From the NCBI GenBank assembly GCA_949474265.1, contig CASXBC010000001.1:84216-148215 (forward strand): DNA of 64,000 nt. The letters are read 5' to 3'. This document shows, piece after piece, positions 1-64,000 of the stretch (position 1 is the first letter of the stretch; the number at the start of each line of letters is the position of its first letter). The position numbers and the translations under genes were made by a program. The DNA comes from an uncultured bacterium. Lineage in GTDB: Bacteria > Bacillota > Clostridia > Christensenellales > UBA1242. The notes under the pieces are model-generated. The model had not been told where the DNA came from and made no database searches. It saw nothing but the letters and a program-made list of their open reading frames with translations.

Positions 1-458
1 TCTGCTTTTGCACCCATGTCTGTTTCGAGTAAGTTTGCATAGCGATATAAGTGGTCAAAGTCCTCAAGAAGTGCAAAATCAAGGGCATCTTTTACATGCT
101 TGTCTTTTACGTTTTGCGCAAGAAATGCGGTGAGGTCGACGGCAAGTTGTTCGTAACCAATCGTGGTTTCAAGCAGATTCTCATCCACAGGCTTCAAGCC
201 CGCAATCAGTTTTTGTTGCTGCTGTTCGTTTTTTCGAACAAGGGCAATTGTTCTGCGTAAGTCATTGTCACTTGAGTGTCTGTGAAAAGCATGACCAAAC
301 CAAACCGACTCATATTCTGTGCCGTTCATAAGAATGCATCTCACCCTAGTGAAAGGGTCAACTTCATTTTTGTTGTAAGGCTTTTGTGCCATGGTCTTCC
401 AACTCATAATGCAAGATTCAAGTTTCTTTGGTTTTTCTAAGAATGGGTTAAACTTCAT
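1..458 (-). CDS. ferritin-like (putative di-iron) domain protein; 3' end lies outside the window
   Basis: Absent from the ORF track because it runs off the window edge. Reverse-strand ATG at 458-456 with a GGAGG RBS (rc of 465-469). Translation MKFNPFLEKPKKLESCIMSWKTMAQKPYNKNEVDPF...NGTEYESVWFGHAF...LLEDFDHLYRYANLLE has E/H pairs resembling ferritin-like four-helix bundles. Family call is from memory only. Confidence 0.4.
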   Translation of the reverse strand, partial: MKFNPFLEKPKKLESCIMSWKTMAQKPYNKNEVDPFTRVRCILMNGTEYESVWFGHAFHRHSSDNDLRRTIALVRKNEQQQQKLIAGLKPVDENLLETTIGYEQLAVDLTAFLAQNVKDKHVKDALDFALLEDFDHLYRYANLLETDMGAKA

Positions 459-655
459 AATATTCCTCCAAAGTTATGGTTGGCTTTAAATGTAAAAATA
501 TACAATCTTTTCAAATTACTGTTGGACAATCTTTTTGTTGCTCGTAAGATATAAGGAAAGTTTTGTCTAATCTTGGAGAAAGAAAACTTTTTTTGACTTT
601 TGGGGTTATTTTTGAATTAATCAAACAAATTAAAATCGAATCAGGAGGTATGATT

Positions 656-1381
656 ATGAAAAAATTAGTTGCAGTTACAATGTCATTGTTTATTCTGCTT
701 TGTGGATTTGTGGGGGTTGGGTTGTTTGCAAATGCGCGCACTGTTATGGCGGACACGGACTTGAATGTGACAATTGTGAATGAGAATGATGAAAAGTATA
801 CAATTACCATAAGTGGTGAGGCAACAAAAAATGTTACACCAGATAAGGCAACAATCTATGCTACAGTTGAAACTTTGGATTTGGATATGAACAAATCAAA
901 AGAAGACAACTTTGCTGCCTTTGAAGAACTTTTGAAAGCATTGAAAGATGCAGGGATTGAAAAAGATAAAGTAGTCTTTGAGGGATTTTCATCTTATCCA
1001 ACCTATGATTATACAAGTGGAAAAAGTTTGACAGGCTACCGCTCAACAACATCTTTTTCTGTTGCATTAGATGATACGGCAGATATTGCAAATATCCTTG
1101 AAGTTTTGACAAAAAATGGAGTTACCAACATCAGACACATCAACTATGAAGTTTCAAATCTTGAAGATGTTTATCAAGATGTTTTGCTTGAAGCTCTTGA
1201 AAATGCAAAATTGAAAGCTCAAAAAGTAACTCAAAGAGAAGATATAAAAATAGTTAGCGTTAGGGAAGAACAAGTTTACTCTTCTACAAGCCTTTATCGT
1301 GACTATGGCAACACTATCCAAGATAATGCAGTTATTGGGCAACTTACTATAAAAGCAAGAGTAACTGTTAGCTTTGAATAA
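656..1381 (+). CDS. secreted SIMPL/DUF541-family protein
   Basis: ORF 563-1381. AGGAGG at 643-648 favours the ATG at 656 (MKKLVAVTMSLFILLCGFVGVGLFANARTVMA signal peptide). The body (PDKATIYATVETLD...SYPTYDY...GYRSTTSFSV) matches the SIMPL/DUF541 pattern. Confidence 0.65.
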   Translation: MKKLVAVTMSLFILLCGFVGVGLFANARTVMADTDLNVTIVNENDEKYTITISGEATKNVTPDKATIYATVETLDLDMNKSKEDNFAAFEELLKALKDAGIEKDKVVFEGFSSYPTYDYTSGKSLTGYRSTTSFSVALDDTADIANILEVLTKNGVTNIRHINYEVSNLEDVYQDVLLEALENAKLKAQKVTQREDIKIVSVREEQVYSSTSLYRDYGNTIQDNAVIGQLTIKARVTVSFE

Positions 1382-1532
1382 AAACGAGTTCAAAACTAAA
1401 AGTAAAATTTTCAGCCAAAAAGATTTGGGATAAAGAATAAAAAGGAACTGCCACAGAATGAGATTATTGAAAATTAACTGACTGTGGCATGTTCTTTTTA
1501 TTAAATTCTTTTGCAATTTTTTTGAAAAACGC

Positions 1533-1560
1533 TTGCAAAACCTATAAAAATATGTATAAT
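1533..1560 (+). promoter_or_regulatory. sigma-70-type promoter for tRNA-Ser
   Basis: TTGCAA (1533-1538), 16-nt spacer, TATAAT (1555-1560), about 30 nt upstream of the tRNA. Confidence 0.5.
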
Positions 1561-1589
1561 ATATAGTGCTTGAAAAAGCAACAATAAAT

Positions 1590-1677
1590 GGAAAGATGGC
1601 TGAGCGGTCGAAAGCGGCGGTCTTGAAAACCGTTGTAGTGAAAGCTACCTGGGGTTCGAATCCCTATCTTTCCGCCA
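1590..1677 (+). tRNA. tRNA-Ser (anticodon UGA)
   Basis: GGAAAGA/TCTTTCC acceptor stem, anticodon loop CTTGAAA, long variable arm (TGTAGTGAAAGCTACC), GGTTCGAAT T-loop, encoded CCA. It overlaps the spurious N-terminus of ORF 1566-2324. Confidence 0.92.
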
Positions 1678-1684
1678 ATCAAAA

Positions 1685-1715
1685 CCTAAACCGATTTTTT
1701 GGTTTGGGTTTTTTA
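1685..1715 (+). terminator. rho-independent terminator after tRNA-Ser
   Basis: CCTAAACC ... GGTTTGGG stem (one G-U pair) followed by a T run. Confidence 0.55.
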
Positions 1716-1751
1716 TTTGCTATATATTTATTTTATGATATAATATTGTAT

Positions 1752-2324
1752 ATGAATAAAGATTTAGTTAAAGAAATTTTAGATAACTATTTAAAAATTT
1801 TTCCTGATGAAAACAAACGACAAGAAAAGTTGTATAAATTTCTAAAGATGAATGATGAAAAATCCATAAGTGATTGGAACAACCTGAATGGGCATTTGAC
1901 TGCTGGAGGCTTTTTATATTCTGTAAAAACTAAAAGATTTCTGGTTTTATGGCATAAGGATTTAAATATGTTTTTATATCCAGGTGGGCATTGTGAGGAT
2001 AATCAACATTCCCCTTTAGAGACCGCAATGGCTGAGATTGTTGAAGAAACCGGAATAAGTAATTTTGAGTTGCTAAGCACTAATAAAAATATTCCAATTG
2101 ACATAGATACTCATTTGATTCCCTTTAACAATAGAATTGGGATGCCAGAGCATTATCATTTTGATTTTAGATACCTTTTTGTAGTTGAAGAGGAAAAATC
2201 TGTTGTAGTTGATGAATCTGAGTTGTCAGAGTATAAATGGATTGACAAAAATGAGTTGGCGGCAGATATTAATTTCGGAAAAATTGTTAAAAAGCTAGAC
2301 AATAACACAATGTTAAAAATATAA
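1752..2324 (+). CDS. NUDIX hydrolase
   Basis: The in-frame ATG at 1752 (MNKDLVKEIL) lies downstream of the tRNA. Nudix box GGHCEDNQHSPLETAMAEIVEETGI. Confidence 0.8.
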   Translation: MNKDLVKEILDNYLKIFPDENKRQEKLYKFLKMNDEKSISDWNNLNGHLTAGGFLYSVKTKRFLVLWHKDLNMFLYPGGHCEDNQHSPLETAMAEIVEETGISNFELLSTNKNIPIDIDTHLIPFNNRIGMPEHYHFDFRYLFVVEEEKSVVVDESELSEYKWIDKNELAADINFGKIVKKLDNNTMLKI

Positions 2325-2340
2325 TCAGGAGGCGTTGAAA

Positions 2341-3795
2341 ATGAAATCTATATTTATAAACAACAAATGGCAGGAAGCGGATGGAGAAGCTTTTGTCTCT
2401 AAAAGTCCAAATGACAACGAAATTGTTTTCAGTGGAAATTTTGCTTCAAAATCCAATTGTAATAAAGCGGTTGCAGCTGCAAAAACCGCACAAGAAAAAT
2501 GGTTTGAGTTGGGACTTGAAAAGAGACTTGAGTATATTAGAAAATTTGTTGAGATTGTAAAAGAAAACAAAGAGGATTTGTCAAAAACAATTTCAATTGA
2601 AGTTGGCAAACCAAAATGGGAGGCTGATGGAGAGATAAATAGTATAATAGGCAAATTAGAGCCGTGCATTGATGCTTACAAAACTCGTTGTTCAGATATT
2701 ATTATAGAAAAAGGAACCGCAAAAGGTATAACAAGATTTAGACCATTGGGCGTTTTGTGTATTATTGGACCCTACAACTATCCAATGCACATGACAAATG
2801 GCCAAATCATGGCTGGTCTTATTGCTGGAAACACAATAGTCTTGAAGCCAAGCGACAAAGCTCCACTTTGTGCCACCAAAATAATGGAATGTTGGCAAAA
2901 AGCAGGTTTGCCAGACGGAGTTGTCAACATGGTTCAAGGTAATGGAGAGACGGTGGCAAACCTTATTCAAAACAAAGATGTCAATGGTGTTTATTTTACA
3001 GGCAGTTATAAAGTGGGGCAAATTATTAGAGGGCTATGTTCTAATAGCCAAATGTTTGCCTTGGAAATGGGTGGAGATGGTCCTGTTGTTGCATGGGATG
3101 CCAACGATTTGCATTCTGCAGCATTAACAGTCATTCAAGGCGCTTTTGGAACAGCAGGACAGAAATGTGTTTCAACAAGGAGATTGATTGTTCCTGATAA
3201 TAAATTTGGTAAAGATTTAATTAAAGAGATTGTTAAAATTGCCAAGAAGATTGTTGTAGGAAAGTTTGATGGAAAAGATACTCCATTTATGGGACCTTTA
3301 AGAACATCTCAAATGGTTGAAAACGCATTAAAGACGCAAAAATATTTGCTATCAAAAGGCGGTGTATCATTGCTTGAAGCAAAAAAATTGTCCATTGGAG
3401 AGTGTTTTATTTCCCCTTGCATTATTGATGTGACAAACGCAAAATATACCCTTAAAGAAGAAGTGTTTGCTCCATTGTTACGAGTGATTAGAGTTAAAAC
3501 TTTTGAGGATGCTTTAGCAGAGGCGAATAAGTCTGAATATGGTCTCGCGGCAAGCATATTGACTAAGGATAAAGATTTGTATATTAAGTTTCTAAATAAT
3601 GCGAAGTTTGGTCTAATTAATTGGAACAAGCCAACAGTTGGCTCAAGTGCATGGGCAGGTTTTGGTGGCATAAAAAACAGTGGCAATTTTAGACCAAGCG
3701 GCTATCTTGCAAGTGATTTTTGCTCTTATGCCGTTGCTAGTGCTGAAGCTGAAACTGTTTCTAATGTTTCTACTCCAAAAGGAATAAAAATTTAG
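2341..3795 (+). CDS. aldehyde dehydrogenase, AstD (succinylglutamate-semialdehyde dehydrogenase)-like
   Basis: AGGAGG at 2327-2332, ATG at 2341. ALDH motifs LEMGGDGP and catalytic-Cys context GQKCVSTRRLIV. GKPKWEADGEI resembles AstD GKPxWEA. Confidence 0.8.
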   Translation: MKSIFINNKWQEADGEAFVSKSPNDNEIVFSGNFASKSNCNKAVAAAKTAQEKWFELGLEKRLEYIRKFVEIVKENKEDLSKTISIEVGKPKWEADGEINSIIGKLEPCIDAYKTRCSDIIIEKGTAKGITRFRPLGVLCIIGPYNYPMHMTNGQIMAGLIAGNTIVLKPSDKAPLCATKIMECWQKAGLPDGVVNMVQGNGETVANLIQNKDVNGVYFTGSYKVGQIIRGLCSNSQMFALEMGGDGPVVAWDANDLHSAALTVIQGAFGTAGQKCVSTRRLIVPDNKFGKDLIKEIVKIAKKIVVGKFDGKDTPFMGPLRTSQMVENALKTQKYLLSKGGVSLLEAKKLSIGECFISPCIIDVTNAKYTLKEEVFAPLLRVIRVKTFEDALAEANKSEYGLAASILTKDKDLYIKFLNNAKFGLINWNKPTVGSSAWAGFGGIKNSGNFRPSGYLASDFCSYAVASAEAETVSNVSTPKGIKI

Positions 3796-3838
3796 TAATT
3801 AAGGATTTGCGAAAACTAAAAATGTAAGGAGACTTTTT

Positions 3839-4744
3839 ATGGGCAAGATTGAAGAATTTGAAAAAATGAAACTTGGGATGTTTGTTCATTTTGGCTTGTA
3901 CAGCATTGTAGGAAAAGGCGAATGGTATATGCACAATGAAAAAGTTTCCAATATTGAATATGAAAAACTCGTAAAAAAATTCAAAGTAAAAAGAAATTGG
4001 GCAAAAGAAATTGTAAAAGTTGCAAAAAACTTTGGAGCAAAATACATTGTGCTTACTACACGGCATCATGATGGTTTTTCTTTGTATGACACAAAGGGAT
4101 TGACTAAATATGATGTAATGAACTCGCCAACAAAGCGAGACTTAGTAAAAGAATTTGTGTCTGAATGTAACAAAAATAAAATCAAACCTTTTTTCTATCA
4201 TACAATAATTGATTGGCATGATGAGAGATTTAACCATAACCCAGAAGCTTATTTTGATTTTCTTAGAAAAAGTATAGAGCTTCTTTGCAACAACTATGGA
4301 GAAGTTGGCGGTTTTTGGTTTGATGGAACTTGGAGTGATGACAATTTTGATTGGCATTTGGATGAAATTTTTAAACTTGTCAAAGAGTTGCAACCTCAGG
4401 CGATTATTTCCAACAATGGTGGCTGGGAGCATCCTGGGCAAATTATTCATCCAGATATTGACTGTATTATTTATGAAAGAGCTTCGTCTGAAAAAACAAC
4501 TCAGAAGCTTGATAGAAAGCATAGGGCGAAAGAAGTATGTCAAACGTTAAACAATCATTGGGGATTTACAAAATCTGATAACAATTATAAGACAGCGGAG
4601 CAACTGAAGAGATTCTTTGACGAATGTCAAGAAAACGGCACAAATTTTCTTCTGAACGTCGGACCTATGAGAAATGGAAAAATTAGAGGCTTTGACAAAA
4701 AACTTTTGAAACACTTTGGTAAATTCATTAAAAGTAATTTATAG
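3839..4744 (+). CDS. GH29 alpha-L-fucosidase catalytic domain (short, 301 aa, no signal peptide)
   Basis: AAGGAG RBS. LGMFVHFGLYSIVGKGEW and TTRHHDGFSLYDT are GH29 signatures. No C-terminal beta-sandwich region. Confidence 0.7.
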   Translation: MGKIEEFEKMKLGMFVHFGLYSIVGKGEWYMHNEKVSNIEYEKLVKKFKVKRNWAKEIVKVAKNFGAKYIVLTTRHHDGFSLYDTKGLTKYDVMNSPTKRDLVKEFVSECNKNKIKPFFYHTIIDWHDERFNHNPEAYFDFLRKSIELLCNNYGEVGGFWFDGTWSDDNFDWHLDEIFKLVKELQPQAIISNNGGWEHPGQIIHPDIDCIIYERASSEKTTQKLDRKHRAKEVCQTLNNHWGFTKSDNNYKTAEQLKRFFDECQENGTNFLLNVGPMRNGKIRGFDKKLLKHFGKFIKSNL

Positions 4745-4843
4745 CAAGATTTCATTTTTGTTTTACCAAAGCTGATTTTTTGTTTAAAAAAGATAAAGAT
4801 TTAGTAAATTTTATGTTACAATGTTGATTAGATGGAGGAACTA

Positions 4844-5224
4844 ATGAAAAAATTGAAATTTTTTAAATGCAAACACTGTGGAAATGTTGTTGTTAAGCTG
4901 GTTGATAAAGCTGTGCCACTTTTTTGTTGTGGAGTGATGATGGAAGAAATTTTGCCAAACACGGTTGAAGCTGCTGTCGAAAAACATTTGCCTGTTGTAA
5001 AGCAAGAAAATGGAATTGTGGAAGTTAAGGTTGGAGAGGTTGCTCATCCAATGGAAGAAGTGCATTTCATCAATTTTGTGGTTGTGGAAACTGAAAATGG
5101 TTTTAGTATTTCAAGTTTGGCACCGCTCAATGCACCAGAGGCAAAAGTTTATGTCGGAAATAGTAAAGTGTTGGCAGTATATGAATATTGCAATCTTCAT
5201 GGCTTGTGGAAAATTGAACTTTAA
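4844..5224 (+). CDS. dfx: desulfoferrodoxin (superoxide reductase, two-domain type)
   Basis: GGAGGA RBS then ATG at 4844. N-terminal desulforedoxin-like CKHCGN...FCCG, then VEKHLPVV...HPMEEVHFI...YCNLHGLW centre II motifs. Confidence 0.88.
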   Translation: MKKLKFFKCKHCGNVVVKLVDKAVPLFCCGVMMEEILPNTVEAAVEKHLPVVKQENGIVEVKVGEVAHPMEEVHFINFVVVETENGFSISSLAPLNAPEAKVYVGNSKVLAVYEYCNLHGLWKIEL

Positions 5225-5297
5225 TAAAATATTGTTTCACAAAAATTGTAAAACGGTATTAGAGAAAAAATATTTGTGATATAATGCTTTTGGAGAT

Positions 5298-6209
5298 ATG
5301 AACATGCGTAAAGGAACGGCAAAGCCTTTTGTTAAATGGGCTGGCGGAAAAGGACAACATTTGAAAACATTTGATGACATGTTTCCAAATGAACTTGTTG
5401 AAGGAAAGTTGAAAACATACATTGAACCTTTTATTGGTGGAGGTGCAGTCCTTTTTCATATCTTGCAAAACTATAATATCCAAAAGGCTTATATAAATGA
5501 TATAAATTCAGAGCTTATCAATTGCTATAAATGTATTAAACAAGATGTGCAAAAAGTGATTGTTCATTTGTCGCAGTTAGAAAAAGAATATTTTGTTTTT
5601 GATGATAGAGCTAAGTATTTTTATAATGTAAGAGATAAGTTTAACAAATCAGAATTGAATGGGAAATTTGATTTTGAGAAATGTGCTGAATTTATTTTTT
5701 TGAACAAGACTTGCTTTAATGGATTGTATAGGGTAAATAGCTCTGGAAAGTTTAATGTGCCACATGGAAAATATAAAAATCCATTAATATGTGATAAAGA
5801 AAACCTGATTTTGTGTTCTGAGGTATTGCAAAGAGTTGAAATCTTTAATGGCGGCTACGAACAAATGTTGGATAAGATTGATAAAAATACTTTTGTGTAT
5901 TTTGACCCACCTTACAGAGCTCTTTTGAAACATAAATCATTTAATAGTTTTGACAAAGCAAGATTTGGCGATGACCAGCAAAAAACTTTGGCGAAAAATT
6001 TTAAGATTGTTTCTGGCAGAGGTGCGGTTTTGATGCTTTCAAACTCTGACCCAAAAAATGTTGACAGCGAGGATGATTTTTTTGATGAATTGTATAAAGA
6101 TTTTTATATAGACAGAATTACTGCAAAAAGAACAATTAACTGTCAGGCAGGTAAGCGAGGAAATATAACGGAAATTGTTGTAAGAAATTTTAAAAGGGAT
6201 GAAGAGTGA
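5298..6209 (+). CDS. dam: Dam-family N6-adenine DNA methyltransferase (GATC type likely)
   Basis: KWAGGKGQHL, FIGGGAV (FxGxG) and FDPPY motifs in the Dam order. The alternative start at 5304 is equally possible. Confidence 0.85.
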   Translation: MNMRKGTAKPFVKWAGGKGQHLKTFDDMFPNELVEGKLKTYIEPFIGGGAVLFHILQNYNIQKAYINDINSELINCYKCIKQDVQKVIVHLSQLEKEYFVFDDRAKYFYNVRDKFNKSELNGKFDFEKCAEFIFLNKTCFNGLYRVNSSGKFNVPHGKYKNPLICDKENLILCSEVLQRVEIFNGGYEQMLDKIDKNTFVYFDPPYRALLKHKSFNSFDKARFGDDQQKTLAKNFKIVSGRGAVLMLSNSDPKNVDSEDDFFDELYKDFYIDRITAKRTINCQAGKRGNITEIVVRNFKRDEE

Positions 6210-6691
6210 ATATTGTAAAACGCTTTAGAGATTTGTCTTTTGTATATTATGACAGAGGAAAATTTGATGATTGGTGTGTGTATCTGAATTTTAGAAACGA
6301 AAAAGTCTTTGCACCAAGGGATGAAAAATGTTTTGAGGTCTTTTTGGAACTGTCAATTATTTATGGAAAAGAAAGAGTCTATAGAGATTTTTGTAATATT
6401 TATAACAAAACTTCAAGTCAAGTTGAAAAGAGTGTGCTTGACATGATTACTGAATTAAGCTTTATTTATGACAAGGATAACTCTGTCAGATTTGATATTT
6501 GGATGACAATTTTGTATATGGCAATGGTGGCAGAAGAAAATAAGAAAAATACGGTTTTGAGAAAAAGAATAAAAAGATTGGGACTTCACCAAGTTTTGTT
6601 TGAGAATCTTTCTGTGACAGAGGCTGCAAATTTTAGCAAAGGTAAAAAAGTGTTTGATTTGAACAAGCTTTGCTTGGAGAGAGGCTTTTGA
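6206..6691 (+). CDS. hypothetical protein, translationally coupled to dam
   Basis: GTGA start/stop overlap with dam (6206-6209). 161 aa with no motif I recognise. Followed by a strong terminator. Confidence 0.55.
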   Translation: MNIVKRFRDLSFVYYDRGKFDDWCVYLNFRNEKVFAPRDEKCFEVFLELSIIYGKERVYRDFCNIYNKTSSQVEKSVLDMITELSFIYDKDNSVRFDIWMTILYMAMVAEENKKNTVLRKRIKRLGLHQVLFENLSVTEAANFSKGKKVFDLNKLCLERGF

Positions 6692-6721
6692 CGAGTTTTA
6701 GTTAAGTTAGCGAGAGAAAAT

Positions 6722-6756
6722 AAAAGCAACTATAATCTTATAGTTGCTTTTTTGTT
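6722..6756. terminator. bidirectional rho-independent terminator
   Basis: AAGCAACTATA (6724-6734) / TATAGTTGCTT (6739-6749), an 11-bp stem with a 4-nt loop, A run upstream and T run downstream. It sits between convergent genes. Confidence 0.8.
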
Positions 6757-6763
6757 TCTTTTT

Positions 6764-7408
6764 TTATTTCAACCAACGCTCTGCATTGTCGAAATATTCT
6801 TGCACTTTTAAAAATGTTTTAGAGAGTGGATAGCCGTCAACAAAGATGTGGCTTACGGTTATGTTTAATGGCATGATAAGTTTGCCATCTTTTTCAAAAT
6901 ACTTTCCCCAGCATACTCTTGGAATACATTGTGAACTTTGGCTTTCTGGTATAGGATGAGTCATTTGTGTGAAAGAAATCCAAGGTAAGCTAGTGATATA
7001 GATATAGCCATATTTTTCATTAGGAAATTCAGCGATAGGTTTATTTTTCTTTGCGGAATCCAAACTGACCTTTGCTTCATCATAGAACTTTTTGTAATCT
7101 TCATAAAATGTCGTGTATGTGTTTACATAAAATCCTGCATCAGTCATTACTGTGAAACCGGGATGAGTTTTTTCGTAAATTGCAGGCATGTCATCAACAA
7201 GCCTCATTCTCAGTTCATCAATATCATTTATTGCCCTGCAAACAAGATAGAGTGTATTAAGAAAAAAGGACTGACCTTTTTGTTTTGACAAAGCTACTAG
7301 TTTTGTCACATCCATTTCAACGCTGCAGCCATACGTGGCATTTCCAAATGATTTAAACATTTTGTATGCTGTTTTTCTATCCATATTTTCAACATCAATA
7401 AATTTCAT
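6764..7408 (-). CDS. chloramphenicol acetyltransferase (CAT)-family acetyltransferase
   Basis: GAGGTG RBS upstream of the ATG at 7408 (MKFIDVENMDRK). CAT-like fold signature with catalytic His context ITVSHIFVDGYPL. Confidence 0.7.
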   Translation of the reverse strand: MKFIDVENMDRKTAYKMFKSFGNATYGCSVEMDVTKLVALSKQKGQSFFLNTLYLVCRAINDIDELRMRLVDDMPAIYEKTHPGFTVMTDAGFYVNTYTTFYEDYKKFYDEAKVSLDSAKKNKPIAEFPNEKYGYIYITSLPWISFTQMTHPIPESQSSQCIPRVCWGKYFEKDGKLIMPLNITVSHIFVDGYPLSKTFLKVQEYFDNAERWLK

Positions 7409-7475
7409 ATTGTTCACCTCTATATTTTCTAAGTATAACAGAATATCTTTTGCATTAAAAGTAAAAACAAAAAAT

Positions 7476-7495
7476 AAAAGCACTATTGTGCTTTT
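7476..7495 (-). terminator. short hairpin terminator between the HD gene and the CAT-like gene
   Basis: AAAAGCAC TATT GTGCTTTT palindrome overlapping the stop codon of the HD gene. Confidence 0.4.
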
Positions 7496-8085
7496 TGTTT
7501 TAAAATCAAATTTATTTTGTTTACAAGCTTTTGTTGAGATGAAGTGAAGGTGATGTTTTTAGAAAGATAATTTATGATGTTTTGTGTATCTCTAAAGATT
7601 CTTTCTCTTTTTTCTGCTGGAGATTTGTCAAGGTCGCTTATGTTGTCAAGTCTGTCTGCAAGTTTTACAAAGAGTGCATAACTTGTCATGTGTTGCATTT
7701 TGTGGCTGAGATATGTGTCTTTCCCTTCCATTCGGCAAGCGACACTTGCTGTTGTCACTTCCATGACAAGGCTTGCGATTGCTTCCCTAAAACATTCTTC
7801 AAGTTCTCTATAAGAAGTGTATGTATCTTCAAGTGTGTCATGAAGGAGTGCGGCAGCTATCAAAACTGAGAAATTCTTTGAACGCTTATTTTCAAAGACA
7901 ATTTCAGCAACTCTTATTGGATGTATTATGTAAGGTTCTCCGCCATCACGCTTTTGGTCTTTATGTTTCTCTTTTGCAAATAGATAAGCTTTTTTAGTTA
8001 GCTCTATAAGATTTTCATTATATTTGGAATAAGATGCTTTTAATTTATTGTAAAATCTTTGCCATTCCAATTCTTCGTTTATCAT
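7483..8085 (-). CDS. HD-domain (p)ppGpp hydrolase-like protein (RelA/SpoT hydrolase domain only)
   Basis: GGAGGG RBS then ATG at 8085 (MINEELEW). EPYIIHPIRVAEI and AALLHDTLEDT motifs. About 200 aa with no synthetase domain. Confidence 0.75.
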   Translation of the reverse strand: MINEELEWQRFYNKLKASYSKYNENLIELTKKAYLFAKEKHKDQKRDGGEPYIIHPIRVAEIVFENKRSKNFSVLIAAALLHDTLEDTYTSYRELEECFREAIASLVMEVTTASVACRMEGKDTYLSHKMQHMTSYALFVKLADRLDNISDLDKSPAEKRERIFRDTQNIINYLSKNITFTSSQQKLVNKINLILKQKAQ

Positions 8086-8160
8086 ATCCCCTCCAAAATT
8101 GGTTTGATAGGGAAAGTATAGCATATAAGTTTTAAAAAGTTAAACACAAAATGTAAATTT

Positions 8161-9147
8161 TTAAATTTTTGTTTTACTTATCAAGGTCTGATAGGCGGTT
8201 TTTATGTTTTTTGTAAAAGAATTTTTATCAGTGGTTATTGTTTTAGTTTGATTTTTATCATGGATTAGAATCTGAGCACTGTCACAGTTTATTTTAAAAC
8301 AAACAAATTTCAACTTTGGATTTGCTTTGAAGTCAACGACAGTGCCTGTTTGTGAAAGGTCAAAGCAGGAGCGAATATTTAAGACTGTGTTTGACGAGGA
8401 CAATAGTTTTGCACAGTCTGGGTGTATGACTTTGGCGTCCATGCTGGTCATGATTTCCAATTGGTCATAAGAAAGATGTTTGATTAGATTCCCTTTTGCA
8501 ATTAGAGGATTTATGTCATAAACTCCATTTACATCAGTCCAATTTTCATAAAGAGAAGCATTTAAGCATTTTGCTATTAATGCACCAGAAAAGTCTCCGC
8601 CACCTCTTGAAAAAAGTTGTATAGAATCGTTTTCATCTTTTCCATAAAACCCACAAGTTGCAAAACGGCGGTTGTTATTTAAAGCGGATTCTAAAGCATA
8701 TTGAGTTTTTTGTTTGTCAACAATGCCACTCTTAAAAAATACCAATTCTTCTGCTGGCACAAATGCAAGATTTAAAAATTGTGACATGATTTGAGTGGTA
8801 AAATACTCTCCACGAGAGATGAGAAAATTTTTATCTTTGCTTATTTGGTAATGAGCTTCAGCTATGCTAAATTCTTTTTCAACATCAAAACTGACGCTGG
8901 TGTCTTTTGATAGTTTTTTTAATTTTGAAATTATTTTAGTTTTTGTTTGATTGTAGGAAGCGGAATTGGCAGGTTCGTTGCACAAAGAAATCAAAAGGTC
9001 AGTCAGTTTTTCATCAAAAGTATTTTCTTTGCCAATGGCTGAAAAGACAAAGACAGTCCTTTCTAAATTTTCATTCTTTAATTGTTTAATGTTTTCTAAT
9101 GCTGTTTTATTTGCAGTGCAACTTCCGCCAAATTTGCAGACTATCAT
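8161..9147 (-). CDS. aspartate kinase (short form, about 328 aa)
   Basis: MIVCKFGGSC start. SRGGGDFSGALIA...WTDVNGVYDINP...LSYDQLEIMTSMDAKVIHP kinase motifs. The ATG at 9147 overlaps the dapA stop as ATGA. Confidence 0.8.
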   Translation of the reverse strand: MIVCKFGGSCTANKTALENIKQLKNENLERTVFVFSAIGKENTFDEKLTDLLISLCNEPANSASYNQTKTKIISKLKKLSKDTSVSFDVEKEFSIAEAHYQISKDKNFLISRGEYFTTQIMSQFLNLAFVPAEELVFFKSGIVDKQKTQYALESALNNNRRFATCGFYGKDENDSIQLFSRGGGDFSGALIAKCLNASLYENWTDVNGVYDINPLIAKGNLIKHLSYDQLEIMTSMDAKVIHPDCAKLLSSSNTVLNIRSCFDLSQTGTVVDFKANPKLKFVCFKINCDSAQILIHDKNQTKTITTDKNSFTKNIKTAYQTLISKTKI

Positions 9148-10064
9148 TTTTGCCTCTTGATTGTCGAGTTTGGCTTTGAGCAATTCTTCATTTCATAGAG
9201 TGTGACAACATTTTTTAACTTGCTTTTGTTTTTGTCTGACATTGGCACAAGTGGCAATCTTACCTCTTCAGAGCAAAGACCTTTTTGTGATAACATGTAT
9301 TTGATAGGTATAGGATTTGTTTCAAAAAACAGTGCTTCATCAACAGGTGCAAGTGACTGCTGGAGTGCAAGGGCCTCTGAAAATTTATTTTCTTTGCAGA
9401 GGTCAAATATTTTTTGCACCTTGTCTGGATAAGCGTTTGCAGTGACGCTTATTGCACCATTGGCACCAAGAGCATAAAATATATAGTTTAAATTGTCCTC
9501 ACCGCTGTAAAGCGAAACCTTGTCATTGCAAATCTGTGAAAGCTTGACAATTCGTGATGCGTCAGCAGTGCTTTCTTTTATGCCGTAAACCCAATTATTT
9601 GCTTTTAGAATGACCTGAATTGTGGAAAGTTCTAGCATGAGACCTGTGCGAGATGGTACATTATACATAATCATAGGAATTTCAAGCTTTGACAATTCTT
9701 GATAATATTTTATCAGTCCAAGCTGTGTTGTTTTGTTGTAATAAGGGGTAACAACAAGGGCTCCATCAGCACCTAATTCTTTAGCCATCTTTGTGTTTTG
9801 CAAACAAGTTTGAAAGTTATTGTTTCCTGTGCCAACAACAAGTTTTGCTCTTCCCGCAATTTTATCCTTGCAGTATTTTATTATTTCTTTTCTCTCATCT
9901 TGTGAAATAGTTGAGGCTTCTCCTGTTGTGCCAAGGGCAACAATGGATTTAACTCCATTATTTAAAGCGTTTTCAATTATGTTTCCAAGTGAAAAAAAGT
10001 CTACTTGCCCATTGGAGAATGGGGTTATTAATGCGACCCCAACGCCTTCAAAGATACTCTTCAT
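9144..10064 (-). CDS. dapA: 4-hydroxy-tetrahydrodipicolinate synthase
   Basis: GVGVALITPF...ALGTTGEASTIS...VTPYYNK...YNVPSRTG...GIKES are DapA family motifs. Confidence 0.9.
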   Translation of the reverse strand: MKSIFEGVGVALITPFSNGQVDFFSLGNIIENALNNGVKSIVALGTTGEASTISQDERKEIIKYCKDKIAGRAKLVVGTGNNNFQTCLQNTKMAKELGADGALVVTPYYNKTTQLGLIKYYQELSKLEIPMIMYNVPSRTGLMLELSTIQVILKANNWVYGIKESTADASRIVKLSQICNDKVSLYSGEDNLNYIFYALGANGAISVTANAYPDKVQKIFDLCKENKFSEALALQQSLAPVDEALFFETNPIPIKYMLSQKGLCSEEVRLPLVPMSDKNKSKLKNVVTLYEMKNCSKPNSTIKRQK

Positions 10065-10182
10065 AAATTTCCTCTTTTTATATTAAATGGTCTTTTTTAT
10101 TTATGAAGAAGCCAATTTGTTTGTTAAAGTTTGTTCTGAAAAGGTTTATATGATATAATTTATTTTATAAGAGAGGCATAGA

Positions 10183-10770
10183 ATGAAAAAAATAGTTTTG
10201 GCATCAAACAACAAGCACAAAATTGAAGAGTTTAAAAAACTTTTTGAAAATTATGAATTTATGACTATGGCAGATGTGGGATTTTTTGAAGATATAGAAG
10301 AGAATGGTACAACTTTTTTGGACAACTCTTTAATAAAGGCAAAAGCGGTGCAAGACTTCTTGAAGAAAAAGAACATTGAAGCGTTTGTTATTGCTGATGA
10401 CAGTGGGCTTTGTGTGGACGCTCTTGATGGTGCACCAGGTGTCTATTCTGCACGTTATGGTGGAAATCATGATTCGCTTGCTTCGAGGAAGTTGTTGTTG
10501 AAAAATATGGAGGGGATAAAGGACAGAACTGCACATTTTGAATGTGTTATTGTAAAAATGGACCCAGATTGCAACTATATTTATGCAACAGGAAAGTGTT
10601 TTGGAAAAATTGCTGACAAAGCTTATGGGGATGCTGGGTTTGCTTATGACCCAATATTTTTGTCTGATGACTTAAACAAAACCTTTGCCCAAGTGACAAT
10701 GGAAGAGAAAAACTCCGTTTCTCACAGAGCAAGAGCTCTTGAGGATTTGAAGAGAAAATGGAAATTTTAG
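10183..10770 (+). CDS. rdgB: dITP/XTP pyrophosphatase (RdgB/HAM1)
   Basis: MKKIVLASNNKHKIEEF, DDSGLCVDALDGAPGVYSARY, GFAYDPIF and SHRARAL motifs. Confidence 0.9.
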   Translation: MKKIVLASNNKHKIEEFKKLFENYEFMTMADVGFFEDIEENGTTFLDNSLIKAKAVQDFLKKKNIEAFVIADDSGLCVDALDGAPGVYSARYGGNHDSLASRKLLLKNMEGIKDRTAHFECVIVKMDPDCNYIYATGKCFGKIADKAYGDAGFAYDPIFLSDDLNKTFAQVTMEEKNSVSHRARALEDLKRKWKF

Positions 10771-10858
10771 GACTTTGAAAATAGGTGATTTTGAAAGAGT
10801 TTGAAGATTTGGGATTTACAGAGAAGTTGTGGTTTGATAAAATAAAAAAGATAAAAAT

Positions 10859-10890
10859 AAAGAAGTAAAAATAATTTACTTCTTTTTCTT
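10859..10890. terminator. bidirectional terminator
   Basis: AGAAGTAAA (10861-10869) / TTTACTTCT (10875-10883) flanked by A and T runs, between convergent genes. Confidence 0.6.
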
Positions 10891-11331
10891 TTATGAAATT
10901 TCTTTATATAAGCCAGCGTTATAATATTCTGTCAACAGTTGAATTAACTCGCCTGTTGTTGGGCGTTTGCCGTTTGTGTAAAGCTCTGCATGAAAAATGT
11001 CATTTAAAGCTTTAAAGCCTTTTGTTCTTTCAACATAGCTGATTGCATGACGCATGCTTCTTTCAATGCAGTCAATATTTTGCACCTCAAAATGTTCTGC
11101 AATTTTTACATAAAGCTCTGTGCAAAGAAAGTTTATTAAGTTTGGATTTTGTATAACCAGCTCTACGCCGTATGTAAGATAGTTGAAGCCTGAGAAGTCG
11201 CATCTAACTCCAATGCGGAGCAATACCAATTTTATTTCTTTTCTGACTTCTTCGAGATTGATTTTTGTGTTTATTGAGACAGGATTCAATTTTTTCTCCT
11301 TAATAAAGGTTTGTTTTCTATATTGTACCAC
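10891..11331 (-). CDS. Spo0A C-terminal (DNA-binding) domain-only protein
   Basis: GVRCDFSGFNYLTYGVELV...LYVKIAEHF...IERSMRHAISY...KRPTTGELIQLL parallels the Spo0A_C effector domain, with no receiver domain. A TTG at 11289 behind an AAGGAG RBS is an alternative start. Confidence 0.65.
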   Translation of the reverse strand: MVQYRKQTFIKEKKLNPVSINTKINLEEVRKEIKLVLLRIGVRCDFSGFNYLTYGVELVIQNPNLINFLCTELYVKIAEHFEVQNIDCIERSMRHAISYVERTKGFKALNDIFHAELYTNGKRPTTGELIQLLTEYYNAGLYKEIS

Positions 11332-11383
11332 GAAAACATAAAAAAGAAAAGAGTTTTTTCAAAATTTTACAAAATTCTTAAAA

Positions 11384-11390
11384 TTCGACA
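11384..11390 (-). promoter_or_regulatory. perfect 0A-box heptamer (TGTCGAA on the minus strand)
   Basis: TTCGACA at 11384-11390, 50-100 bp upstream of the Spo0A_C-only gene. It is embedded in the hairpin GACATCAA AGA TTGATGTC. Could be chance (see findings). Confidence 0.25.
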
Positions 11391-11459
11391 TCAAAGATTG
11401 ATGTCTTAATGTGTGTGTTTTTTGCGAATAGATATTAAAAGTGTTTAAGTGGGATTTAA

Positions 11460-11475
11460 GTTATAAATTTATAAC
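11460..11475. promoter_or_regulatory. perfect 16-bp palindrome, candidate operator
   Basis: GTTATAAATTTATAAC in the divergent Spo0A_C / nrdD intergenic region. Confidence 0.25.
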
Positions 11476-11546
11476 AACAGGTGCTGTTTATTATGCCAAA
11501 AGAGTTGTCAAGTGTTTTTATAAAAAATTTTTATTATTTTTTTTTC

Positions 11547-11602
11547 AAAAATCTAGATGTTGTGGTTTCAAATTTGACAAAATACCATATATGTTGTAAA
11601 AT
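11547..11602 (+). promoter_or_regulatory. nrdD promoter with two NrdR-box-like elements
   Basis: TTGACA (11574-11579), 17 nt, TAAAAT (11597-11602). Tandem ATCTAGATGTTGT (11551-11563) and CCATATATGTTGT (11585-11597) lie 34 bp apart, bracketing and overlapping the promoter. Resemblance to the NrdR box is partial. Confidence 0.45.
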
Positions 11603-11637
11603 TTCATTTGTAAACTTGTTGTTTTGGAGGTAGAGTT

Positions 11638-13791
11638 ATGCAGGTTGTAAAAAGAAATGGCACTATTGTGGATTATGACCCAACAAAAATCAAGGTCGCA
11701 ATAGAAAAAGCAAATGCTGAGGTTTCAGGAAAGGAAAGAGCTTCAAAGGAAGATATTAAGGATATTTTGAAGCATATTGAAAACCTTGGCAAAACAAGAA
11801 TTTTGGTTGAAGATATCCAAGATATTATTGAGAGAAAACTCGCTGAGCTTGGACATTTTGACCTCGCTAAAAAATATATTGTTTATAGATATACAAGAGA
11901 GTTGGTTAGAAAGGCTAATACAACAGACCTTTCTATTAAAGAACTTATCAATGGTGAGAGCGAATATTGGAACACAGAAAACTCTAATAAAAATGCTAAG
12001 ATTGTAACAACTCAAAGAGATTATATTGCAGGAATTACAAGTGTTGATATAACAAGAAGATTTTTGCTTCCTCCAGAAATTGTTAAAGCTCATGATGAAG
12101 GTATAATAAAGTTTCATGATACAGACTATTTTGCTCAGAATGCTTTGCATAACTGTGACCTTATTGACCTTGAAGATATGCTTCAAAATGGCACAATGAT
12201 AAACGATGTAAAAATTGAAAAACCTCATAGATTTTTGACAGCAATGACAATTGCTACTCAAATTATTACTGCGGTAAATTCTTGCCAATATGGTGGTGTT
12301 ACTGTCACTATGACACATCTTGCACCTTTTGTTAGAGATAGTTATTATTTCTATTTAAAGAGATACAGAAACAGAAACTTATCAGAAGATTTGTGCAAAA
12401 AGTTTGCAGAAGAAGATGTGAGAAAGGAAGTAAAAGATGGAGTTCAGACCTTTCAATATCAAGTAAACTCTATGACAACAACAAATGGACAAGCTCCTTT
12501 CCTTTCTGTTTGTCTCTATATAGGGGAAACGGAGGAATATAAGGCGGAACTTGCTCTTATTATTGAAGAGATGCTTAAGCAAAGAATAGAGGGTATGAAA
12601 AATGAGAAAGGCGTCTTTATTACTCCAGCATTTCCAAAGCTTTTGTATGTTTTGGAAGAGGAAAATGTACATGAAAATAGCAAATATTATTATTTGACAC
12701 AACTTGCCGCAGAATGTACTGCAAAGAGAATGGTTCCTGATTATATTTCAGAAAAAATCATGAAGCAAAACAAAATTGACAAAAATGGTGATGGACAGTG
12801 TTATCCTTGTATGGGTTGTAGGTCATTCCTCACACCTTACCTTGATAAAGATGGTAAACCAAAATATTATGGAAGATTCAATCAAGGTGTTGTGACAATC
12901 AACCTTGTTGATGTTGCTCTTTCTGCAGACAAAGATTTTGACCTTTTCTGGAAGATATTTGATGAAAGACTTGAACTTTGCCACAAAGCTCTTCAGATAA
13001 GACATAAAAGATTGAGTGGTATTACAAGTGATGTTGCTCCAATTTTGTGGCAAAATGGTGCACTTGCTCGTCTTAAGAAAGGCGAAAGCATACACGAACT
13101 TTTGCATGGAGGCTATTCAACTATTTCTTTGGGCTATGCAGGGCTTTATGAATGTGTGAAAGCTATGACAGGACACAGCCACACAGACAATGGAGAGGGA
13201 AAAGCGTTTGGACTCAAAGTTATGAAACACATGGTTGACAAATGTAACGAATGGAAAGAAGCAGAAGACATTGATTATAGTGTTTATGGAACTCCAATTG
13301 AGTCTACAACATATCAATTTGCGAAGAACTTGAGGAAGAGATTTGGAACTATCGAAGGTATTACTGATAGAGATTATATTACAAACTCATATCACGTGCC
13401 TGTTTTTGAAGAAATTGATGCTTTTACAAAGCTTAAACTTGAAAGCGAATTCCAAGCACTTAGTCCAGGTGGAGCTGTTTCGTATGTTGAAACACCAAAC
13501 CTTACAAACAATTTGGATGCGGTTTTGGAAGTAATTAAATATATTTACGACAACATCATGTATGCGGAACTTAACACTAAGAGCGATTTTTGTCAAGCGT
13601 GTGATTACAATGGAGAGATGTTGATTGATGATAATTTGGAATGGTATTGTCCAAACTGTGGAAACCGTGACCACAACAAAATGAACGTTGCAAGAAGAAC
13701 ATGTGGTTATATTGGCACAAACTTCTGGAACAAAGGCAGAACTCAAGAAATTAAAGAGAGAGTTATTCATCTTGACAATAAAGATGACTAA
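11638..13791 (+). CDS. nrdD: anaerobic ribonucleoside-triphosphate reductase
   Basis: GGAGG RBS. N-terminal ATP-cone (VVKRNGTIVDYDPTKI), C-terminal Zn ribbon (CQACDY...CPNCG) and glycyl-radical motif RRTCGYIG. Confidence 0.95.
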   Translation: MQVVKRNGTIVDYDPTKIKVAIEKANAEVSGKERASKEDIKDILKHIENLGKTRILVEDIQDIIERKLAELGHFDLAKKYIVYRYTRELVRKANTTDLSIKELINGESEYWNTENSNKNAKIVTTQRDYIAGITSVDITRRFLLPPEIVKAHDEGIIKFHDTDYFAQNALHNCDLIDLEDMLQNGTMINDVKIEKPHRFLTAMTIATQIITAVNSCQYGGVTVTMTHLAPFVRDSYYFYLKRYRNRNLSEDLCKKFAEEDVRKEVKDGVQTFQYQVNSMTTTNGQAPFLSVCLYIGETEEYKAELALIIEEMLKQRIEGMKNEKGVFITPAFPKLLYVLEEENVHENSKYYYLTQLAAECTAKRMVPDYISEKIMKQNKIDKNGDGQCYPCMGCRSFLTPYLDKDGKPKYYGRFNQGVVTINLVDVALSADKDFDLFWKIFDERLELCHKALQIRHKRLSGITSDVAPILWQNGALARLKKGESIHELLHGGYSTISLGYAGLYECVKAMTGHSHTDNGEGKAFGLKVMKHMVDKCNEWKEAEDIDYSVYGTPIESTTYQFAKNLRKRFGTIEGITDRDYITNSYHVPVFEEIDAFTKLKLESEFQALSPGGAVSYVETPNLTNNLDAVLEVIKYIYDNIMYAELNTKSDFCQACDYNGEMLIDDNLEWYCPNCGNRDHNKMNVARRTCGYIGTNFWNKGRTQEIKERVIHLDNKDD

Positions 13792-13815
13792 AAAGTAATA
13801 TAAATAGGAAAAAAG

Positions 13816-14319
13816 ATGAGATACAACAAAATCAGAAAAATGGATATTGCGAACGGTCCAGGCGTAAGAGTTTCAATATTTATGCAGGGGTGCTGTTTTA
13901 ATTGCAAAAACTGTTTCAACCCAGAGACTCATGATTTTAATGGCGGAAAAGAATTTTCTGACGAGACTATTGAACACATATTATCAATTTCGGACAAAGA
14001 ATTTATCAAAGGCTTATCAATTTTGGGTGGAGAACCAATGCACCCTAAAAATATTGATGGAAGTGGAAAACTTGCAAAGGTATTTAAAACCAGATTTCCT
14101 GAAAAAACTGTTTGGGTATGGACAGGATTCCTGTTTGATAGAGATTTGAAAGATAAAGAAGCTTTGAAATATGTTGATGTGCTTGTGGATGGGCAGTTTG
14201 TTGAAGAACTTAAAAACCCACTTTTGAAATTTAGAGGCTCGTCAAATCAAAGAATCATTGATGTGCAAAAGTCACTTGCAGAAGGGAAAGTTGTTGTGCT
14301 TTCTGATGAACAAGTGTAG
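13816..14319 (+). CDS. nrdG: anaerobic RNR activating radical-SAM protein
   Basis: DIANGPGVRVSIFMQGCCFNCKNCFNPETH and position directly after nrdD. Confidence 0.9.
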   Translation: MRYNKIRKMDIANGPGVRVSIFMQGCCFNCKNCFNPETHDFNGGKEFSDETIEHILSISDKEFIKGLSILGGEPMHPKNIDGSGKLAKVFKTRFPEKTVWVWTGFLFDRDLKDKEALKYVDVLVDGQFVEELKNPLLKFRGSSNQRIIDVQKSLAEGKVVVLSDEQV

Positions 14320-14339
14320 ATTAACAGGAGAAAAATAAG

Positions 14340-14882
14340 ATGAAAAACTATTTTGAAAATGAGGATGCAATCTATTTTGCAAAGATAAGACCTGGTGCAA
14401 CAATTCCTACAAAAAGAGATGAAGATGCTGGCTATGACCTTTATGCTTGTTTTGATGAGGATTTCTTTGTCATTGAAGCAGGAAAAACTAGAGCTGTGCC
14501 AACTGCACTTGCGATAGCGTATTCAAAAAAATATTACACTCAAATTGAAGAGCGAAGCAGTATGGCAAAAATCGGTATAAAAAAATCAGGTGGTGTGTTT
14601 GATTCGGGCTATCGTGGAGAATACCTCATAATGACTTACAACACAAACGACAAACCATTTGTGATTTCAAAGAAAACAGCAGAAGAAGTTGGAGAAAAGC
14701 TTGTTGTTGGCGGAAAAACATATTCTACCAAAGATGTTATACTTTATCCATATACAAAGGCAATTTGTGAGATGGTTGTTCATCTTGTTCCCCAAATGCA
14801 AGAAAGTGAAATTTCTTATGAAGAGCTTAAAAGTATACCTTCTGAAAGAGGAGAGGGCGGCTTTGGCTCATCAAATAAATAA
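14340..14882 (+). CDS. dut: dUTP diphosphatase
   Basis: AGGAG RBS. DAGYDLYA, GVFDSGYRGE and SERGEGGFGSS motifs. Confidence 0.85.
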   Translation: MKNYFENEDAIYFAKIRPGATIPTKRDEDAGYDLYACFDEDFFVIEAGKTRAVPTALAIAYSKKYYTQIEERSSMAKIGIKKSGGVFDSGYRGEYLIMTYNTNDKPFVISKKTAEEVGEKLVVGGKTYSTKDVILYPYTKAICEMVVHLVPQMQESEISYEELKSIPSERGEGGFGSSNK

Positions 14883-15249
14883 AAATAATTATTTATTTAA
14901 TATTTGCTAAGAAATAAATTAATAAAAATAAAAAAGGGATTTTTTCCCTTTTATTTTTTTATAATAATATGAAAATAAAAAATTAAAAAATTTAAAATAT
15001 ATTAAAAATAAAATCAATTTAAATACAATAGAAAAATATAAAAAAATTGCTATTTACCTTTAAAAATGACATTTATAGCAACTTTTTTAATTAAAATAAT
15101 GTTTATTTAAATAAAATTAAAGAATTAAATAAAATATTTAATTACAATTAATTAAGAATAAAAATAATATTTTTAATATTTAAAATTAATTAATTTTTAA
15201 TTATTTATTATTTTTGAAATTAATTAATAATTAAATTAATTTATTATTT
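14883..15249. other. extreme AT-rich convergent intergenic tract with AATTAA-type reiterations
   Basis: By my count only 4 G/C occur in 15121-15240. Repeated AATTAA / TTAAAT / AATTAATTAA words. No ORF of 60 aa or more. Confidence 0.7.
14930..14960 (+). terminator. rho-independent terminator after dut
   Basis: AAAAGGGA TTTT TCCCTTTT followed by a T run. Confidence 0.6.
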
Positions 15250-16002
15250 TTATAAACACAAATCTAAAATCATCATAAAAATAAATCCAATAATAAATGC
15301 CCATGTGCCAAGTGAGGATTTTTTATTTTCATGAAGTTCTGGCATAAGCTCTTCAATTATTACATACAGCATTGCTCCTGCTGAAAATGAGAGAAGCCAA
15401 GGAAGCAGACATGCAATACTTTTTGCAAGGAAAAAGCCTGCTACTGCAAAAATAGGCTCCACAATCCCACTTAAAGCACCAAAGAAAAAAGCTTTTTTGC
15501 TTCCGAGAGACTTTTGAAGGGGCATGGCGGTCGCCAAGCCTTCAGGAAAGTTTTGTAATGCGATGCCTAGTGCAAGCATAAATGGGCTTAGATAGGTTGC
15601 GGTGTTTACTGCAGCTGCAGTTCCGACTGCAAAACCAACAGAAAGTCCTTCTGGGATGTTATGTATTGTTATTGCGGTAAAAAGTTTGAAAGGGCGTTGG
15701 TGGTCAGACTTTATAAATCTTTTGCTTATGCAATCTAAAGTTATCATAAACACACCGCCAAGCAAAAAGCCAACGCAAACAGGTATGATTGTCAGGTTTC
15801 CCCAACTTGGCTCGGCATTTTCAATGGATGGCATAAGCAAAGACCAGATTGAAGCAGATAGCATGATGCCTGAAGCAATGCCGATTGTTATTTTATTTAA
15901 GGTATCAGAAGGTTTTTTAAAGAAAAAAATTAATAATGCACCAAGAGATGTAAAGGCAAATGGCAGTGTAAATGATAATATAAGAGTAGTTGTTAAGTTC
16001 AT
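15250..16002 (-). CDS. zupT: ZIP-family divalent metal (zinc) transporter
   Basis: Polytopic membrane protein with HNIPEGLSVGFA and QNFPEGLATA ZIP signatures, 250 aa. Confidence 0.8.
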   Translation of the reverse strand: MNLTTTLILSFTLPFAFTSLGALLIFFFKKPSDTLNKITIGIASGIMLSASIWSLLMPSIENAEPSWGNLTIIPVCVGFLLGGVFMITLDCISKRFIKSDHQRPFKLFTAITIHNIPEGLSVGFAVGTAAAVNTATYLSPFMLALGIALQNFPEGLATAMPLQKSLGSKKAFFFGALSGIVEPIFAVAGFFLAKSIACLLPWLLSFSAGAMLYVIIEELMPELHENKKSSLGTWAFIIGFIFMMILDLCL

Positions 16003-16112
16003 TTTCTTTCGTATTTCTCCTGTTATTCATTTTATGGAGAAAAGATTTTTCTGTGACAAGGAGAAGTTTTGGAAAACTTAAAAACAGTGAAGCTGATTGA
16101 AAGTTGGGTTTT

Positions 16113-16171
16113 AAAAAACATGCAAAAACGCATATTTTTAATTTAAAAACCTTTATTTTTGCATGTTTTTT
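16113..16171. repeat. 16-bp perfect inverted repeat with a 27-nt spacer
   Basis: AAAAAACATGCAAAAA (16113-16128) and TTTTTGCATGTTTTTT (16156-16171) in the divergent zupT / giant-gene intergenic region. Confidence 0.6.
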
Positions 16172-16246
16172 ATAGATTTTCTTTTATTTTTTTGCTACAT
16201 AATTTTAAATAATAAAAAAATCATAAAAAATTAATTAAAAATAGGC

Positions 16247-16273
16247 AAAAACCTGCATTTTTGCAGGTTTTTT
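16247..16273. terminator. terminator-like hairpin in a divergent promoter region
   Basis: AAAAACCTGCA TTTT TGCAGGTTTTT, an 11-bp stem, symmetric and so bidirectional. Confidence 0.5.
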
Positions 16274-16346
16274 GAAAAGCTTTTTCATTCGGTAATATCT
16301 AACAAGTAAGACTTTTTGCAAAATACATTTATTTGTGAGGTTTAAA

Positions 16347-16375
16347 TTGACTTTTTTAGTTAATTATATTAATAT
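16347..16375 (+). promoter_or_regulatory. candidate promoter of the giant gene
   Basis: TTGACT (16347-16352), 17 nt, TAATAT (16370-16375). This would give a leader of about 150 nt. Confidence 0.45.
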
Positions 16376-16449
16376 ATATTACGTAAGAAAAATTGCAGAA
16401 CTAACTACAAAAATCTTACATAAAAATTCTGATAGTGCGACCGATAAAC

Positions 16450-16475
16450 CTCTCAAGGACTTTTGAGAGTTTTTT
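16450..16475 (+). terminator. leader terminator-like hairpin upstream of the giant ORF start
   Basis: CTCTCAA (16450-16456) GGACTT TTGAGAG (16463-16469) followed by TTTTTT (16470-16475), lying between the candidate promoter and the RBS/ATG at 16530. Confidence 0.4.
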
Positions 16476-16529
16476 GTGTCTAAAAAGATTTTTGTTTTTG
16501 CAGGGCTTATCCAAAAGGAGATTTCTGAA

Positions 16530-19500
16530 ATGGAAAGAATGAGACGTGGTATGTTGTATTTTATCTTGATGGGGATGTTTTTGCTGACAGCTGGTGTTGG
16601 TACCTTTAAACTTGCAGGAAATAATGTGTCTCCAACAAGCGTGGTTGAAGAGGTGGATGAGGTTGACCAATCTGTTTCTGCCAAGGCGGTGACAGAAGTT
16701 ACATTTGATGAAAATTCATCAAGCCTTTCATATCCATCTGGAACGATTTCTGTGGATACAACCTATACATACAAGAACCGTGCTTTTACAAGTGCAATAT
16801 CTATGTCAGGTCTAACGGTAAATTCTGGTATAACTATGAATATTGTTTTTGATGGTTGTTATTTTACTGGGACGATTAGTTTTCCTTCAAGTGGTTTGAC
16901 TTTATCGGGTAATTCAACTTTAAATATAACTTTTCAAGATTGCTATTTTGGACAATATTATGGAAATGCACTTGGCTATACTAAAAGCGGCACAGGTACA
17001 ATGAATGTTTATTGGAATAACTGTATTGCGCGTTTGGGTGGACAGCATTATGGTTTCCTGTATAGTAGTAATAGTGGTGCAACTCACTATTTCAACAATG
17101 TTTTATTTTTAATGTATGGCAGTGGAAGTGGCGGAGGTATAATTTCAAGTAGCGAAACTGTATATTTTAATAATACTTATGCCCCAACTGGTTTTGGAAA
17201 TCATGCAGGAGTGACATATTATACAGATGGGACAGAATTTGCAGATATAAGAACATTTACAAGCGCAAATTCTGACAAATGGTCAACAAACTGGGATTTT
17301 GAGAATAAGTGGATTTATTACAATCACTCTTCTACAACATTTTTGTATGGTTTAGTTCCTGTTACTCGTGCTGGAGCAAAGCATTTGGGTTTGACCAATA
17401 ATGCCATTACTGTTGCCTTGTATGCAAACTTCGATGCGATGACCAAAGACAATGCAAGTGGATATATCAAATATTCACAAGCTTCAAGTGGTGGGTCTGT
17501 CAAACTTGGTGCTGGAAATCACTTCACAAGAAATGGTTACACACATAAATGGGCGTATTCTCCAGATGGGCAAGGTGCAGATGAGTTGACTTTTACTCAG
17601 AATGGCTCAGCTTATGCAATTTGGAATCCAGAGACTTATAGAATTACATATAACGCTGATGGTGGCAGTATTGCTGCAAGCTCAAATTGGTCTGGCAGTG
17701 GTTCAACTGCAATAAGAGACTATACGATTGAACAATCTGTTGTGCTTCCAAGTGCCGGCCTTACAACAAAGAGAGGATATACACTTTCTGGTTGGAAGCC
17801 TAGTTCAACTGTGGGCAATTGGAATTCATCAACAACTTATGCTCAAGGCTCAACACAAACAGGAAAGTATGGTACTGTGACCCTAAATGCTCAATGGACT
17901 CCAAATGTTTATCAAATCACTCTTGATGCCAATGTTGGGAAATTACACATGCCAGATGGTGGAACAAACTCAAATGCAAATCCGCTTGTGGTGTACGAGC
18001 GATTTGGGGATAATTGGTACACAAGTGGCACAAGCTTTACTGATTCAACAAAGATAACTTCGCTTAGTGCATGTCCAACTTTCAGTGGATATGATTTTAA
18101 AGGCTATTGGACGAAACCAGATGGAGATGTTGAAGGAAGTGTGCAAGTTATCAGTGATACCGGAGATTTTATTGCAGGAAAGACAACAATCTTTGCAGAT
18201 GACAACACGGATGATGGCTCTCCAAGGACAGCAAAACTTTATGCACATTGGGAAGGAAAAGAAATTAAGCTTACCTTAAATGGAAATGAGGCAAACACAG
18301 CTTGCTCCCACACTGAAATCTTTGTCAAATATTGGGAGAATGCACTTCATGCAAGCGGAAGTGACAGTGTAAGTTTGACTTTGCCAACGAAAATTGGTTA
18401 TATCTTTGGTGGTTGGACGAAGACTTTGAATGGAGATGATGTGGTTGTTGATGCAGGCACTTCTCCTACACTTGTTTCTGGAACATCTTATACTGATATG
18501 GATGAGACAAAGTTGGTTTGGGTAAATCCAACAGATGTCACTCTTTATGCTAAGTGGATTCCGAATATTTACAAGGTTACACTTGATAAAAATGGTGGAA
18601 CAGGTGGAAGTGACCAATATTGGTATAAGTTTAATATAGAGAAATTTTATTCAGATGAAGAGTGTACAAGTCAGATAACATCAATTGAGATGCCAACAAG
18701 AAGAGGAGATACTTTTGAGGGATATTATACATCGCCAGACCCAAGTGCTTCTGCTCAATATGTAAACCACAATGGAGTTTGGGTGAATGGCGGTTTGTAT
18801 AACACTCCTTCAAATTCAACACTTTACGCAAAGTGGACTCCAAACATCTATGAAATCACATTGGATTCTGGGCTTTATAATTCTGAAACGGATGAAAATC
18901 CAGCTTCTTCTGCAACTGAAAGCGGCACAGGCACAATGTGGGTTAGATATGATGACGCATGGTACAGTGATGCTCTTTGTGGGGAGGCTCACAAGCTGAC
19001 AACTTTACCTATTATGCCTAGCAAGACAGGTTACACATTTAATGGGTATTGGACAACAAAGATGACCGAAGGAGTGCTTGGAGCAATTCAAGTAGTGGAT
19101 GCTACAGGTAAGATAATAGATGGAACGACAAATATTTTCCATGATGGAATAGAGATTGGAAATAGAAAACTCTATGCACATTGGACTGTAAAAACTTATG
19201 ATATAACTTTCAATTATCAAACTAGTGATGTGAATGGAGAAGCACCAGAGATTATGTTTTCTGGTGATGTTGACACAAGAAAACTTGAAGCAAATAAGGA
19301 CAAGCTTACTGTTGGAAATACTTTGACAATAAGTAATGTTGCTTATGGCTCAACAATCAATGTCACAGTCACTATTCAAGGACTCGACAATGAATTTGGT
19401 AAAAGAAATTTTGTAATTAATTATGGCGTTGGAGCAAATTCTGGAGCCCCAACAATAGACAGTGAGGACCATGCTGAGATAGAGGGTACGATTGAGGATT

Positions 19501-22500
19501 TTGACCAAATCTACAATTTCTATGTTTCTGAAAAGTTTACTTTGACTTTTGATAAAAATGGTGGTGCATGGCAGACTGCAGGTGCTGACGAACTTGATGA
19601 AAATGGAAATATAAAGAAAAACTTTCTGTATGGCCAATCAGTAGATTTAGCAACAATTGACAAACTTACAAGAGACAATTATGAATTTTTGAATTGGAAA
19701 ACTGACAGTGGCAAGGTTTATGAGCCAGCTTCAGTTTACAACCAAAATGGAAATGAAAATGTAAGCGAAATACTTTATGCTCAATGGACAGGAGTTTTGT
19801 ATACCATTAATCTTGATTCAAGCAATGGAGAAAACTCTGTTACAAGTGACCTTTCGCAGATTATTGAAAAATATGGTACAGGTTTCTTCAGAACAACAGA
19901 TTGTTCTGAAGATGAGAACCCATTGATTTTGAAACCTGTTTCAAAAGGTTATGTCTTCCAAGGCTATTATATAATAGAAACAGATGGCAGTGAAAGACAG
20001 ATTGTCAATGCCAATGGAGAGATTGTTGTTGAAAACATTTATTTCAACAAAAACAACACTGACTCTGACAAGAGTGTGACAATTTATGCTAAGTGGGAAG
20101 CTGGGCAATATAAAGTGACATTCAACACAAATGGAAGGGGTACTTTTGCCGCTGATGAAAGTGGTGCTACAGGCCAACCTACCAAAAAACTTGATGTTAT
20201 TTTCAATGCTCCAATTTCATTTAATGTTGAAACTGACAAACTTCAACTTACAGAAGTTAAGGGCTATCAACTTGATGGTTGGTACACAGCGACAACTGAT
20301 GGTGAAAAGATTTTGAATGCAGACGGAAGTTCTGCTGGTGCCTCAAGGTTTATTGATGCGGACGGGAATTGGATTTTTGCTCCAGATTTCACTGTTGAAA
20401 ACATTGATGGCACAGATGTTTTGGTGCAAAACCCAATCATTTTCTATGCACATTGGACACCTATTACATATAATTTTGATATAAACTATAAAGCGTTTGG
20501 CGGAACTGACAGTGCAACTGATTTGAAAGTTACGGTTACCGGCGGTGCAACTGTTTCAAGTGAAACTCTTAAGTATGAAGATGGAAATGGAACAGTTAGA
20601 GTTTCTGCGGTTTATAATGACAATCTAACTAAGATTACAATTACTCTTGAATCTTTGGCAGGTAAAAACTATATCATTTCTGGAAGTGCAATTTCAGGAA
20701 TTGGAGAACTTTCAAATGTGTGTCCATTTGATTGGCTTCCTGAGGCAAGTGGCTCTCAAGATATTTATGTGCTTCAACTTTACACAATTGCTTATGATGT
20801 AAATGGTGGAAGCGGAACAGTGGCTGAAACTTCAAAAGCTTATGGCATTGATGCGGCTGTCACTGCAAATGTTCCAACTCGCACAGGACATAGCTTTGTA
20901 AATTGGAACACAGCTCAAGACGGAAGTGGGACAACTTATGATGCAACAATTGATGCTAAAAAGATGTATTCCGTTGATGCTGATGTAACTTTGTATGCTC
21001 AATGGCAAGCAAATTCTTATTCAATTAAATATGACAAAAACAAACCAACAGATGCAAGCTCAGAAGTGGCTGGCACTATGGCAAATTCAGACCATGTTTA
21101 TGATGTTGCTAAAAACCTTTCAACAAATGGCTATTCATTGACAGGTTGGACTTTCGTTGGTTGGAATCTTCAAGCGGATGGCACAGGCAATGGTGGCATT
21201 CATTTTGCTGATGGAGCTGAAGTTTTGAATCTTACTACTGATAGTGATGGGGAAGTTGTGCTTTATGCTCAATGGACAAGAAATAAATACAATGTAGTTT
21301 ATGACAAGAATGCTCCAACAAATGCAAGTGGAACAGTTGAAGGAACAATGAATCCAACAAACTTTGAATATGACATAGAAAAAGCATTGAGTAAAAATGC
21401 TTACATGCTTAGGGGTTGGGCTTTTAACGGTTGGAAAACTGAAAATGGCGTAAGTTTTTCTGATGAACAACTTGTGAAAAATCTTTCAGAAACAAACAAT
21501 GCGGTTGTTACACTTTATGCACAGTGGGTTGCAGAAAAGATAACTGTTACATTTGATGTGGATGCAGAAAATACAGGTGCAACTGTAGACCCTGAAACAA
21601 AAGAATACAATTATGATGATGAATATGGTGAGCTTCCAACTCCAACAAGAGTGGGTTATGAATTTGTTGGCTGGTACACTGCAAGAGATGCAGGAGAACA
21701 AATCTCTGAGAAATCTGCGGTAGTTGGAGAAAAGGATTCAGCAACAGGAAATTATGTTGTGACAATCTATGCTCATTGGAAAGCAAAAGTTTACACTGTT
21801 ACATTTGATGCAAATGGCGGAAGTGCAACAAACAGTGTTTATGTAAGATATGATGATTCTAAAATATATTCTACTTATACAAATGGACAGGTAAGTGGAG
21901 AAGTTTCTGTGCTTGCAATAACCTCTACAAGAGAGGGTTATGATTTTGATGGTTGGACTGAAACTCAAAATGGTGGAGATGTTGTAATCACTAAAGACGC
22001 AGGGCTTAGAGGCGTTGGAAATAATTATGTGCAAACTGTGAATTCACTTGCTGTTTGGAAACATGATGCGGATGTTACACTTTTTGCAAAGTGGATTGTT
22101 CATGTGCTTGCAATAACTGCAAACCTTCATGATGGAAATGGCTTTGTGGTTGATGAAACTACAGCTGCTGGCTGGACTATTCAATCATCAAACACAACAG
22201 CAACCAAAGAAGTAAATTATGGAGAAACTTATGGTGCTTTGCCTGTGGTTTACAGAAACGGATATACATTCCTTGGATGGTCAAAATCTGAGGATTCTAC
22301 TACAGTTGATGTTTTGCCAACAACGATAATGGGAAATCTTGACCAAGTCATCTATCCTGTTTGGGAAGCAGAAACTTACACTGTTAAATATTTTGACACT
22401 GACGGTGTAACTGAAATTGCTGGTCTTAGTCCAACAACCTATCAAATTATTACTGCAACGGCACTTCCTATCACAACAAAAGATGGTTATAAATTCGTAG

Positions 22501-25500
22501 GCTGGAAACCATTTGTTAGTGCAGGTGCATGGGATACAAATAAGGTTTACACAAATTCTGATACTTTTGTTGGAATGTATGGCTCTATCTCTCTTTGTGC
22601 ACAATGGACACCAGAAGTTTATGAGGTGACCCTTGCTCATAATGGTGGAAGCTACAATGGTTCTACAGCAAACTTCAATTTCTATTATAAATATCAACAA
22701 AGTGAACTTGGATATTTTACAACTGCAGATTGCAATGTTGCTTTTGATGCAACTGCACTTAAGGCAACAAGAACAGGTTATCTTTTTGAAGGTTATTTTG
22801 ATGGCTCAACCTCGTTCATTGATGCTGATGGAAATATCACATCACATTTCTATGATTTCTTAAACGGAAAGACTGTGACTGCTAAATGGCAGGCAAAGAC
22901 TTACAATATTTCACTTAATGCAAACACCGGAATTTCTGATACATCAACGACAACTTCTGTAGTTGCTACTTACGACTCAAATGAGTTGATTCCAAATGTT
23001 ATTGTGCCTCCAACTAAAGTGGGATACATCTTTGGTGGATGGACAAAAACTTTGAATGGAGATGATTTTGTCATTTCTTCTGATGGAAATCTTATTGGCA
23101 CTACAGATTATGTTGCTACTGTAAACGGAAATGTTGTTTGGCATAATGACAGCGAAACAACAGTTGTGCTTTTCGCTAAATGGACTGCAGCTCAAACTAC
23201 TATTATGCTTGATTCAAATGGTGCAACCACAGCAGGAACAACAAGTGTTGTTGCTACTTATGACAGTGCAACTCTTTCAAGTGAGATAACAAATCCTCAA
23301 AGGACAGGTTATACTTTTGACGGTTGGACAATTCAAAATGGCACTGCTGCAGTAATCGGTGTCAACGGCAAGCTTGTTGCTGGGATTACAGGTTACACAA
23401 GTTCAAACGGCGAATGGATTTTTGATAATGAATTAAACAAAACAAACAGCATAACTTTGTATGCAAAATGGATTGCAAACAGATATAAGATTTCATTTAT
23501 GAATGGCGACCAAGCAGTGCTTACAGGTTCTAGCGATACTGTTTATGCAGAATATGACAGCAATCAATTGTTTAAAAATGAGATTGGCACTGAAAAGGCA
23601 AATCCACCAACAATTTCAGCTGCTGGGTACACTTTTGCTGGTTGGTATACTGAAAATCAAAATTTTGACAATCAAGTTATTGATGAAAACGGTGCACTTT
23701 GTGTGTCAACAATAACAGGTATTTTGGAAAATGGTTTGTGGAAGAGTGCTTCTGAACAAACATTCTATGCAAAACTTGGAGCAACTCCTTACACATTAAC
23801 TTATGAGGCAAATGGCGGAACATGGAAAACTACAGAATCTGGTGACCCTGTTTCTTCAACTCAGGCTTATGACATCACAGAAACTTTCAATCTTTATGGA
23901 TATAATCAAGTTTCAAGGGATGGTTACACTTTGGCTTGGAGAGTTAAATCATACAGCGGAGATTCTTCAAGTTTGTGGAGAAATGCTACAGGCACATTCC
24001 CTGTTGGACAACAAATTTCAGGACAATACGGAAATGTTGTTTTGGAAGCAGTTTGGACAGCAAAGACCACCGCAATCACATTGGTTTTGAACAATGCTGG
24101 TGGTGACGGTCAATTGACAAATTCTCACAGTGCAACTTATGGACAAGTTGTTTCAGACATTTCTGGAGATGCGACAAACCGTCCAGAAGGCATCACAACA
24201 GTTGCTTGGAAGAAGGGGTACACATTCCAAGGTTATTACACCGCAGATAAAGATGGCGTAAGAGTGTTTGATGCAAACGGAAAGATTCTTTCAAATGTTG
24301 ACAAATTTACAGATGCTGAAAAGAAATGGATATATATTGAAAGCTCAGGCGTAAGCGAGGCTTCTGATGTGCTTAATCTTTACGCACAATTTACTCCAAA
24401 TGTTTATTCTTTCAATTTGGCAATTGGTGCTGGTGTTGATTATGTTTTGATTAACGGTGCTTGCGACGCAAGTGGTACTGCACTTTCTTCAAACTATAAA
24501 GTTTCAAACACTTCAACAATTTATGCTCAATATGGAGCAAATATTGTGTTGCAAGCCTTTGCTAAAAATGGTTATGCAATCAGAAACTTTACAATGGGAC
24601 TTTCTGAAGCCACTTCAGCTGTTGGTGAGATAAAAAATACAACAGAAGGCAGTTTTGCAGAATATTCATTTGTTTTCCAAGATGGAGAATCAATTGATAT
24701 TTCGAAAAATGCTGCTGGCGAGCCGGCTACATATATAGCTGCAAACGCAGAGTCAACAAATGTTAAGTATGAAGTTTATTACAAACTTCAAAATTCAGCA
24801 AGTGGCTATGCAAACGAATTGTTGGTAGGACAGTTTGTCACAATGGCTGGAAGCAGTCTTTCAATTGAAACTGTGAAGGCTTTGGTTTCAGACAATTTGA
24901 TTGTTGGCTACTATTACAGCGGAAACGACTTTACTACAACAAACAAACCTGTTGCAGGAAATGGTGGAGAAAAAGACAATGCAACAAGCTTTATTGTTCA
25001 AGGTGACGGAAGCTTGAAAATTTATCTCTACTATGATGCAACAAAATATGAAATAGTTTACAACACAAACGGCGGAAGCATTGGTGATGGGGCAAAGGTA
25101 GAATACTATTATTACGAACAATTTACTTTGCCTGGTCTTGCGAATGAAGAAGGAAACATCACTTGCACAATGCAAAAAGCAGGCTATGCTTTTGCTGGTT
25201 GGAAAGTTTTTGAAAATGTTGGCAATTGGAGCACAACAGAGTATTTTGATGTGGATAATGCTTTCGTTTCAAACAAATATGGAAGAGTTACCCTTGTGGC
25301 ACAATGGGTAGACAACACTTATGATTTGGAATTTGGAAATGTTTACAATTCATTTGAAGTAAAAATTCTTACAAGTGAAGGTGTTGTAAAAGAAACAGTG
25401 ATTGTTACTAGTGCAAACAACATCATAAAGGACATCAATTTCACAGACATCATCTTGACTTCAACAAAACCTTTGGCTCACAAGGTTGATGGCACTGCTT

Positions 25501-28500
25501 TGGCATCTTCTGTAACAACGGCAAACAATCCAACGAGAGCTGGTTATGTTTGGGGAATTGAAAACTCTGAAGGCGTTATAAACCTCTTTAGTATTGGTAC
25601 TACTTATGAAAATGGCTTTAGTTATAATGGAACATGGTATGATAGTACTTTGGCAGGAGCTACAGGATGTCATGCTTTCTCTGGACTTGAAGCAACTGCT
25701 GGTGCAACTGCAAAATTAAACCTCTTGTGGAGTGCTCAAGAGTATACCGTTACTCTCAATGCAAATGCTGAAGATGGAGTTGTTTCTCCAACAGAGGTAA
25801 CTGTTAAATATGATGAAGCCTATGGAGAACTTCCTATTGCAACTCGTCCTGGATATACTTTTGATGGATGGTACAAGGAAGTTGGTCTTTCAAACAAGGT
25901 TGAAGCTACAACAATAGTTTCAACTGCTTCTGACCACACACTCTTTGCAAAATGGAAAGAAAATCAATACACAATTGTTTTGAATGGAAATGGTGGTGCT
26001 GTTGACACTGTGGATGGGTTTGTTGACCTAAGTGGAATTAAAGGGGCGGACAACACATGGAGACTTACTGCGACTTATTCTAGAGAAGGAACTTTCAATG
26101 CAACTTTAAACAGAAAAGGCTTTACTTTAAAAGGTTGGGCTTTGTCAGACGGAACTTCAACAACAGGAATTACTGCACAAGGTACAATTTCTGGAAGCAA
26201 TGGCTCATTTACTGTGACAGGAACAAAAGTGCTTAACCTTACAACTCAGGCAAATGCGGAAGTCTATCTCTATGCTCAATGGGAAGCTGACTATGTTGAG
26301 ATTACTTTAAATGCTGGAAATGGCACTGTTTCACCTACATTGCTTTATGCAAAATTTGGAGCAAAATACAGTGAAGTTTCTACCGAAAAAGGTGGGGTTG
26401 GACTTGGCGACCTTCCTATTGCAAGCAGAAATGGTTACGGCTTTGATGGTTGGTTTACAACTCTCACTGCTGGCAATCAAATAACAAAAGATTCAGTGGT
26501 TGAAACTGACTCTTATGACACAGCAACAAACACTTACAAAGTAACTCTTTATGCACATTGGAGTGCAAACAAATATAATGCAACTCTTGAAAAACAAGGA
26601 GGAAATGGAGGTACAAGCGACATTTGGTACCTCTTTGACACAGAGAAATATTACTCTGATGAAGGTTGCACAACGCTCTTGGCAAATGAAACTCTTGCAA
26701 TCCCTAATCGTGATGGTTATTCATTTGGTGGATACTACACTGCAAGCAATGGTGCAGGTATTCAATATGTAAACAATTCAGGAAAGATTGTAAACAGCTT
26801 GTATAGTGTTGTTTATTCAAACACAACACTTTATGCAAAGTGGGTTGCAAATTCTTATATGTTGACTTATGAAGTAAATGATGGAGATGAACTCTCTTCA
26901 ATTTCAAAAGTTTATGGAACATCATTTAGTGCAACTGAGCTTCCAACACCAACAAAGACAGGTTATGATTTTGTTGGCTGGTATAGTGATGCGGCACTTA
27001 CAAACAGTGTGACTGCAGGTATGCTATTTAATGTTGGTAATGCCAACTTTGCAGATGTGGGCACGGCGGATACAACTGCAACAATTTATGCAAAATGGAC
27101 ACCAAGTCCAAACACACCTTATACTATCTATTACTATGGTCAAAAGCTTGGAGTTTTTGATGAAGAACTTAATGAAACAAACTGTAGCTTGATTGAAAGT
27201 GTAAATGGTAAGGGTGTTACAGGAGACTCTGTGACAGCACCTGTAAAAGCTTACACAGGATTTGTTTCTCCTGAAGAACAAACAAAAGTCATCACTGCTG
27301 ATGGCAAAATGGCAATCTATTATTATTACGCACGAGACACAAGAAATCTCAACCTTGTTAAAGGTAAGGGAATTGCAGAAGTTTCTGCAAGTGGTATTGG
27401 AGTTTCTTCTGACGGAACAAAAGTTCAATATGGTGCGACAGTAACATTATCTGCAATTGCAAGTGCAGGTTACTCTTTCAGCGGTTGGACTGTGACAAAC
27501 AACACAGTGACAATCACAAACAATTCTTATTTGCATGAAGTGCTTGTGGATGTTGAGATTACTGCAAATGCGACAGCAGTGCTTACAGATTACACAATTG
27601 AAATTTATCAAATGAATCTTTCTGGTGGCTATGAAACTGCACCAACAAAGACTGTTGTTAAGTCTGCCACAACAGATACAGACGTTTCTGTTGATGCAGC
27701 AACTTACAGAGATACAGGCTTTGCATTTGATGAAGAAAACACAAATAATATTTTGTCGAACAAAATTAATGGAAGTGGAAACACTGTATTTAAGATTTAT
27801 TATAAGAGAAATCAATATAAGTTTGATTTGGCTGGATGCTTTAATGGCTTGAATGCTGAAAACATCAATCCAAACAATGTTGATATAACAGTAAACGGTC
27901 AGATGACTGCTGCTCAAAATGACATTTATATTGATGTGTATTATGGTTCGACTATAGTTATCACAAATCTTGATTTGCATAGTGCATATAAATATACGGG
28001 CTATGCTGTGACAGATGCAGAATTTGTTTCTGCTGAAGCATTTTCAGATATAACATTTGTAGTTTCTGCAAAGAATGTTCTTGCTAGATTGTATTTTGAA
28101 AGCAAAGCAGCTTTTGAAATCAGTTATGATGTTGCAGACGGAACAAATCAAACTTCAAATCCAACAAGCTATAAAGCTTCACCAAACGAGCAGACAATTG
28201 TTTTGGCTGACCCAACAAGAGCTGGTTATGAATTTGTAAGTTGGGATGAGACTATTACTTGGTTGGGAGATGACCATGGAGAAGTGCTTCCAACTGTTGA
28301 AGGTACAGCACTCACAATCCCAGCAAATGCTTATGGTTCAATCAAGCTAAAAGCGGTTTGGAAGGCGTTGACTTACAACATTACTTATGTGCTTGATGGC
28401 GGAACGCTTGAAAGCGGTGCAATTTCAACTTATACAATTGAAAGCACAGACAAACTTCCTGCTGTTACAAAAGAAGGTTACTCATTCAAAAATTGGAAGG

Positions 28501-31500
28501 CAACGACAGTTTCTGGAAATTGGCAAATAAACGACGTTGTAAACGCAGGGGATGCTATTACAGGAAAATATGGAGATGTTACTCTTACTGCAACATGGCA
28601 AACAGATGCCGTTGAAGTGATTTTCAATGCAAACAAAGGTGCAGGCTCAACTGCAATCACAATGAACATCAACCTTGATGTTACTACAGGACAAGCAAAA
28701 GCGTATATTGCTTATATGGATACAAACTTCTATACGGGCTGGTCTGGAAATACTAGACCAAACCACACAACAGGCACAGTAGTTAAACCTGTTGCGAGCA
28801 GAAATGGTTATGTATTTAACGGTTGGTACACTGAGGCAAATGGTGGAGTTCAAGTGTTGACAGATGCTGGTGTATTAAATCCAAATGTTGCAGGGCTTAC
28901 TGATGCAAATGGAAATTGGATTTCAACAGCAATGACAGGCACACAACTCTATGCTCAATGGACAAAACTTTCAAATATTGAAGTTACTTTTGACCTCAAT
29001 CTTACTTCTAGTGAGGGAGAGGACACAAGCCTTACTCCAAGCTCAAAGACGGTTACTTTTGATGAGACTTATGGTGCTCTTGCAATAGCAACACGTACGG
29101 GTTACACTTTTGGCGGATGGTTTAAAGATAAATCTTGTGCAGCTTCAACTGAGGTTACTGCTGACACATTGGTTTCAAATCATCAAAATCACACTCTTTA
29201 TGCAAAATGGACAATCAATCAATATACATTGACAATCAATCTTGATGGTGGTCTTTATGGAGATGAAGAGACAGTTGAGCCAATTACTCAAAATTATAAA
29301 TCAACCTACAATCTTAAAAACCCTACCAAAACAGGCTATGGCTTTGACGGTTGGGTGCTTGAAGGTGCAGGCAGTGTCAATGCTGAAACAGGAGTGTTTA
29401 CATTTGGTGCTGGCAATGCTACTCTTACTGCAACTTGGACATCAAAGACGTACACAATCACTTTGAGCCAAGAAGGAGAAGGTGTTACTGCAGGTACTTC
29501 AAGTGTGACAGCAATTTTCAATAGCAATGTTATTTCTGAAAGTATAACAAATCCAACACGCACAGGTTACACTTTTGAGGGTTGGACTGCAACAGATGGT
29601 GGCACAGATTTCATAATTACTATTGCGGGGAAATATGCTGCTGATGCTGTTGAAGGCTTTATCAAAGATGGTAAATGGGTTGGCACTGAAAATAAGACAA
29701 TTTATGCAAAATGGACTGCAAACTCTTATACAATTAGCTATGTTGCCGGTGATGAAACATTGTATGGCACTGCAACAGGAACAACTGCTGAAACTGATGC
29801 AATCTATGATAGAGATGTAAAACTTGCAACAAATGGTTTCTCACTTAAAGGTTATACTTTTGCAGGTTGGAAGGATGAAAATGGCAATGTTTATGAAGCA
29901 GGCACAACTCTTACAAAACCAAACTTCTCAAGTGCGGTAAATGGAAAAGCAGTGCTTATGGCGACATGGACTGCAAACAAATATAATATATCTGTTTCTG
30001 GTGCAAATGATGAGGCTGAAACTATTGAAGTAGAATATGGACGTGCTTACTCAGATTCAGAACTTTCATTTATCACAGATGTTGAAAAATATAACAAAAT
30101 TGGCTACAACCTTACAGGTTTTGCTGAAGTAGATGGTGTTTTTGTAATTGATAGCGAAGGCTTGCTTATCAAAAATCTTTCTACGGCTACAGGTGTTTTA
30201 ATCACTGATGGCAATATCTGGGCTTATGCAAACAATTTGTCATTGGAAGCAAAATATTCTGCAAAAGAATATACTTTGCATTTCAATATTGCAGACACAA
30301 GGCCAGATGAACAAGAAAGCTCAGCACCAAGCGTTGATGGTGAAGCTTCTAAAAAGATTTACTATGACCAAACTCTTGGACAAGACGGTGTTTGGAAGAG
30401 TGCAACAGCATCAGGTTATTACTTTAATGGTTGGTCATTTAGAAATGATGTTAGACCTGTTCCTTACTCTCAATTAACAGATGAAGCAAAAGCAATTGTT
30501 GATGCAAACAAAGACCTTTACGTATTTACACGTGGAGAGGTTACTGATGAAGATGATTACACAATAGATTATGTTTATGTATTGACACAGTTTAATTCAG
30601 ACAAAAATATTGCAGAGCCATTGCTTGGACAACCATTAAAAATTTCTGAAGTTGAATTTGCAACCTCAACTACAATGGTAAATGACAAAGCAAGTTTCTG
30701 GGCAAGCCTCAATGCAAACGGTGAAGTTACAATCTATGCAACATGGATTGGAAGAACTGATATTAAGTATGAAATTTATTTCATGCAAGAAGAGATACTT
30801 TATGATGATGCAGCAACAAATTTTGATGAACTTGAAAAAGATTCTTACAACCAAGCAATCTTGACAAAAGGTCAAAAAGTAAATTATGACTTAAAGACTT
30901 ATAAGGTTGTAAGTTCTGTTGAAAAGAATGATGCGTTAATTTCTGATGATGTAGAACATTACATTGTTGACAAATACGGCTTTGAAGGTTTCTCTTTCTA
31001 TAAATACGAATATATTGGAAAGATAATTCAGGCTGAAGGTGAAGGTGTTAAGACCAAGATTTATGGTTTCTATGATAGACAATCATTCAATTTGACTTTG
31101 TCAAAAACTAAGGGTGTGACAAGCATCAAAGCGGAAGGTGACGGTGTTTCTCCAAAAGCTGATGCAAGAAATGATGAAATTTCTTACACTGTTAAGTTTG
31201 GTGCAACTGTTTCTCTTGTAACGACTCTTAAGGTTGGTTACACTTTTGACAAGTGGGAGACAGTGGCTGGATTTACAGGTGTTGAAACAAAAAATGATGC
31301 TGTTGAAGGTTTGACAAGAACAGACAACTTCACAATGCCAGCAACAACTCTTGGTGTAAATATCAAGGCTGTGGCAACGGCAAACAAAGATACAAAGTTT
31401 ACTGTTGAATACTACACTGAAAATATTGATGACTCTGATTTCTCAAAATTTGGCGAATCAGTAGAGATGGCTGGGGAGACAGACACTGAGATTGATTTAA

Positions 31501-34500
31501 GTTCAATCAAACTTACAAATGATGAAGGCTTTACATATTCTTATTACACAGTAAAATCAAGTGCTATTGACCCTGAGACAAGAGATGGTTCTCTCAATAT
31601 TGAGGGGGACGGCTCACTTGTTATTAAAATTTATTACACAAGAAATTCATACACACTTACAATCAACTATGTAAAAGCAGGAAACAAAGTTGTTAGACCT
31701 GCCGTAACAAGTGTGCTTAAATACGGAAAAACATACAGTGTTGATTCTCCTGTTGTGACAGGTTTTGAAATTGAAGCTGGAAAAGAAGTTGTCAGTGGAA
31801 CTATGACTGCATCTGACACAACAATCAATGTGCTTTATACAGCAAACAATTACACAATCACTTATGTGACAGAAGGTGGAGAGTTTATTGGTACTGCAAA
31901 TGTAGATTATACAGTAAACTTCACAATTGAAGACCAAATCAAACTTGCTTCTTTGACAAAAACAGGTTGGAGCTTTACAGGTTGGACTGTTACTGCAATT
32001 GACACTGATGCTTATGTGGATGTGTCAGGGGAAGCTGGAAAGTTTGTACTTGGTCATGTTTATAAAGAAAGTGCTATTGATGCTGGAATGTTTGGAAATG
32101 TTACTCTTACTGCAAATTGGACAGAGAGAGGAGATATTGCTTACAAGATAAACTTCTTCCTCATGGATGTAAAAGGAAGTTATACTGATGTTGAGGCAAT
32201 AGTTGTTTCAAGAGATGATGGTATGACAGGCAAGCCTTTAAGTATTGAAGTTGGCGATGACAATACTGTTTTGACTGTAAACGGAAAAGATTATTCTTAT
32301 GACGGATTTAAAGTAAACGAAACACTTTCAAACCTTAATGTTGTGGTTAATGGAGACGGAACAACAGAGTTTAATGTTTACTTTGACAGAAATCAATATT
32401 CTCTTGAGATTGAAAAACAACTTGGTATTAAGAGCGTAAAAGTTAAAGTTGGCGACAATGCTGAAGTTGAATACTCAGGTAAACTTGATATTTACTATGG
32501 TGAAAATATTAAGATTTCTGTGACAATGGAAAATGGTTCTTCTTGGGAAGGATATGATGTTGAAGGTACAACTCCAACAGGACTTCTGACAACAAACGAT
32601 TTGGCAAACCTCGTTCAAGAAGTTTCAATGGGACTTGGCAATGCAAAACTTATTGCAAAGGCAAGCACAAACTCTTACACTTTGACAATAGATGCAAATG
32701 GTGGTTTGTATCAAGATAATGAAACTCTTGAAGTTAGACAAACATATCAAAGCTCTTATGTTTTCGACACTCCAACACGTATAGGTTATACATTTGATGG
32801 CTGGACACTTGAAAGTGGTGCTTATGGTAAAATCACAGAAAGCACTGCATCAGACGGACAGACTATTTACACTTACACATTTGGTGCTGGTGATGACACC
32901 GTGACAGCAAAATGGAAAGTGAATAGATATGAAGTTGTGCTTAATTTCAATGATAAAAACTTCTCAAATGGCTCAACTTTTGCAACTATTGATAAGATTA
33001 AAACAAACTCAAATGAGGTGCTTAGTATTGTCGGTGGAAAGTTGGCTTTGTTTGCGGTTTATGGAGAAAGCTATGCTAAACTCTATACAACAATAGACGG
33101 AGATGATTTTGTATCCTTTGAAGAATTTGATGTAAAAGAAAATGCTGAAGAAATCAAAGTTGAAAGGACAGGTTATGTGCTTTCTGGCTGGACAACAGCT
33201 CTTGAAAATGGCACAAAGGTTTCTGTTGACACTGTATGTCAAGTTGTCAACACAACAGAGGTGTTTGCAACTTGGAATACCAAGAAGTTTACTCTTACAA
33301 TTTCAAAACCTCTTGACAAATTGATTGTTGATGTGGCAAATGCTACCAAGCTTTCAGACAATGAATATGAAGTGTTGTTTGACAGCACAGTTACTTTGAC
33401 GGCAACAACAGAAACAGGTTATCACTTTGCAAGCTATTCTATTGGAGAAGATGAACTTTCTGACCAAGCAAACTTTAGCTATACATATACCAATGCAGAA
33501 AACGTAACAATTGTTGCAACTGCAGAGGCAAATACATACACAATTGTTTATAATGCAAACGGTGGAAGCGGTGCTGTTGAAAACACAGTTGCTACCTTTG
33601 ACGGTGAGACAACCTTGTCAAGTGGTGCTGGTTTTGACAAAAATGGCTACACTATATCTGGCTGGTTGTATGAAGCAACAGGAAACACTTATGCTCTTTC
33701 AAGTAAGACGACAGACAACTTTACTTCTGAAAATGGCTCAACAGTTACACTTCTTGCTGTTTGGACAGCAAACACTTACAAAGTTGTGTTTGATACAAAT
33801 GGTGGAAGTGACGTTGGTGAAGTGACAGCAACTTATGATGTCGCTGTGGCTATCACACAAGAGACAACAAAGCAAGGTTGGGATTTCTTAGGTTGGTCAA
33901 AAGTCAACGGAAAGACTTTGGCTGATGTGACAGAAATCACTGAAGAAAATATAGAAGATATGACAGATTATCTTCTTGAAAACAAAATGGCTGGAGGTCT
34001 TTACCTTTACAAAGGAACATTCTATTTCTTCAACCTTAAGTCTGGCAACAATGAAGAAATTACTTTATTTGCAATTTGGGATGAAGGTGATGCAAATTAT
34101 GAAATAGAATATTACCTTGAAAACTTTGATGGTAGTTTTGTACTTGATAAAGACACAACAGAGTTTGGTGATGATTTCGTAAGTCACAGTGAAACAGTTG
34201 CAAGCAAGACAAATGCAACAGCAACTATTGACACCTCAGTGACATACAAAGGTTTTACACTTGATTTGTCAGCACCAAACACTCTTACAGAAGGACTTGT
34301 GCTTGCTGATGGTTCTCTCAAACTCAAACTCTTCTACAGAAGAAATGTTTACACAGTTGACTTCAAACATCAAGACCTTGGTGTTGAAAGTGCAACTGCA
34401 ACAACTACAACTGAGAATGGTGCAGGAGCAAATTCAAACACCTTCAAATATAATTCAAATGTTACAATTACAGTTAAAGAAAGCAAGGGGTATCGCTTTG

Positions 34501-37500
34501 AAGAAATTATCTTTGGAGATACCCATTTGACTGAGACAACCTATTCATTTGTTATTACAGATAATATGCAATTTGAAGTTAAGGTTACAGCTCTTCCATT
34601 TGACTATCTTGTTAGCTTTGAATTTGAGACACTTGAGGGTGGAGCATTTGAAAAGGGAGAAATTGAAGATGTAACTCTTTCTGCAGATGTTGACACTGTT
34701 ATTACTTATGACATGATTGCTGAGGCAGTAGAAACTGCACAAGCCTCAATTGTTGGATTTACATACAAAAACTTTGATGAAGACAAGAGAGTTTTGCCGG
34801 TGGTTGATGAAACTGACGAGGCTCAAGTAGTGGTTGTTAGATTTAGCAGAAATGCTTATGACCTCACTCTAAGTAGAGTGTTGGGGGTTAAAACTCTTAC
34901 AGCAACTGAAAACGGTGAAGTAGTTAAGAAAACAAATGAAGATTTAGAAAACAAATCAACAACCTATTCAGTAAAATATCAAGCGGAAGTTGTTTTGAAT
35001 CTTGAAGTAGAACAAGGCTATTCATTCAAGAGTTGGTCAGATGAAATTGTCAAAGGAACAGCCGACAAACTTGAAGGAGTTGTCTCAGGCTTTAAGATTG
35101 AACAAATGCCTGCAGAAAACAAGACAATCTTTGCTGAACTTTCAACTTTGAGTGTTGAGTTTACAATAGTTAAGAAACTTCAAAACTTTGCTGGAGATGG
35201 TTGGATTGATGACCCAACATTAAACGAGACTAAAGAGGCTCCAACAGGAAGCGAACTCGAAAGTCTTGACAGCTTCAATCTTAAAGATGTTGAAGGCTTT
35301 ACACGTTCTACATTTGAGCAAAGCGAGCCAATCAAAGGTGATGGAAGCTCAAAAGTTGTTGTTTATTATCTTAGAAATTCTATCAATGTCACAATTGCGT
35401 TGAGCGAAGGTGTTGCAAGTGTTCAAGTTGTGGTTTCTGAAGAGGATGGCAAATATTCATTCACAAAAGAATTTACAAATGCGACAGAAGATAAGTCATT
35501 TACTATCAAGTATGGAGCAACAGCAACAATCTCTGCAACAGCAACAAACGCAGGTTACACTCTTACAGGCTTTAATGGCGGTGTAAGTCAGGACCCTGAT
35601 GATAAACATTATTATTTTGTGGCTGGAGCTGAGGACATTAATATTGTTGCGACAGCAGAAAACAACAAGTATAACATTGTTTACAATGCAAATGGTGGTA
35701 TGCTTGCTGGAAGCTCAGAAGATACTTTCAAACAAGAAAATGTAATCTACAACAAGACAACAACTCTTCTTGAAAATAGATTTACAAAAGCAGGTTATGG
35801 TTTTGAGTCATGGAACACTGCTGCAGACGGAAGTGGAACAACTTATGAAAGACTTGCTTCATTTACATACGAAGAAATTGGAGATTTGACACTTTACGCA
35901 CAATGGGCTCCAATCAAATACAATGTTGTTTATTCTCCAAATGGTGGAGAAGGAAACATGGATGGTCATAATGATGTTGTTTATGACCAAGAAATCACTC
36001 TTAAGGAAAACAACTTTACTCGCACAGGCTTTACTTTTGCTGGTTGGTCATATACTGACAGTGAAGGAGAGAAAGTGATTAAGAATGCTGGAGATAAAGT
36101 CAAGAATTTGACATCAAATTCTTCAGAGACAGTGATTATCAATGCAGAGTGGAATGAAAACTCATACAATGTTGCTTACAACTCAAACTACACTTCAATA
36201 GACAGTGCTTCAACTGATGTAAGCAAGACTGTTGAAACTGTGAGATACACAGAAGAGTTTGGCTTGAGAAATGTTACTGATTCTGCTCTTAACTTTGCGA
36301 TTTTGGGTTATGAATTTGTTGGTTGGACACTTGATAAGTCTGATGTAAGCAATCCACAAAAAGCTGGAACACTTGTATCTAAGCTTGCTACAGGCACAAC
36401 TGATGACAATTTGGTTACTTACTATGCAATTTGGAAACCTGTTCACTACTTTATTGCATTTGATGCAAATGGTGGACATGGAGATATGACTCAAATTGAT
36501 GCAACCTATGGCGAAGAAGTTTCACTTCCAGCAAACACATTCACAAAGACGGGCTATGATTTTGCTGGCTGGGCACTCTCTTCAACAGGAGAGGTTGTTT
36601 ATGCTGACCAAGCATCAGACGTTAAAAATCTTGCAACTACAACAGATGCAGTAGCTACACTTTATGCAAAGTGGACTGCTACACCTTACACAATCACAGT
36701 TAATGCAAACAAGGGTACATTCAATGGACTTGAACTTGCTGACGACAAATATGTTTACACATACACAATTGAAGATAATATTACTTTGCTTGACGAGACA
36801 AACTTGACAAGAAGAGGATACAGCTTGCTTGGATTTACTTACAGTCAAACTGAAGGAAATTGGGCTGACAGATTTGTTGGAAGTATTGTCTTTGATGACC
36901 TTGATGAAAACTCACTTGCTGCTGGACTTTATGGAGATGTTCAACTTACTGCTTCTTGGTCAGTAAATCAATATAAACTTACCATAAACTATGTTTACTT
37001 AAATGGAACTCCATCAGATGCAAGTGACATCCCTTCTTACTCAACTTATGTTGACTTTGAAGGAGAGTATTCAGTTACGACTCAAGAGATTGCTGGTTAC
37101 ACTCCAGACAAGCTTGTTGTTTCTGGAACTATGGGTGCAGAAGATATTGTTGAAACAGTTACATTCTCTCCAAATTCATACACAATTGAGTTTAATCTCA
37201 ATAATGGAGTGGGCTCTTCACAAGCAAGCTTCAAATACAATGACAAGGACATAACTTCATTTACTGTTGTGTTTGATGATATTTATGCAAACGCAAAACT
37301 TGATGGAGTTGATGAGAAAGTTTGGAACATTGTTCCTACTCGTCCTGGTTATAGATTTGATGGCTGGTTTAGTTCTTCTGCTCTTGACAAAGAAGTTTTA
37401 GCCAGTGATGTTGTTAAGATTCTCGCTACAACAACCCTCTTTGCTAAATGGACTGCTGTTGAGACAACTTACTATGTTGACTTCAAGTTTGAAACTCTTG

Positions 37501-40500
37501 ACGGAAGTGACTTTGAAATCATTGAAACATTGCAGACTTCACTTACAGGAAGGGGAATCTCAGACACAATGGTGACAGAAGCAATGGTTAAGGCTCTTTT
37601 GCCAAACGGAGAATATCCAAGCTTTGCTGGATACAACTTCAAGAATGTTGTGCTTGGAAATATCAATGCAAATGGAGATTCTAGAATAGTTGTCAACTAT
37701 GAAAGAAAATATTTCCGTTTGAGTGTGACAAAGGGCGTTGGTGTTGATAGGGTAAATGTTTCTTGCAATGAAACCCTTGCACCTGAACAAGATGCTGACT
37801 TCTACTTCTCAAAACTAGAAGACAACTTGTATCAAGTGAGATTTGGTGCAACAATCACATTGGAAGCTGTCATTGACAACAATGGATATGCTTTTGACAG
37901 TTTTGTTGCAACAGGGGCTACACTTGAAACAACTGACAACACTGCAAGCTTTGACTTTGGTACAACAGATGTATCAGTTTCAGCAAATGGAGTGCCAAAA
38001 CATTACACAATTACATTCAACGGAAATGGCGGACAAATATTGTCTGGCGATACTACATATATTCAACAAGATGCTGAAGGCGAAAACAATGTTGTATATA
38101 TGAAAGATGTAAATCTTGTTGCAAACAGATTTACAAGAACAGGATACAACTTTGCTGGTTGGGCAATTTCACAAGCAAATGCCAATGCAAAAGTTGTTGA
38201 CTATGCAGATTTGGATACTTACAAAATGACAGAGTATTCAGAAAATGTTGATTTGTTTGCTGTTTGGACTCCTATCCCTTACAGAATTATTCTTGAAGGA
38301 AGCAATGGAGTTGACACAAGCAAAGCGACAATTGTTGTTGGTGACACTGTTATGACTTATGTTGATGGCGTGACAGTTGACTTTGACAGTGTGGTAAAAA
38401 TTTATTACACTTACACTAATGACGAAGGTCAAACAAACAGCGTTGTTGCTGGTGGTTATGACTTTGCAAACTTTGAAGTTGATGGAACTGTTGTTGAAAG
38501 CGAAAAAGCTTATTATGAGTTTACTCTTAAGGGCGAAACAGTAATAAAACTCAATGCAACAGCAAGAACTGACACAAAGTTTGTTGTAAAATATACATTG
38601 CAAAATCTTGATGATGAAGACTACACTGAAGTGGTTGCTGACAGACAAACTCTTGAAGGAGAAACTGACAGAATTGTAGATTACAACTATCTTAAGAATG
38701 TTCTTAATGTTGTAAATAGCTATGAAGGTTATGCTTACTCTTCAGTTGTTGATGCAATCAGTGGCGGAACTCCAATCATCAGATATCACAATGATGACAA
38801 AAATTATTCTGAAGTTGAAATCAGATATGTAAGACTCAACTATGACCTTACACTCAACTCTTCAGTTGGTGTTCAAGAATTTTTTGCACAGGGTGGAACA
38901 AGCGGAAATCTGTTTGAAGTAAACGGAATTTATAAAGTTACTTATGGCACTCCTGCAGACATTATTTTGAATATGTATCCTGGTTATAGCTTTGATGGAC
39001 TTACAGTTGTTGTTTCAATGATGGAAGGCTCTGTTGCACTTACTAATGATGGAAAAACATCATGGCAACTTACTGAAAAAGCAGATGGATTCTACTTTGG
39101 AGAAAAACTTGTTGTTAAGTTGACTCGTGATGGCAGTGCTAGTGGTGCGATGCTCACAATTGGTGATTTCAAACTTGAAAGCATGCCTGCTTATGCAGTT
39201 GAAATCACAACTTCAAGTCATGCAAATGATTATGAGGTTACTTACCACAGAAATCTTAATGATGAGGATGTTGAAAGCAACACAGACAATTGGACTTTTG
39301 GACAACCTTATGATATTAAAAACATTAAAACTCTCGGCTGGAGCAAAGCCGGCTATGAGTTTGTTGGTTGGGCAACTTCAAAAGAAAATGCAGACAAGAA
39401 AACCCCTACATACACTTTTGCAGATGACAACGACCTTAGCTTTGACGCTTACGACACAGTTGGTGATTTAGAGCTTTGGGCAGTTTGGGCTGCAATTGAT
39501 GTTGATTACACAATTGAATATTACTTTGAAAAGGTTGACGGAACTTACGAACTTAAAGAAGAACACACTGCTCATCTTAAAGGAAAGACAGACAGCACAG
39601 CAAACCATGTTCTTCTCAATGACTCAGCTATTGCTGGTTTTGAGTTTGATGAAGAAAATGCAAACAATCTGCTTTCTGGCACAATAAAAGCTGACGGAAG
39701 TTTGACTCTTAAAGTTTATTACTCAAGATTGTGGTATGAATTTATGCTTGGTTATGATGGCGGTTTTGAAACAGTTTCAATAACTGTTGACGAAAACAAT
39801 ATCAAAAACCTCAAAAATGACACAGAAAAATATCTTATTACTGCAAGCATTAAATATGGTGCGACAGTGTCAATAACCAAACAAGTTAAGGAAGGATATG
39901 AATATGTTGGAATGACAACAGTTCCTGCTGGACTTACAGTGACAAATGACAGTTTTGAAATGCCAATCTCAAACGTTTCAATTTCTATGACAACAAAGCC
40001 AATGGAATTTACATTGACATTCAAGACTGAATTTGGTGGTTATACTGATAGTGAAGGCGTACTTCAAACAACTCACGAGCAGAAATTTACATACCTTACA
40101 AAACAAAAACTTTGGAAAAATCAATTTGAAAGGTCTGGTTTTGTCTTCCTTGGTTGGTCTTATGAAAATGCAGATAATATTGACTATGTAGATGAAGCAG
40201 AGTTTGAATACAATATTGCAAGAGACATTGAGTTTGTTGCAGTTTGGGAAGCAAACAGAGACACTCCATTTACAGTAAACTATTATTTGCAAAAGATAGA
40301 TGGCACTACTTCACTCTATCAATCAATGAAACTTCAAGGTGTGACAGGTGAGCCTGTTTCAATCAGATATGTTGAAGAAGGCTTTAAACAACTTAATGTA
40401 GAACATAAAGGCTATAAGTTTGTTGGGCTTAGAGAGACAGACACAATTGTATCAGGTGACGGAAGCACAGTTGTTTCTGCTGAATATGCTTTGGCAAACT

Positions 40501-43500
40501 TCAATGCAAGCTTTGATTTTGCAGACAGCTTGGCTGTTGCAGGAATAGCAAAAGTTGAGTTTACTTATGGCTCAACAAGCGGAGAAGTGACAAAGACTGT
40601 TGTCTCAGGTTCAAGCGAGACAGTGCAATATAATGCACCTCTTACAATCAACATTTCATTTAATGATGGATACAAACTTAAGTCATTGACTGCAACAGGA
40701 AAAACTTTCTCAAATGTTGTTAGATATCCAGATGCTGATGGAAACATCAAATTTAATATGCCTGCTGAGGATATTGAGATAACTATTGAAGTTGAAACTG
40801 AAGAATATCAAATTAAGTTCTTCAAAAACTTCAAGAATGATTTGTCTTACACAACTCAAGATGTGAGATATTTGGAAGATAATGTAAAACTCTCAGGAAA
40901 TTACATTGAAGTTGGCTATCAACTTCTCGGTTGGGCAACAACTACAAATGGTGCTGTGAGCTATGCAATTGGCGAAACCATTGCAAAATACAACGAGACT
41001 CAAGGACTTGAACTCTATGCAGTATGGCAAGCAAATTCTTACACAATAGCTTTCAGCAACAATGGTGGCTCTGAGACAATTGCAAACATAACAACAGCCT
41101 TTGACACTGTGACCATGCTTCCAAATGAAACTACATTTAGAAAGACAGGTTATCAATTTGTTGGTTGGTCAACAAATCCAAACACAAGCGAAGTGATAAA
41201 TGTAAACAGTGATTTGGATATTTCTGCTAGAGGTATTTACTTCAGCAGAGCAAACAACAGATATTATGTTTTGAACTTGGCAAACGGCACAGAAGATGAC
41301 AATTATGTCACTCTCTATGCAATCTGGTCTGCAATTAAATATAATGTAACACTTTCATTCTCAGAAACTTCAACAACAGAGAAAGAACTTGGTGAATTTA
41401 CTTATGACCAAGATTACACGGTTCAACCATTTACAACTCTTGGTTGGGCAAATCAAGGTTACACTTTCCAAGGCTGGTATTATTATGCTGATGGCGGTGT
41501 AAAACAAGAGATACGTTGTGGAGAGACAGAAACTTGCACAGTTAGAAATCTCAGTGCAACCAAAGAGAAAGATGTTAGACTTTATGCTATTTGGGGACTT
41601 GGAGAGGCAGAATTTACAATCAGAATTTTGCTTGAAACCATGAATGGAAACTATGGCGAAGCTTCTGGTCAGTATATTGATATTACAGGAAACAAGATTC
41701 GCACAGAGACATTGCTCACAAGTGAATATGTTTACAATCAATATCTTATGAACAGTGCTGCTGGCACAATTGAAGGTTTTGAGTATTTCAAAACATACCA
41801 AGACTCTCAAACAGTGCTTGGAGATGGCACAACTGTTATTAAAGTTCAATATGCAAGAAGATATTTCAGCTTGATTGTCAACCTTGACAGCAGTGTTTCA
41901 AAAGTTGAAATTGCAACAGAGTACAACACTCATATTCTTGATTCAAAACTTTCAAGTGCAACAAGAACAGTTTGGTCAGTGTTGTTTGGAGATAAGGTTA
42001 CTTTGACCTTGACAGAAAACCAAGGCTATAAAGATGCCCTTATTGAACTCGTGGCAGACGAAAGCGTGCAAGGGGTAAATCTAAACGGAAAGACTTTCTA
42101 TATGAAAGGTTCTGACGGAAACAAAGACCTTGGTGGAAACATCACAATCAATGCTTTGGCTGTGCCAAGAGATGATACAGAATATTCAATCAACATCTTT
42201 AAGCAAACACTCAATTTGGATTATGCAAATCTTGCAAGCCACGTGATTAAAGGCACAGGCAGAACAGGAAGTGCAATCAATAGCGACACGGTTAAAGTTT
42301 TGGTTGAAGGAAACAGCTCAATTGATTTTACAGGCTTTACATTTGCATCAATCACTTTGGTTGATGAAGTGATTAAAGGTGATGGAAGCTCGGTTGTTAA
42401 TGTCTTCTATACAAGAGAAAGATTTGAGGTCTCTGCATCAACTACAAACACAAAAGCAATAAATCTTCTCTTTGAGACTGCTCAATATTTATATCAAGAA
42501 TCTGCACTCATTAGGTTTAGACTCAACAAGGGATATTCTCTTGATGAGACTACAGGCATAGCATTCTATGACAACCTTGGCAATGCAGTTTTAGATGCAG
42601 ATTATACTGTTGTTAAAGCAGAGACAAGCACAGGTGTTTGGGATTATACTATCAACCTAAAAACTCCTGCAAAGAATGTAAGAGTGGCAATTGTTCCTAC
42701 TGTAAATACAAATACAGAATATACAATTGAATACAAGTTCCAGAGCTTAAATCTTGGCAATGAATATGAAAGCTTGCCTGCTTACCCTGCTATTAAGAAA
42801 ACAGGAAGGACAGAGCAATTGATTACTAATGCAGACATTGACTTAGAAGCTTTACAAGTTGAAGGCTTTACTGCAGATAGAACTTCTCTTGGTGAAGAAG
42901 GTGTTGAGATAGCTGGAGATGGTTCAACTGTAATTACAATTTACTTCAACCGTATTAAGAAGAATGTAAATGTAATCTTTGTTGATGAAAACAATGGCTA
43001 TGTTGCAGACTCATTCACAATTCTTGCTCAAAACAAAGTGCCTGAAGTTGTTTCAACAATGATTTGGTCAGTTGGTTTTGGTCAAACTTTGACAACAAGC
43101 TTTAACATCTCAGAAGGCTTTACATTCAAAGGCTATCAAGTAAATGGAAAAGCTCAGACAATTAATGTGACAGGAAGAACAATGACCTATGTTGTTGGCT
43201 CCGCTGATGACATTAATGATGAAGAAATTAATATTACAATCACAATCGAAGCAAAGACAGACATTGTTTATACCCTTATCTACTATGCTCAATCTTATGT
43301 TGGCGGACAATATACTTATGGAGACCCTGTGCTTACAGTTACAAGAAGAGGCACAGCGAATGCTTACCTTTCAAAAGAGTATATCCAAGAAAACTTCATT
43401 GATGGACTTCCTTCTCTTCCTAACTACAGAGAAGAAAACTTCAAGGGTGTGGTCTTTGGATTCTATACTGCAACAATGTATGGCAATCAAGTTGACAACT

Positions 43501-44705
43501 CAAATATCTTCATTGCTGGAGATAGGAGTACAACAATCAAATTCTATTATGCTCTCAGACTTATTTCAGTTAAGATTAATGAGTTTGATGACACTATGAT
43601 TGACTCTATTAAGGGTGAAGGAAACTATGCTATGGGTGCAGAAGTTACAATTTCTGCAACTCCAAAGAAGGGTTATAAGTTTGTTTCTTGGGATATTATC
43701 AAAGGTGGAGATGTTGCAAACAAACTCACAATCTATGAAAGAGAATATACTTTTGTGATTGATGATGATGTTGACATCACGCTTAATGTTGAAGCTGATG
43801 TTTCAGATACAACTTACACAGTTGAGTATTATCTGGAAGTGCTTGGACAAACAGACTATCAAACTCCATTCTTATCAGAAGTTAAAGATGGCGTGACAGA
43901 AGCAGAAGTCAATATTGCTCACTTAATCAAAGATTTTGATGGCTATCAATATGACAGATTTACTTGCAACAATAGTGACAACATCATCTATGGTGACGGA
44001 ACAACTGTCGTAAAACTCTATTACTTACTTCGTGTAGTTGAATTTGAAGTGAGAAAAGAGGCAGGTATTGCGACTATCACAGTTGAAGCTGGAAACAATG
44101 AAACTCCTCTTGATGTTGTAAAAGTTGATATTGAAACAGGAGTTTACACTTACAGAACAAAGCACACAGGAAAAGTAAGCTTGTCTGTGACATTGGACAA
44201 AGGAAGCGATTTCCAGGGCTGGAGAAAGAATGGAAAACTCATTCAAGGCTCAAATGAGACTGTTGGCTACATGCTTGACATAACTTATGATACACAGTAC
44301 ATAACTGCAAGCTCAGCTACAAAACAAGTCATTATCATTTATGAGCCAAACAACGGCACTTCACAATCAAGAACTTATATTTACAACTATGGTGATATTG
44401 CACAGCTTATCAACAGTCCATTTACAAACACAAAGAAAGCTACTTTCTTGGGCTGGTCAACTTCCCCTGATGGAGATGTAGTTTACTTTGCTGGAGATAC
44501 TGTAAAAATTGATGAGTTCTTCTTGGAAGGCTCAAATGGTTCAGCAGTTACACTCTATGCAGTATGGAGAGTAAGTGGTGTTGTAAGCCGTTGGTGGATT
44601 TGGCTTCTGATTGCTATTCTAATCATTCTTATACTCATTTTGATAATCGTTTGGATTATTCATAAGAGAAGAAAACATAGGACTAGAATGATGGCTAAAC
44701 AATAA
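16530..44705 (+). CDS. giant modular cell-surface protein (about 9,391 aa): Listeria-Bacteroides/InlB B-repeat plus MucBP-like modules, C-terminal TM anchor
   Basis: Single open frame (ORF track 16476-44705). AAAGGAG at 16514-16520 favours the ATG at 16530 (MERMRRGMLYFILMGMFLLTAGV signal/anchor). Reiterated GY.F.GW ... LYA.W units. Y.IEYY...GDGS.V..YY.R units. C-terminal WWIWLLIAILIILILILIIVWII-HKRRKHRTR. All antisense ORFs are under 180 aa. Confidence 0.9.
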   Translation: MERMRRGMLYFILMGMFLLTAGVGTFKLAGNNVSPTSVVEEVDEVDQSVSAKAVTEVTFDENSSSLSYPSGTISVDTTYTYKNRAFTSAISMSGLTVNSGITMNIVFDGCYFTGTISFPSSGLTLSGNSTLNITFQDCYFGQYYGNALGYTKSGTGTMNVYWNNCIARLGGQHYGFLYSSNSGATHYFNNVLFLMYGSGSGGGIISSSETVYFNNTYAPTGFGNHAGVTYYTDGTEFADIRTFTSANSDKWSTNWDFENKWIYYNHSSTTFLYGLVPVTRAGAKHLGLTNNAITVALYANFDAMTKDNASGYIKYSQASSGGSVKLGAGNHFTRNGYTHKWAYSPDGQGADELTFTQNGSAYAIWNPETYRITYNADGGSIAASSNWSGSGSTAIRDYTIEQSVVLPSAGLTTKRGYTLSGWKPSSTVGNWNSSTTYAQGSTQTGKYGTVTLNAQWTPNVYQITLDANVGKLHMPDGGTNSNANPLVVYERFGDNWYTSGTSFTDSTKITSLSACPTFSGYDFKGYWTKPDGDVEGSVQVISDTGDFIAGKTTIFADDNTDDGSPRTAKLYAHWEGKEIKLTLNGNEANTACSHTEIFVKYWENALHASGSDSVSLTLPTKIGYIFGGWTKTLNGDDVVVDAGTSPTLVSGTSYTDMDETKLVWVNPTDVTLYAKWIPNIYKVTLDKNGGTGGSDQYWYKFNIEKFYSDEECTSQITSIEMPTRRGDTFEGYYTSPDPSASAQYVNHNGVWVNGGLYNTPSNSTLYAKWTPNIYEITLDSGLYNSETDENPASSATESGTGTMWVRYDDAWYSDALCGEAHKLTTLPIMPSKTGYTFNGYWTTKMTEGVLGAIQVVDATGKIIDGTTNIFHDGIEIGNRKLYAHWTVKTYDITFNYQTSDVNGEAPEIMFSGDVDTRKLEANKDKLTVGNTLTISNVAYGSTINVTVTIQGLDNEFGKRNFVINYGVGANSGAPTIDSEDHAEIEGTIEDFDQIYNFYVSEKFTLTFDKNGGAWQTAGADELDENGNIKKNFLYGQSVDLATIDKLTRDNYEFLNWKTDSGKVYEPASVYNQNGNENVSEILYAQWTGVLYTINLDSSNGENSVTSDLSQIIEKYGTGFFRTTDCSEDENPLILKPVSKGYVFQGYYIIETDGSERQIVNANGEIVVENIYFNKNNTDSDKSVTIYAKWEAGQYKVTFNTNGRGTFAADESGATGQPTKKLDVIFNAPISFNVETDKLQLTEVKGYQLDGWYTATTDGEKILNADGSSAGASRFIDADGNWIFAPDFTVENIDGTDVLVQNPIIFYAHWTPITYNFDINYKAFGGTDSATDLKVTVTGGATVSSETLKYEDGNGTVRVSAVYNDNLTKITITLESLAGKNYIISGSAISGIGELSNVCPFDWLPEASGSQDIYVLQLYTIAYDVNGGSGTVAETSKAYGIDAAVTANVPTRTGHSFVNWNTAQDGSGTTYDATIDAKKMYSVDADVTLYAQWQANSYSIKYDKNKPTDASSEVAGTMANSDHVYDVAKNLSTNGYSLTGWTFVGWNLQADGTGNGGIHFADGAEVLNLTTDSDGEVVLYAQWTRNKYNVVYDKNAPTNASGTVEGTMNPTNFEYDIEKALSKNAYMLRGWAFNGWKTENGVSFSDEQLVKNLSETNNAVVTLYAQWVAEKITVTFDVDAENTGATVDPETKEYNYDDEYGELPTPTRVGYEFVGWYTARDAGEQISEKSAVVGEKDSATGNYVVTIYAHWKAKVYTVTFDANGGSATNSVYVRYDDSKIYSTYTNGQVSGEVSVLAITSTREGYDFDGWTETQNGGDVVITKDAGLRGVGNNYVQTVNSLAVWKHDADVTLFAKWIVHVLAITANLHDGNGFVVDETTAAGWTIQSSNTTATKEVNYGETYGALPVVYRNGYTFLGWSKSEDSTTVDVLPTTIMGNLDQVIYPVWEAETYTVKYFDTDGVTEIAGLSPTTYQIITATALPITTKDGYKFVGWKPFVSAGAWDTNKVYTNSDTFVGMYGSISLCAQWTPEVYEVTLAHNGGSYNGSTANFNFYYKYQQSELGYFTTADCNVAFDATALKATRTGYLFEGYFDGSTSFIDADGNITSHFYDFLNGKTVTAKWQAKTYNISLNANTGISDTSTTTSVVATYDSNELIPNVIVPPTKVGYIFGGWTKTLNGDDFVISSDGNLIGTTDYVATVNGNVVWHNDSETTVVLFAKWTAAQTTIMLDSNGATTAGTTSVVATYDSATLSSEITNPQRTGYTFDGWTIQNGTAAVIGVNGKLVAGITGYTSSNGEWIFDNELNKTNSITLYAKWIANRYKISFMNGDQAVLTGSSDTVYAEYDSNQLFKNEIGTEKANPPTISAAGYTFAGWYTENQNFDNQVIDENGALCVSTITGILENGLWKSASEQTFYAKLGATPYTLTYEANGGTWKTTESGDPVSSTQAYDITETFNLYGYNQVSRDGYTLAWRVKSYSGDSSSLWRNATGTFPVGQQISGQYGNVVLEAVWTAKTTAITLVLNNAGGDGQLTNSHSATYGQVVSDISGDATNRPEGITTVAWKKGYTFQGYYTADKDGVRVFDANGKILSNVDKFTDAEKKWIYIESSGVSEASDVLNLYAQFTPNVYSFNLAIGAGVDYVLINGACDASGTALSSNYKVSNTSTIYAQYGANIVLQAFAKNGYAIRNFTMGLSEATSAVGEIKNTTEGSFAEYSFVFQDGESIDISKNAAGEPATYIAANAESTNVKYEVYYKLQNSASGYANELLVGQFVTMAGSSLSIETVKALVSDNLIVGYYYSGNDFTTTNKPVAGNGGEKDNATSFIVQGDGSLKIYLYYDATKYEIVYNTNGGSIGDGAKVEYYYYEQFTLPGLANEEGNITCTMQKAGYAFAGWKVFENVGNWSTTEYFDVDNAFVSNKYGRVTLVAQWVDNTYDLEFGNVYNSFEVKILTSEGVVKETVIVTSANNIIKDINFTDIILTSTKPLAHKVDGTALASSVTTANNPTRAGYVWGIENSEGVINLFSIGTTYENGFSYNGTWYDSTLAGATGCHAFSGLEATAGATAKLNLLWSAQEYTVTLNANAEDGVVSPTEVTVKYDEAYGELPIATRPGYTFDGWYKEVGLSNKVEATTIVSTASDHTLFAKWKENQYTIVLNGNGGAVDTVDGFVDLSGIKGADNTWRLTATYSREGTFNATLNRKGFTLKGWALSDGTSTTGITAQGTISGSNGSFTVTGTKVLNLTTQANAEVYLYAQWEADYVEITLNAGNGTVSPTLLYAKFGAKYSEVSTEKGGVGLGDLPIASRNGYGFDGWFTTLTAGNQITKDSVVETDSYDTATNTYKVTLYAHWSANKYNATLEKQGGNGGTSDIWYLFDTEKYYSDEGCTTLLANETLAIPNRDGYSFGGYYTASNGAGIQYVNNSGKIVNSLYSVVYSNTTLYAKWVANSYMLTYEVNDGDELSSISKVYGTSFSATELPTPTKTGYDFVGWYSDAALTNSVTAGMLFNVGNANFADVGTADTTATIYAKWTPSPNTPYTIYYYGQKLGVFDEELNETNCSLIESVNGKGVTGDSVTAPVKAYTGFVSPEEQTKVITADGKMAIYYYYARDTRNLNLVKGKGIAEVSASGIGVSSDGTKVQYGATVTLSAIASAGYSFSGWTVTNNTVTITNNSYLHEVLVDVEITANATAVLTDYTIEIYQMNLSGGYETAPTKTVVKSATTDTDVSVDAATYRDTGFAFDEENTNNILSNKINGSGNTVFKIYYKRNQYKFDLAGCFNGLNAENINPNNVDITVNGQMTAAQNDIYIDVYYGSTIVITNLDLHSAYKYTGYAVTDAEFVSAEAFSDITFVVSAKNVLARLYFESKAAFEISYDVADGTNQTSNPTSYKASPNEQTIVLADPTRAGYEFVSWDETITWLGDDHGEVLPTVEGTALTIPANAYGSIKLKAVWKALTYNITYVLDGGTLESGAISTYTIESTDKLPAVTKEGYSFKNWKATTVSGNWQINDVVNAGDAITGKYGDVTLTATWQTDAVEVIFNANKGAGSTAITMNINLDVTTGQAKAYIAYMDTNFYTGWSGNTRPNHTTGTVVKPVASRNGYVFNGWYTEANGGVQVLTDAGVLNPNVAGLTDANGNWISTAMTGTQLYAQWTKLSNIEVTFDLNLTSSEGEDTSLTPSSKTVTFDETYGALAIATRTGYTFGGWFKDKSCAASTEVTADTLVSNHQNHTLYAKWTINQYTLTINLDGGLYGDEETVEPITQNYKSTYNLKNPTKTGYGFDGWVLEGAGSVNAETGVFTFGAGNATLTATWTSKTYTITLSQEGEGVTAGTSSVTAIFNSNVISESITNPTRTGYTFEGWTATDGGTDFIITIAGKYAADAVEGFIKDGKWVGTENKTIYAKWTANSYTISYVAGDETLYGTATGTTAETDAIYDRDVKLATNGFSLKGYTFAGWKDENGNVYEAGTTLTKPNFSSAVNGKAVLMATWTANKYNISVSGANDEAETIEVEYGRAYSDSELSFITDVEKYNKIGYNLTGFAEVDGVFVIDSEGLLIKNLSTATGVLITDGNIWAYANNLSLEAKYSAKEYTLHFNIADTRPDEQESSAPSVDGEASKKIYYDQTLGQDGVWKSATASGYYFNGWSFRNDVRPVPYSQLTDEAKAIVDANKDLYVFTRGEVTDEDDYTIDYVYVLTQFNSDKNIAEPLLGQPLKISEVEFATSTTMVNDKASFWASLNANGEVTIYATWIGRTDIKYEIYFMQEEILYDDAATNFDELEKDSYNQAILTKGQKVNYDLKTYKVVSSVEKNDALISDDVEHYIVDKYGFEGFSFYKYEYIGKIIQAEGEGVKTKIYGFYDRQSFNLTLSKTKGVTSIKAEGDGVSPKADARNDEISYTVKFGATVSLVTTLKVGYTFDKWETVAGFTGVETKNDAVEGLTRTDNFTMPATTLGVNIKAVATANKDTKFTVEYYTENIDDSDFSKFGESVEMAGETDTEIDLSSIKLTNDEGFTYSYYTVKSSAIDPETRDGSLNIEGDGSLVIKIYYTRNSYTLTINYVKAGNKVVRPAVTSVLKYGKTYSVDSPVVTGFEIEAGKEVVSGTMTASDTTINVLYTANNYTITYVTEGGEFIGTANVDYTVNFTIEDQIKLASLTKTGWSFTGWTVTAIDTDAYVDVSGEAGKFVLGHVYKESAIDAGMFGNVTLTANWTERGDIAYKINFFLMDVKGSYTDVEAIVVSRDDGMTGKPLSIEVGDDNTVLTVNGKDYSYDGFKVNETLSNLNVVVNGDGTTEFNVYFDRNQYSLEIEKQLGIKSVKVKVGDNAEVEYSGKLDIYYGENIKISVTMENGSSWEGYDVEGTTPTGLLTTNDLANLVQEVSMGLGNAKLIAKASTNSYTLTIDANGGLYQDNETLEVRQTYQSSYVFDTPTRIGYTFDGWTLESGAYGKITESTASDGQTIYTYTFGAGDDTVTAKWKVNRYEVVLNFNDKNFSNGSTFATIDKIKTNSNEVLSIVGGKLALFAVYGESYAKLYTTIDGDDFVSFEEFDVKENAEEIKVERTGYVLSGWTTALENGTKVSVDTVCQVVNTTEVFATWNTKKFTLTISKPLDKLIVDVANATKLSDNEYEVLFDSTVTLTATTETGYHFASYSIGEDELSDQANFSYTYTNAENVTIVATAEANTYTIVYNANGGSGAVENTVATFDGETTLSSGAGFDKNGYTISGWLYEATGNTYALSSKTTDNFTSENGSTVTLLAVWTANTYKVVFDTNGGSDVGEVTATYDVAVAITQETTKQGWDFLGWSKVNGKTLADVTEITEENIEDMTDYLLENKMAGGLYLYKGTFYFFNLKSGNNEEITLFAIWDEGDANYEIEYYLENFDGSFVLDKDTTEFGDDFVSHSETVASKTNATATIDTSVTYKGFTLDLSAPNTLTEGLVLADGSLKLKLFYRRNVYTVDFKHQDLGVESATATTTTENGAGANSNTFKYNSNVTITVKESKGYRFEEIIFGDTHLTETTYSFVITDNMQFEVKVTALPFDYLVSFEFETLEGGAFEKGEIEDVTLSADVDTVITYDMIAEAVETAQASIVGFTYKNFDEDKRVLPVVDETDEAQVVVVRFSRNAYDLTLSRVLGVKTLTATENGEVVKKTNEDLENKSTTYSVKYQAEVVLNLEVEQGYSFKSWSDEIVKGTADKLEGVVSGFKIEQMPAENKTIFAELSTLSVEFTIVKKLQNFAGDGWIDDPTLNETKEAPTGSELESLDSFNLKDVEGFTRSTFEQSEPIKGDGSSKVVVYYLRNSINVTIALSEGVASVQVVVSEEDGKYSFTKEFTNATEDKSFTIKYGATATISATATNAGYTLTGFNGGVSQDPDDKHYYFVAGAEDINIVATAENNKYNIVYNANGGMLAGSSEDTFKQENVIYNKTTTLLENRFTKAGYGFESWNTAADGSGTTYERLASFTYEEIGDLTLYAQWAPIKYNVVYSPNGGEGNMDGHNDVVYDQEITLKENNFTRTGFTFAGWSYTDSEGEKVIKNAGDKVKNLTSNSSETVIINAEWNENSYNVAYNSNYTSIDSASTDVSKTVETVRYTEEFGLRNVTDSALNFAILGYEFVGWTLDKSDVSNPQKAGTLVSKLATGTTDDNLVTYYAIWKPVHYFIAFDANGGHGDMTQIDATYGEEVSLPANTFTKTGYDFAGWALSSTGEVVYADQASDVKNLATTTDAVATLYAKWTATPYTITVNANKGTFNGLELADDKYVYTYTIEDNITLLDETNLTRRGYSLLGFTYSQTEGNWADRFVGSIVFDDLDENSLAAGLYGDVQLTASWSVNQYKLTINYVYLNGTPSDASDIPSYSTYVDFEGEYSVTTQEIAGYTPDKLVVSGTMGAEDIVETVTFSPNSYTIEFNLNNGVGSSQASFKYNDKDITSFTVVFDDIYANAKLDGVDEKVWNIVPTRPGYRFDGWFSSSALDKEVLASDVVKILATTTLFAKWTAVETTYYVDFKFETLDGSDFEIIETLQTSLTGRGISDTMVTEAMVKALLPNGEYPSFAGYNFKNVVLGNINANGDSRIVVNYERKYFRLSVTKGVGVDRVNVSCNETLAPEQDADFYFSKLEDNLYQVRFGATITLEAVIDNNGYAFDSFVATGATLETTDNTASFDFGTTDVSVSANGVPKHYTITFNGNGGQILSGDTTYIQQDAEGENNVVYMKDVNLVANRFTRTGYNFAGWAISQANANAKVVDYADLDTYKMTEYSENVDLFAVWTPIPYRIILEGSNGVDTSKATIVVGDTVMTYVDGVTVDFDSVVKIYYTYTNDEGQTNSVVAGGYDFANFEVDGTVVESEKAYYEFTLKGETVIKLNATARTDTKFVVKYTLQNLDDEDYTEVVADRQTLEGETDRIVDYNYLKNVLNVVNSYEGYAYSSVVDAISGGTPIIRYHNDDKNYSEVEIRYVRLNYDLTLNSSVGVQEFFAQGGTSGNLFEVNGIYKVTYGTPADIILNMYPGYSFDGLTVVVSMMEGSVALTNDGKTSWQLTEKADGFYFGEKLVVKLTRDGSASGAMLTIGDFKLESMPAYAVEITTSSHANDYEVTYHRNLNDEDVESNTDNWTFGQPYDIKNIKTLGWSKAGYEFVGWATSKENADKKTPTYTFADDNDLSFDAYDTVGDLELWAVWAAIDVDYTIEYYFEKVDGTYELKEEHTAHLKGKTDSTANHVLLNDSAIAGFEFDEENANNLLSGTIKADGSLTLKVYYSRLWYEFMLGYDGGFETVSITVDENNIKNLKNDTEKYLITASIKYGATVSITKQVKEGYEYVGMTTVPAGLTVTNDSFEMPISNVSISMTTKPMEFTLTFKTEFGGYTDSEGVLQTTHEQKFTYLTKQKLWKNQFERSGFVFLGWSYENADNIDYVDEAEFEYNIARDIEFVAVWEANRDTPFTVNYYLQKIDGTTSLYQSMKLQGVTGEPVSIRYVEEGFKQLNVEHKGYKFVGLRETDTIVSGDGSTVVSAEYALANFNASFDFADSLAVAGIAKVEFTYGSTSGEVTKTVVSGSSETVQYNAPLTINISFNDGYKLKSLTATGKTFSNVVRYPDADGNIKFNMPAEDIEITIEVETEEYQIKFFKNFKNDLSYTTQDVRYLEDNVKLSGNYIEVGYQLLGWATTTNGAVSYAIGETIAKYNETQGLELYAVWQANSYTIAFSNNGGSETIANITTAFDTVTMLPNETTFRKTGYQFVGWSTNPNTSEVINVNSDLDISARGIYFSRANNRYYVLNLANGTEDDNYVTLYAIWSAIKYNVTLSFSETSTTEKELGEFTYDQDYTVQPFTTLGWANQGYTFQGWYYYADGGVKQEIRCGETETCTVRNLSATKEKDVRLYAIWGLGEAEFTIRILLETMNGNYGEASGQYIDITGNKIRTETLLTSEYVYNQYLMNSAAGTIEGFEYFKTYQDSQTVLGDGTTVIKVQYARRYFSLIVNLDSSVSKVEIATEYNTHILDSKLSSATRTVWSVLFGDKVTLTLTENQGYKDALIELVADESVQGVNLNGKTFYMKGSDGNKDLGGNITINALAVPRDDTEYSINIFKQTLNLDYANLASHVIKGTGRTGSAINSDTVKVLVEGNSSIDFTGFTFASITLVDEVIKGDGSSVVNVFYTRERFEVSASTTNTKAINLLFETAQYLYQESALIRFRLNKGYSLDETTGIAFYDNLGNAVLDADYTVVKAETSTGVWDYTINLKTPAKNVRVAIVPTVNTNTEYTIEYKFQSLNLGNEYESLPAYPAIKKTGRTEQLITNADIDLEALQVEGFTADRTSLGEEGVEIAGDGSTVITIYFNRIKKNVNVIFVDENNGYVADSFTILAQNKVPEVVSTMIWSVGFGQTLTTSFNISEGFTFKGYQVNGKAQTINVTGRTMTYVVGSADDINDEEINITITIEAKTDIVYTLIYYAQSYVGGQYTYGDPVLTVTRRGTANAYLSKEYIQENFIDGLPSLPNYREENFKGVVFGFYTATMYGNQVDNSNIFIAGDRSTTIKFYYALRLISVKINEFDDTMIDSIKGEGNYAMGAEVTISATPKKGYKFVSWDIIKGGDVANKLTIYEREYTFVIDDDVDITLNVEADVSDTTYTVEYYLEVLGQTDYQTPFLSEVKDGVTEAEVNIAHLIKDFDGYQYDRFTCNNSDNIIYGDGTTVVKLYYLLRVVEFEVRKEAGIATITVEAGNNETPLDVVKVDIETGVYTYRTKHTGKVSLSVTLDKGSDFQGWRKNGKLIQGSNETVGYMLDITYDTQYITASSATKQVIIIYEPNNGTSQSRTYIYNYGDIAQLINSPFTNTKKATFLGWSTSPDGDVVYFAGDTVKIDEFFLEGSNGSAVTLYAVWRVSGVVSRWWIWLLIAILIILILILIIVWIIHKRRKHRTRMMAKQ
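17631..24400 (+). repeat. near-pure array of Listeria-Bacteroides (Flg_new-like) protein repeats inside the giant CDS
   Basis: About 22 consecutive units by hand count, each ending in (L/V)(Y/F)A.W followed by ..Y.(I/V)T(L/F)..NGG. The units are degenerate at DNA level (for example 18400 vs 23020 share only about 50 nt of similarity, by eye). Confidence 0.75.
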
Positions 44706-44713
44706 AAGAAAAT

Positions 44714-44750
44714 ATGGACAGAGATATTTTGTTTCTGTCCATTTTCTTTT
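44714..44750 (+). terminator. rho-independent terminator of the giant gene
   Basis: ATGGACAGA (44714-44722) / TCTGTCCAT (44734-44742) followed by TTTCTTTT, 9 nt after the TAA stop. Confidence 0.75.
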
Positions 44751-44814
44751 TAAAATTTTGTTAATTGCTTTGATTTTTGGTGAAAATATTATAAACTATT
44801 TGCAGGAGGAATTT

Positions 44815-45945
44815 ATGAATAAAATCAATGTAGTTCAGTATGGCTGCGGAAAAATGTCAAAGTACACCATGCGTTATGTTTTTGAGAAAGGGGCAAAGAT
44901 TGTTGGTGCTTTTGATATTAATGAAAAAATAATTGGAAAGGATATTGGCGAAATAATTGAGAATGGCAAAACCTACAAAGTGAAAATCCAAAATGCAAAG
45001 GATTTTGAAAAGTTTTTGACTTCTCATGATGTTGATGTTGTGCTTGTGACAACTATGAGTTTGCTTTCAGATTGTGAAGATGCACTTCTCACTTGTGCAA
45101 AGTGCGGAGTTAATGCTATCACCACTTGTGAAGAAGCATTCTTCCCACAAAACAGCAATCCAAAGTTGTTTGAAAAAATCAACAAGCTTGCCATTGAAAA
45201 TGAGTGTACAATTTGTGGAAGTGGATATCAGGATGTTTTCTGGGGAAATCTTATCAGTGTGCTTGCTGGTGCAACACACAAAATTGTAAAAATCAAAGGC
45301 AAGAGCAGTTATAATGTTGAGGACTATGGCATTGCACTTGCAGAAGCTCATGGTGCTGGACTTTCTGTTGAAGATTTTGAAGAGCAGATTGCTTCTGCTG
45401 ACAACATCTCTGAAGCAGATAGAAAGAAAATTATCAAAGCTGGCAATTTTGCACCAAGCTATATGTGGAATGTAAATGGCTGGCTTGCTAGCAAACTCGG
45501 ACTTACTGTTACTCATCAGACACAAAAATGTGTGCCACAAATTGCAAAGAAAGCAATCAAAAGCACAACTCTCGGCATGACTATTCCAAAAGGAGCATGC
45601 ACAGGTATGAGTGCTGTGGTAACAACAGAGACAAAAGAGGGTATTGTTATTGAATCAGAGTGCATTGGAAAGGTTTATGACAGCACAGAGTTTGACTGCA
45701 ACGATTGGACTGTTGAAGGCGAACCAAATACAAGAGTTGTTATTGAAAGACCGGCAACAGTTGAACTTACTTGTGCAAGCGTTGTAAACAGAATCCCTGA
45801 TGTTTTGATGGCACCTGCTGGTTATTTTACAACCGAATATATGCCAGAAAACTTCTATAAAACTCAAAATCTTGACAAGTATGTGCTTGAATATGCTGAT
45901 GATTGCTGCTGTGGTGGCGATTGTGAATGTCATCATCATGAATAG
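44815..45945 (+). CDS. NAD(P)-binding oxidoreductase, DapB-N / amine-dehydrogenase-like, with a Cys/His-rich tail
   Basis: AGGAGG RBS then ATG at 44815. N-terminal Rossmann start INVVQYGCGKMSK. Overall resemblance to the dihydrodipicolinate-reductase-like amine dehydrogenase family is from memory. Ends in DDCCCGGDCECHHHE. Confidence 0.5.
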   Translation: MNKINVVQYGCGKMSKYTMRYVFEKGAKIVGAFDINEKIIGKDIGEIIENGKTYKVKIQNAKDFEKFLTSHDVDVVLVTTMSLLSDCEDALLTCAKCGVNAITTCEEAFFPQNSNPKLFEKINKLAIENECTICGSGYQDVFWGNLISVLAGATHKIVKIKGKSSYNVEDYGIALAEAHGAGLSVEDFEEQIASADNISEADRKKIIKAGNFAPSYMWNVNGWLASKLGLTVTHQTQKCVPQIAKKAIKSTTLGMTIPKGACTGMSAVVTTETKEGIVIESECIGKVYDSTEFDCNDWTVEGEPNTRVVIERPATVELTCASVVNRIPDVLMAPAGYFTTEYMPENFYKTQNLDKYVLEYADDCCCGGDCECHHHE

Positions 45946-45969
45946 AAGTTAAAATTAAATCAAAAAGAA

Positions 45970-46006
45970 AAATTGTTCGGCTAAAAGAAAACCGAACAAT
46001 TTTGTT
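45970..46006 (+). terminator. rho-independent terminator
   Basis: AAATTGTTCGG / CCGAACAATTT, an 11-bp stem. Confidence 0.7.
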
Positions 46007-46021
46007 GAATAGGAGAAACTT

Positions 46022-46675
46022 ATGAAAAGAGGAATGCTTATTTCGTTTGAAGGTGGAGAGGCTTGCGGAAAGACAACACAGATAAAAAAATTTTTAAGCT
46101 TTCTTCAAGAAAATCATTATGATGTTGTTGCCGCTAAAGAGCCAGGAGGAACTCCCATTGGAGAAGAGATAAGAAATCTTTTGTTGCATTCAAAAAATGA
46201 AATATCATCAAGAACAGAGATGTTGCTTTTTAATGCAAGCAGGTGTCAACTCGTTTCGGATGTCATAGTGCCAGCATTAAGGGGGGGGGAAGTTGTCATA
46301 TTAGATAGATTTTTTGACTCTACTCTTGCTTATCAAGGCTATGCCGGAAATGTAAAACTTGAAGAAATAAAACCTATTATTGACTTTGCAACGGAAGCAT
46401 CTACGATTGTGCCAGATGTAACATTCTTGTTGGATATATCTTTTGATGATGCAATGCAAAGAAAGAATGCTGATGAAGCTCTTAAAAATCTTGACAGAAT
46501 TGAAAACAAAAAGAGGCAATATCATGAGAAGGTGAGAGAGGGTTTTTTGACTCTTGCAAAAGAAAGCCCAGAAAGATTTGTTGTCATTGATGCAAGAAAA
46601 TCAATTGAAGAAATTTTTGACATTATTGCGAAAGAGTTTGAAAAGCGATACAAACAAATTCAAAATGAAAAATAA
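46022..46675 (+). CDS. tmk: thymidylate (dTMP) kinase
   Basis: ISFEGGEACGKTTQ P-loop, DRFFDSTLAYQG. Contains an in-frame G9 tract at 46281-46289. Confidence 0.9.
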   Translation: MKRGMLISFEGGEACGKTTQIKKFLSFLQENHYDVVAAKEPGGTPIGEEIRNLLLHSKNEISSRTEMLLFNASRCQLVSDVIVPALRGGEVVILDRFFDSTLAYQGYAGNVKLEEIKPIIDFATEASTIVPDVTFLLDISFDDAMQRKNADEALKNLDRIENKKRQYHEKVREGFLTLAKESPERFVVIDARKSIEEIFDIIAKEFEKRYKQIQNEK

Positions 46676-46676
46676 G

Positions 46677-46704
46677 AAAAACACGCAGTTTTGCGTGTTT
46701 TTTG
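46677..46704. terminator. rho-independent terminator
   Basis: AAAAACACGCA GTTT TGCGTGTTTTT. Confidence 0.7.
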
Positions 46705-46765
46705 ATTAAACTTATTAAAATCTCACACAGATAAATAAGAAAATAATATTTAGGAAAAAAGCGTA

Positions 46766-47161
46766 TTATGCTTTTTTCTGAAATTTTCCATCTTTTTTAT
46801 GCACAACAAAGTTGAGGTCTTGAGATTCTGAGAGTTCTTTCACTCTTGAGAGGGCTTCATCTTTTGTTGGAAATGAAGCAATGTTTCTTTTTGCACCATC
46901 TTTTTTGATAACCCAAACTCTTGCATCTTTGTCATATACCACACGATAAATTGATTTTTTTGTGGCAGTTTTGCTGGTTTGCTTTTTAGCATTCGAGCTT
47001 TTAGAAGCAGTCTTTGAAGGTGCTTTTGTATTTTTGTTTGCAACAGGTTTAGCAGAGGTTTTTGTTGGTGTACTCTTTTTTTCTGCTGGGGACTTTTCGC
47101 CCTTTTCAACTTGCTTTGTTTCTGATTTTTTCTCATTTTTCTTTTTTCCAAACAACCACAT
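46766..47161 (-). CDS. DUF2188-domain protein with a Lys/Ser/Thr-rich N-terminal tail
   Basis: AGGAG RBS. The C-terminal half YRVVYDKDARVWVIKKDGAKRNIASFPTKDEALSRVKELSESQ..VVHKKDGKF fits the DUF2188 pattern. The N-terminal roughly 70 aa is low-complexity and basic. Confidence 0.6.
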   Translation of the reverse strand: MWLFGKKKNEKKSETKQVEKGEKSPAEKKSTPTKTSAKPVANKNTKAPSKTASKSSNAKKQTSKTATKKSIYRVVYDKDARVWVIKKDGAKRNIASFPTKDEALSRVKELSESQDLNFVVHKKDGKFQKKA

Positions 47162-47277
47162 AATTTTTCTCCTAAGTTAATATTATTATTTTTATTTTAC
47201 CGCTTTACTAAAAATATTGCAACAAAAATAATCTTATAAAAATTTTATCTTTGATATAAACAATAAAAAAGAAAGAC

Positions 47278-47994
47278 TTAATCTTTCTTTCTCTTTCTGT
47301 TTTCAATCTTTTTTTGCACGGCTAGATAAAAATCATCAAATTTTTTAGCACAGGTTTGTCCAGACCTTGAAAATCTTGACAACAACCATATTGGCACCAT
47401 TATCACAAATGAAGCTAAGAAGTCAACCCAAAAATGTTGACGAGTAAACACTGTTGCAAGCACAATCAAAATGCCGATTACACAGCCAAAAATTCTGTAC
47501 CAAAGTTTAAGCTCTTTTCCATCCACACAACCAATAAATATTGCAATTGCCATGAAACAGTGTTGGGATGGGAAGCAGTTTGTTGGATTGGTTGAATTCC
47601 AAGTCCACACGACAAACTTATCTGTAAAACTCTCTGGTGTGAAATCAGGTTTAATAAATCTAGTTTGAAAGAAGAAATATATTATGCCAGAGATTGCAAA
47701 GCTTAAGCAAAGAGTTATGAAAATGTCATAGAGTCTGGTTTTGTTTTTGTATGCTAAATAAAAGAATGTAATTATGCCGACCGGAAAAGTAAAATAATAA
47801 ACATAAATAAATTCTGCAATTAATGGGATTTTGTCATCAAGAGGAGTGTTTGGCCAAGGGGTGCCATAGTGGAAATCACCTGGCTCTGAATGTGTTGTTA
47901 ATATCTGATTTCCAAGATACGAAATTGCCAAAACAAGCAAAAATATCAAAAATGGCAAAATTGCATATGAAATCTTTAAGAAAAACTTTTTCAT
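47278..47994 (-). CDS. PAP2-superfamily integral membrane protein (PAP2_3 / IPC-sphingomyelin-synthase-like)
   Basis: Polytopic protein. CFPSQHC and TRQHFWVDFLAS resemble the C2/C3 PAP2 motifs of the AUR1/SMS-like subgroup. Confidence 0.5.
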   Translation of the reverse strand: MKKFFLKISYAILPFLIFLLVLAISYLGNQILTTHSEPGDFHYGTPWPNTPLDDKIPLIAEFIYVYYFTFPVGIITFFYLAYKNKTRLYDIFITLCLSFAISGIIYFFFQTRFIKPDFTPESFTDKFVVWTWNSTNPTNCFPSQHCFMAIAIFIGCVDGKELKLWYRIFGCVIGILIVLATVFTRQHFWVDFLASFVIMVPIWLLSRFSRSGQTCAKKFDDFYLAVQKKIENRKRKKD

Positions 47995-48126
47995 GGCGGT
48001 CCTTTTTTATAGTATAAGAGTATTTTAACATAAAAATTTGTCGAATTAAAAACAAATTGTAAATGGTAATACGACATTTTCTTTGTTTATGGCTATAATA
48101 TTATGAAAACTGAAGTTTGTCAAGAC

Positions 48127-48672
48127 TTATTTTTTTGAAGGCTTGTTTAAAATCTCTGATTGATAGTATTTCAGGCTTTCTTCAATGATTTCCAAAGCTC
48201 GATTGTGGTCACCAAGTTCCTTGACTTCAACAGGTTTGTTTTCAAGCTCTTTATATACTGACAGAAAGTGCATAAGTTCTTGAAAAATGTGTGAAGGAAG
48301 CTCGGAAATGTCTTTATAGCAATTGTATTGAGGGTCACCATAAGGGATAGCAATAATTTTCTCATCCCTTTGGTCTCTATCAGTCATTATCACTACTCCA
48401 ATTGGAAAGCATCTGACAAGACAAAGTCTTTCAAGTGGTGATGAGCAAAGCACAAACACGTCAAGAGGGTCATTGTCTTTGCAATATGTAAGTGGAATAA
48501 AACCGTAGTCCATTGGATAGTGAGTGCTTGTGTACAAAACTCTATCCATGATAAGACAGCCTGTTTCTTTATCAAGTTCGTATTTTGTCTTGTCGCCTTG
48601 TTGAATTTCTATACAAGCCAAAAAGTCCTCAGGCTTTACTCTATTGCTGTTTATGTCTTTCCAAATATTCAT
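48127..48672 (-). CDS. ppa: inorganic pyrophosphatase (family I)
   Basis: IEIQQGDKTKYELDKETG, YPMDYGFIP and DNDPLDVFVL motifs. Confidence 0.9.
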   Translation of the reverse strand: MNIWKDINSNRVKPEDFLACIEIQQGDKTKYELDKETGCLIMDRVLYTSTHYPMDYGFIPLTYCKDNDPLDVFVLCSSPLERLCLVRCFPIGVVIMTDRDQRDEKIIAIPYGDPQYNCYKDISELPSHIFQELMHFLSVYKELENKPVEVKELGDHNRALEIIEESLKYYQSEILNKPSKK

Positions 48673-48801
48673 AAAAACTCCTAATTTGATTTACAAAACT
48701 AAATTCATTACACAAAATTATATCATATTATGTTGCAAAAAGCAAATTTTATTGTTTGCAGTGCTTTTCTGTGATATAATATTTTTCACAGAGGAGATTT
48801 T

Positions 48802-49965
48802 ATGAACAAGAAACAACAAACAAGATGCTTTGATGTCATTGTGCTGGGCGGAGGTGCTGCTGGCATGATGTGTGCTTGTACAATAAAGAAAAAGTCTGTT
48901 GCAGTCATTGATGCTCTGACAAAGCCAGCAAAAAAGATTATGGTCACAGGCAATGGCAGATGTAATTTGACAAACTTGAATTGCGACTCTGAGTTTTACA
49001 ATCAAAATATTGACAAATTTTTAGAGAGATTTGGCGAAAGAGAAACTTTGATGCTGTTTGCAAAGCTCGGACTTGTTACTTATGTAGATGACGAGGGGAG
49101 AGTGTATCCTATTTCAAACTCTGCAAAGAGTGTTGTTGATGTTTTGGAATATGGAGCAAGAAATGCAAGTTTCTTTTTGGGTGAAAAGATAAAAGATATT
49201 CAAAAAGATAAAGAGAGCTTTCTTGTGTCTTTTGGAGAAACAACTTTGAGAGCGAAAAACCTTGTTGTTGCAACAGGTGGAAACTGCTCTCAAATTTTGG
49301 ATATGCTGGGAGTAAAATATAAAGAATTTGTGCCAAGTCTTGTCTCTCTTCAAAGCAAGCAAACAAGAGATTTGAATGGTGTAAGAATTTCAAATGTTTT
49401 GGTTACGGTGACTAATTCTTCTGGAGAGAAAAAAAGTGAAAGAGGCGAAGTTTTGTTTAGAGAGAATGGCTTAAGTGGCATTGTTGTTTTCAATCTATCT
49501 TCGATTTTTGCAAGGGCTAATGATTTTTCTGGTAATATTTCAATTGACCTTCTTCCTGATATGGATAGAAAAGCGGTAGAAAGGCTTGTTGAGCAGAGAA
49601 AGCAATTGGATACAACTGTTGACAAAATTTTTGTTGGAATGTTTGCCAATGCTGTTTCAAACGAAATTTTTAAGCAGTCTAAAATAAACACAAACAAAAG
49701 TTGCCAAAGACTTCAAGAAAAGGAGATTTCAATCCTTGCTGACAAAATAAAAATGCTTGAGTTTGAGGTTGAGGGACATTTGGGAAACAATCAAGTTTTT
49801 AGCGGTGGTGTACCTCTTGAAAACTTGGACGAAAAGCTTATGTACAAAACTATACCAAATCTTTTTATTGTTGGAGAAGCTTGCGATGTTGACGGTGTTT
49901 GCGGAGGCTTTAATTTGCAGTGGGCATGGACAAGCGGACATATTGTTGGGGAGGCATTATGCTAA
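48802..49965 (+). CDS. FAD-dependent oxidoreductase, HI0933/BaiN-like family
   Basis: FDVIVLGGGAAGMMCA dinucleotide fold, VTGNGRCNLTN signature, C-terminal GGFNLQWAWTSG. Confidence 0.75.
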   Translation: MNKKQQTRCFDVIVLGGGAAGMMCACTIKKKSVAVIDALTKPAKKIMVTGNGRCNLTNLNCDSEFYNQNIDKFLERFGERETLMLFAKLGLVTYVDDEGRVYPISNSAKSVVDVLEYGARNASFFLGEKIKDIQKDKESFLVSFGETTLRAKNLVVATGGNCSQILDMLGVKYKEFVPSLVSLQSKQTRDLNGVRISNVLVTVTNSSGEKKSERGEVLFRENGLSGIVVFNLSSIFARANDFSGNISIDLLPDMDRKAVERLVEQRKQLDTTVDKIFVGMFANAVSNEIFKQSKINTNKSCQRLQEKEISILADKIKMLEFEVEGHLGNNQVFSGGVPLENLDEKLMYKTIPNLFIVGEACDVDGVCGGFNLQWAWTSGHIVGEALC

Positions 49966-51527
49966 AGATTGAGCAAGTTAGCCTTCCGATAAAATACACT
50001 GACAATGACATATTAAATCAGATATGTAAAGTGCTGAAAACGACGAGAGAAAATATAAAACAGTTTGAGTTTTTAAAACTCTCTGTTGATGCAAGAAAAA
50101 AGCCAAACTTAAAATATGTTGCATCACTTGCAGTTGAGTTGAGAAACGGCGAAGAGAATTTTGGAAATTTAAAGTTTGTTAAGAAGTCTTATGCTCTTAA
50201 ATACAAGAAAAAAAACACAGGAAAAAACATTGTTGTGGTTGGCTTTGGACCAAGTGGAATGTTTGCTTCGTTGGCTCTTGCTAGAATGGGGGTAAAGCCA
50301 CTTGTGATTGAGCAAGGTAAAATGGTTGATGAGAGAGCGAAAGATGTTGAAGGGTTTTGGAAAACAAGAAAGTTGAATGTCTTTTCAAATGTTCAATTTG
50401 GAGAAGGCGGAGCTGGCACCTTTAGTGATGGCAAACTCAACACAAATCTCAACAATGACTATTGCAAAAGCGTAATAGAAGAACTGCACTATTTTGGAGC
50501 ACCAAAAGAAATTACTTACAAAAACAAACCTCATATAGGAAGTGACAAGCTTAAGCAAGTAGTCAAAAATATAAGAGAAGAAATCAAACAGCTTGGAGGA
50601 AAATTTTTGTTTTCAACAAAGCTTGTTGACATCAAAATATTGGCAGGTCAGGTGAATGCTGTTGAGGTAATAAATGTTGAAACCAACCAAAAACAAATAA
50701 TAAAAGCAGACAAACTTCTGCTTTGTGTTGGGCATAGTGCTAGAGATGTCTTTTCACTTTTGAAAACAAAAGAAGTTTGCTTAAAACAAAAGCCTTTTGC
50801 AATGGGTGTCAGGATTGAGCAAAAGCAAAGTGATATAAATCTTGCTCAATATGGAAGCGAAAAAATTGATGGTCTTGGAAATGCAGATTATAAACTTGTT
50901 GAGCATTTGCCAAACGGAAGAGCAATCTTCACATTTTGTATGTGCCCAGGTGGAGAAATTGTTGCATCAAGCAGTGGAGAGGGAGAAGTTGTGACAAATG
51001 GCATGAGTCTGTTTGCAAGAGACAAAGAAAATGCAAACAGTGCAGTGCTTGTAAATATCAATCCAGAAGATTTTGATAGTGATGATGTTTTGGCTGGTGT
51101 TGAATATCAAGAGAAGTATGAAAGGTTGGCATTTAAACTAGCTGGCGAAAATTTTAATGCACCAGCAGAAAGCGTTGGAAGTTTCGTCTATGGAAAAAAT
51201 GTAAAATCTGATATAACTCCAAGCTATAGACCACAACTTACTTTTACGAAAATTGAGAAGTGTTTGCCAAATCTTGTTTCAGAAAGCTTGAAGATTGGAC
51301 TTCCTCTCTTAAACAAAAAGATGAAAGGTTTTGCAAAAGATGAAAATCTCTTGGTGGCGATTGAAAGTCGTTCTAGTTGTCCACTCACAATTGTGAGAGA
51401 TGAAAATTTTGAAAGTAATATAAAAGGACTCTATCCTGTTGGAGAAGGTGCAGGCTATGCTGGGGGCATAGTTTCAAGTGCCCAAGATGGAATAAAAGTT
51501 GCAGAAAGCATATATGAAAACCTTTAG
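49959..51527 (+). CDS. FAD-dependent dehydrogenase (COG2509-like)
   Basis: GGGGAGG RBS then ATG at 49959, overlapping the upstream stop by 7 nt. VVVGFGPSGMFASL dinucleotide motif, FTFCMCPGG, GEGAGYAGGIVSSAQDG. Confidence 0.7.
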   Translation: MLKIEQVSLPIKYTDNDILNQICKVLKTTRENIKQFEFLKLSVDARKKPNLKYVASLAVELRNGEENFGNLKFVKKSYALKYKKKNTGKNIVVVGFGPSGMFASLALARMGVKPLVIEQGKMVDERAKDVEGFWKTRKLNVFSNVQFGEGGAGTFSDGKLNTNLNNDYCKSVIEELHYFGAPKEITYKNKPHIGSDKLKQVVKNIREEIKQLGGKFLFSTKLVDIKILAGQVNAVEVINVETNQKQIIKADKLLLCVGHSARDVFSLLKTKEVCLKQKPFAMGVRIEQKQSDINLAQYGSEKIDGLGNADYKLVEHLPNGRAIFTFCMCPGGEIVASSSGEGEVVTNGMSLFARDKENANSAVLVNINPEDFDSDDVLAGVEYQEKYERLAFKLAGENFNAPAESVGSFVYGKNVKSDITPSYRPQLTFTKIEKCLPNLVSESLKIGLPLLNKKMKGFAKDENLLVAIESRSSCPLTIVRDENFESNIKGLYPVGEGAGYAGGIVSSAQDGIKVAESIYENL

Positions 51528-51592
51528 TATTTTTATTGCCAAAAGCTGAAATAAACGTTTAGGAATTAAAGCAAGAAACTGTTTTAAAGAAT

Positions 51593-51628
51593 AAAAAAAA
51601 GAATGGATTAGTTTTCCATTCTTTTTTT
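51593..51628. terminator. bidirectional terminator
   Basis: AAAAAGAATGGA TTAGTTT TCCATTCTTTTT between convergent genes. Confidence 0.75.
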
Positions 51629-51643
51629 AAATAGGATTTTTAA

Positions 51644-52135
51644 CTATTCTGCTTTATTCTTTTTAGAAACAGTTGCAAACACTACTGCTGCAAGAGCCAC
51701 AAGAGCAGAAATCAAAACCATAATCAATCCAACACCAACTGATGAAGTTGTGCCAAATTGAGATGCAATTTTGTTTGCATCAGCACAAGCCATTCCGCAG
51801 AATATGATTGCAAGAAGTGCAAAAAGAACAAAAAGTCCAGCGAGTGCACAGTTTACATAATTCATAAACTTAACTTTTACAATTCCAAGTTCGTTGAGAA
51901 GAGCAAGCACACATCCTAATGCCAATACGCAAGCAAGTACAAGCGCAATGATTGACATAATTTTTGCTGTTTGTGTGTCACCTGTTGCAGTTTTTGAATA
52001 AACATCGAATATAGATGTTGAAGCAGAGATTCCGCCAGCTCTTACTGTGATAAATGCAGTTGCATTCCAAGCAAGTGTCAAAACAGCAAAAAGTGTTGCT
52101 GCGCTATAACAAATAACGCCTTTAAGGTTTTTCAT
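51644..52135 (-). CDS. hypothetical small membrane protein (about 4 TM)
   Basis: GGAGG RBS. 163 aa with four hydrophobic stretches. No recognised family. Confidence 0.55.
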   Translation of the reverse strand: MKNLKGVICYSAATLFAVLTLAWNATAFITVRAGGISASTSIFDVYSKTATGDTQTAKIMSIIALVLACVLALGCVLALLNELGIVKVKFMNYVNCALAGLFVLFALLAIIFCGMACADANKIASQFGTTSSVGVGLIMVLISALVALAAVVFATVSKKNKAE

Positions 52136-52192
52136 CTACAAAATCCTCCTTTTGTTGAGATATATTTATTATAAAACTTTGGATGCGAGTAG

Positions 52193-53607
<1,415 letters not shown>

Positions 53608-53608
<1 letters not shown>

Positions 53609-53638
53609 AAAAATATAGCAAAAATGCTATATTTTTTT
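53608..53638. terminator. bidirectional terminator
   Basis: AAAAAATATAGCA AAAA TGCTATATTTTTT. Confidence 0.7.
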
Positions 53639-54237
53639 AAAACTTTGAAATGTATCTATATAAAATGTCTATCCATTCAGTCCTTGGGTGGAAAAGTTCT
53701 TGTTTTGCCATTTCTTTAATTTCAAATACATTTGCATATTTTACTTCGCTTACTTCTTCAGGTTGAGCGTGAAACTGCTCTAAAGGCACATCAAGATTGA
53801 AGATGAAAAAATCATAAAATTGATTTTCTATAAAGTCAGAAGAAATCTTTAATTGATTTTTAAAACTGCTCATAAATCTAAAATCACGCATGGTAATTTT
53901 TTTAGGGAGCATGTAGCCAATTTCTTCCATTGTTTCTGTCACAGCACAGCTGACACTGTCTAAGCCAAATGGAACATGCCCTGCCACAGATAAGTCCCAA
54001 AGTCCAGGATACTTTTCTTTTGTTTCGGCTCTTTTTTGGATGAGTATTTTGTTGTCGTCATTGATGATTGCAATTATTATTGCTCTATGCCACAATCCAT
54101 TTTTGTGTATTTCTTTTCTTAGGGCTGGTCTGCCTGTACCTACCCCATTTTCATTTAAAATTTCTAAAAGTTCATTGCCTTGTTCGTAAATGGGGGGGGG
54201 TAATAAAATCTATTATTGAGTTTTCACTGTTGTTCAT
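53637..54237 (-). pseudogene. NUDIX hydrolase interrupted by a +1 frameshift in a C9 (G9 on plus strand) homopolymer
   Basis: GGAGG RBS (rc 54243-54247) and ATG at 54237 give MNNSENSIIDFITPPHLRTRQ-stop. Removing one C from the run at 54192-54200 gives ...ITPPIYEQGNELLEILNENGVGTGRPALRKEIHKNGLWHRAIIIAI.... That reading joins ORF 53637-54095 in frame (Nudix region AGHVPFGLDSVSCAVTETMEEIGY). Confidence 0.8.
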
Positions 54238-54323
54238 ATATACCTCCAAAAATATTCTTTACAGTTATTTTACACGAAAGCTTTGATAATTGCAAAAGAA
54301 AAATCAAAAATTTGATTTTTAAT

Positions 54324-54356
54324 AAAAAAAGTCCAACAAATTGTTGGACTCTTTTT

Positions 54357-54358
<2 letters not shown>
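54324..54358. terminator. terminator downstream of the collagen-like gene
   Basis: AGTCCAACAA / TTGTTGGACT palindrome flanked by A and T runs. Confidence 0.7.
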
Positions 54359-55566
<1,208 letters not shown>

Positions 55567-55671
55567 TAAAACTAGTATACTGTTTGAGGTATACATTAAA
55601 TTTTATTTAATTTTTAAAATTTTTGTGACAAACAAAGCTGCAGGAGGGGTAATAAAATAAGCGAACAAGTT

Positions 55672-56145
55672 TTATTCGCTTATCAAAATATTTAAAAGTT
55701 TTGTTTCTAGGTCGTCTTTATCATAAGACTTGTCGCAGACTATCTCAAAATAGTTATATCTAAATGAAATGTAGTCTATGTAAAAAATTGAATCAAAAGA
55801 AGCTAAGTTGCTTGAGTTGCCGTTTTCATTTGAAATCAAATTGGCATTCCAAATTTTCAGTTCTTCAAACTTTAACTTTGACACTTTTTCAAAAAAACAT
55901 TCAAAGTTTTCTTCTGATAGTGAAGCACAAATGTTTATCCCAAGGCGAGATTTTGTAAATGCGTGAATCCCTTTTAAGCTGAGAAATTTTAAAAATTCAG
56001 GCTCCTTTTTTGCACAATCCAAAATTTCAACAAAGATTTTTTTCACGCCAAATAAATTGAGAACTTTTGAAAAATTTATTTTAGCAGAATTGGTTTCTAC
56101 ATTAAACAACAAACAGCCTTCAGCGTATTTCTTTTTTACTTTCAC
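55672..56145 (-). CDS. hypothetical protein
   Basis: GGAGG RBS (rc of 56150-56154). 157 aa, cytoplasmic-looking, no recognised motif. Confidence 0.5.
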   Translation of the reverse strand: MKVKKKYAEGCLLFNVETNSAKINFSKVLNLFGVKKIFVEILDCAKKEPEFLKFLSLKGIHAFTKSRLGINICASLSEENFECFFEKVSKLKFEELKIWNANLISNENGNSSNLASFDSIFYIDYISFRYNYFEIVCDKSYDKDDLETKLLNILISE

Positions 56146-56285
56146 AAAGTCCTCCTTAGATTTTCAATTGATATTATCAAACAAATCTTAAACATGACTA
56201 TTATAAAAGTAACTTAGCTTTAAGTCAAACAATAAAACATACTTTACAAAATTAAAATTTTTAATAAAAAAACCCACATAGTGAG

Positions 56286-56360
56286 TGGTGCGTCTGCCGG
56301 GACTCGAACCCAGAATAACGGTTCCGTAGACCGTCGTGATATCCATTTCACCACAAACGC
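56286..56360 (-). tRNA. tRNA-Arg (anticodon ACG)
   Basis: The reverse complement GCGTTTG...CAGACGC forms the acceptor stem. Anticodon stem-loop ACGGT-CTACGGA-ACCGT, GGTTCGAGTCC T-arm, encoded CCA. Confidence 0.9.
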
Positions 56361-56473
56361 ACAAATTGTGATTTTTAGTTTTGCTTTGTTATTATAGCAG
56401 TCTTGGTCCAAAAAGTAAAGGGATTTTTTAAATTGGTCTTGAAAAATCTCTGTGCTTGTGCTAAAGGGGGTCT

Positions 56474-57064
56474 ATGAGAATAATTAATGACAGAATGGAA
56501 TTCCTAATCAAATTTGGACAGAAAGTGATTGCGGTAGAGTTTCAAAATCAGATTTATTTTATAGTTGAAAGCGGAAGGCTTCAGGGTGGAGACAGAGAGT
56601 GTCAGAAAGATTTTTATTTTTTTAATGAAAAATCTCAAATTGGGCATCTTTATCTTTCAGAGATTATGCTTTGCAAGACTGAACGAGAAGAACAGTTGAA
56701 AAGTGGAGTGAAAAATATACCAGATGATTTTTTTGCTCTTTCAGATATTGAAATTGACAAAAAAGAATTACACGGCAAGGGGCTGGGGAGTGTGCTTCTT
56801 AATTGGGCAATGAAAGAGATGCTTGAGATATGTAAGCGTAAAGAGGCTGACATTCCGTTGCTTTTTGTTAGAATAAATAGTGAAGAGACCTTAGCCTTTT
56901 ATGAAAAGTGGGGTGCTGTTCCAAATCAAGAGAATCCTGACAATGTTGTGGGCTCATATTGTTCTATGATTATAGAAAAGCTACAAACAAAGTCTCAATA
57001 TGATGCTAAGATTGTGGCAGTATATGAAAAACCTTCAATAATAAAAGAAGATAGGTCAAAATGA
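56474..57064 (+). CDS. GNAT-family N-acetyltransferase (probable)
   Basis: LHGKGLGSVLLNWAMKEM fits the GNAT motif A (acetyl-CoA pyrophosphate loop). 196 aa. Confidence 0.5.
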   Translation: MRIINDRMEFLIKFGQKVIAVEFQNQIYFIVESGRLQGGDRECQKDFYFFNEKSQIGHLYLSEIMLCKTEREEQLKSGVKNIPDDFFALSDIEIDKKELHGKGLGSVLLNWAMKEMLEICKRKEADIPLLFVRINSEETLAFYEKWGAVPNQENPDNVVGSYCSMIIEKLQTKSQYDAKIVAVYEKPSIIKEDRSK

Positions 57065-57111
57065 CCTATCATTTTTTGTTAATTAAATTCATCAACTTTT
57101 TATATTCAAGA

Positions 57112-58932
57112 TTAATTTTCTGAGTTGCTATTTAACGAATTTTTTATAGTATGAGCAAGGCTTTCGTGTATTCCTTTGACAAGGCACAACTCCTCCACAC
57201 TAGCTTTTCTGATATTTTCTGTTGTTCCAAAAGCAGAGAGCAGTGCTTGAATTTTGACTTTGCCAAGTCCAGCTATGTTTTCAAGCTCAGTCGAAGTTTG
57301 ATTTTTTGTGCGAAGTTGTCTATGGAAAGTTATGGCAAAACGGTGAGATTCATCTCTGATGCGTTGCAGCAATTTTAATTCCGCACTTGCAAATTTGAGA
57401 ATGATAGGATTGTTAGTTTTTGTGGTAAATACCTCTTCTTGTCTTTTGGCAAGAGAGATGATTTCAATTTTGTTCTCAAAACCAAATTCTTTTAATATTT
57501 CAAAGCAAGAGGAGAGCTGTCCTTTTCCGCCGTCAATAACAATCAGATTTGGTTTTTCAGAAAAACTTTCACCATTTTTGTCAGCCAAACGCTGAAGTCT
57601 GCGACTAAGTGCCTCTTTCAAGCATTCAAAGTCATTGTTGCCTTCGACAGTTTTAATTTTGAATTTTCTGTATTGTTTTTTGTTTGCTTTACCATTTTCA
57701 AAAACGACCATTGATGCAACCTTATTGCTTCCACCAATGTGAGAGATATCATAGCATTCCATACGCAGAGGAAGCTCTTTCAGTCCCAATTTATCTTGCA
57801 ATTGTTTAACAGCTCCAAGTCCACTGCTGTAAGCAAGTTTTTCTTTCTCTAAATGCTTGGTCAAATATTCCACAGCGTTTTCCTTTGCCATGTTTAAAAG
57901 CCTTAAATTGATTGCGTGTGGGTTTGAGATAATCTTTAAGCTTTTGCTTAAAAAATCTTTGAGCAATTGCTCATTGATTGCATGGCTGACAATTATCTCA
58001 TCTGGCGTGAGTGTAGTTTGATAATATTGTGATATGAAGTTGAACAAAGTCTCCGACTCCTCAAGTTCGGCATCACTTTGAACAAAGTTTGCTACTCCCA
58101 AAATCTTTCCACCACGCACGACAACTACAGTAATCACACCGTTAAGTCCATCTGTGTGATAAGCAAAAATGTCTTTGTCTACATCTTTTGGAAGATTTGC
58201 AACCACTCTCTGCTTTAGCTTTGAAATCATCTTTAAGCATTCTCGAAGCTCTATAGCTCTTTCAAAATTTTCTAAATTCGATGCGGTCTCCATTTTCTTT
58301 TGCAAAATTTCTTCTATTTCATCATCATTGCCGTTTAAAAATCTAATGACTTTTTTTATCTCTTCTGCGTATTCTTCCTTTCCAACTCTGCAAGTGCATG
58401 GTGCAAGACAAAGTCCAAGACTATAGTTTAGACATTCTCTTTTTGCTGGGGTGGTTGTGATTTTTGATTTGCAAGTTCTTATTTTAAAAGCAAAGCTGAT
58501 TGTTTTCAAAATTTCTCTTGGGTCTATGCCGGCGATATATGGTCCAAAATATTTTGCACCATCATCCTTTTTGACTTTCCTCACAATCTCCAATCTTGGA
58601 AAGTCATCTCTCATGTCTATTTTTATATAAGGAAACATCTTTCCATCTTTGAGGAGAATGTTGTAAAAAGGTTGATGTTTGTGAATAAGATTGCTTTCAA
58701 GTGCAAGGGCATCAAGCTCGCTTATTGCAATGAAATAGTCAAAGTCATCAATGGCCTTTACCATTGCTTGAACTTTGCTTGGTTTTGGAGAAGAATGAAA
58801 ATATTGGCTCACACGATTTTTCAAATTCTTCGCTTTACCAATATAAATAATCTCACCCTTTTTGTCTCTCATCACATAGACACCAGGCTTGGTGGTGAGA
58901 GTCTTGAGTTTTGCTTGGATTCTCTCGTTCAT
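57112..58932 (-). CDS. uvrC: excinuclease ABC subunit C
   Basis: GIY-YIG start PGVYVMRDKKGEIIYIGKAKNLKNRVSQYF, UvrBC domain, RNase H-like endonuclease region and C-terminal HhH. The ORF track start at 58971 is an alternative. Confidence 0.93.
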   Translation of the reverse strand: MNERIQAKLKTLTTKPGVYVMRDKKGEIIYIGKAKNLKNRVSQYFHSSPKPSKVQAMVKAIDDFDYFIAISELDALALESNLIHKHQPFYNILLKDGKMFPYIKIDMRDDFPRLEIVRKVKKDDGAKYFGPYIAGIDPREILKTISFAFKIRTCKSKITTTPAKRECLNYSLGLCLAPCTCRVGKEEYAEEIKKVIRFLNGNDDEIEEILQKKMETASNLENFERAIELRECLKMISKLKQRVVANLPKDVDKDIFAYHTDGLNGVITVVVVRGGKILGVANFVQSDAELEESETLFNFISQYYQTTLTPDEIIVSHAINEQLLKDFLSKSLKIISNPHAINLRLLNMAKENAVEYLTKHLEKEKLAYSSGLGAVKQLQDKLGLKELPLRMECYDISHIGGSNKVASMVVFENGKANKKQYRKFKIKTVEGNNDFECLKEALSRRLQRLADKNGESFSEKPNLIVIDGGKGQLSSCFEILKEFGFENKIEIISLAKRQEEVFTTKTNNPIILKFASAELKLLQRIRDESHRFAITFHRQLRTKNQTSTELENIAGLGKVKIQALLSAFGTTENIRKASVEELCLVKGIHESLAHTIKNSLNSNSEN

Positions 58933-59092
58933 GTTTCTATTATATAATTTTTCAACCAAATTACAAATCATTTTAAAAAATTTTACAACATCAAATGTTT
59001 AAGTGTCGTTTATCTTTTGTTTGTTTGCAATATAAATTCTTCAAAAAAAGCTCTGTTTTTAAAGCATCAATTCACTTTTTTTAAGAAAAATG

Positions 59093-59121
59093 TTGTAATT
59101 TGTAATTTTATTTGTTATAAT
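59093..59121 (+). promoter_or_regulatory. promoter (extended -10) of the membrane-protein operon
   Basis: TTGTAA (59093-59098), 17 nt including TGt, TATAAT (59116-59121). AAGGGAGG RBS before the ATG at 59150. Confidence 0.55.
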
Positions 59122-59149
59122 GTGAAAAATAGATAAGGGAGGTCGCAAA

Positions 59150-61597
59150 ATGTCAACTTCGATGCTGTTGGGAATTTTTAGCTGGATAGGGGATTTCTTT
59201 AAAGCTCTTTTCGATATGATTCCAAAGACCATGTATCTTTTGTATGCTTCTTTTGCATGCGTGCTTGATGTTTTGCAGCTCTTCTTCAGAAAACTTGCTG
59301 GTCTTGATGTTTATTATATTGACGGAAAACCTGTTGGAGGTGATATTGTCACAAATTTCATCACAGGTATTTTGGGGATAAACAGTCGTGACTCGCTTCA
59401 TTACTCAGCACTTTCAACAGTTTTTTGGTCAATGGTTGTGTTTGGCATTATTATGTGTTTTGCTTGCACTATTTTTGCTATTATCAAAAGCCATTACACT
59501 TATGATGAGAAAGCTGCTAAGGGTCCAATGCAATATGTTTACACTGCAGGAAAAGCAATTTTAAATATGGCAGTTGTTCCTGTTATCGTTGTTTTGGGAC
59601 TCTATGTTTCAGAAGCGGTTTTAAATGCTCTTGACACAATCACTTCAACAAACAGTGGAACAATTGAACAAACTTTTGGAAAGGATGTCTGCAATGAGTA
59701 TTTTATGACACAGGACACCTCCAGAGGTGCGACAGGTGTTTTAAATGAAAACAAGACTTACATATATTATGACATTTTTGGTTTCTCAGCAGCGATTACT
59801 TATGGTACATCAAAAACTGCGGATGATGGTTGGGCTATCAATAATGATAATTGGCCATCTCAAGGTGCTTATGTTGGAGCAAAAAGTCAACCTTTCTCTG
59901 GCTCTCTGTTTAGAGTGGCTGCATACAACGCAAACCGTGTTCGTATTGGAACAATGAGTATTGAAAAAAGTGGACTCTATAGACAATTTACAGGAAGCCC
60001 AGATGACCCTACTTCAAACTTTTTGAAAAATGCAGAGAATGACCAAGAACTTGCGGATATGATTGATATGCTGTTTGCAAATCATATTCACTTGAAATGG
60101 GAGAAGACGGCAATTCTCAATTATGGTTTTAGTCCAATCTGCTCATTTAAGTATTTCACAAATTTCTTGTCAACAGTTGTACACTCATTCTCAAAATTTA
60201 ATGTTGGACTTGTTTGGTACTACTATGACCTTTGGAGTTTCAACTTTATTGTTGGTTTTGCAGGCTGTATAGTGTGTTTGTCAATCTTCATAAACATTAT
60301 TTTGGGATTGATTACTAGATTGTTTATGTGTATAGTATTGTTCTTGGTGGCTCCTCCACTCTTTGGACTTGCTCCACTTGACGGAGGCAAAGGCGGAAAG
60401 GGTTGGAAAGAAAACTTTATGAAACAAGTTCTGATGGCGTATGGAGCCGTCGTGGGAATGAATCTGGTCTTAATGATTTTACCTTACATGAATGACATTG
60501 ATTTCTTCAACATTCCTATGGCGGATTATTTGGCACAAACCTTGATGATTATTGTGGGCTTGATTACAATCAAAGCTGTGATAGCGACGCTGTCTGGACT
60601 TATTGGTGCAGCTGATGCCAATGAGGCTGGAGGAAAAATCAAAGATGAAGTCGGTGACACCATTGGAAAAGCAACAAAGATGACAATTGGTGCCGCAAAG
60701 CTTGGCAAGAAAGCCTTTGACAAAGTGCCAACACTTCAAGGTATTATGCAATCTACTATTGGTGCTAAACTTGCACAGACAAGTACAGGACAATGGGCTT
60801 CTAAAACAGCAAGCAATATGAAGTCTCGTGTTTTAGGCGGAAAGATTAATGTTGCTAAGCGAGATGAAAATGGAAACATTATGAAAGATGCTAATGGCAA
60901 AACAATAATGGAAGAAAAAGAAGTTGGAGGACTTAAAGGCTTTATAAAAGGCGGAAAATGGACGAAACAATCAATTGTTCAAAATGGTCTTAAGATGGAT
61001 GCAGAAAATGCTGAGGCAAAAGAACTTTCTAGAAGAGGAAAAATGGGTGCGCTTGGCAGACAAAGTGTTAGAGATAAAATGATTAATGAACAGCAGGCAA
61101 AGGTTGACGAAATTGAGAATAAAATGATGTCAGCCACAGGGTTATCTCTTTCAAGATTAACAAAACAAAGAGACAAGGAATCAAAGAAATTAGTTGATAT
61201 GAAGGGTGATGATGGACATGGTGCAAATAGTTCATATTTTGCTGCAGAGAAAGCTAAACTTGATAAGAAGAGAAAAACTGCTAGAACATGGAAAGACAGA
61301 AATAATGTCGCAGCTGCAAACATGCAGAGAAAGATAGATGCTGTTGCTAACGACGATAAAGATAATGGCGGAATATTCAGTCAGGCATTCAAACTTGGCG
61401 GACAGCTTGCTGGCTCTGATTCAGGTATTGGCAAATTCAACGATTCTTCTGGCATCAAGAAGAAACCTGACCATGACAAAGCTACTGCAGACAACACCAA
61501 GGAAATTGCAAAAACTGCTGCTGACACCAATGCACAAATTGGAAACATGGCAACAGCAATTCAAGACTTGGCAAACGAGCTTAAGAAAAAGCCATAG
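59150..61597 (+). CDS. large polytopic membrane protein with a roughly 320-aa basic coiled-coil-like C-terminal tail; unknown function
   Basis: 815 aa. Several hydrophobic helices up to about aa 500, with a hydrophilic loop of about 200 aa. Then a Lys/Ala/Gly-rich hydrophilic tail. No family confidently recognised. Confidence 0.7.
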   Translation: MSTSMLLGIFSWIGDFFKALFDMIPKTMYLLYASFACVLDVLQLFFRKLAGLDVYYIDGKPVGGDIVTNFITGILGINSRDSLHYSALSTVFWSMVVFGIIMCFACTIFAIIKSHYTYDEKAAKGPMQYVYTAGKAILNMAVVPVIVVLGLYVSEAVLNALDTITSTNSGTIEQTFGKDVCNEYFMTQDTSRGATGVLNENKTYIYYDIFGFSAAITYGTSKTADDGWAINNDNWPSQGAYVGAKSQPFSGSLFRVAAYNANRVRIGTMSIEKSGLYRQFTGSPDDPTSNFLKNAENDQELADMIDMLFANHIHLKWEKTAILNYGFSPICSFKYFTNFLSTVVHSFSKFNVGLVWYYYDLWSFNFIVGFAGCIVCLSIFINIILGLITRLFMCIVLFLVAPPLFGLAPLDGGKGGKGWKENFMKQVLMAYGAVVGMNLVLMILPYMNDIDFFNIPMADYLAQTLMIIVGLITIKAVIATLSGLIGAADANEAGGKIKDEVGDTIGKATKMTIGAAKLGKKAFDKVPTLQGIMQSTIGAKLAQTSTGQWASKTASNMKSRVLGGKINVAKRDENGNIMKDANGKTIMEEKEVGGLKGFIKGGKWTKQSIVQNGLKMDAENAEAKELSRRGKMGALGRQSVRDKMINEQQAKVDEIENKMMSATGLSLSRLTKQRDKESKKLVDMKGDDGHGANSSYFAAEKAKLDKKRKTARTWKDRNNVAAANMQRKIDAVANDDKDNGGIFSQAFKLGGQLAGSDSGIGKFNDSSGIKKKPDHDKATADNTKEIAKTAADTNAQIGNMATAIQDLANELKKKP

Positions 61598-61609
61598 TTG
61601 AGGTGACAG

Positions 61610-61840
61610 ATGTCAATCATAAAAGAATTTGGAGAATTGTTTAAAGTTGGGGTTATGTCTGACTCCGCAGTAAAGAAATTTGCTGAAGGGTCAGGCATAG
61701 TACCTGCAAAAGACTATCAGAAAGAAACTGCACAAAACACTGCAAAAATACTTGAAGAAAGTAAGAAAACAGAAGTTGCAGTGGGAGAACTTTCAAAAGC
61801 AATTGCAGAGCTTAGAAAAACAATCTCAAAAAACAAATAA
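61610..61840 (+). CDS. small (76 aa) helical protein, operon partner
   Basis: GAGGTG RBS, 12 nt after the upstream stop. Its C-terminus (VGELSKAIAELRKTISKNK) echoes the C-terminus of the 815-aa protein (MATAIQDLANELKKKP). Confidence 0.55.
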   Translation: MSIIKEFGELFKVGVMSDSAVKKFAEGSGIVPAKDYQKETAQNTAKILEESKKTEVAVGELSKAIAELRKTISKNK

Positions 61841-61869
61841 AAAAAGCTGGAGTTAATCCAGCTTTTTTG
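61841..61869 (+). terminator. rho-independent terminator
   Basis: AAAAAGCTGGA GTTAA TCCAGCTTTTT. Confidence 0.8.
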
Positions 61870-62050
61870 TTTGTTAATTGTTTAAAGAAAGATTTTTAGA
61901 GAGTTAAATAAAAAAATGTTGCCTTAAAAGCATTTATTTGTTGTAAGCGATGACTTATGATAAGGGGTTTCTTAATAAACAAAGCGGCATTAAAGGTGGT
62001 TCGCTTGGCTAGAAGCCAAGACAAAACGAAGTTTTGTGCCTACCAATGAA

Positions 62051-62080
62051 AAATAAAAAAATCTTGCAGTTGCAAGATTG
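62051..62080 (-). terminator. terminator after tRNA-Met
   Basis: The minus strand reads ATCTTGCAACTGCAAGAT followed by TTTTTTTATTTTT. Confidence 0.65.
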
Positions 62081-62085
62081 AGATT

Positions 62086-62162
62086 TGGTGGTGATAGGTG
62101 GGCTCGAACCACCGACCTTATGGGTATGAACCATACGCTCTAGCCAGCTGAGCTACATCACC
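62086..62162 (-). tRNA. tRNA-Met (anticodon CAU, elongator-like)
   Basis: Reverse complement GGTGATGTAGCTCAGCTGGCTAGAGCGTATGGTTCATACCCATAAGGTCGGTGGTTCGAGCCCACCTATCACCACCA. Cloverleaf with a CAT anticodon. A tRNA-Ile2 (lysidine) identity is not excluded. Confidence 0.85.
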
Positions 62163-62236
62163 AAACGTAATCGTATTATACATCAACCGATTACTTTTTG
62201 TCAATTGTTTTCTTAAAATTTATCAATTCAAAATTT

Positions 62237-63010
62237 TTACATTTTCAGAAAATTCCTAAAGGCATAAATCAAACCATTGTCCTCCAAGGTCTTTGTTGTT
62301 AAAGTGGCTCTTGCCTTTACATCTTCTGTAGCATTTCCCATTGCAATTGAAATATCAGTGCAGTCAAACATAGCGAAATCATTTTGAGAATCTCCAATTG
62401 AAACGGTGGTCATGTTTGGATATTTTTCAGATAAAAATTTTACTGCTTGTGCTTTTGAAGAGTGTTTAGGGGTCACATCAGTGTAGTTGTTTGGCATTTT
62501 AAAAAAGTTGAGATGAGGAAAACTGTTTTCAACTTCTTCTGACAAATAGCCTTTTATCCAAAGCTGATAAATTTTTGAGTTTTCAAGGTCTTCAAGAAAT
62601 TCGTTTTCATCAACAATTTTTAGGTTTTCTTTTTTCTTAATATATTCATCTTTTTGTTGGACGGCCTTGTGGGAAAGATTGTCTTTATAAGACCAAACTA
62701 TTTTGTTTTTGCAGATGTATTGGATTAATGGTAAAATTTCATCCTTGCTCCAACTCTTTGCGTTATAAATCAAATTTTGTTTTGGCATTTGATATATGCA
62801 ACTGCCAAAAATAACAGAAAGAAAATCAAAGTTTTCAATGCCCTCAATTGAAAGAGTTGAATTGAGGTCCCTGCCTGTGGAAATGACAAAAATGTGTCCA
62901 GCAGTTTTTAGTTTTTTGATTTCTTGAAGAATTTCTGGTTTGATTTTTCTTCCGCCATACTCTACTAATGTGCCGTCAATATCAATAAAAATTAAATACT
63001 TGTTTTTCAT
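62237..63010 (-). CDS. Cof-type HAD-IIB phosphatase
   Basis: GGAG RBS then ATG at 63010 (MKNKYLIFIDIDGTLV). C-terminal GDSQNDFAMF motif. Confidence 0.8.
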   Translation of the reverse strand: MKNKYLIFIDIDGTLVEYGGRKIKPEILQEIKKLKTAGHIFVISTGRDLNSTLSIEGIENFDFLSVIFGSCIYQMPKQNLIYNAKSWSKDEILPLIQYICKNKIVWSYKDNLSHKAVQQKDEYIKKKENLKIVDENEFLEDLENSKIYQLWIKGYLSEEVENSFPHLNFFKMPNNYTDVTPKHSSKAQAVKFLSEKYPNMTTVSIGDSQNDFAMFDCTDISIAMGNATEDVKARATLTTKTLEDNGLIYAFRNFLKM

Positions 63011-63138
63011 ACTTTCTCCAATTGAGACAATTATAGCATAAGCTAAACAATTTTCAAAATGATAAGTTTTGTGATAGTTTATTGATTGCTTGCTTAAAAA
63101 ATTAAAATAGTTTAAAATAGACATGTAAGGAGTTTATT

Positions 63139-63558
63139 ATGATTGAAGAACAAATTAAAAAAGCCAATATTGAAGCGATGAAAAACAAGGATGTAGTGGC
63201 AAGAGGTTTTTATAGCGTATTGATGAACAAAGTTTTGCTTGAAAAGATTGCAAAAGGCGACAGAAATCAGATGCTTGCCGATGCAGATATGTCAAATATT
63301 TTGCAAAAGACAATAAAAGAACTTACTGACGAAAAAGCAAACTATGAAAAAGTGGGAAATGCAGATGAGGTTGCAAGAATTGCTCGTCAAATTGAGATTG
63401 CATCATCTTATTTGCCAAAAATGCTTTCAAAAGAAGAAATCAAGGCAGTGATTGACAGTCTTGATGACAAAAGTGTGCCAACTGTTATGAAACACTTTAA
63501 AGCAAATTTTAATGGTCAAGTTGACATGAGACTTGTTCAGGAAGTTTTGAAGGGTTAG
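63139..63558 (+). CDS. GatB/YqeY-domain protein
   Basis: AAGGAG RBS. The 139-aa helical protein has a YqeY-like start IKKANIEAMKNKD and an ...ASSYLPKMLSKEEI pattern. Confidence 0.75.
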   Translation: MIEEQIKKANIEAMKNKDVVARGFYSVLMNKVLLEKIAKGDRNQMLADADMSNILQKTIKELTDEKANYEKVGNADEVARIARQIEIASSYLPKMLSKEEIKAVIDSLDDKSVPTVMKHFKANFNGQVDMRLVQEVLKG

Positions 63559-63559
63559 T

Positions 63560-64000
63560 ATGAAAGTTTACTCAATCAGTGATTTGCACTTGTCAGTAAA
63601 CAATCCAAAGCCAATGGATATTTTTGGCCCAACGTGGGATGGTTATCTAGATAAGATAATAGCACAATGGAAAGAGACTGTTGAAGCAGAAGATTTGGTT
63701 TTGCTGGCTGGTGATTTTTCTTGGGCAATGAAACTTGAAGATGCCGTTGCAGATTTTAAGCTACTTGAAGATTTGCCAGGCAAAAAAATAATAATTCGTG
63801 GTAATCATGATTATTGGTGGAAGAGCATAAGTGCTGTTCGGTCTATTTTGCCAGAAAATTTTTACGCAGTCCAGAATGATGCCTTAAAATTTGGAGACTA
63901 TATTATTTGTGGAACTAGACTTTGGAATCTTCCTGACAAAAACAAAGCAATGACACCTGAGAATGAAAAGATTTACAGGAGAGAGTTAATTCGCCTGGAG
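63560..64000 (+). CDS. metallophosphoesterase (3' end outside the window)
   Basis: ISDLHLS, LAGDFSW and RGNHDYWW motifs. The frame stays open to the window end. Confidence 0.75.
   Translation, partial: MKVYSISDLHLSVNNPKPMDIFGPTWDGYLDKIIAQWKETVEAEDLVLLAGDFSWAMKLEDAVADFKLLEDLPGKKIIIRGNHDYWWKSISAVRSILPENFYAVQNDALKFGDYIICGTRLWNLPDKNKAMTPENEKIYRRELIRLE

Follow-up and report, generated by a model that had tools for sequence, protein, structure and literature searches.

The window, a stretch of 64,000 nucleotides from an uncultured bacterium (GenBank assembly GCA_949474265.1, contig CASXBC010000001.1), carries a single giant coding sequence on its plus strand. The gene, the signals around it and the segments of its product are located as follows, with position 1 being the first letter of the window:

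16347..16375, plus strand: promoter-like site, TTGACT-17 nt-TAATAT (sequence match; same position in relatives)
16383..16419, plus strand: predicted 5'-proximal leader hairpin P1, GUAAGA...UCUUAC (RNAfold)
16450..16476, plus strand: terminator-like hairpin and U-run in the leader, CTCTCAAGGACTTTTGAGAG TTTTTTG (also in relatives)
16514..16520, plus strand: ribosome-binding site AAAGGAG, 9 nt 5' of the ATG
16530..44705, plus strand: giant CDS, 9,391 aa, 1.03 MDa, pI 4.4
16530..16616, plus strand: N-terminal signal sequence, aa 1-29 (MERMRRG, hydrophobic core, AGVG)
16617..17636, plus strand: N-terminal head, aa 30-369 (family searches empty; beta-helix front in the AF2 model)
17637..24386, plus strand: distal stalk, aa 370-2619 (21 Flg_new units and two unassigned inserts of 119 and 136 aa)
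24387..44561, plus strand: proximal stalk, aa 2620-9344 (33 Flg_new, 17 M, 17 B and 2 MucBP-like units)
31644..31850, plus strand: MucBP-like unit 1, aa 5039-5107 (Pfam MucBP match slightly under the cutoff)
36954..37178, plus strand: MucBP-like unit 2, aa 6809-6883 (groups with unit 1 in a two-copy HMM)
44592..44660, plus strand: C-terminal transmembrane (TM) helix, aa 9355-9377 (hydropathy 3.84)
44661..44702, plus strand: basic tail HKRRKHRTRMMAKQ, predicted cytoplasmic (no sorting-signal family match)
44714..44752, plus strand: intrinsic terminator, 13-bp stem and T-run, 9 nt past the stop

Translation from the ATG at 16530 gives 9,391 codons with a single terminal stop and no internal stops. 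Together with the AAAGGAG 9 nt before the ATG, this upheld the original prediction of one intact 28-kb ORF with a start codon supported by a ribosome-binding site. The ORF listing extends the frame to an upstream GTG (16476..44705, plus strand; 9,409 aa); this GTG is unlikely to be the start because it falls within the U-run of the leader hairpin. The start methionine at 16530 is common to the orthologues, which begin MDRLKRK.... Given the ORF's own base composition, the probability of 9,391 stop-free codons occurring by chance is about 10^-312. The remaining five frames contain 285 to 973 stops each, and their longest open run is 198 codons; open runs in shuffled sequence do not exceed 154 codons. 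The product is an acidic protein with a high content of Thr, Gly and Ser. It is missing from the protein database searched, though it is encoded in five assemblies.

The longest exact DNA repeat inside the ORF is 20 nt, and the best match in a BLASTN search of the ORF against itself covers 57 bp at 86%. With no internal DNA repeats, it is very unlikely that the array was collapsed or expanded in assembly. The gene has the same called length in five assemblies from at least four samples (9,391 aa, a call also found in NCBI GCA_948691555.1 and GCA_948819365.1 and in ENA ERZ17754380 and ERZ17754558; 9,409 aa from the GTG on a 271-kb JGI contig). To judge from the contig names, these are apparently short-read metagenomes of one strain. 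The segments of the window that were compared with other assemblies, namely the flanks and the gene ends, are 99.8-100% identical. The absence of internal DNA repeats and the equal gene length across assemblies led us to reject misassembly with repeat collapse.

A wider concern is that the ORF is an artefact of assembly, or a pseudogene in decay, and is not made as one chain. Every assembly seen appears to be a short-read metagenome of one strain, one orthologue assembly (L096) has a frame switch near its 3' end, and a terminator-like hairpin lies upstream of the ribosome-binding site, all of which would agree with such an explanation. However, the frame stays open for 28 kb at the chance probability given above, DNA repeats that could misassemble are absent, the called length is constant across assemblies, and orthologues at 52-62% identity are collinear with the protein over its first 3,150 and last 3,880 residues. 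We therefore consider this explanation extremely improbable.

Hydrophobic segments occur at just two places in the whole protein, the N-terminus and the C-terminus. The predicted signal consists of MERMRRG followed by a 17-aa hydrophobic core. There is no Cys before residue 110, and thus no lipobox. The MDRLKRK...FGxG pattern is kept in the N-termini of the orthologues, and a search for known N-terminal signal motifs in NCBIfam gave no match (E<=1). The C-terminus reads WWIWLLIAILIILILILIIVWII, then HKRRKHRTRMMAKQ. The TM helix is kept in orthologue P0152, and an orthologue at 60% identity retains the helix, the basic tail and the ...MAKQ end. No LPXTG-like motif was found within 45 residues of the TM helix, and aa 9312 is where the last weak pattern of this kind lies; C-terminal sorting signals of the PEP-CTERM or Firmicu-CTERM type had no NCBIfam match at E<=1. 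The earlier statement that no sortase, secretion, glycosylation or chaperone gene lies nearby, and that the flanks are housekeeping genes, holds over the whole 64 kb of the window. Both a predicted export signal (n-region and h-region) and an anchor (TM helix and basic tail) are present, as in fibrillar adhesins. The earlier placement of the product in the size class of Ebh, which is also that of Embp, as a single giant modular protein that is exported and anchored at its C-terminus, agrees with its 9,391 aa and 1.03 MDa. Were the signal not cleaved, the protein would be tethered to the membrane at both ends and its head would no longer be distal.

Between the signal and the TM helix, the chain is laid out as a 340-aa head followed by 90 assigned modules and about seven unassigned ones. 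The assigned modules (54 Flg_new, 17 Flg_new_2-like or B, 17 M and 2 MucBP-like) were delimited with self-trained HMMs and cover 82% of the chain, which bears out the earlier figure of about one hundred modules. A long stalk of repeated domains, one of the criteria for fibrillar adhesins (Monzon et al.), is present. In the proximal stalk, M-B pairs are interspersed among the other units and about five segments have no module assignment. The units are 24% identical on average and at most 48% identical at the amino acid level. Highly identical tandem DNA repeats of the periscope type were not found (longest exact repeat 20 nt; units at most 48% identical in amino acids), nor did the DNA repeat search and the unit identities reveal any recent repeat expansions.

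The assignment of the first module type to Flg_new was borne out by Pfam. When the protein was searched in ten chunks of 940 aa, PF09479 matched in all of them; nine scored above the gathering score of 27 bits (41.9-156.7 bits), and the tenth, at 24.5 bits, fell below it. Twenty-nine stretches along the protein were individually significant. The third type had been described as divergent B-repeats, and this also proved correct: PF18998 (Flg_new_2) exceeded its gathering score of 23.6 in seven chunks (31-46.6 bits), and hhalign related the Flg_new (F) units to the B units with 72% probability (E 3e-5). A freely iterated HMM for the third type drifted into Flg_new, which indicates homology; the count of B units was therefore taken from an HMM rebuilt on masked sequence. 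The original hand counts of about 56, 20 and 20 units compare with 54-58, 17 and 17 from the self-trained HMMs. The families themselves are real, but the literal motifs from which they had been recognised match far fewer units; Y.[IV]T[FL]..NGG, for instance, matches only four. The description of the modules as beta-sandwich-type is inexact, since the InlB B-repeat has a beta-grasp-like fold (PMC8900821). In published work, Flg_new figures as a stalk domain in fibrillar adhesins (10.1101/2021.12.07.471604) and as an adhesin-like domain associated with the gut (PMC9723798).

The second module type, here called M, is not annotated in Pfam. It had been described as MucBP-like, and in this respect the prediction failed: none of the 17 units matched MucBP or any single shared family in Pfam, even at E<=1. 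By hhalign, the M profile gave a probability of at most 2% against the Flg_new, Flg_new_2-like and MucBP-like units, and of 0.3% against the two MucBP-like units in particular. A MucBP identity of the M units is thus ruled out at the sequence level. The sole Pfam MucBP (PF06458) match in the protein is at aa 5042-5104, with 21.8 bits against a gathering score of 23, and the two MucBP-like units form a fourth unit type, distinct from M. The AF2 model of one M-B pair consists of two all-beta domains (pLDDT 93.8). In Foldseek, it weakly resembles the Lactobacillus Mub type-2 repeat 3i57 (E 1e-3, TM 0.29) and has a TMq of 0.47 to YwfG. Its nearest folds in the PDB are stalks of Gram-positive surface proteins, namely Mub, YwfG, pilins, SraP and the InlB B-repeat. 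At the sequence level, neither the M-B profile nor the M profile had a match in the PDB. The M module is present in about 4,800 protein clusters, with 4,776 hits, and the proteins that carry it elsewhere include some with enzymatic heads (e.g., Peptidase_C1 plus a lectin domain).

The head comprises an acidic linker, beta-helix-like repeats, a conserved W..WDF..KW.Y block and half a B-repeat. It had no sequence match in Pfam (E<=0.01), NCBIfam (E<=1) or the PDB (E<=1), and the family and PDB searches found no known adhesive domain. Word-indexed homologue searches, run with the single sequence and with a 10-sequence profile, returned one fragment only (P0001), and a scan of metagenome contigs found no head homologues. 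The reading of P0001 as a 359-aa short form was rejected, as its stop falls in Illumina adapter at the contig end. The AF2 alignment accordingly comprised only two sequences, and as a consequence the rear half of the head was left unmodelled (pLDDT below 50); the front half, of about 180 residues, has a pLDDT of 70-94. All Foldseek matches of the head are beta-helices, and all are non-significant (E 0.04-0.7, TM 0.15-0.24). The top matches are PL3 pectate lyases, pectin methylesterases, chondroitinase B and the P22 tailspike.

These top matches raise the possibility that the protein is a cell-tethered polysaccharide-active enzyme, whose pectate-lyase-, pectin-methylesterase- or tailspike-like head would be catalytic or glycan-cleaving and be held on a long stalk. 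The enzymatic heads of M-module proteins elsewhere point in the same direction. However, the structural matches are all non-significant, pentapeptide-repeat and adhesin beta-helices score as high as the enzymes, the head has no family or PDB sequence match at the thresholds given above, and no catalytic motif was identified in it. An enzymatic role is thus very unlikely.

The head is also allelic. It is 49% identical in amino acids and 46-60% identical in nucleotides to that of a strain whose flanks are 96-100% identical. Such divergence between near-identical strains would be expected of a ligand- or immune-exposed tip. Diversification of the tip by a DGR-type system was rejected by reasoning, the divergence being about 50% over hundreds of residues and not adenine-targeted.

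In relatives, the position of the promoter-like site is occupied by a near-consensus AAATTGAC(A/T)-17-TATAAT. The leader between the promoter and the ribosome-binding site, with its terminator-like hairpin, is conserved among relatives. Each related locus, like the window, has a single copy of the terminator-like motif, and it invariably lies in the leader of the giant gene. RNAfold predicted the 5' hairpin in nine of ten related leaders, with three variants of the stem sequence; its covariation is weak and amounts essentially to one A-U to G-C event. A search of 16003-16600 against Rfam 15 gave nothing at the gathering score (best score 29 bits against 54, a generic hairpin). A terminator-like leader hairpin of this strength could leave the gene mostly silent. 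An invertible promoter is unlikely, since the intergenic inverted repeats are short AT-rich hairpins and not flanking inverted-repeat pairs of the inverton type. Terminator-like sites inside the ORF occur at chance level and thus lend no support to processive antitermination.

The host, an uncultured gut Clostridia bacterium, probably forms spores, and its closest relatives are MAGs labelled Christensenella, Catabacter or Clostridia. About 20 of the 25 closest relatives have a Flg_new giant ORF adjoining zupT. In several of them the first 21 Flg_new units and the one B unit after them recur in the same order, which is kept although identity is only 22-29%. The comparison of the locus in relatives, proposed earlier with copy-number variation in mind, found module order conserved between species; in the ORF of the window, DNA repeats for copy-number change are absent.

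Conservation in synteny, as a core gene whose module order does not change, fits adhesion and a structural role in the envelope equally well. The protein might be a hydrated brush or tether, not a ligand-specific adhesin, with the long array setting the spacing between cells or between cell and particle; a surface coat or Ebh would be the comparison, Ebh having a reported role in envelope integrity. Several observations are consistent with this: a single copy of the gene occupies the same zupT-adjacent site in about 20 of the 25 closest relatives, the arrangement of 21 F units and then B persists at such low identity, the near-consensus promoter looks constitutive, recent repeat expansions are absent, and the composition is acidic with much Thr, Gly and Ser. 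In contrast, the allelic replacement of the tip domain between near-identical strains argues for a specific exposed interaction, and the Flg_new, Mub and pilin-like neighbours of the modules are adhesin stalk folds. On this evidence a purely structural component is plausible but unlikely.

We favor the reading, to which we assign a probability of about 0.65, that the product is a predicted Sec-exported, type-I (tail-anchored) giant fibrillar surface protein acting as an adhesin or tether. Its domains would be strung like beads into a stalk that we estimate at about 0.3-0.4 µm if extended. The stalk would hold the N-terminal, beta-helix-like and allelically variable head far from the cell, where the head may bind a glycan or a ligand on a partner cell; the Flg_new and M-B modules themselves may add weak multivalent binding. 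Transcription would start at the near-consensus promoter, cross the conserved leader and stop at the strong terminator after the stop codon. We infer that the leader may set or gate the entry of polymerase into the 28-kb gene, stabilize the very long mRNA, or both.

Giant gut-Clostridia proteins with Listeria-Bacteroides repeats are a kind already recognised; West-Roberts et al. 2023 (10.1101/2023.11.21.568195) reported examples of 10,000-30,000 aa. Like the present protein, those are very large PF09479 repeat proteins from Clostridia in mammalian gut metagenomes, for which surface binding was suggested. A single paragraph mentions them, and it does not cover architecture, anchoring, synteny or regulation; the protein described here has 9,391 aa, also contains the M module, is anchored by a TM tail and is encoded behind a conserved leader. 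What is new here is the zupT-linked synteny, the conserved leader, the head replacement and the spread of the M module.

Ebh and Embp are likewise single-chain surface proteins of about 1 MDa with about 50-100 tandem domains, and Ebh has been predicted to be 320 nm long (PMC9302970). However, they are built of alpha-helical FIVAR/GA three-helix bundles, unlike the all-beta Flg_new, M and B modules, and have no sequence relationship to the present protein. Fibrillar adhesins with Flg_new stalks share the signal, N-terminal head, repeat stalk and C-terminal anchor; in contrast to these, the present protein showed no known adhesive domain in the family and PDB searches, is anchored by a plain TM helix and not by LPXTG, GW or SLH, and is 10-50 times larger than is typical. 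The Mub/MucBP proteins of Lactobacillus have tandem two-domain all-beta repeats of about 180 aa, and two units here come near the MucBP threshold, but M has no MucBP sequence match, the TM-scores are low and LPXTG is absent here. The Apilactobacillus giants and SRRPs carry an N-terminal beta-solenoid head on a long stalk and exchange head sequences (PMC12863079). Giant1-5 of Apilactobacillus kunkeei and the SRRPs thus resemble the present protein in their head, very long repeat stalk and head-domain exchange; however, their stalks are mostly alpha-helical or Ser-rich and glycosylated, their C-terminus is DUF5776 or LPXTG, and the Apilactobacillus giant genes occur as a multi-gene cluster.

A more ambitious joint reading, which we consider distinctly unlikely as a whole, combines a clade-wide core organelle of a Christensenellales-like gut lineage with a leader-RNA switch and a new M family. 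The protein would then be a core organelle rather than a sporadic, strain-specific adhesin, and a length-conserved tether of about 0.35 µm with a swappable beta-helix head that captures a specific partner, such as a syntrophic H2-consuming methanogen, a host mucin glycan or a food particle. A leader RNA of a kind not described before would control its synthesis: with its 5' hairpin and its sequence-invariant CUCUC/GAGAG terminator, this RNA would serve the 28-kb transcript as a switch, either conditional or based on processive antitermination. M would be a new stalk-domain family, missing from Pfam yet widespread, with about 4,800 clusters.

Few gene products of gut anaerobes have been studied as little as megadalton surface proteins, which short-read assemblies and length-limited protein databases often miss. 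The gene described here is a clean example, with divergent repeats, clear boundaries and its own promoter and terminator, and both its M module and its leader hairpin are concrete, testable candidates for new family definitions. Since it is conserved across a whole uncultured lineage, it makes a good model for asking how export and anchoring of such a fibre work without a sortase, how a 28-kb mRNA can be transcribed and kept from decay, and how tip domains are exchanged between strains.

A single ORF on the + strand of the window (16476-44705) encodes the giant protein. Translation from the ATG at 16530 gives 9,391 residues (1.03 MDa, pI 4.4) with one stop, at the end. AAAGGAG is placed 9 nt 5' of this ATG, and orthologues start at the equivalent Met; the original prediction of one giant open frame with an RBS-supported ATG was thus confirmed. 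The GTG at 16476 lies within the U-run of a leader hairpin and is an unlikely start. Under the ORF's own base composition, the probability of 9,391 codons without a stop is ~10^-312; the five other frames contain 285-973 stops, and shuffled sequence gives at most 154 open codons. Assembly collapse of the repeats is very unlikely: no exact DNA repeat inside the 28 kb exceeds 20 nt, and self-BLASTN of the ORF gives at best a 57-bp match at 86%. Four other assemblies also have the gene called at 9,391 aa, and a 271-kb JGI contig has it at 9,409 aa (with the GTG start); over the flanking and terminal gene segments compared, the window is 99.8-100% identical to the other assemblies. Judged by their names, the source contigs look like short-read metagenome assemblies from one strain.

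The protein was cut into ten 940-aa chunks for a Pfam search. Flg_new (PF09479) was found in all ten, nine of them exceeding the gathering score, and Flg_new_2 (PF18998) was over threshold in seven, as expected from the Flg_new units and divergent B-repeats proposed originally. MucBP had one match, below threshold (21.8 bits versus 23). To assign modules, HMMs trained on the protein's own units competed for each stretch, which placed 90 modules over 82% of the chain.

Module types and their order in the giant protein
F units, Flg_new: 54
B units, Flg_new_2-like: 17, about 95 aa each
M units, Y.I.YY...GF...I.GDGS.V..YY.R: 17, about 75-85 aa each, window 24759-44039
U units, MucBP-like, YxLTINYV...: 2
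Order from the N-terminus: head, F x21, B M, F x6, MB MB, F x8
Order, next: MB M U F MB F F B F F, MB MB MB, F x5, U F
Order, to the C-terminus: MB F MB F MB F MB, F F F, MB MB MB, F MB F, TM helix

Seven further segments of 88-147 aa received no HMM assignment; these look like additional divergent domains and therefore bring the total to about 97, in line with the roughly one hundred tandem modules first estimated. Flg_new units make up nearly all of the distal third, and in the proximal two thirds M-B pairs are mixed with Flg_new. The F and B units are related to each other (hhalign 72%, E 3e-5). The M units, which had been described as MucBP-like, do not belong to MucBP at sequence level: no Pfam family was shared by the 17 units, all searched at E<=1, and hhalign gave no sequence relationship of M to F, B, or U (probability <=2%). 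Low identity between adjacent domains is expected in tandem arrays that fold co-translationally. Identity among units within the protein averages 24% (maximum 48%) and is exceeded by the 55% identity between orthologous positions in a sister species, so the array is ancient, with no recent amplification.

When a profile of the 17 M units was run against 1.84 billion representative proteins, 4,776 of them matched at E<=1e-3 and, with the cutoff at E<=1e-10, 1,579. The M-containing proteins are mostly 1,100-6,900 aa long with 5-50 copies. In the eight scanned with Pfam, the M regions had no annotation, and the partner domains were Flg_new, Flg_new_2, RCC1 propellers, MucBP, and a papain-like protease (Peptidase_C1) with a lectin domain. 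Because of these matches, the Pfam-free M regions, and the partner domains, M looks like a widespread stalk module left unannotated by Pfam. One M-B pair was modeled with AlphaFold2 using the protein's 15 internal pairs as the alignment, and gave two all-beta domains with high confidence (pLDDT 93.8). In PDB it comes closest to stalk domains from surface proteins of Gram-positive bacteria, namely the Mub type-2 repeat 3i57 (E 1e-3), YwfG, pilins, SraP, and the InlB B-repeat, with low TM-scores of 0.3-0.5.

Only two hydrophobic segments were found, the N-terminal signal (MERMRRG plus a 17-aa core, with no lipobox) and a 23-residue C-terminal helix (aa 9355-9377) followed directly by HKRRKHRTRMMAKQ, which agrees with the signal, TM helix, and basic tail first noted. 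An orthologous C-terminus (P0152, 60% identity) retains both the TM helix and the basic tail and likewise ends in ...MAKQ. A search of the giant protein for LPXTG, other sorting-signal families, YSIRK, and KxYKxGKxW found none. The giant protein has the features of an exported protein, a single C-terminal TM helix, and tandem all-beta domains of adhesin-stalk families.

The head (aa 30-369) had no sequence match in Pfam, NCBIfam, or PDB. With an alignment of two sequences only, AlphaFold2 modeled aa ~51-230 as short repeated strands (pLDDT about 70-94) and left the remainder unmodeled. All Foldseek neighbors are right-handed beta-helices, among them PL3 pectate lyases, the P22 tailspike, pectin methylesterase, and pentapeptide-repeat proteins; no hit is significant (E>=0.04). 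The head's repeats NIVFDGCYF, NITFQDCYF, NVYWNNCIA, HYFNNVLF, and VYFNNTYA fit a beta-helix. The rear half of the head contains a W..WDF..KW.Y block, kept across the clade, and half a B-repeat.

A conspecific 2.6-kb contig from a different sample (L095, ENA ERZ12802766 NODE_39367) was compared with window 15270-17600. The two are 96-100% identical from zupT through the intergenic region and leader to the signal peptide; beginning near 16770, identity falls abruptly to 46-60% in nucleotides (49% in amino acids) across the head. This divergence, seen in one contig, suggests that the tip has been replaced by another allele, as would be expected where a domain is exposed and ligand-binding or immune-targeted. 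A stop codon in this contig was rejected as genuine, since it sits in Illumina adapter (AGATCGGAAGAGCACACGTCTGAACTCCAGTCAC) remaining at the contig end.

The giant gene is flanked upstream by nrdD-nrdG-dut and the divergent zupT, and downstream by a DAP-dehydrogenase-like gene and tmk. Nowhere in the window was there a gene for a sortase, an accessory Sec component, a glycosyltransferase, or a chaperone, and the remaining genes are housekeeping genes; what had been said of the adjacent genes holds across the whole window. Three other genes were recorded.

10891-11331, - strand: small ORF (132-146 aa) with the Spo0A_C DNA-binding domain alone, without a receiver domain
54357-55550, - strand: BclA-like exosporium protein with a Collagen GxT-repeat region and a BclA_C domain
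59150-61597, + strand: 815-aa ORF with no Pfam match at E<=1e-4

The BclA-like gene accounts for a local GC peak of 0.43. Its product varies in length among near-identical strains (397, 412, and 421 aa), whereas the giant gene lacks such repeat-number variation.

Relatives were found through a ZupT scan with one genome per GTDB species, and 10 kb was fetched for each of the 25 closest loci. The best ZupT match (84% identity) was the MAG "uncultured Christensenella sp. MGBC114398"; MAGs named Catabacter and Clostridia came next. A giant ORF divergent from zupT runs past the fetched 10 kb in 16 of the 25 loci. Most of these ORFs exceed 3,100 aa, and three shorter loci give 1,300-2,650 aa. Four additional loci have a Flg_new giant ORF on the other side of zupT. 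The relatives' ORFs have in common the signal MDRLKRK...FGxG, followed in most by a head of 300-460 aa, and 19-21 F units after the head, then B or M in several. The closest relative (L015) is collinear with the window protein across 3,156 residues at 55% identity, and a second relative (L096) across residues 5507-9391 of the window protein at 52-62%, with the same genes downstream. By this synteny and collinearity the giant gene is a conserved, syntenic, fast-evolving core gene of a lineage and no strain-specific island. In L096, from a sister species (ENA ERZ28613423 scaffold_3826), the giant gene changes frame at nt ~9935-9978, about 520 codons before its end, and its call is consequently split into 8,386 aa (partial) and 507 aa; either a sequencing error or a true frameshift may be the cause. 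A word-indexed database of 5.8 billion protein sequences returned neither the giant protein nor its orthologues, although the encoding contigs are indexed. The database seems to lack very long proteins, and "no homologue" outcomes for giant proteins are therefore unreliable there.

The region 5' of the giant gene contains the following elements.

16108-16172 and 16247-16272: two strong palindromic hairpins, AT-flanked, between the divergent zupT and giant genes and 5' of both (AAAAACATGCAAAAA...TTTTTGCATGTTTTT and AAAAACCTGCA-N4-TGCAGGTTTTT)
16347-16375: promoter-like site
16383-16419: predicted 5' hairpin of the leader
16407-16417 / 16485-16495: 11-nt perfect inverted repeat (ACAAAAATCTT / AAGATTTTTGT) bracketing the leader terminator hairpin
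16450-16476: terminator-like leader hairpin, CTCTCAAGGACTTTTGAGAG plus T-run, 5' of the RBS

At the promoter-like site, relatives have a near-consensus TTGACA-17-TATAAT. The leader is about 150 nt long. Ten leaders upstream of giant ORFs were compared (L015-L019, L022, L025, L030, L033, and L034), from species with ZupT identities of only about 60-70% (the nearest, L015, has 84%). A CUCUC...GAGAG stem, U-run, and GCGU are almost invariant among them, and the loop is variable. The motif occurs exactly once per locus, every time in the giant-gene leader, which is not expected by chance. No Rfam family matched the leader. Covariation is weak, the stem being conserved in sequence, and the 5' hairpin has about one compensatory event. 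The leader may also be able to fold in another way, since one arm of the inverted repeat shares sequence with the 3' arm of the 5' hairpin. Terminator-like sites within the giant ORF show no excess over chance level, and a strong terminator with a 13-bp stem follows its stop. We infer that the giant gene is monocistronic and that its leader would attenuate or gate entry into it; the 5' hairpin may protect the long mRNA. The conserved leader is a candidate attenuator, antitermination element, or mRNA-stabilizing element.

The protein would be exported by Sec and cleaved following the small-residue G-x-G, and would have a type-I topology in which the basic tail is cytoplasmic. Its ~97 domains, at about 3.5-4 nm each, would form a beads-on-a-string fiber of roughly 0.3-0.4 um if extended, with the head at the distal end presumably binding a ligand. 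This estimate is similar to the predicted length of Ebh, 320 nm (PMC9302970). Listeria-Bacteroides repeats, which the present protein has, have been mentioned earlier in gut Clostridia proteins of 10-30 kaa (10.1101/2023.11.21.568195). Flg_new is already known as a stalk domain and a gut-adhesin-like domain, and an N-terminal beta-solenoid head has also been described in the Apilactobacillus giants. This kind of giant protein is thus already known from gut Clostridia, and the added value is moderate: a conserved leader, a putative tip allele, an apparently unannotated M family, and clade-wide synteny with a fixed module order.
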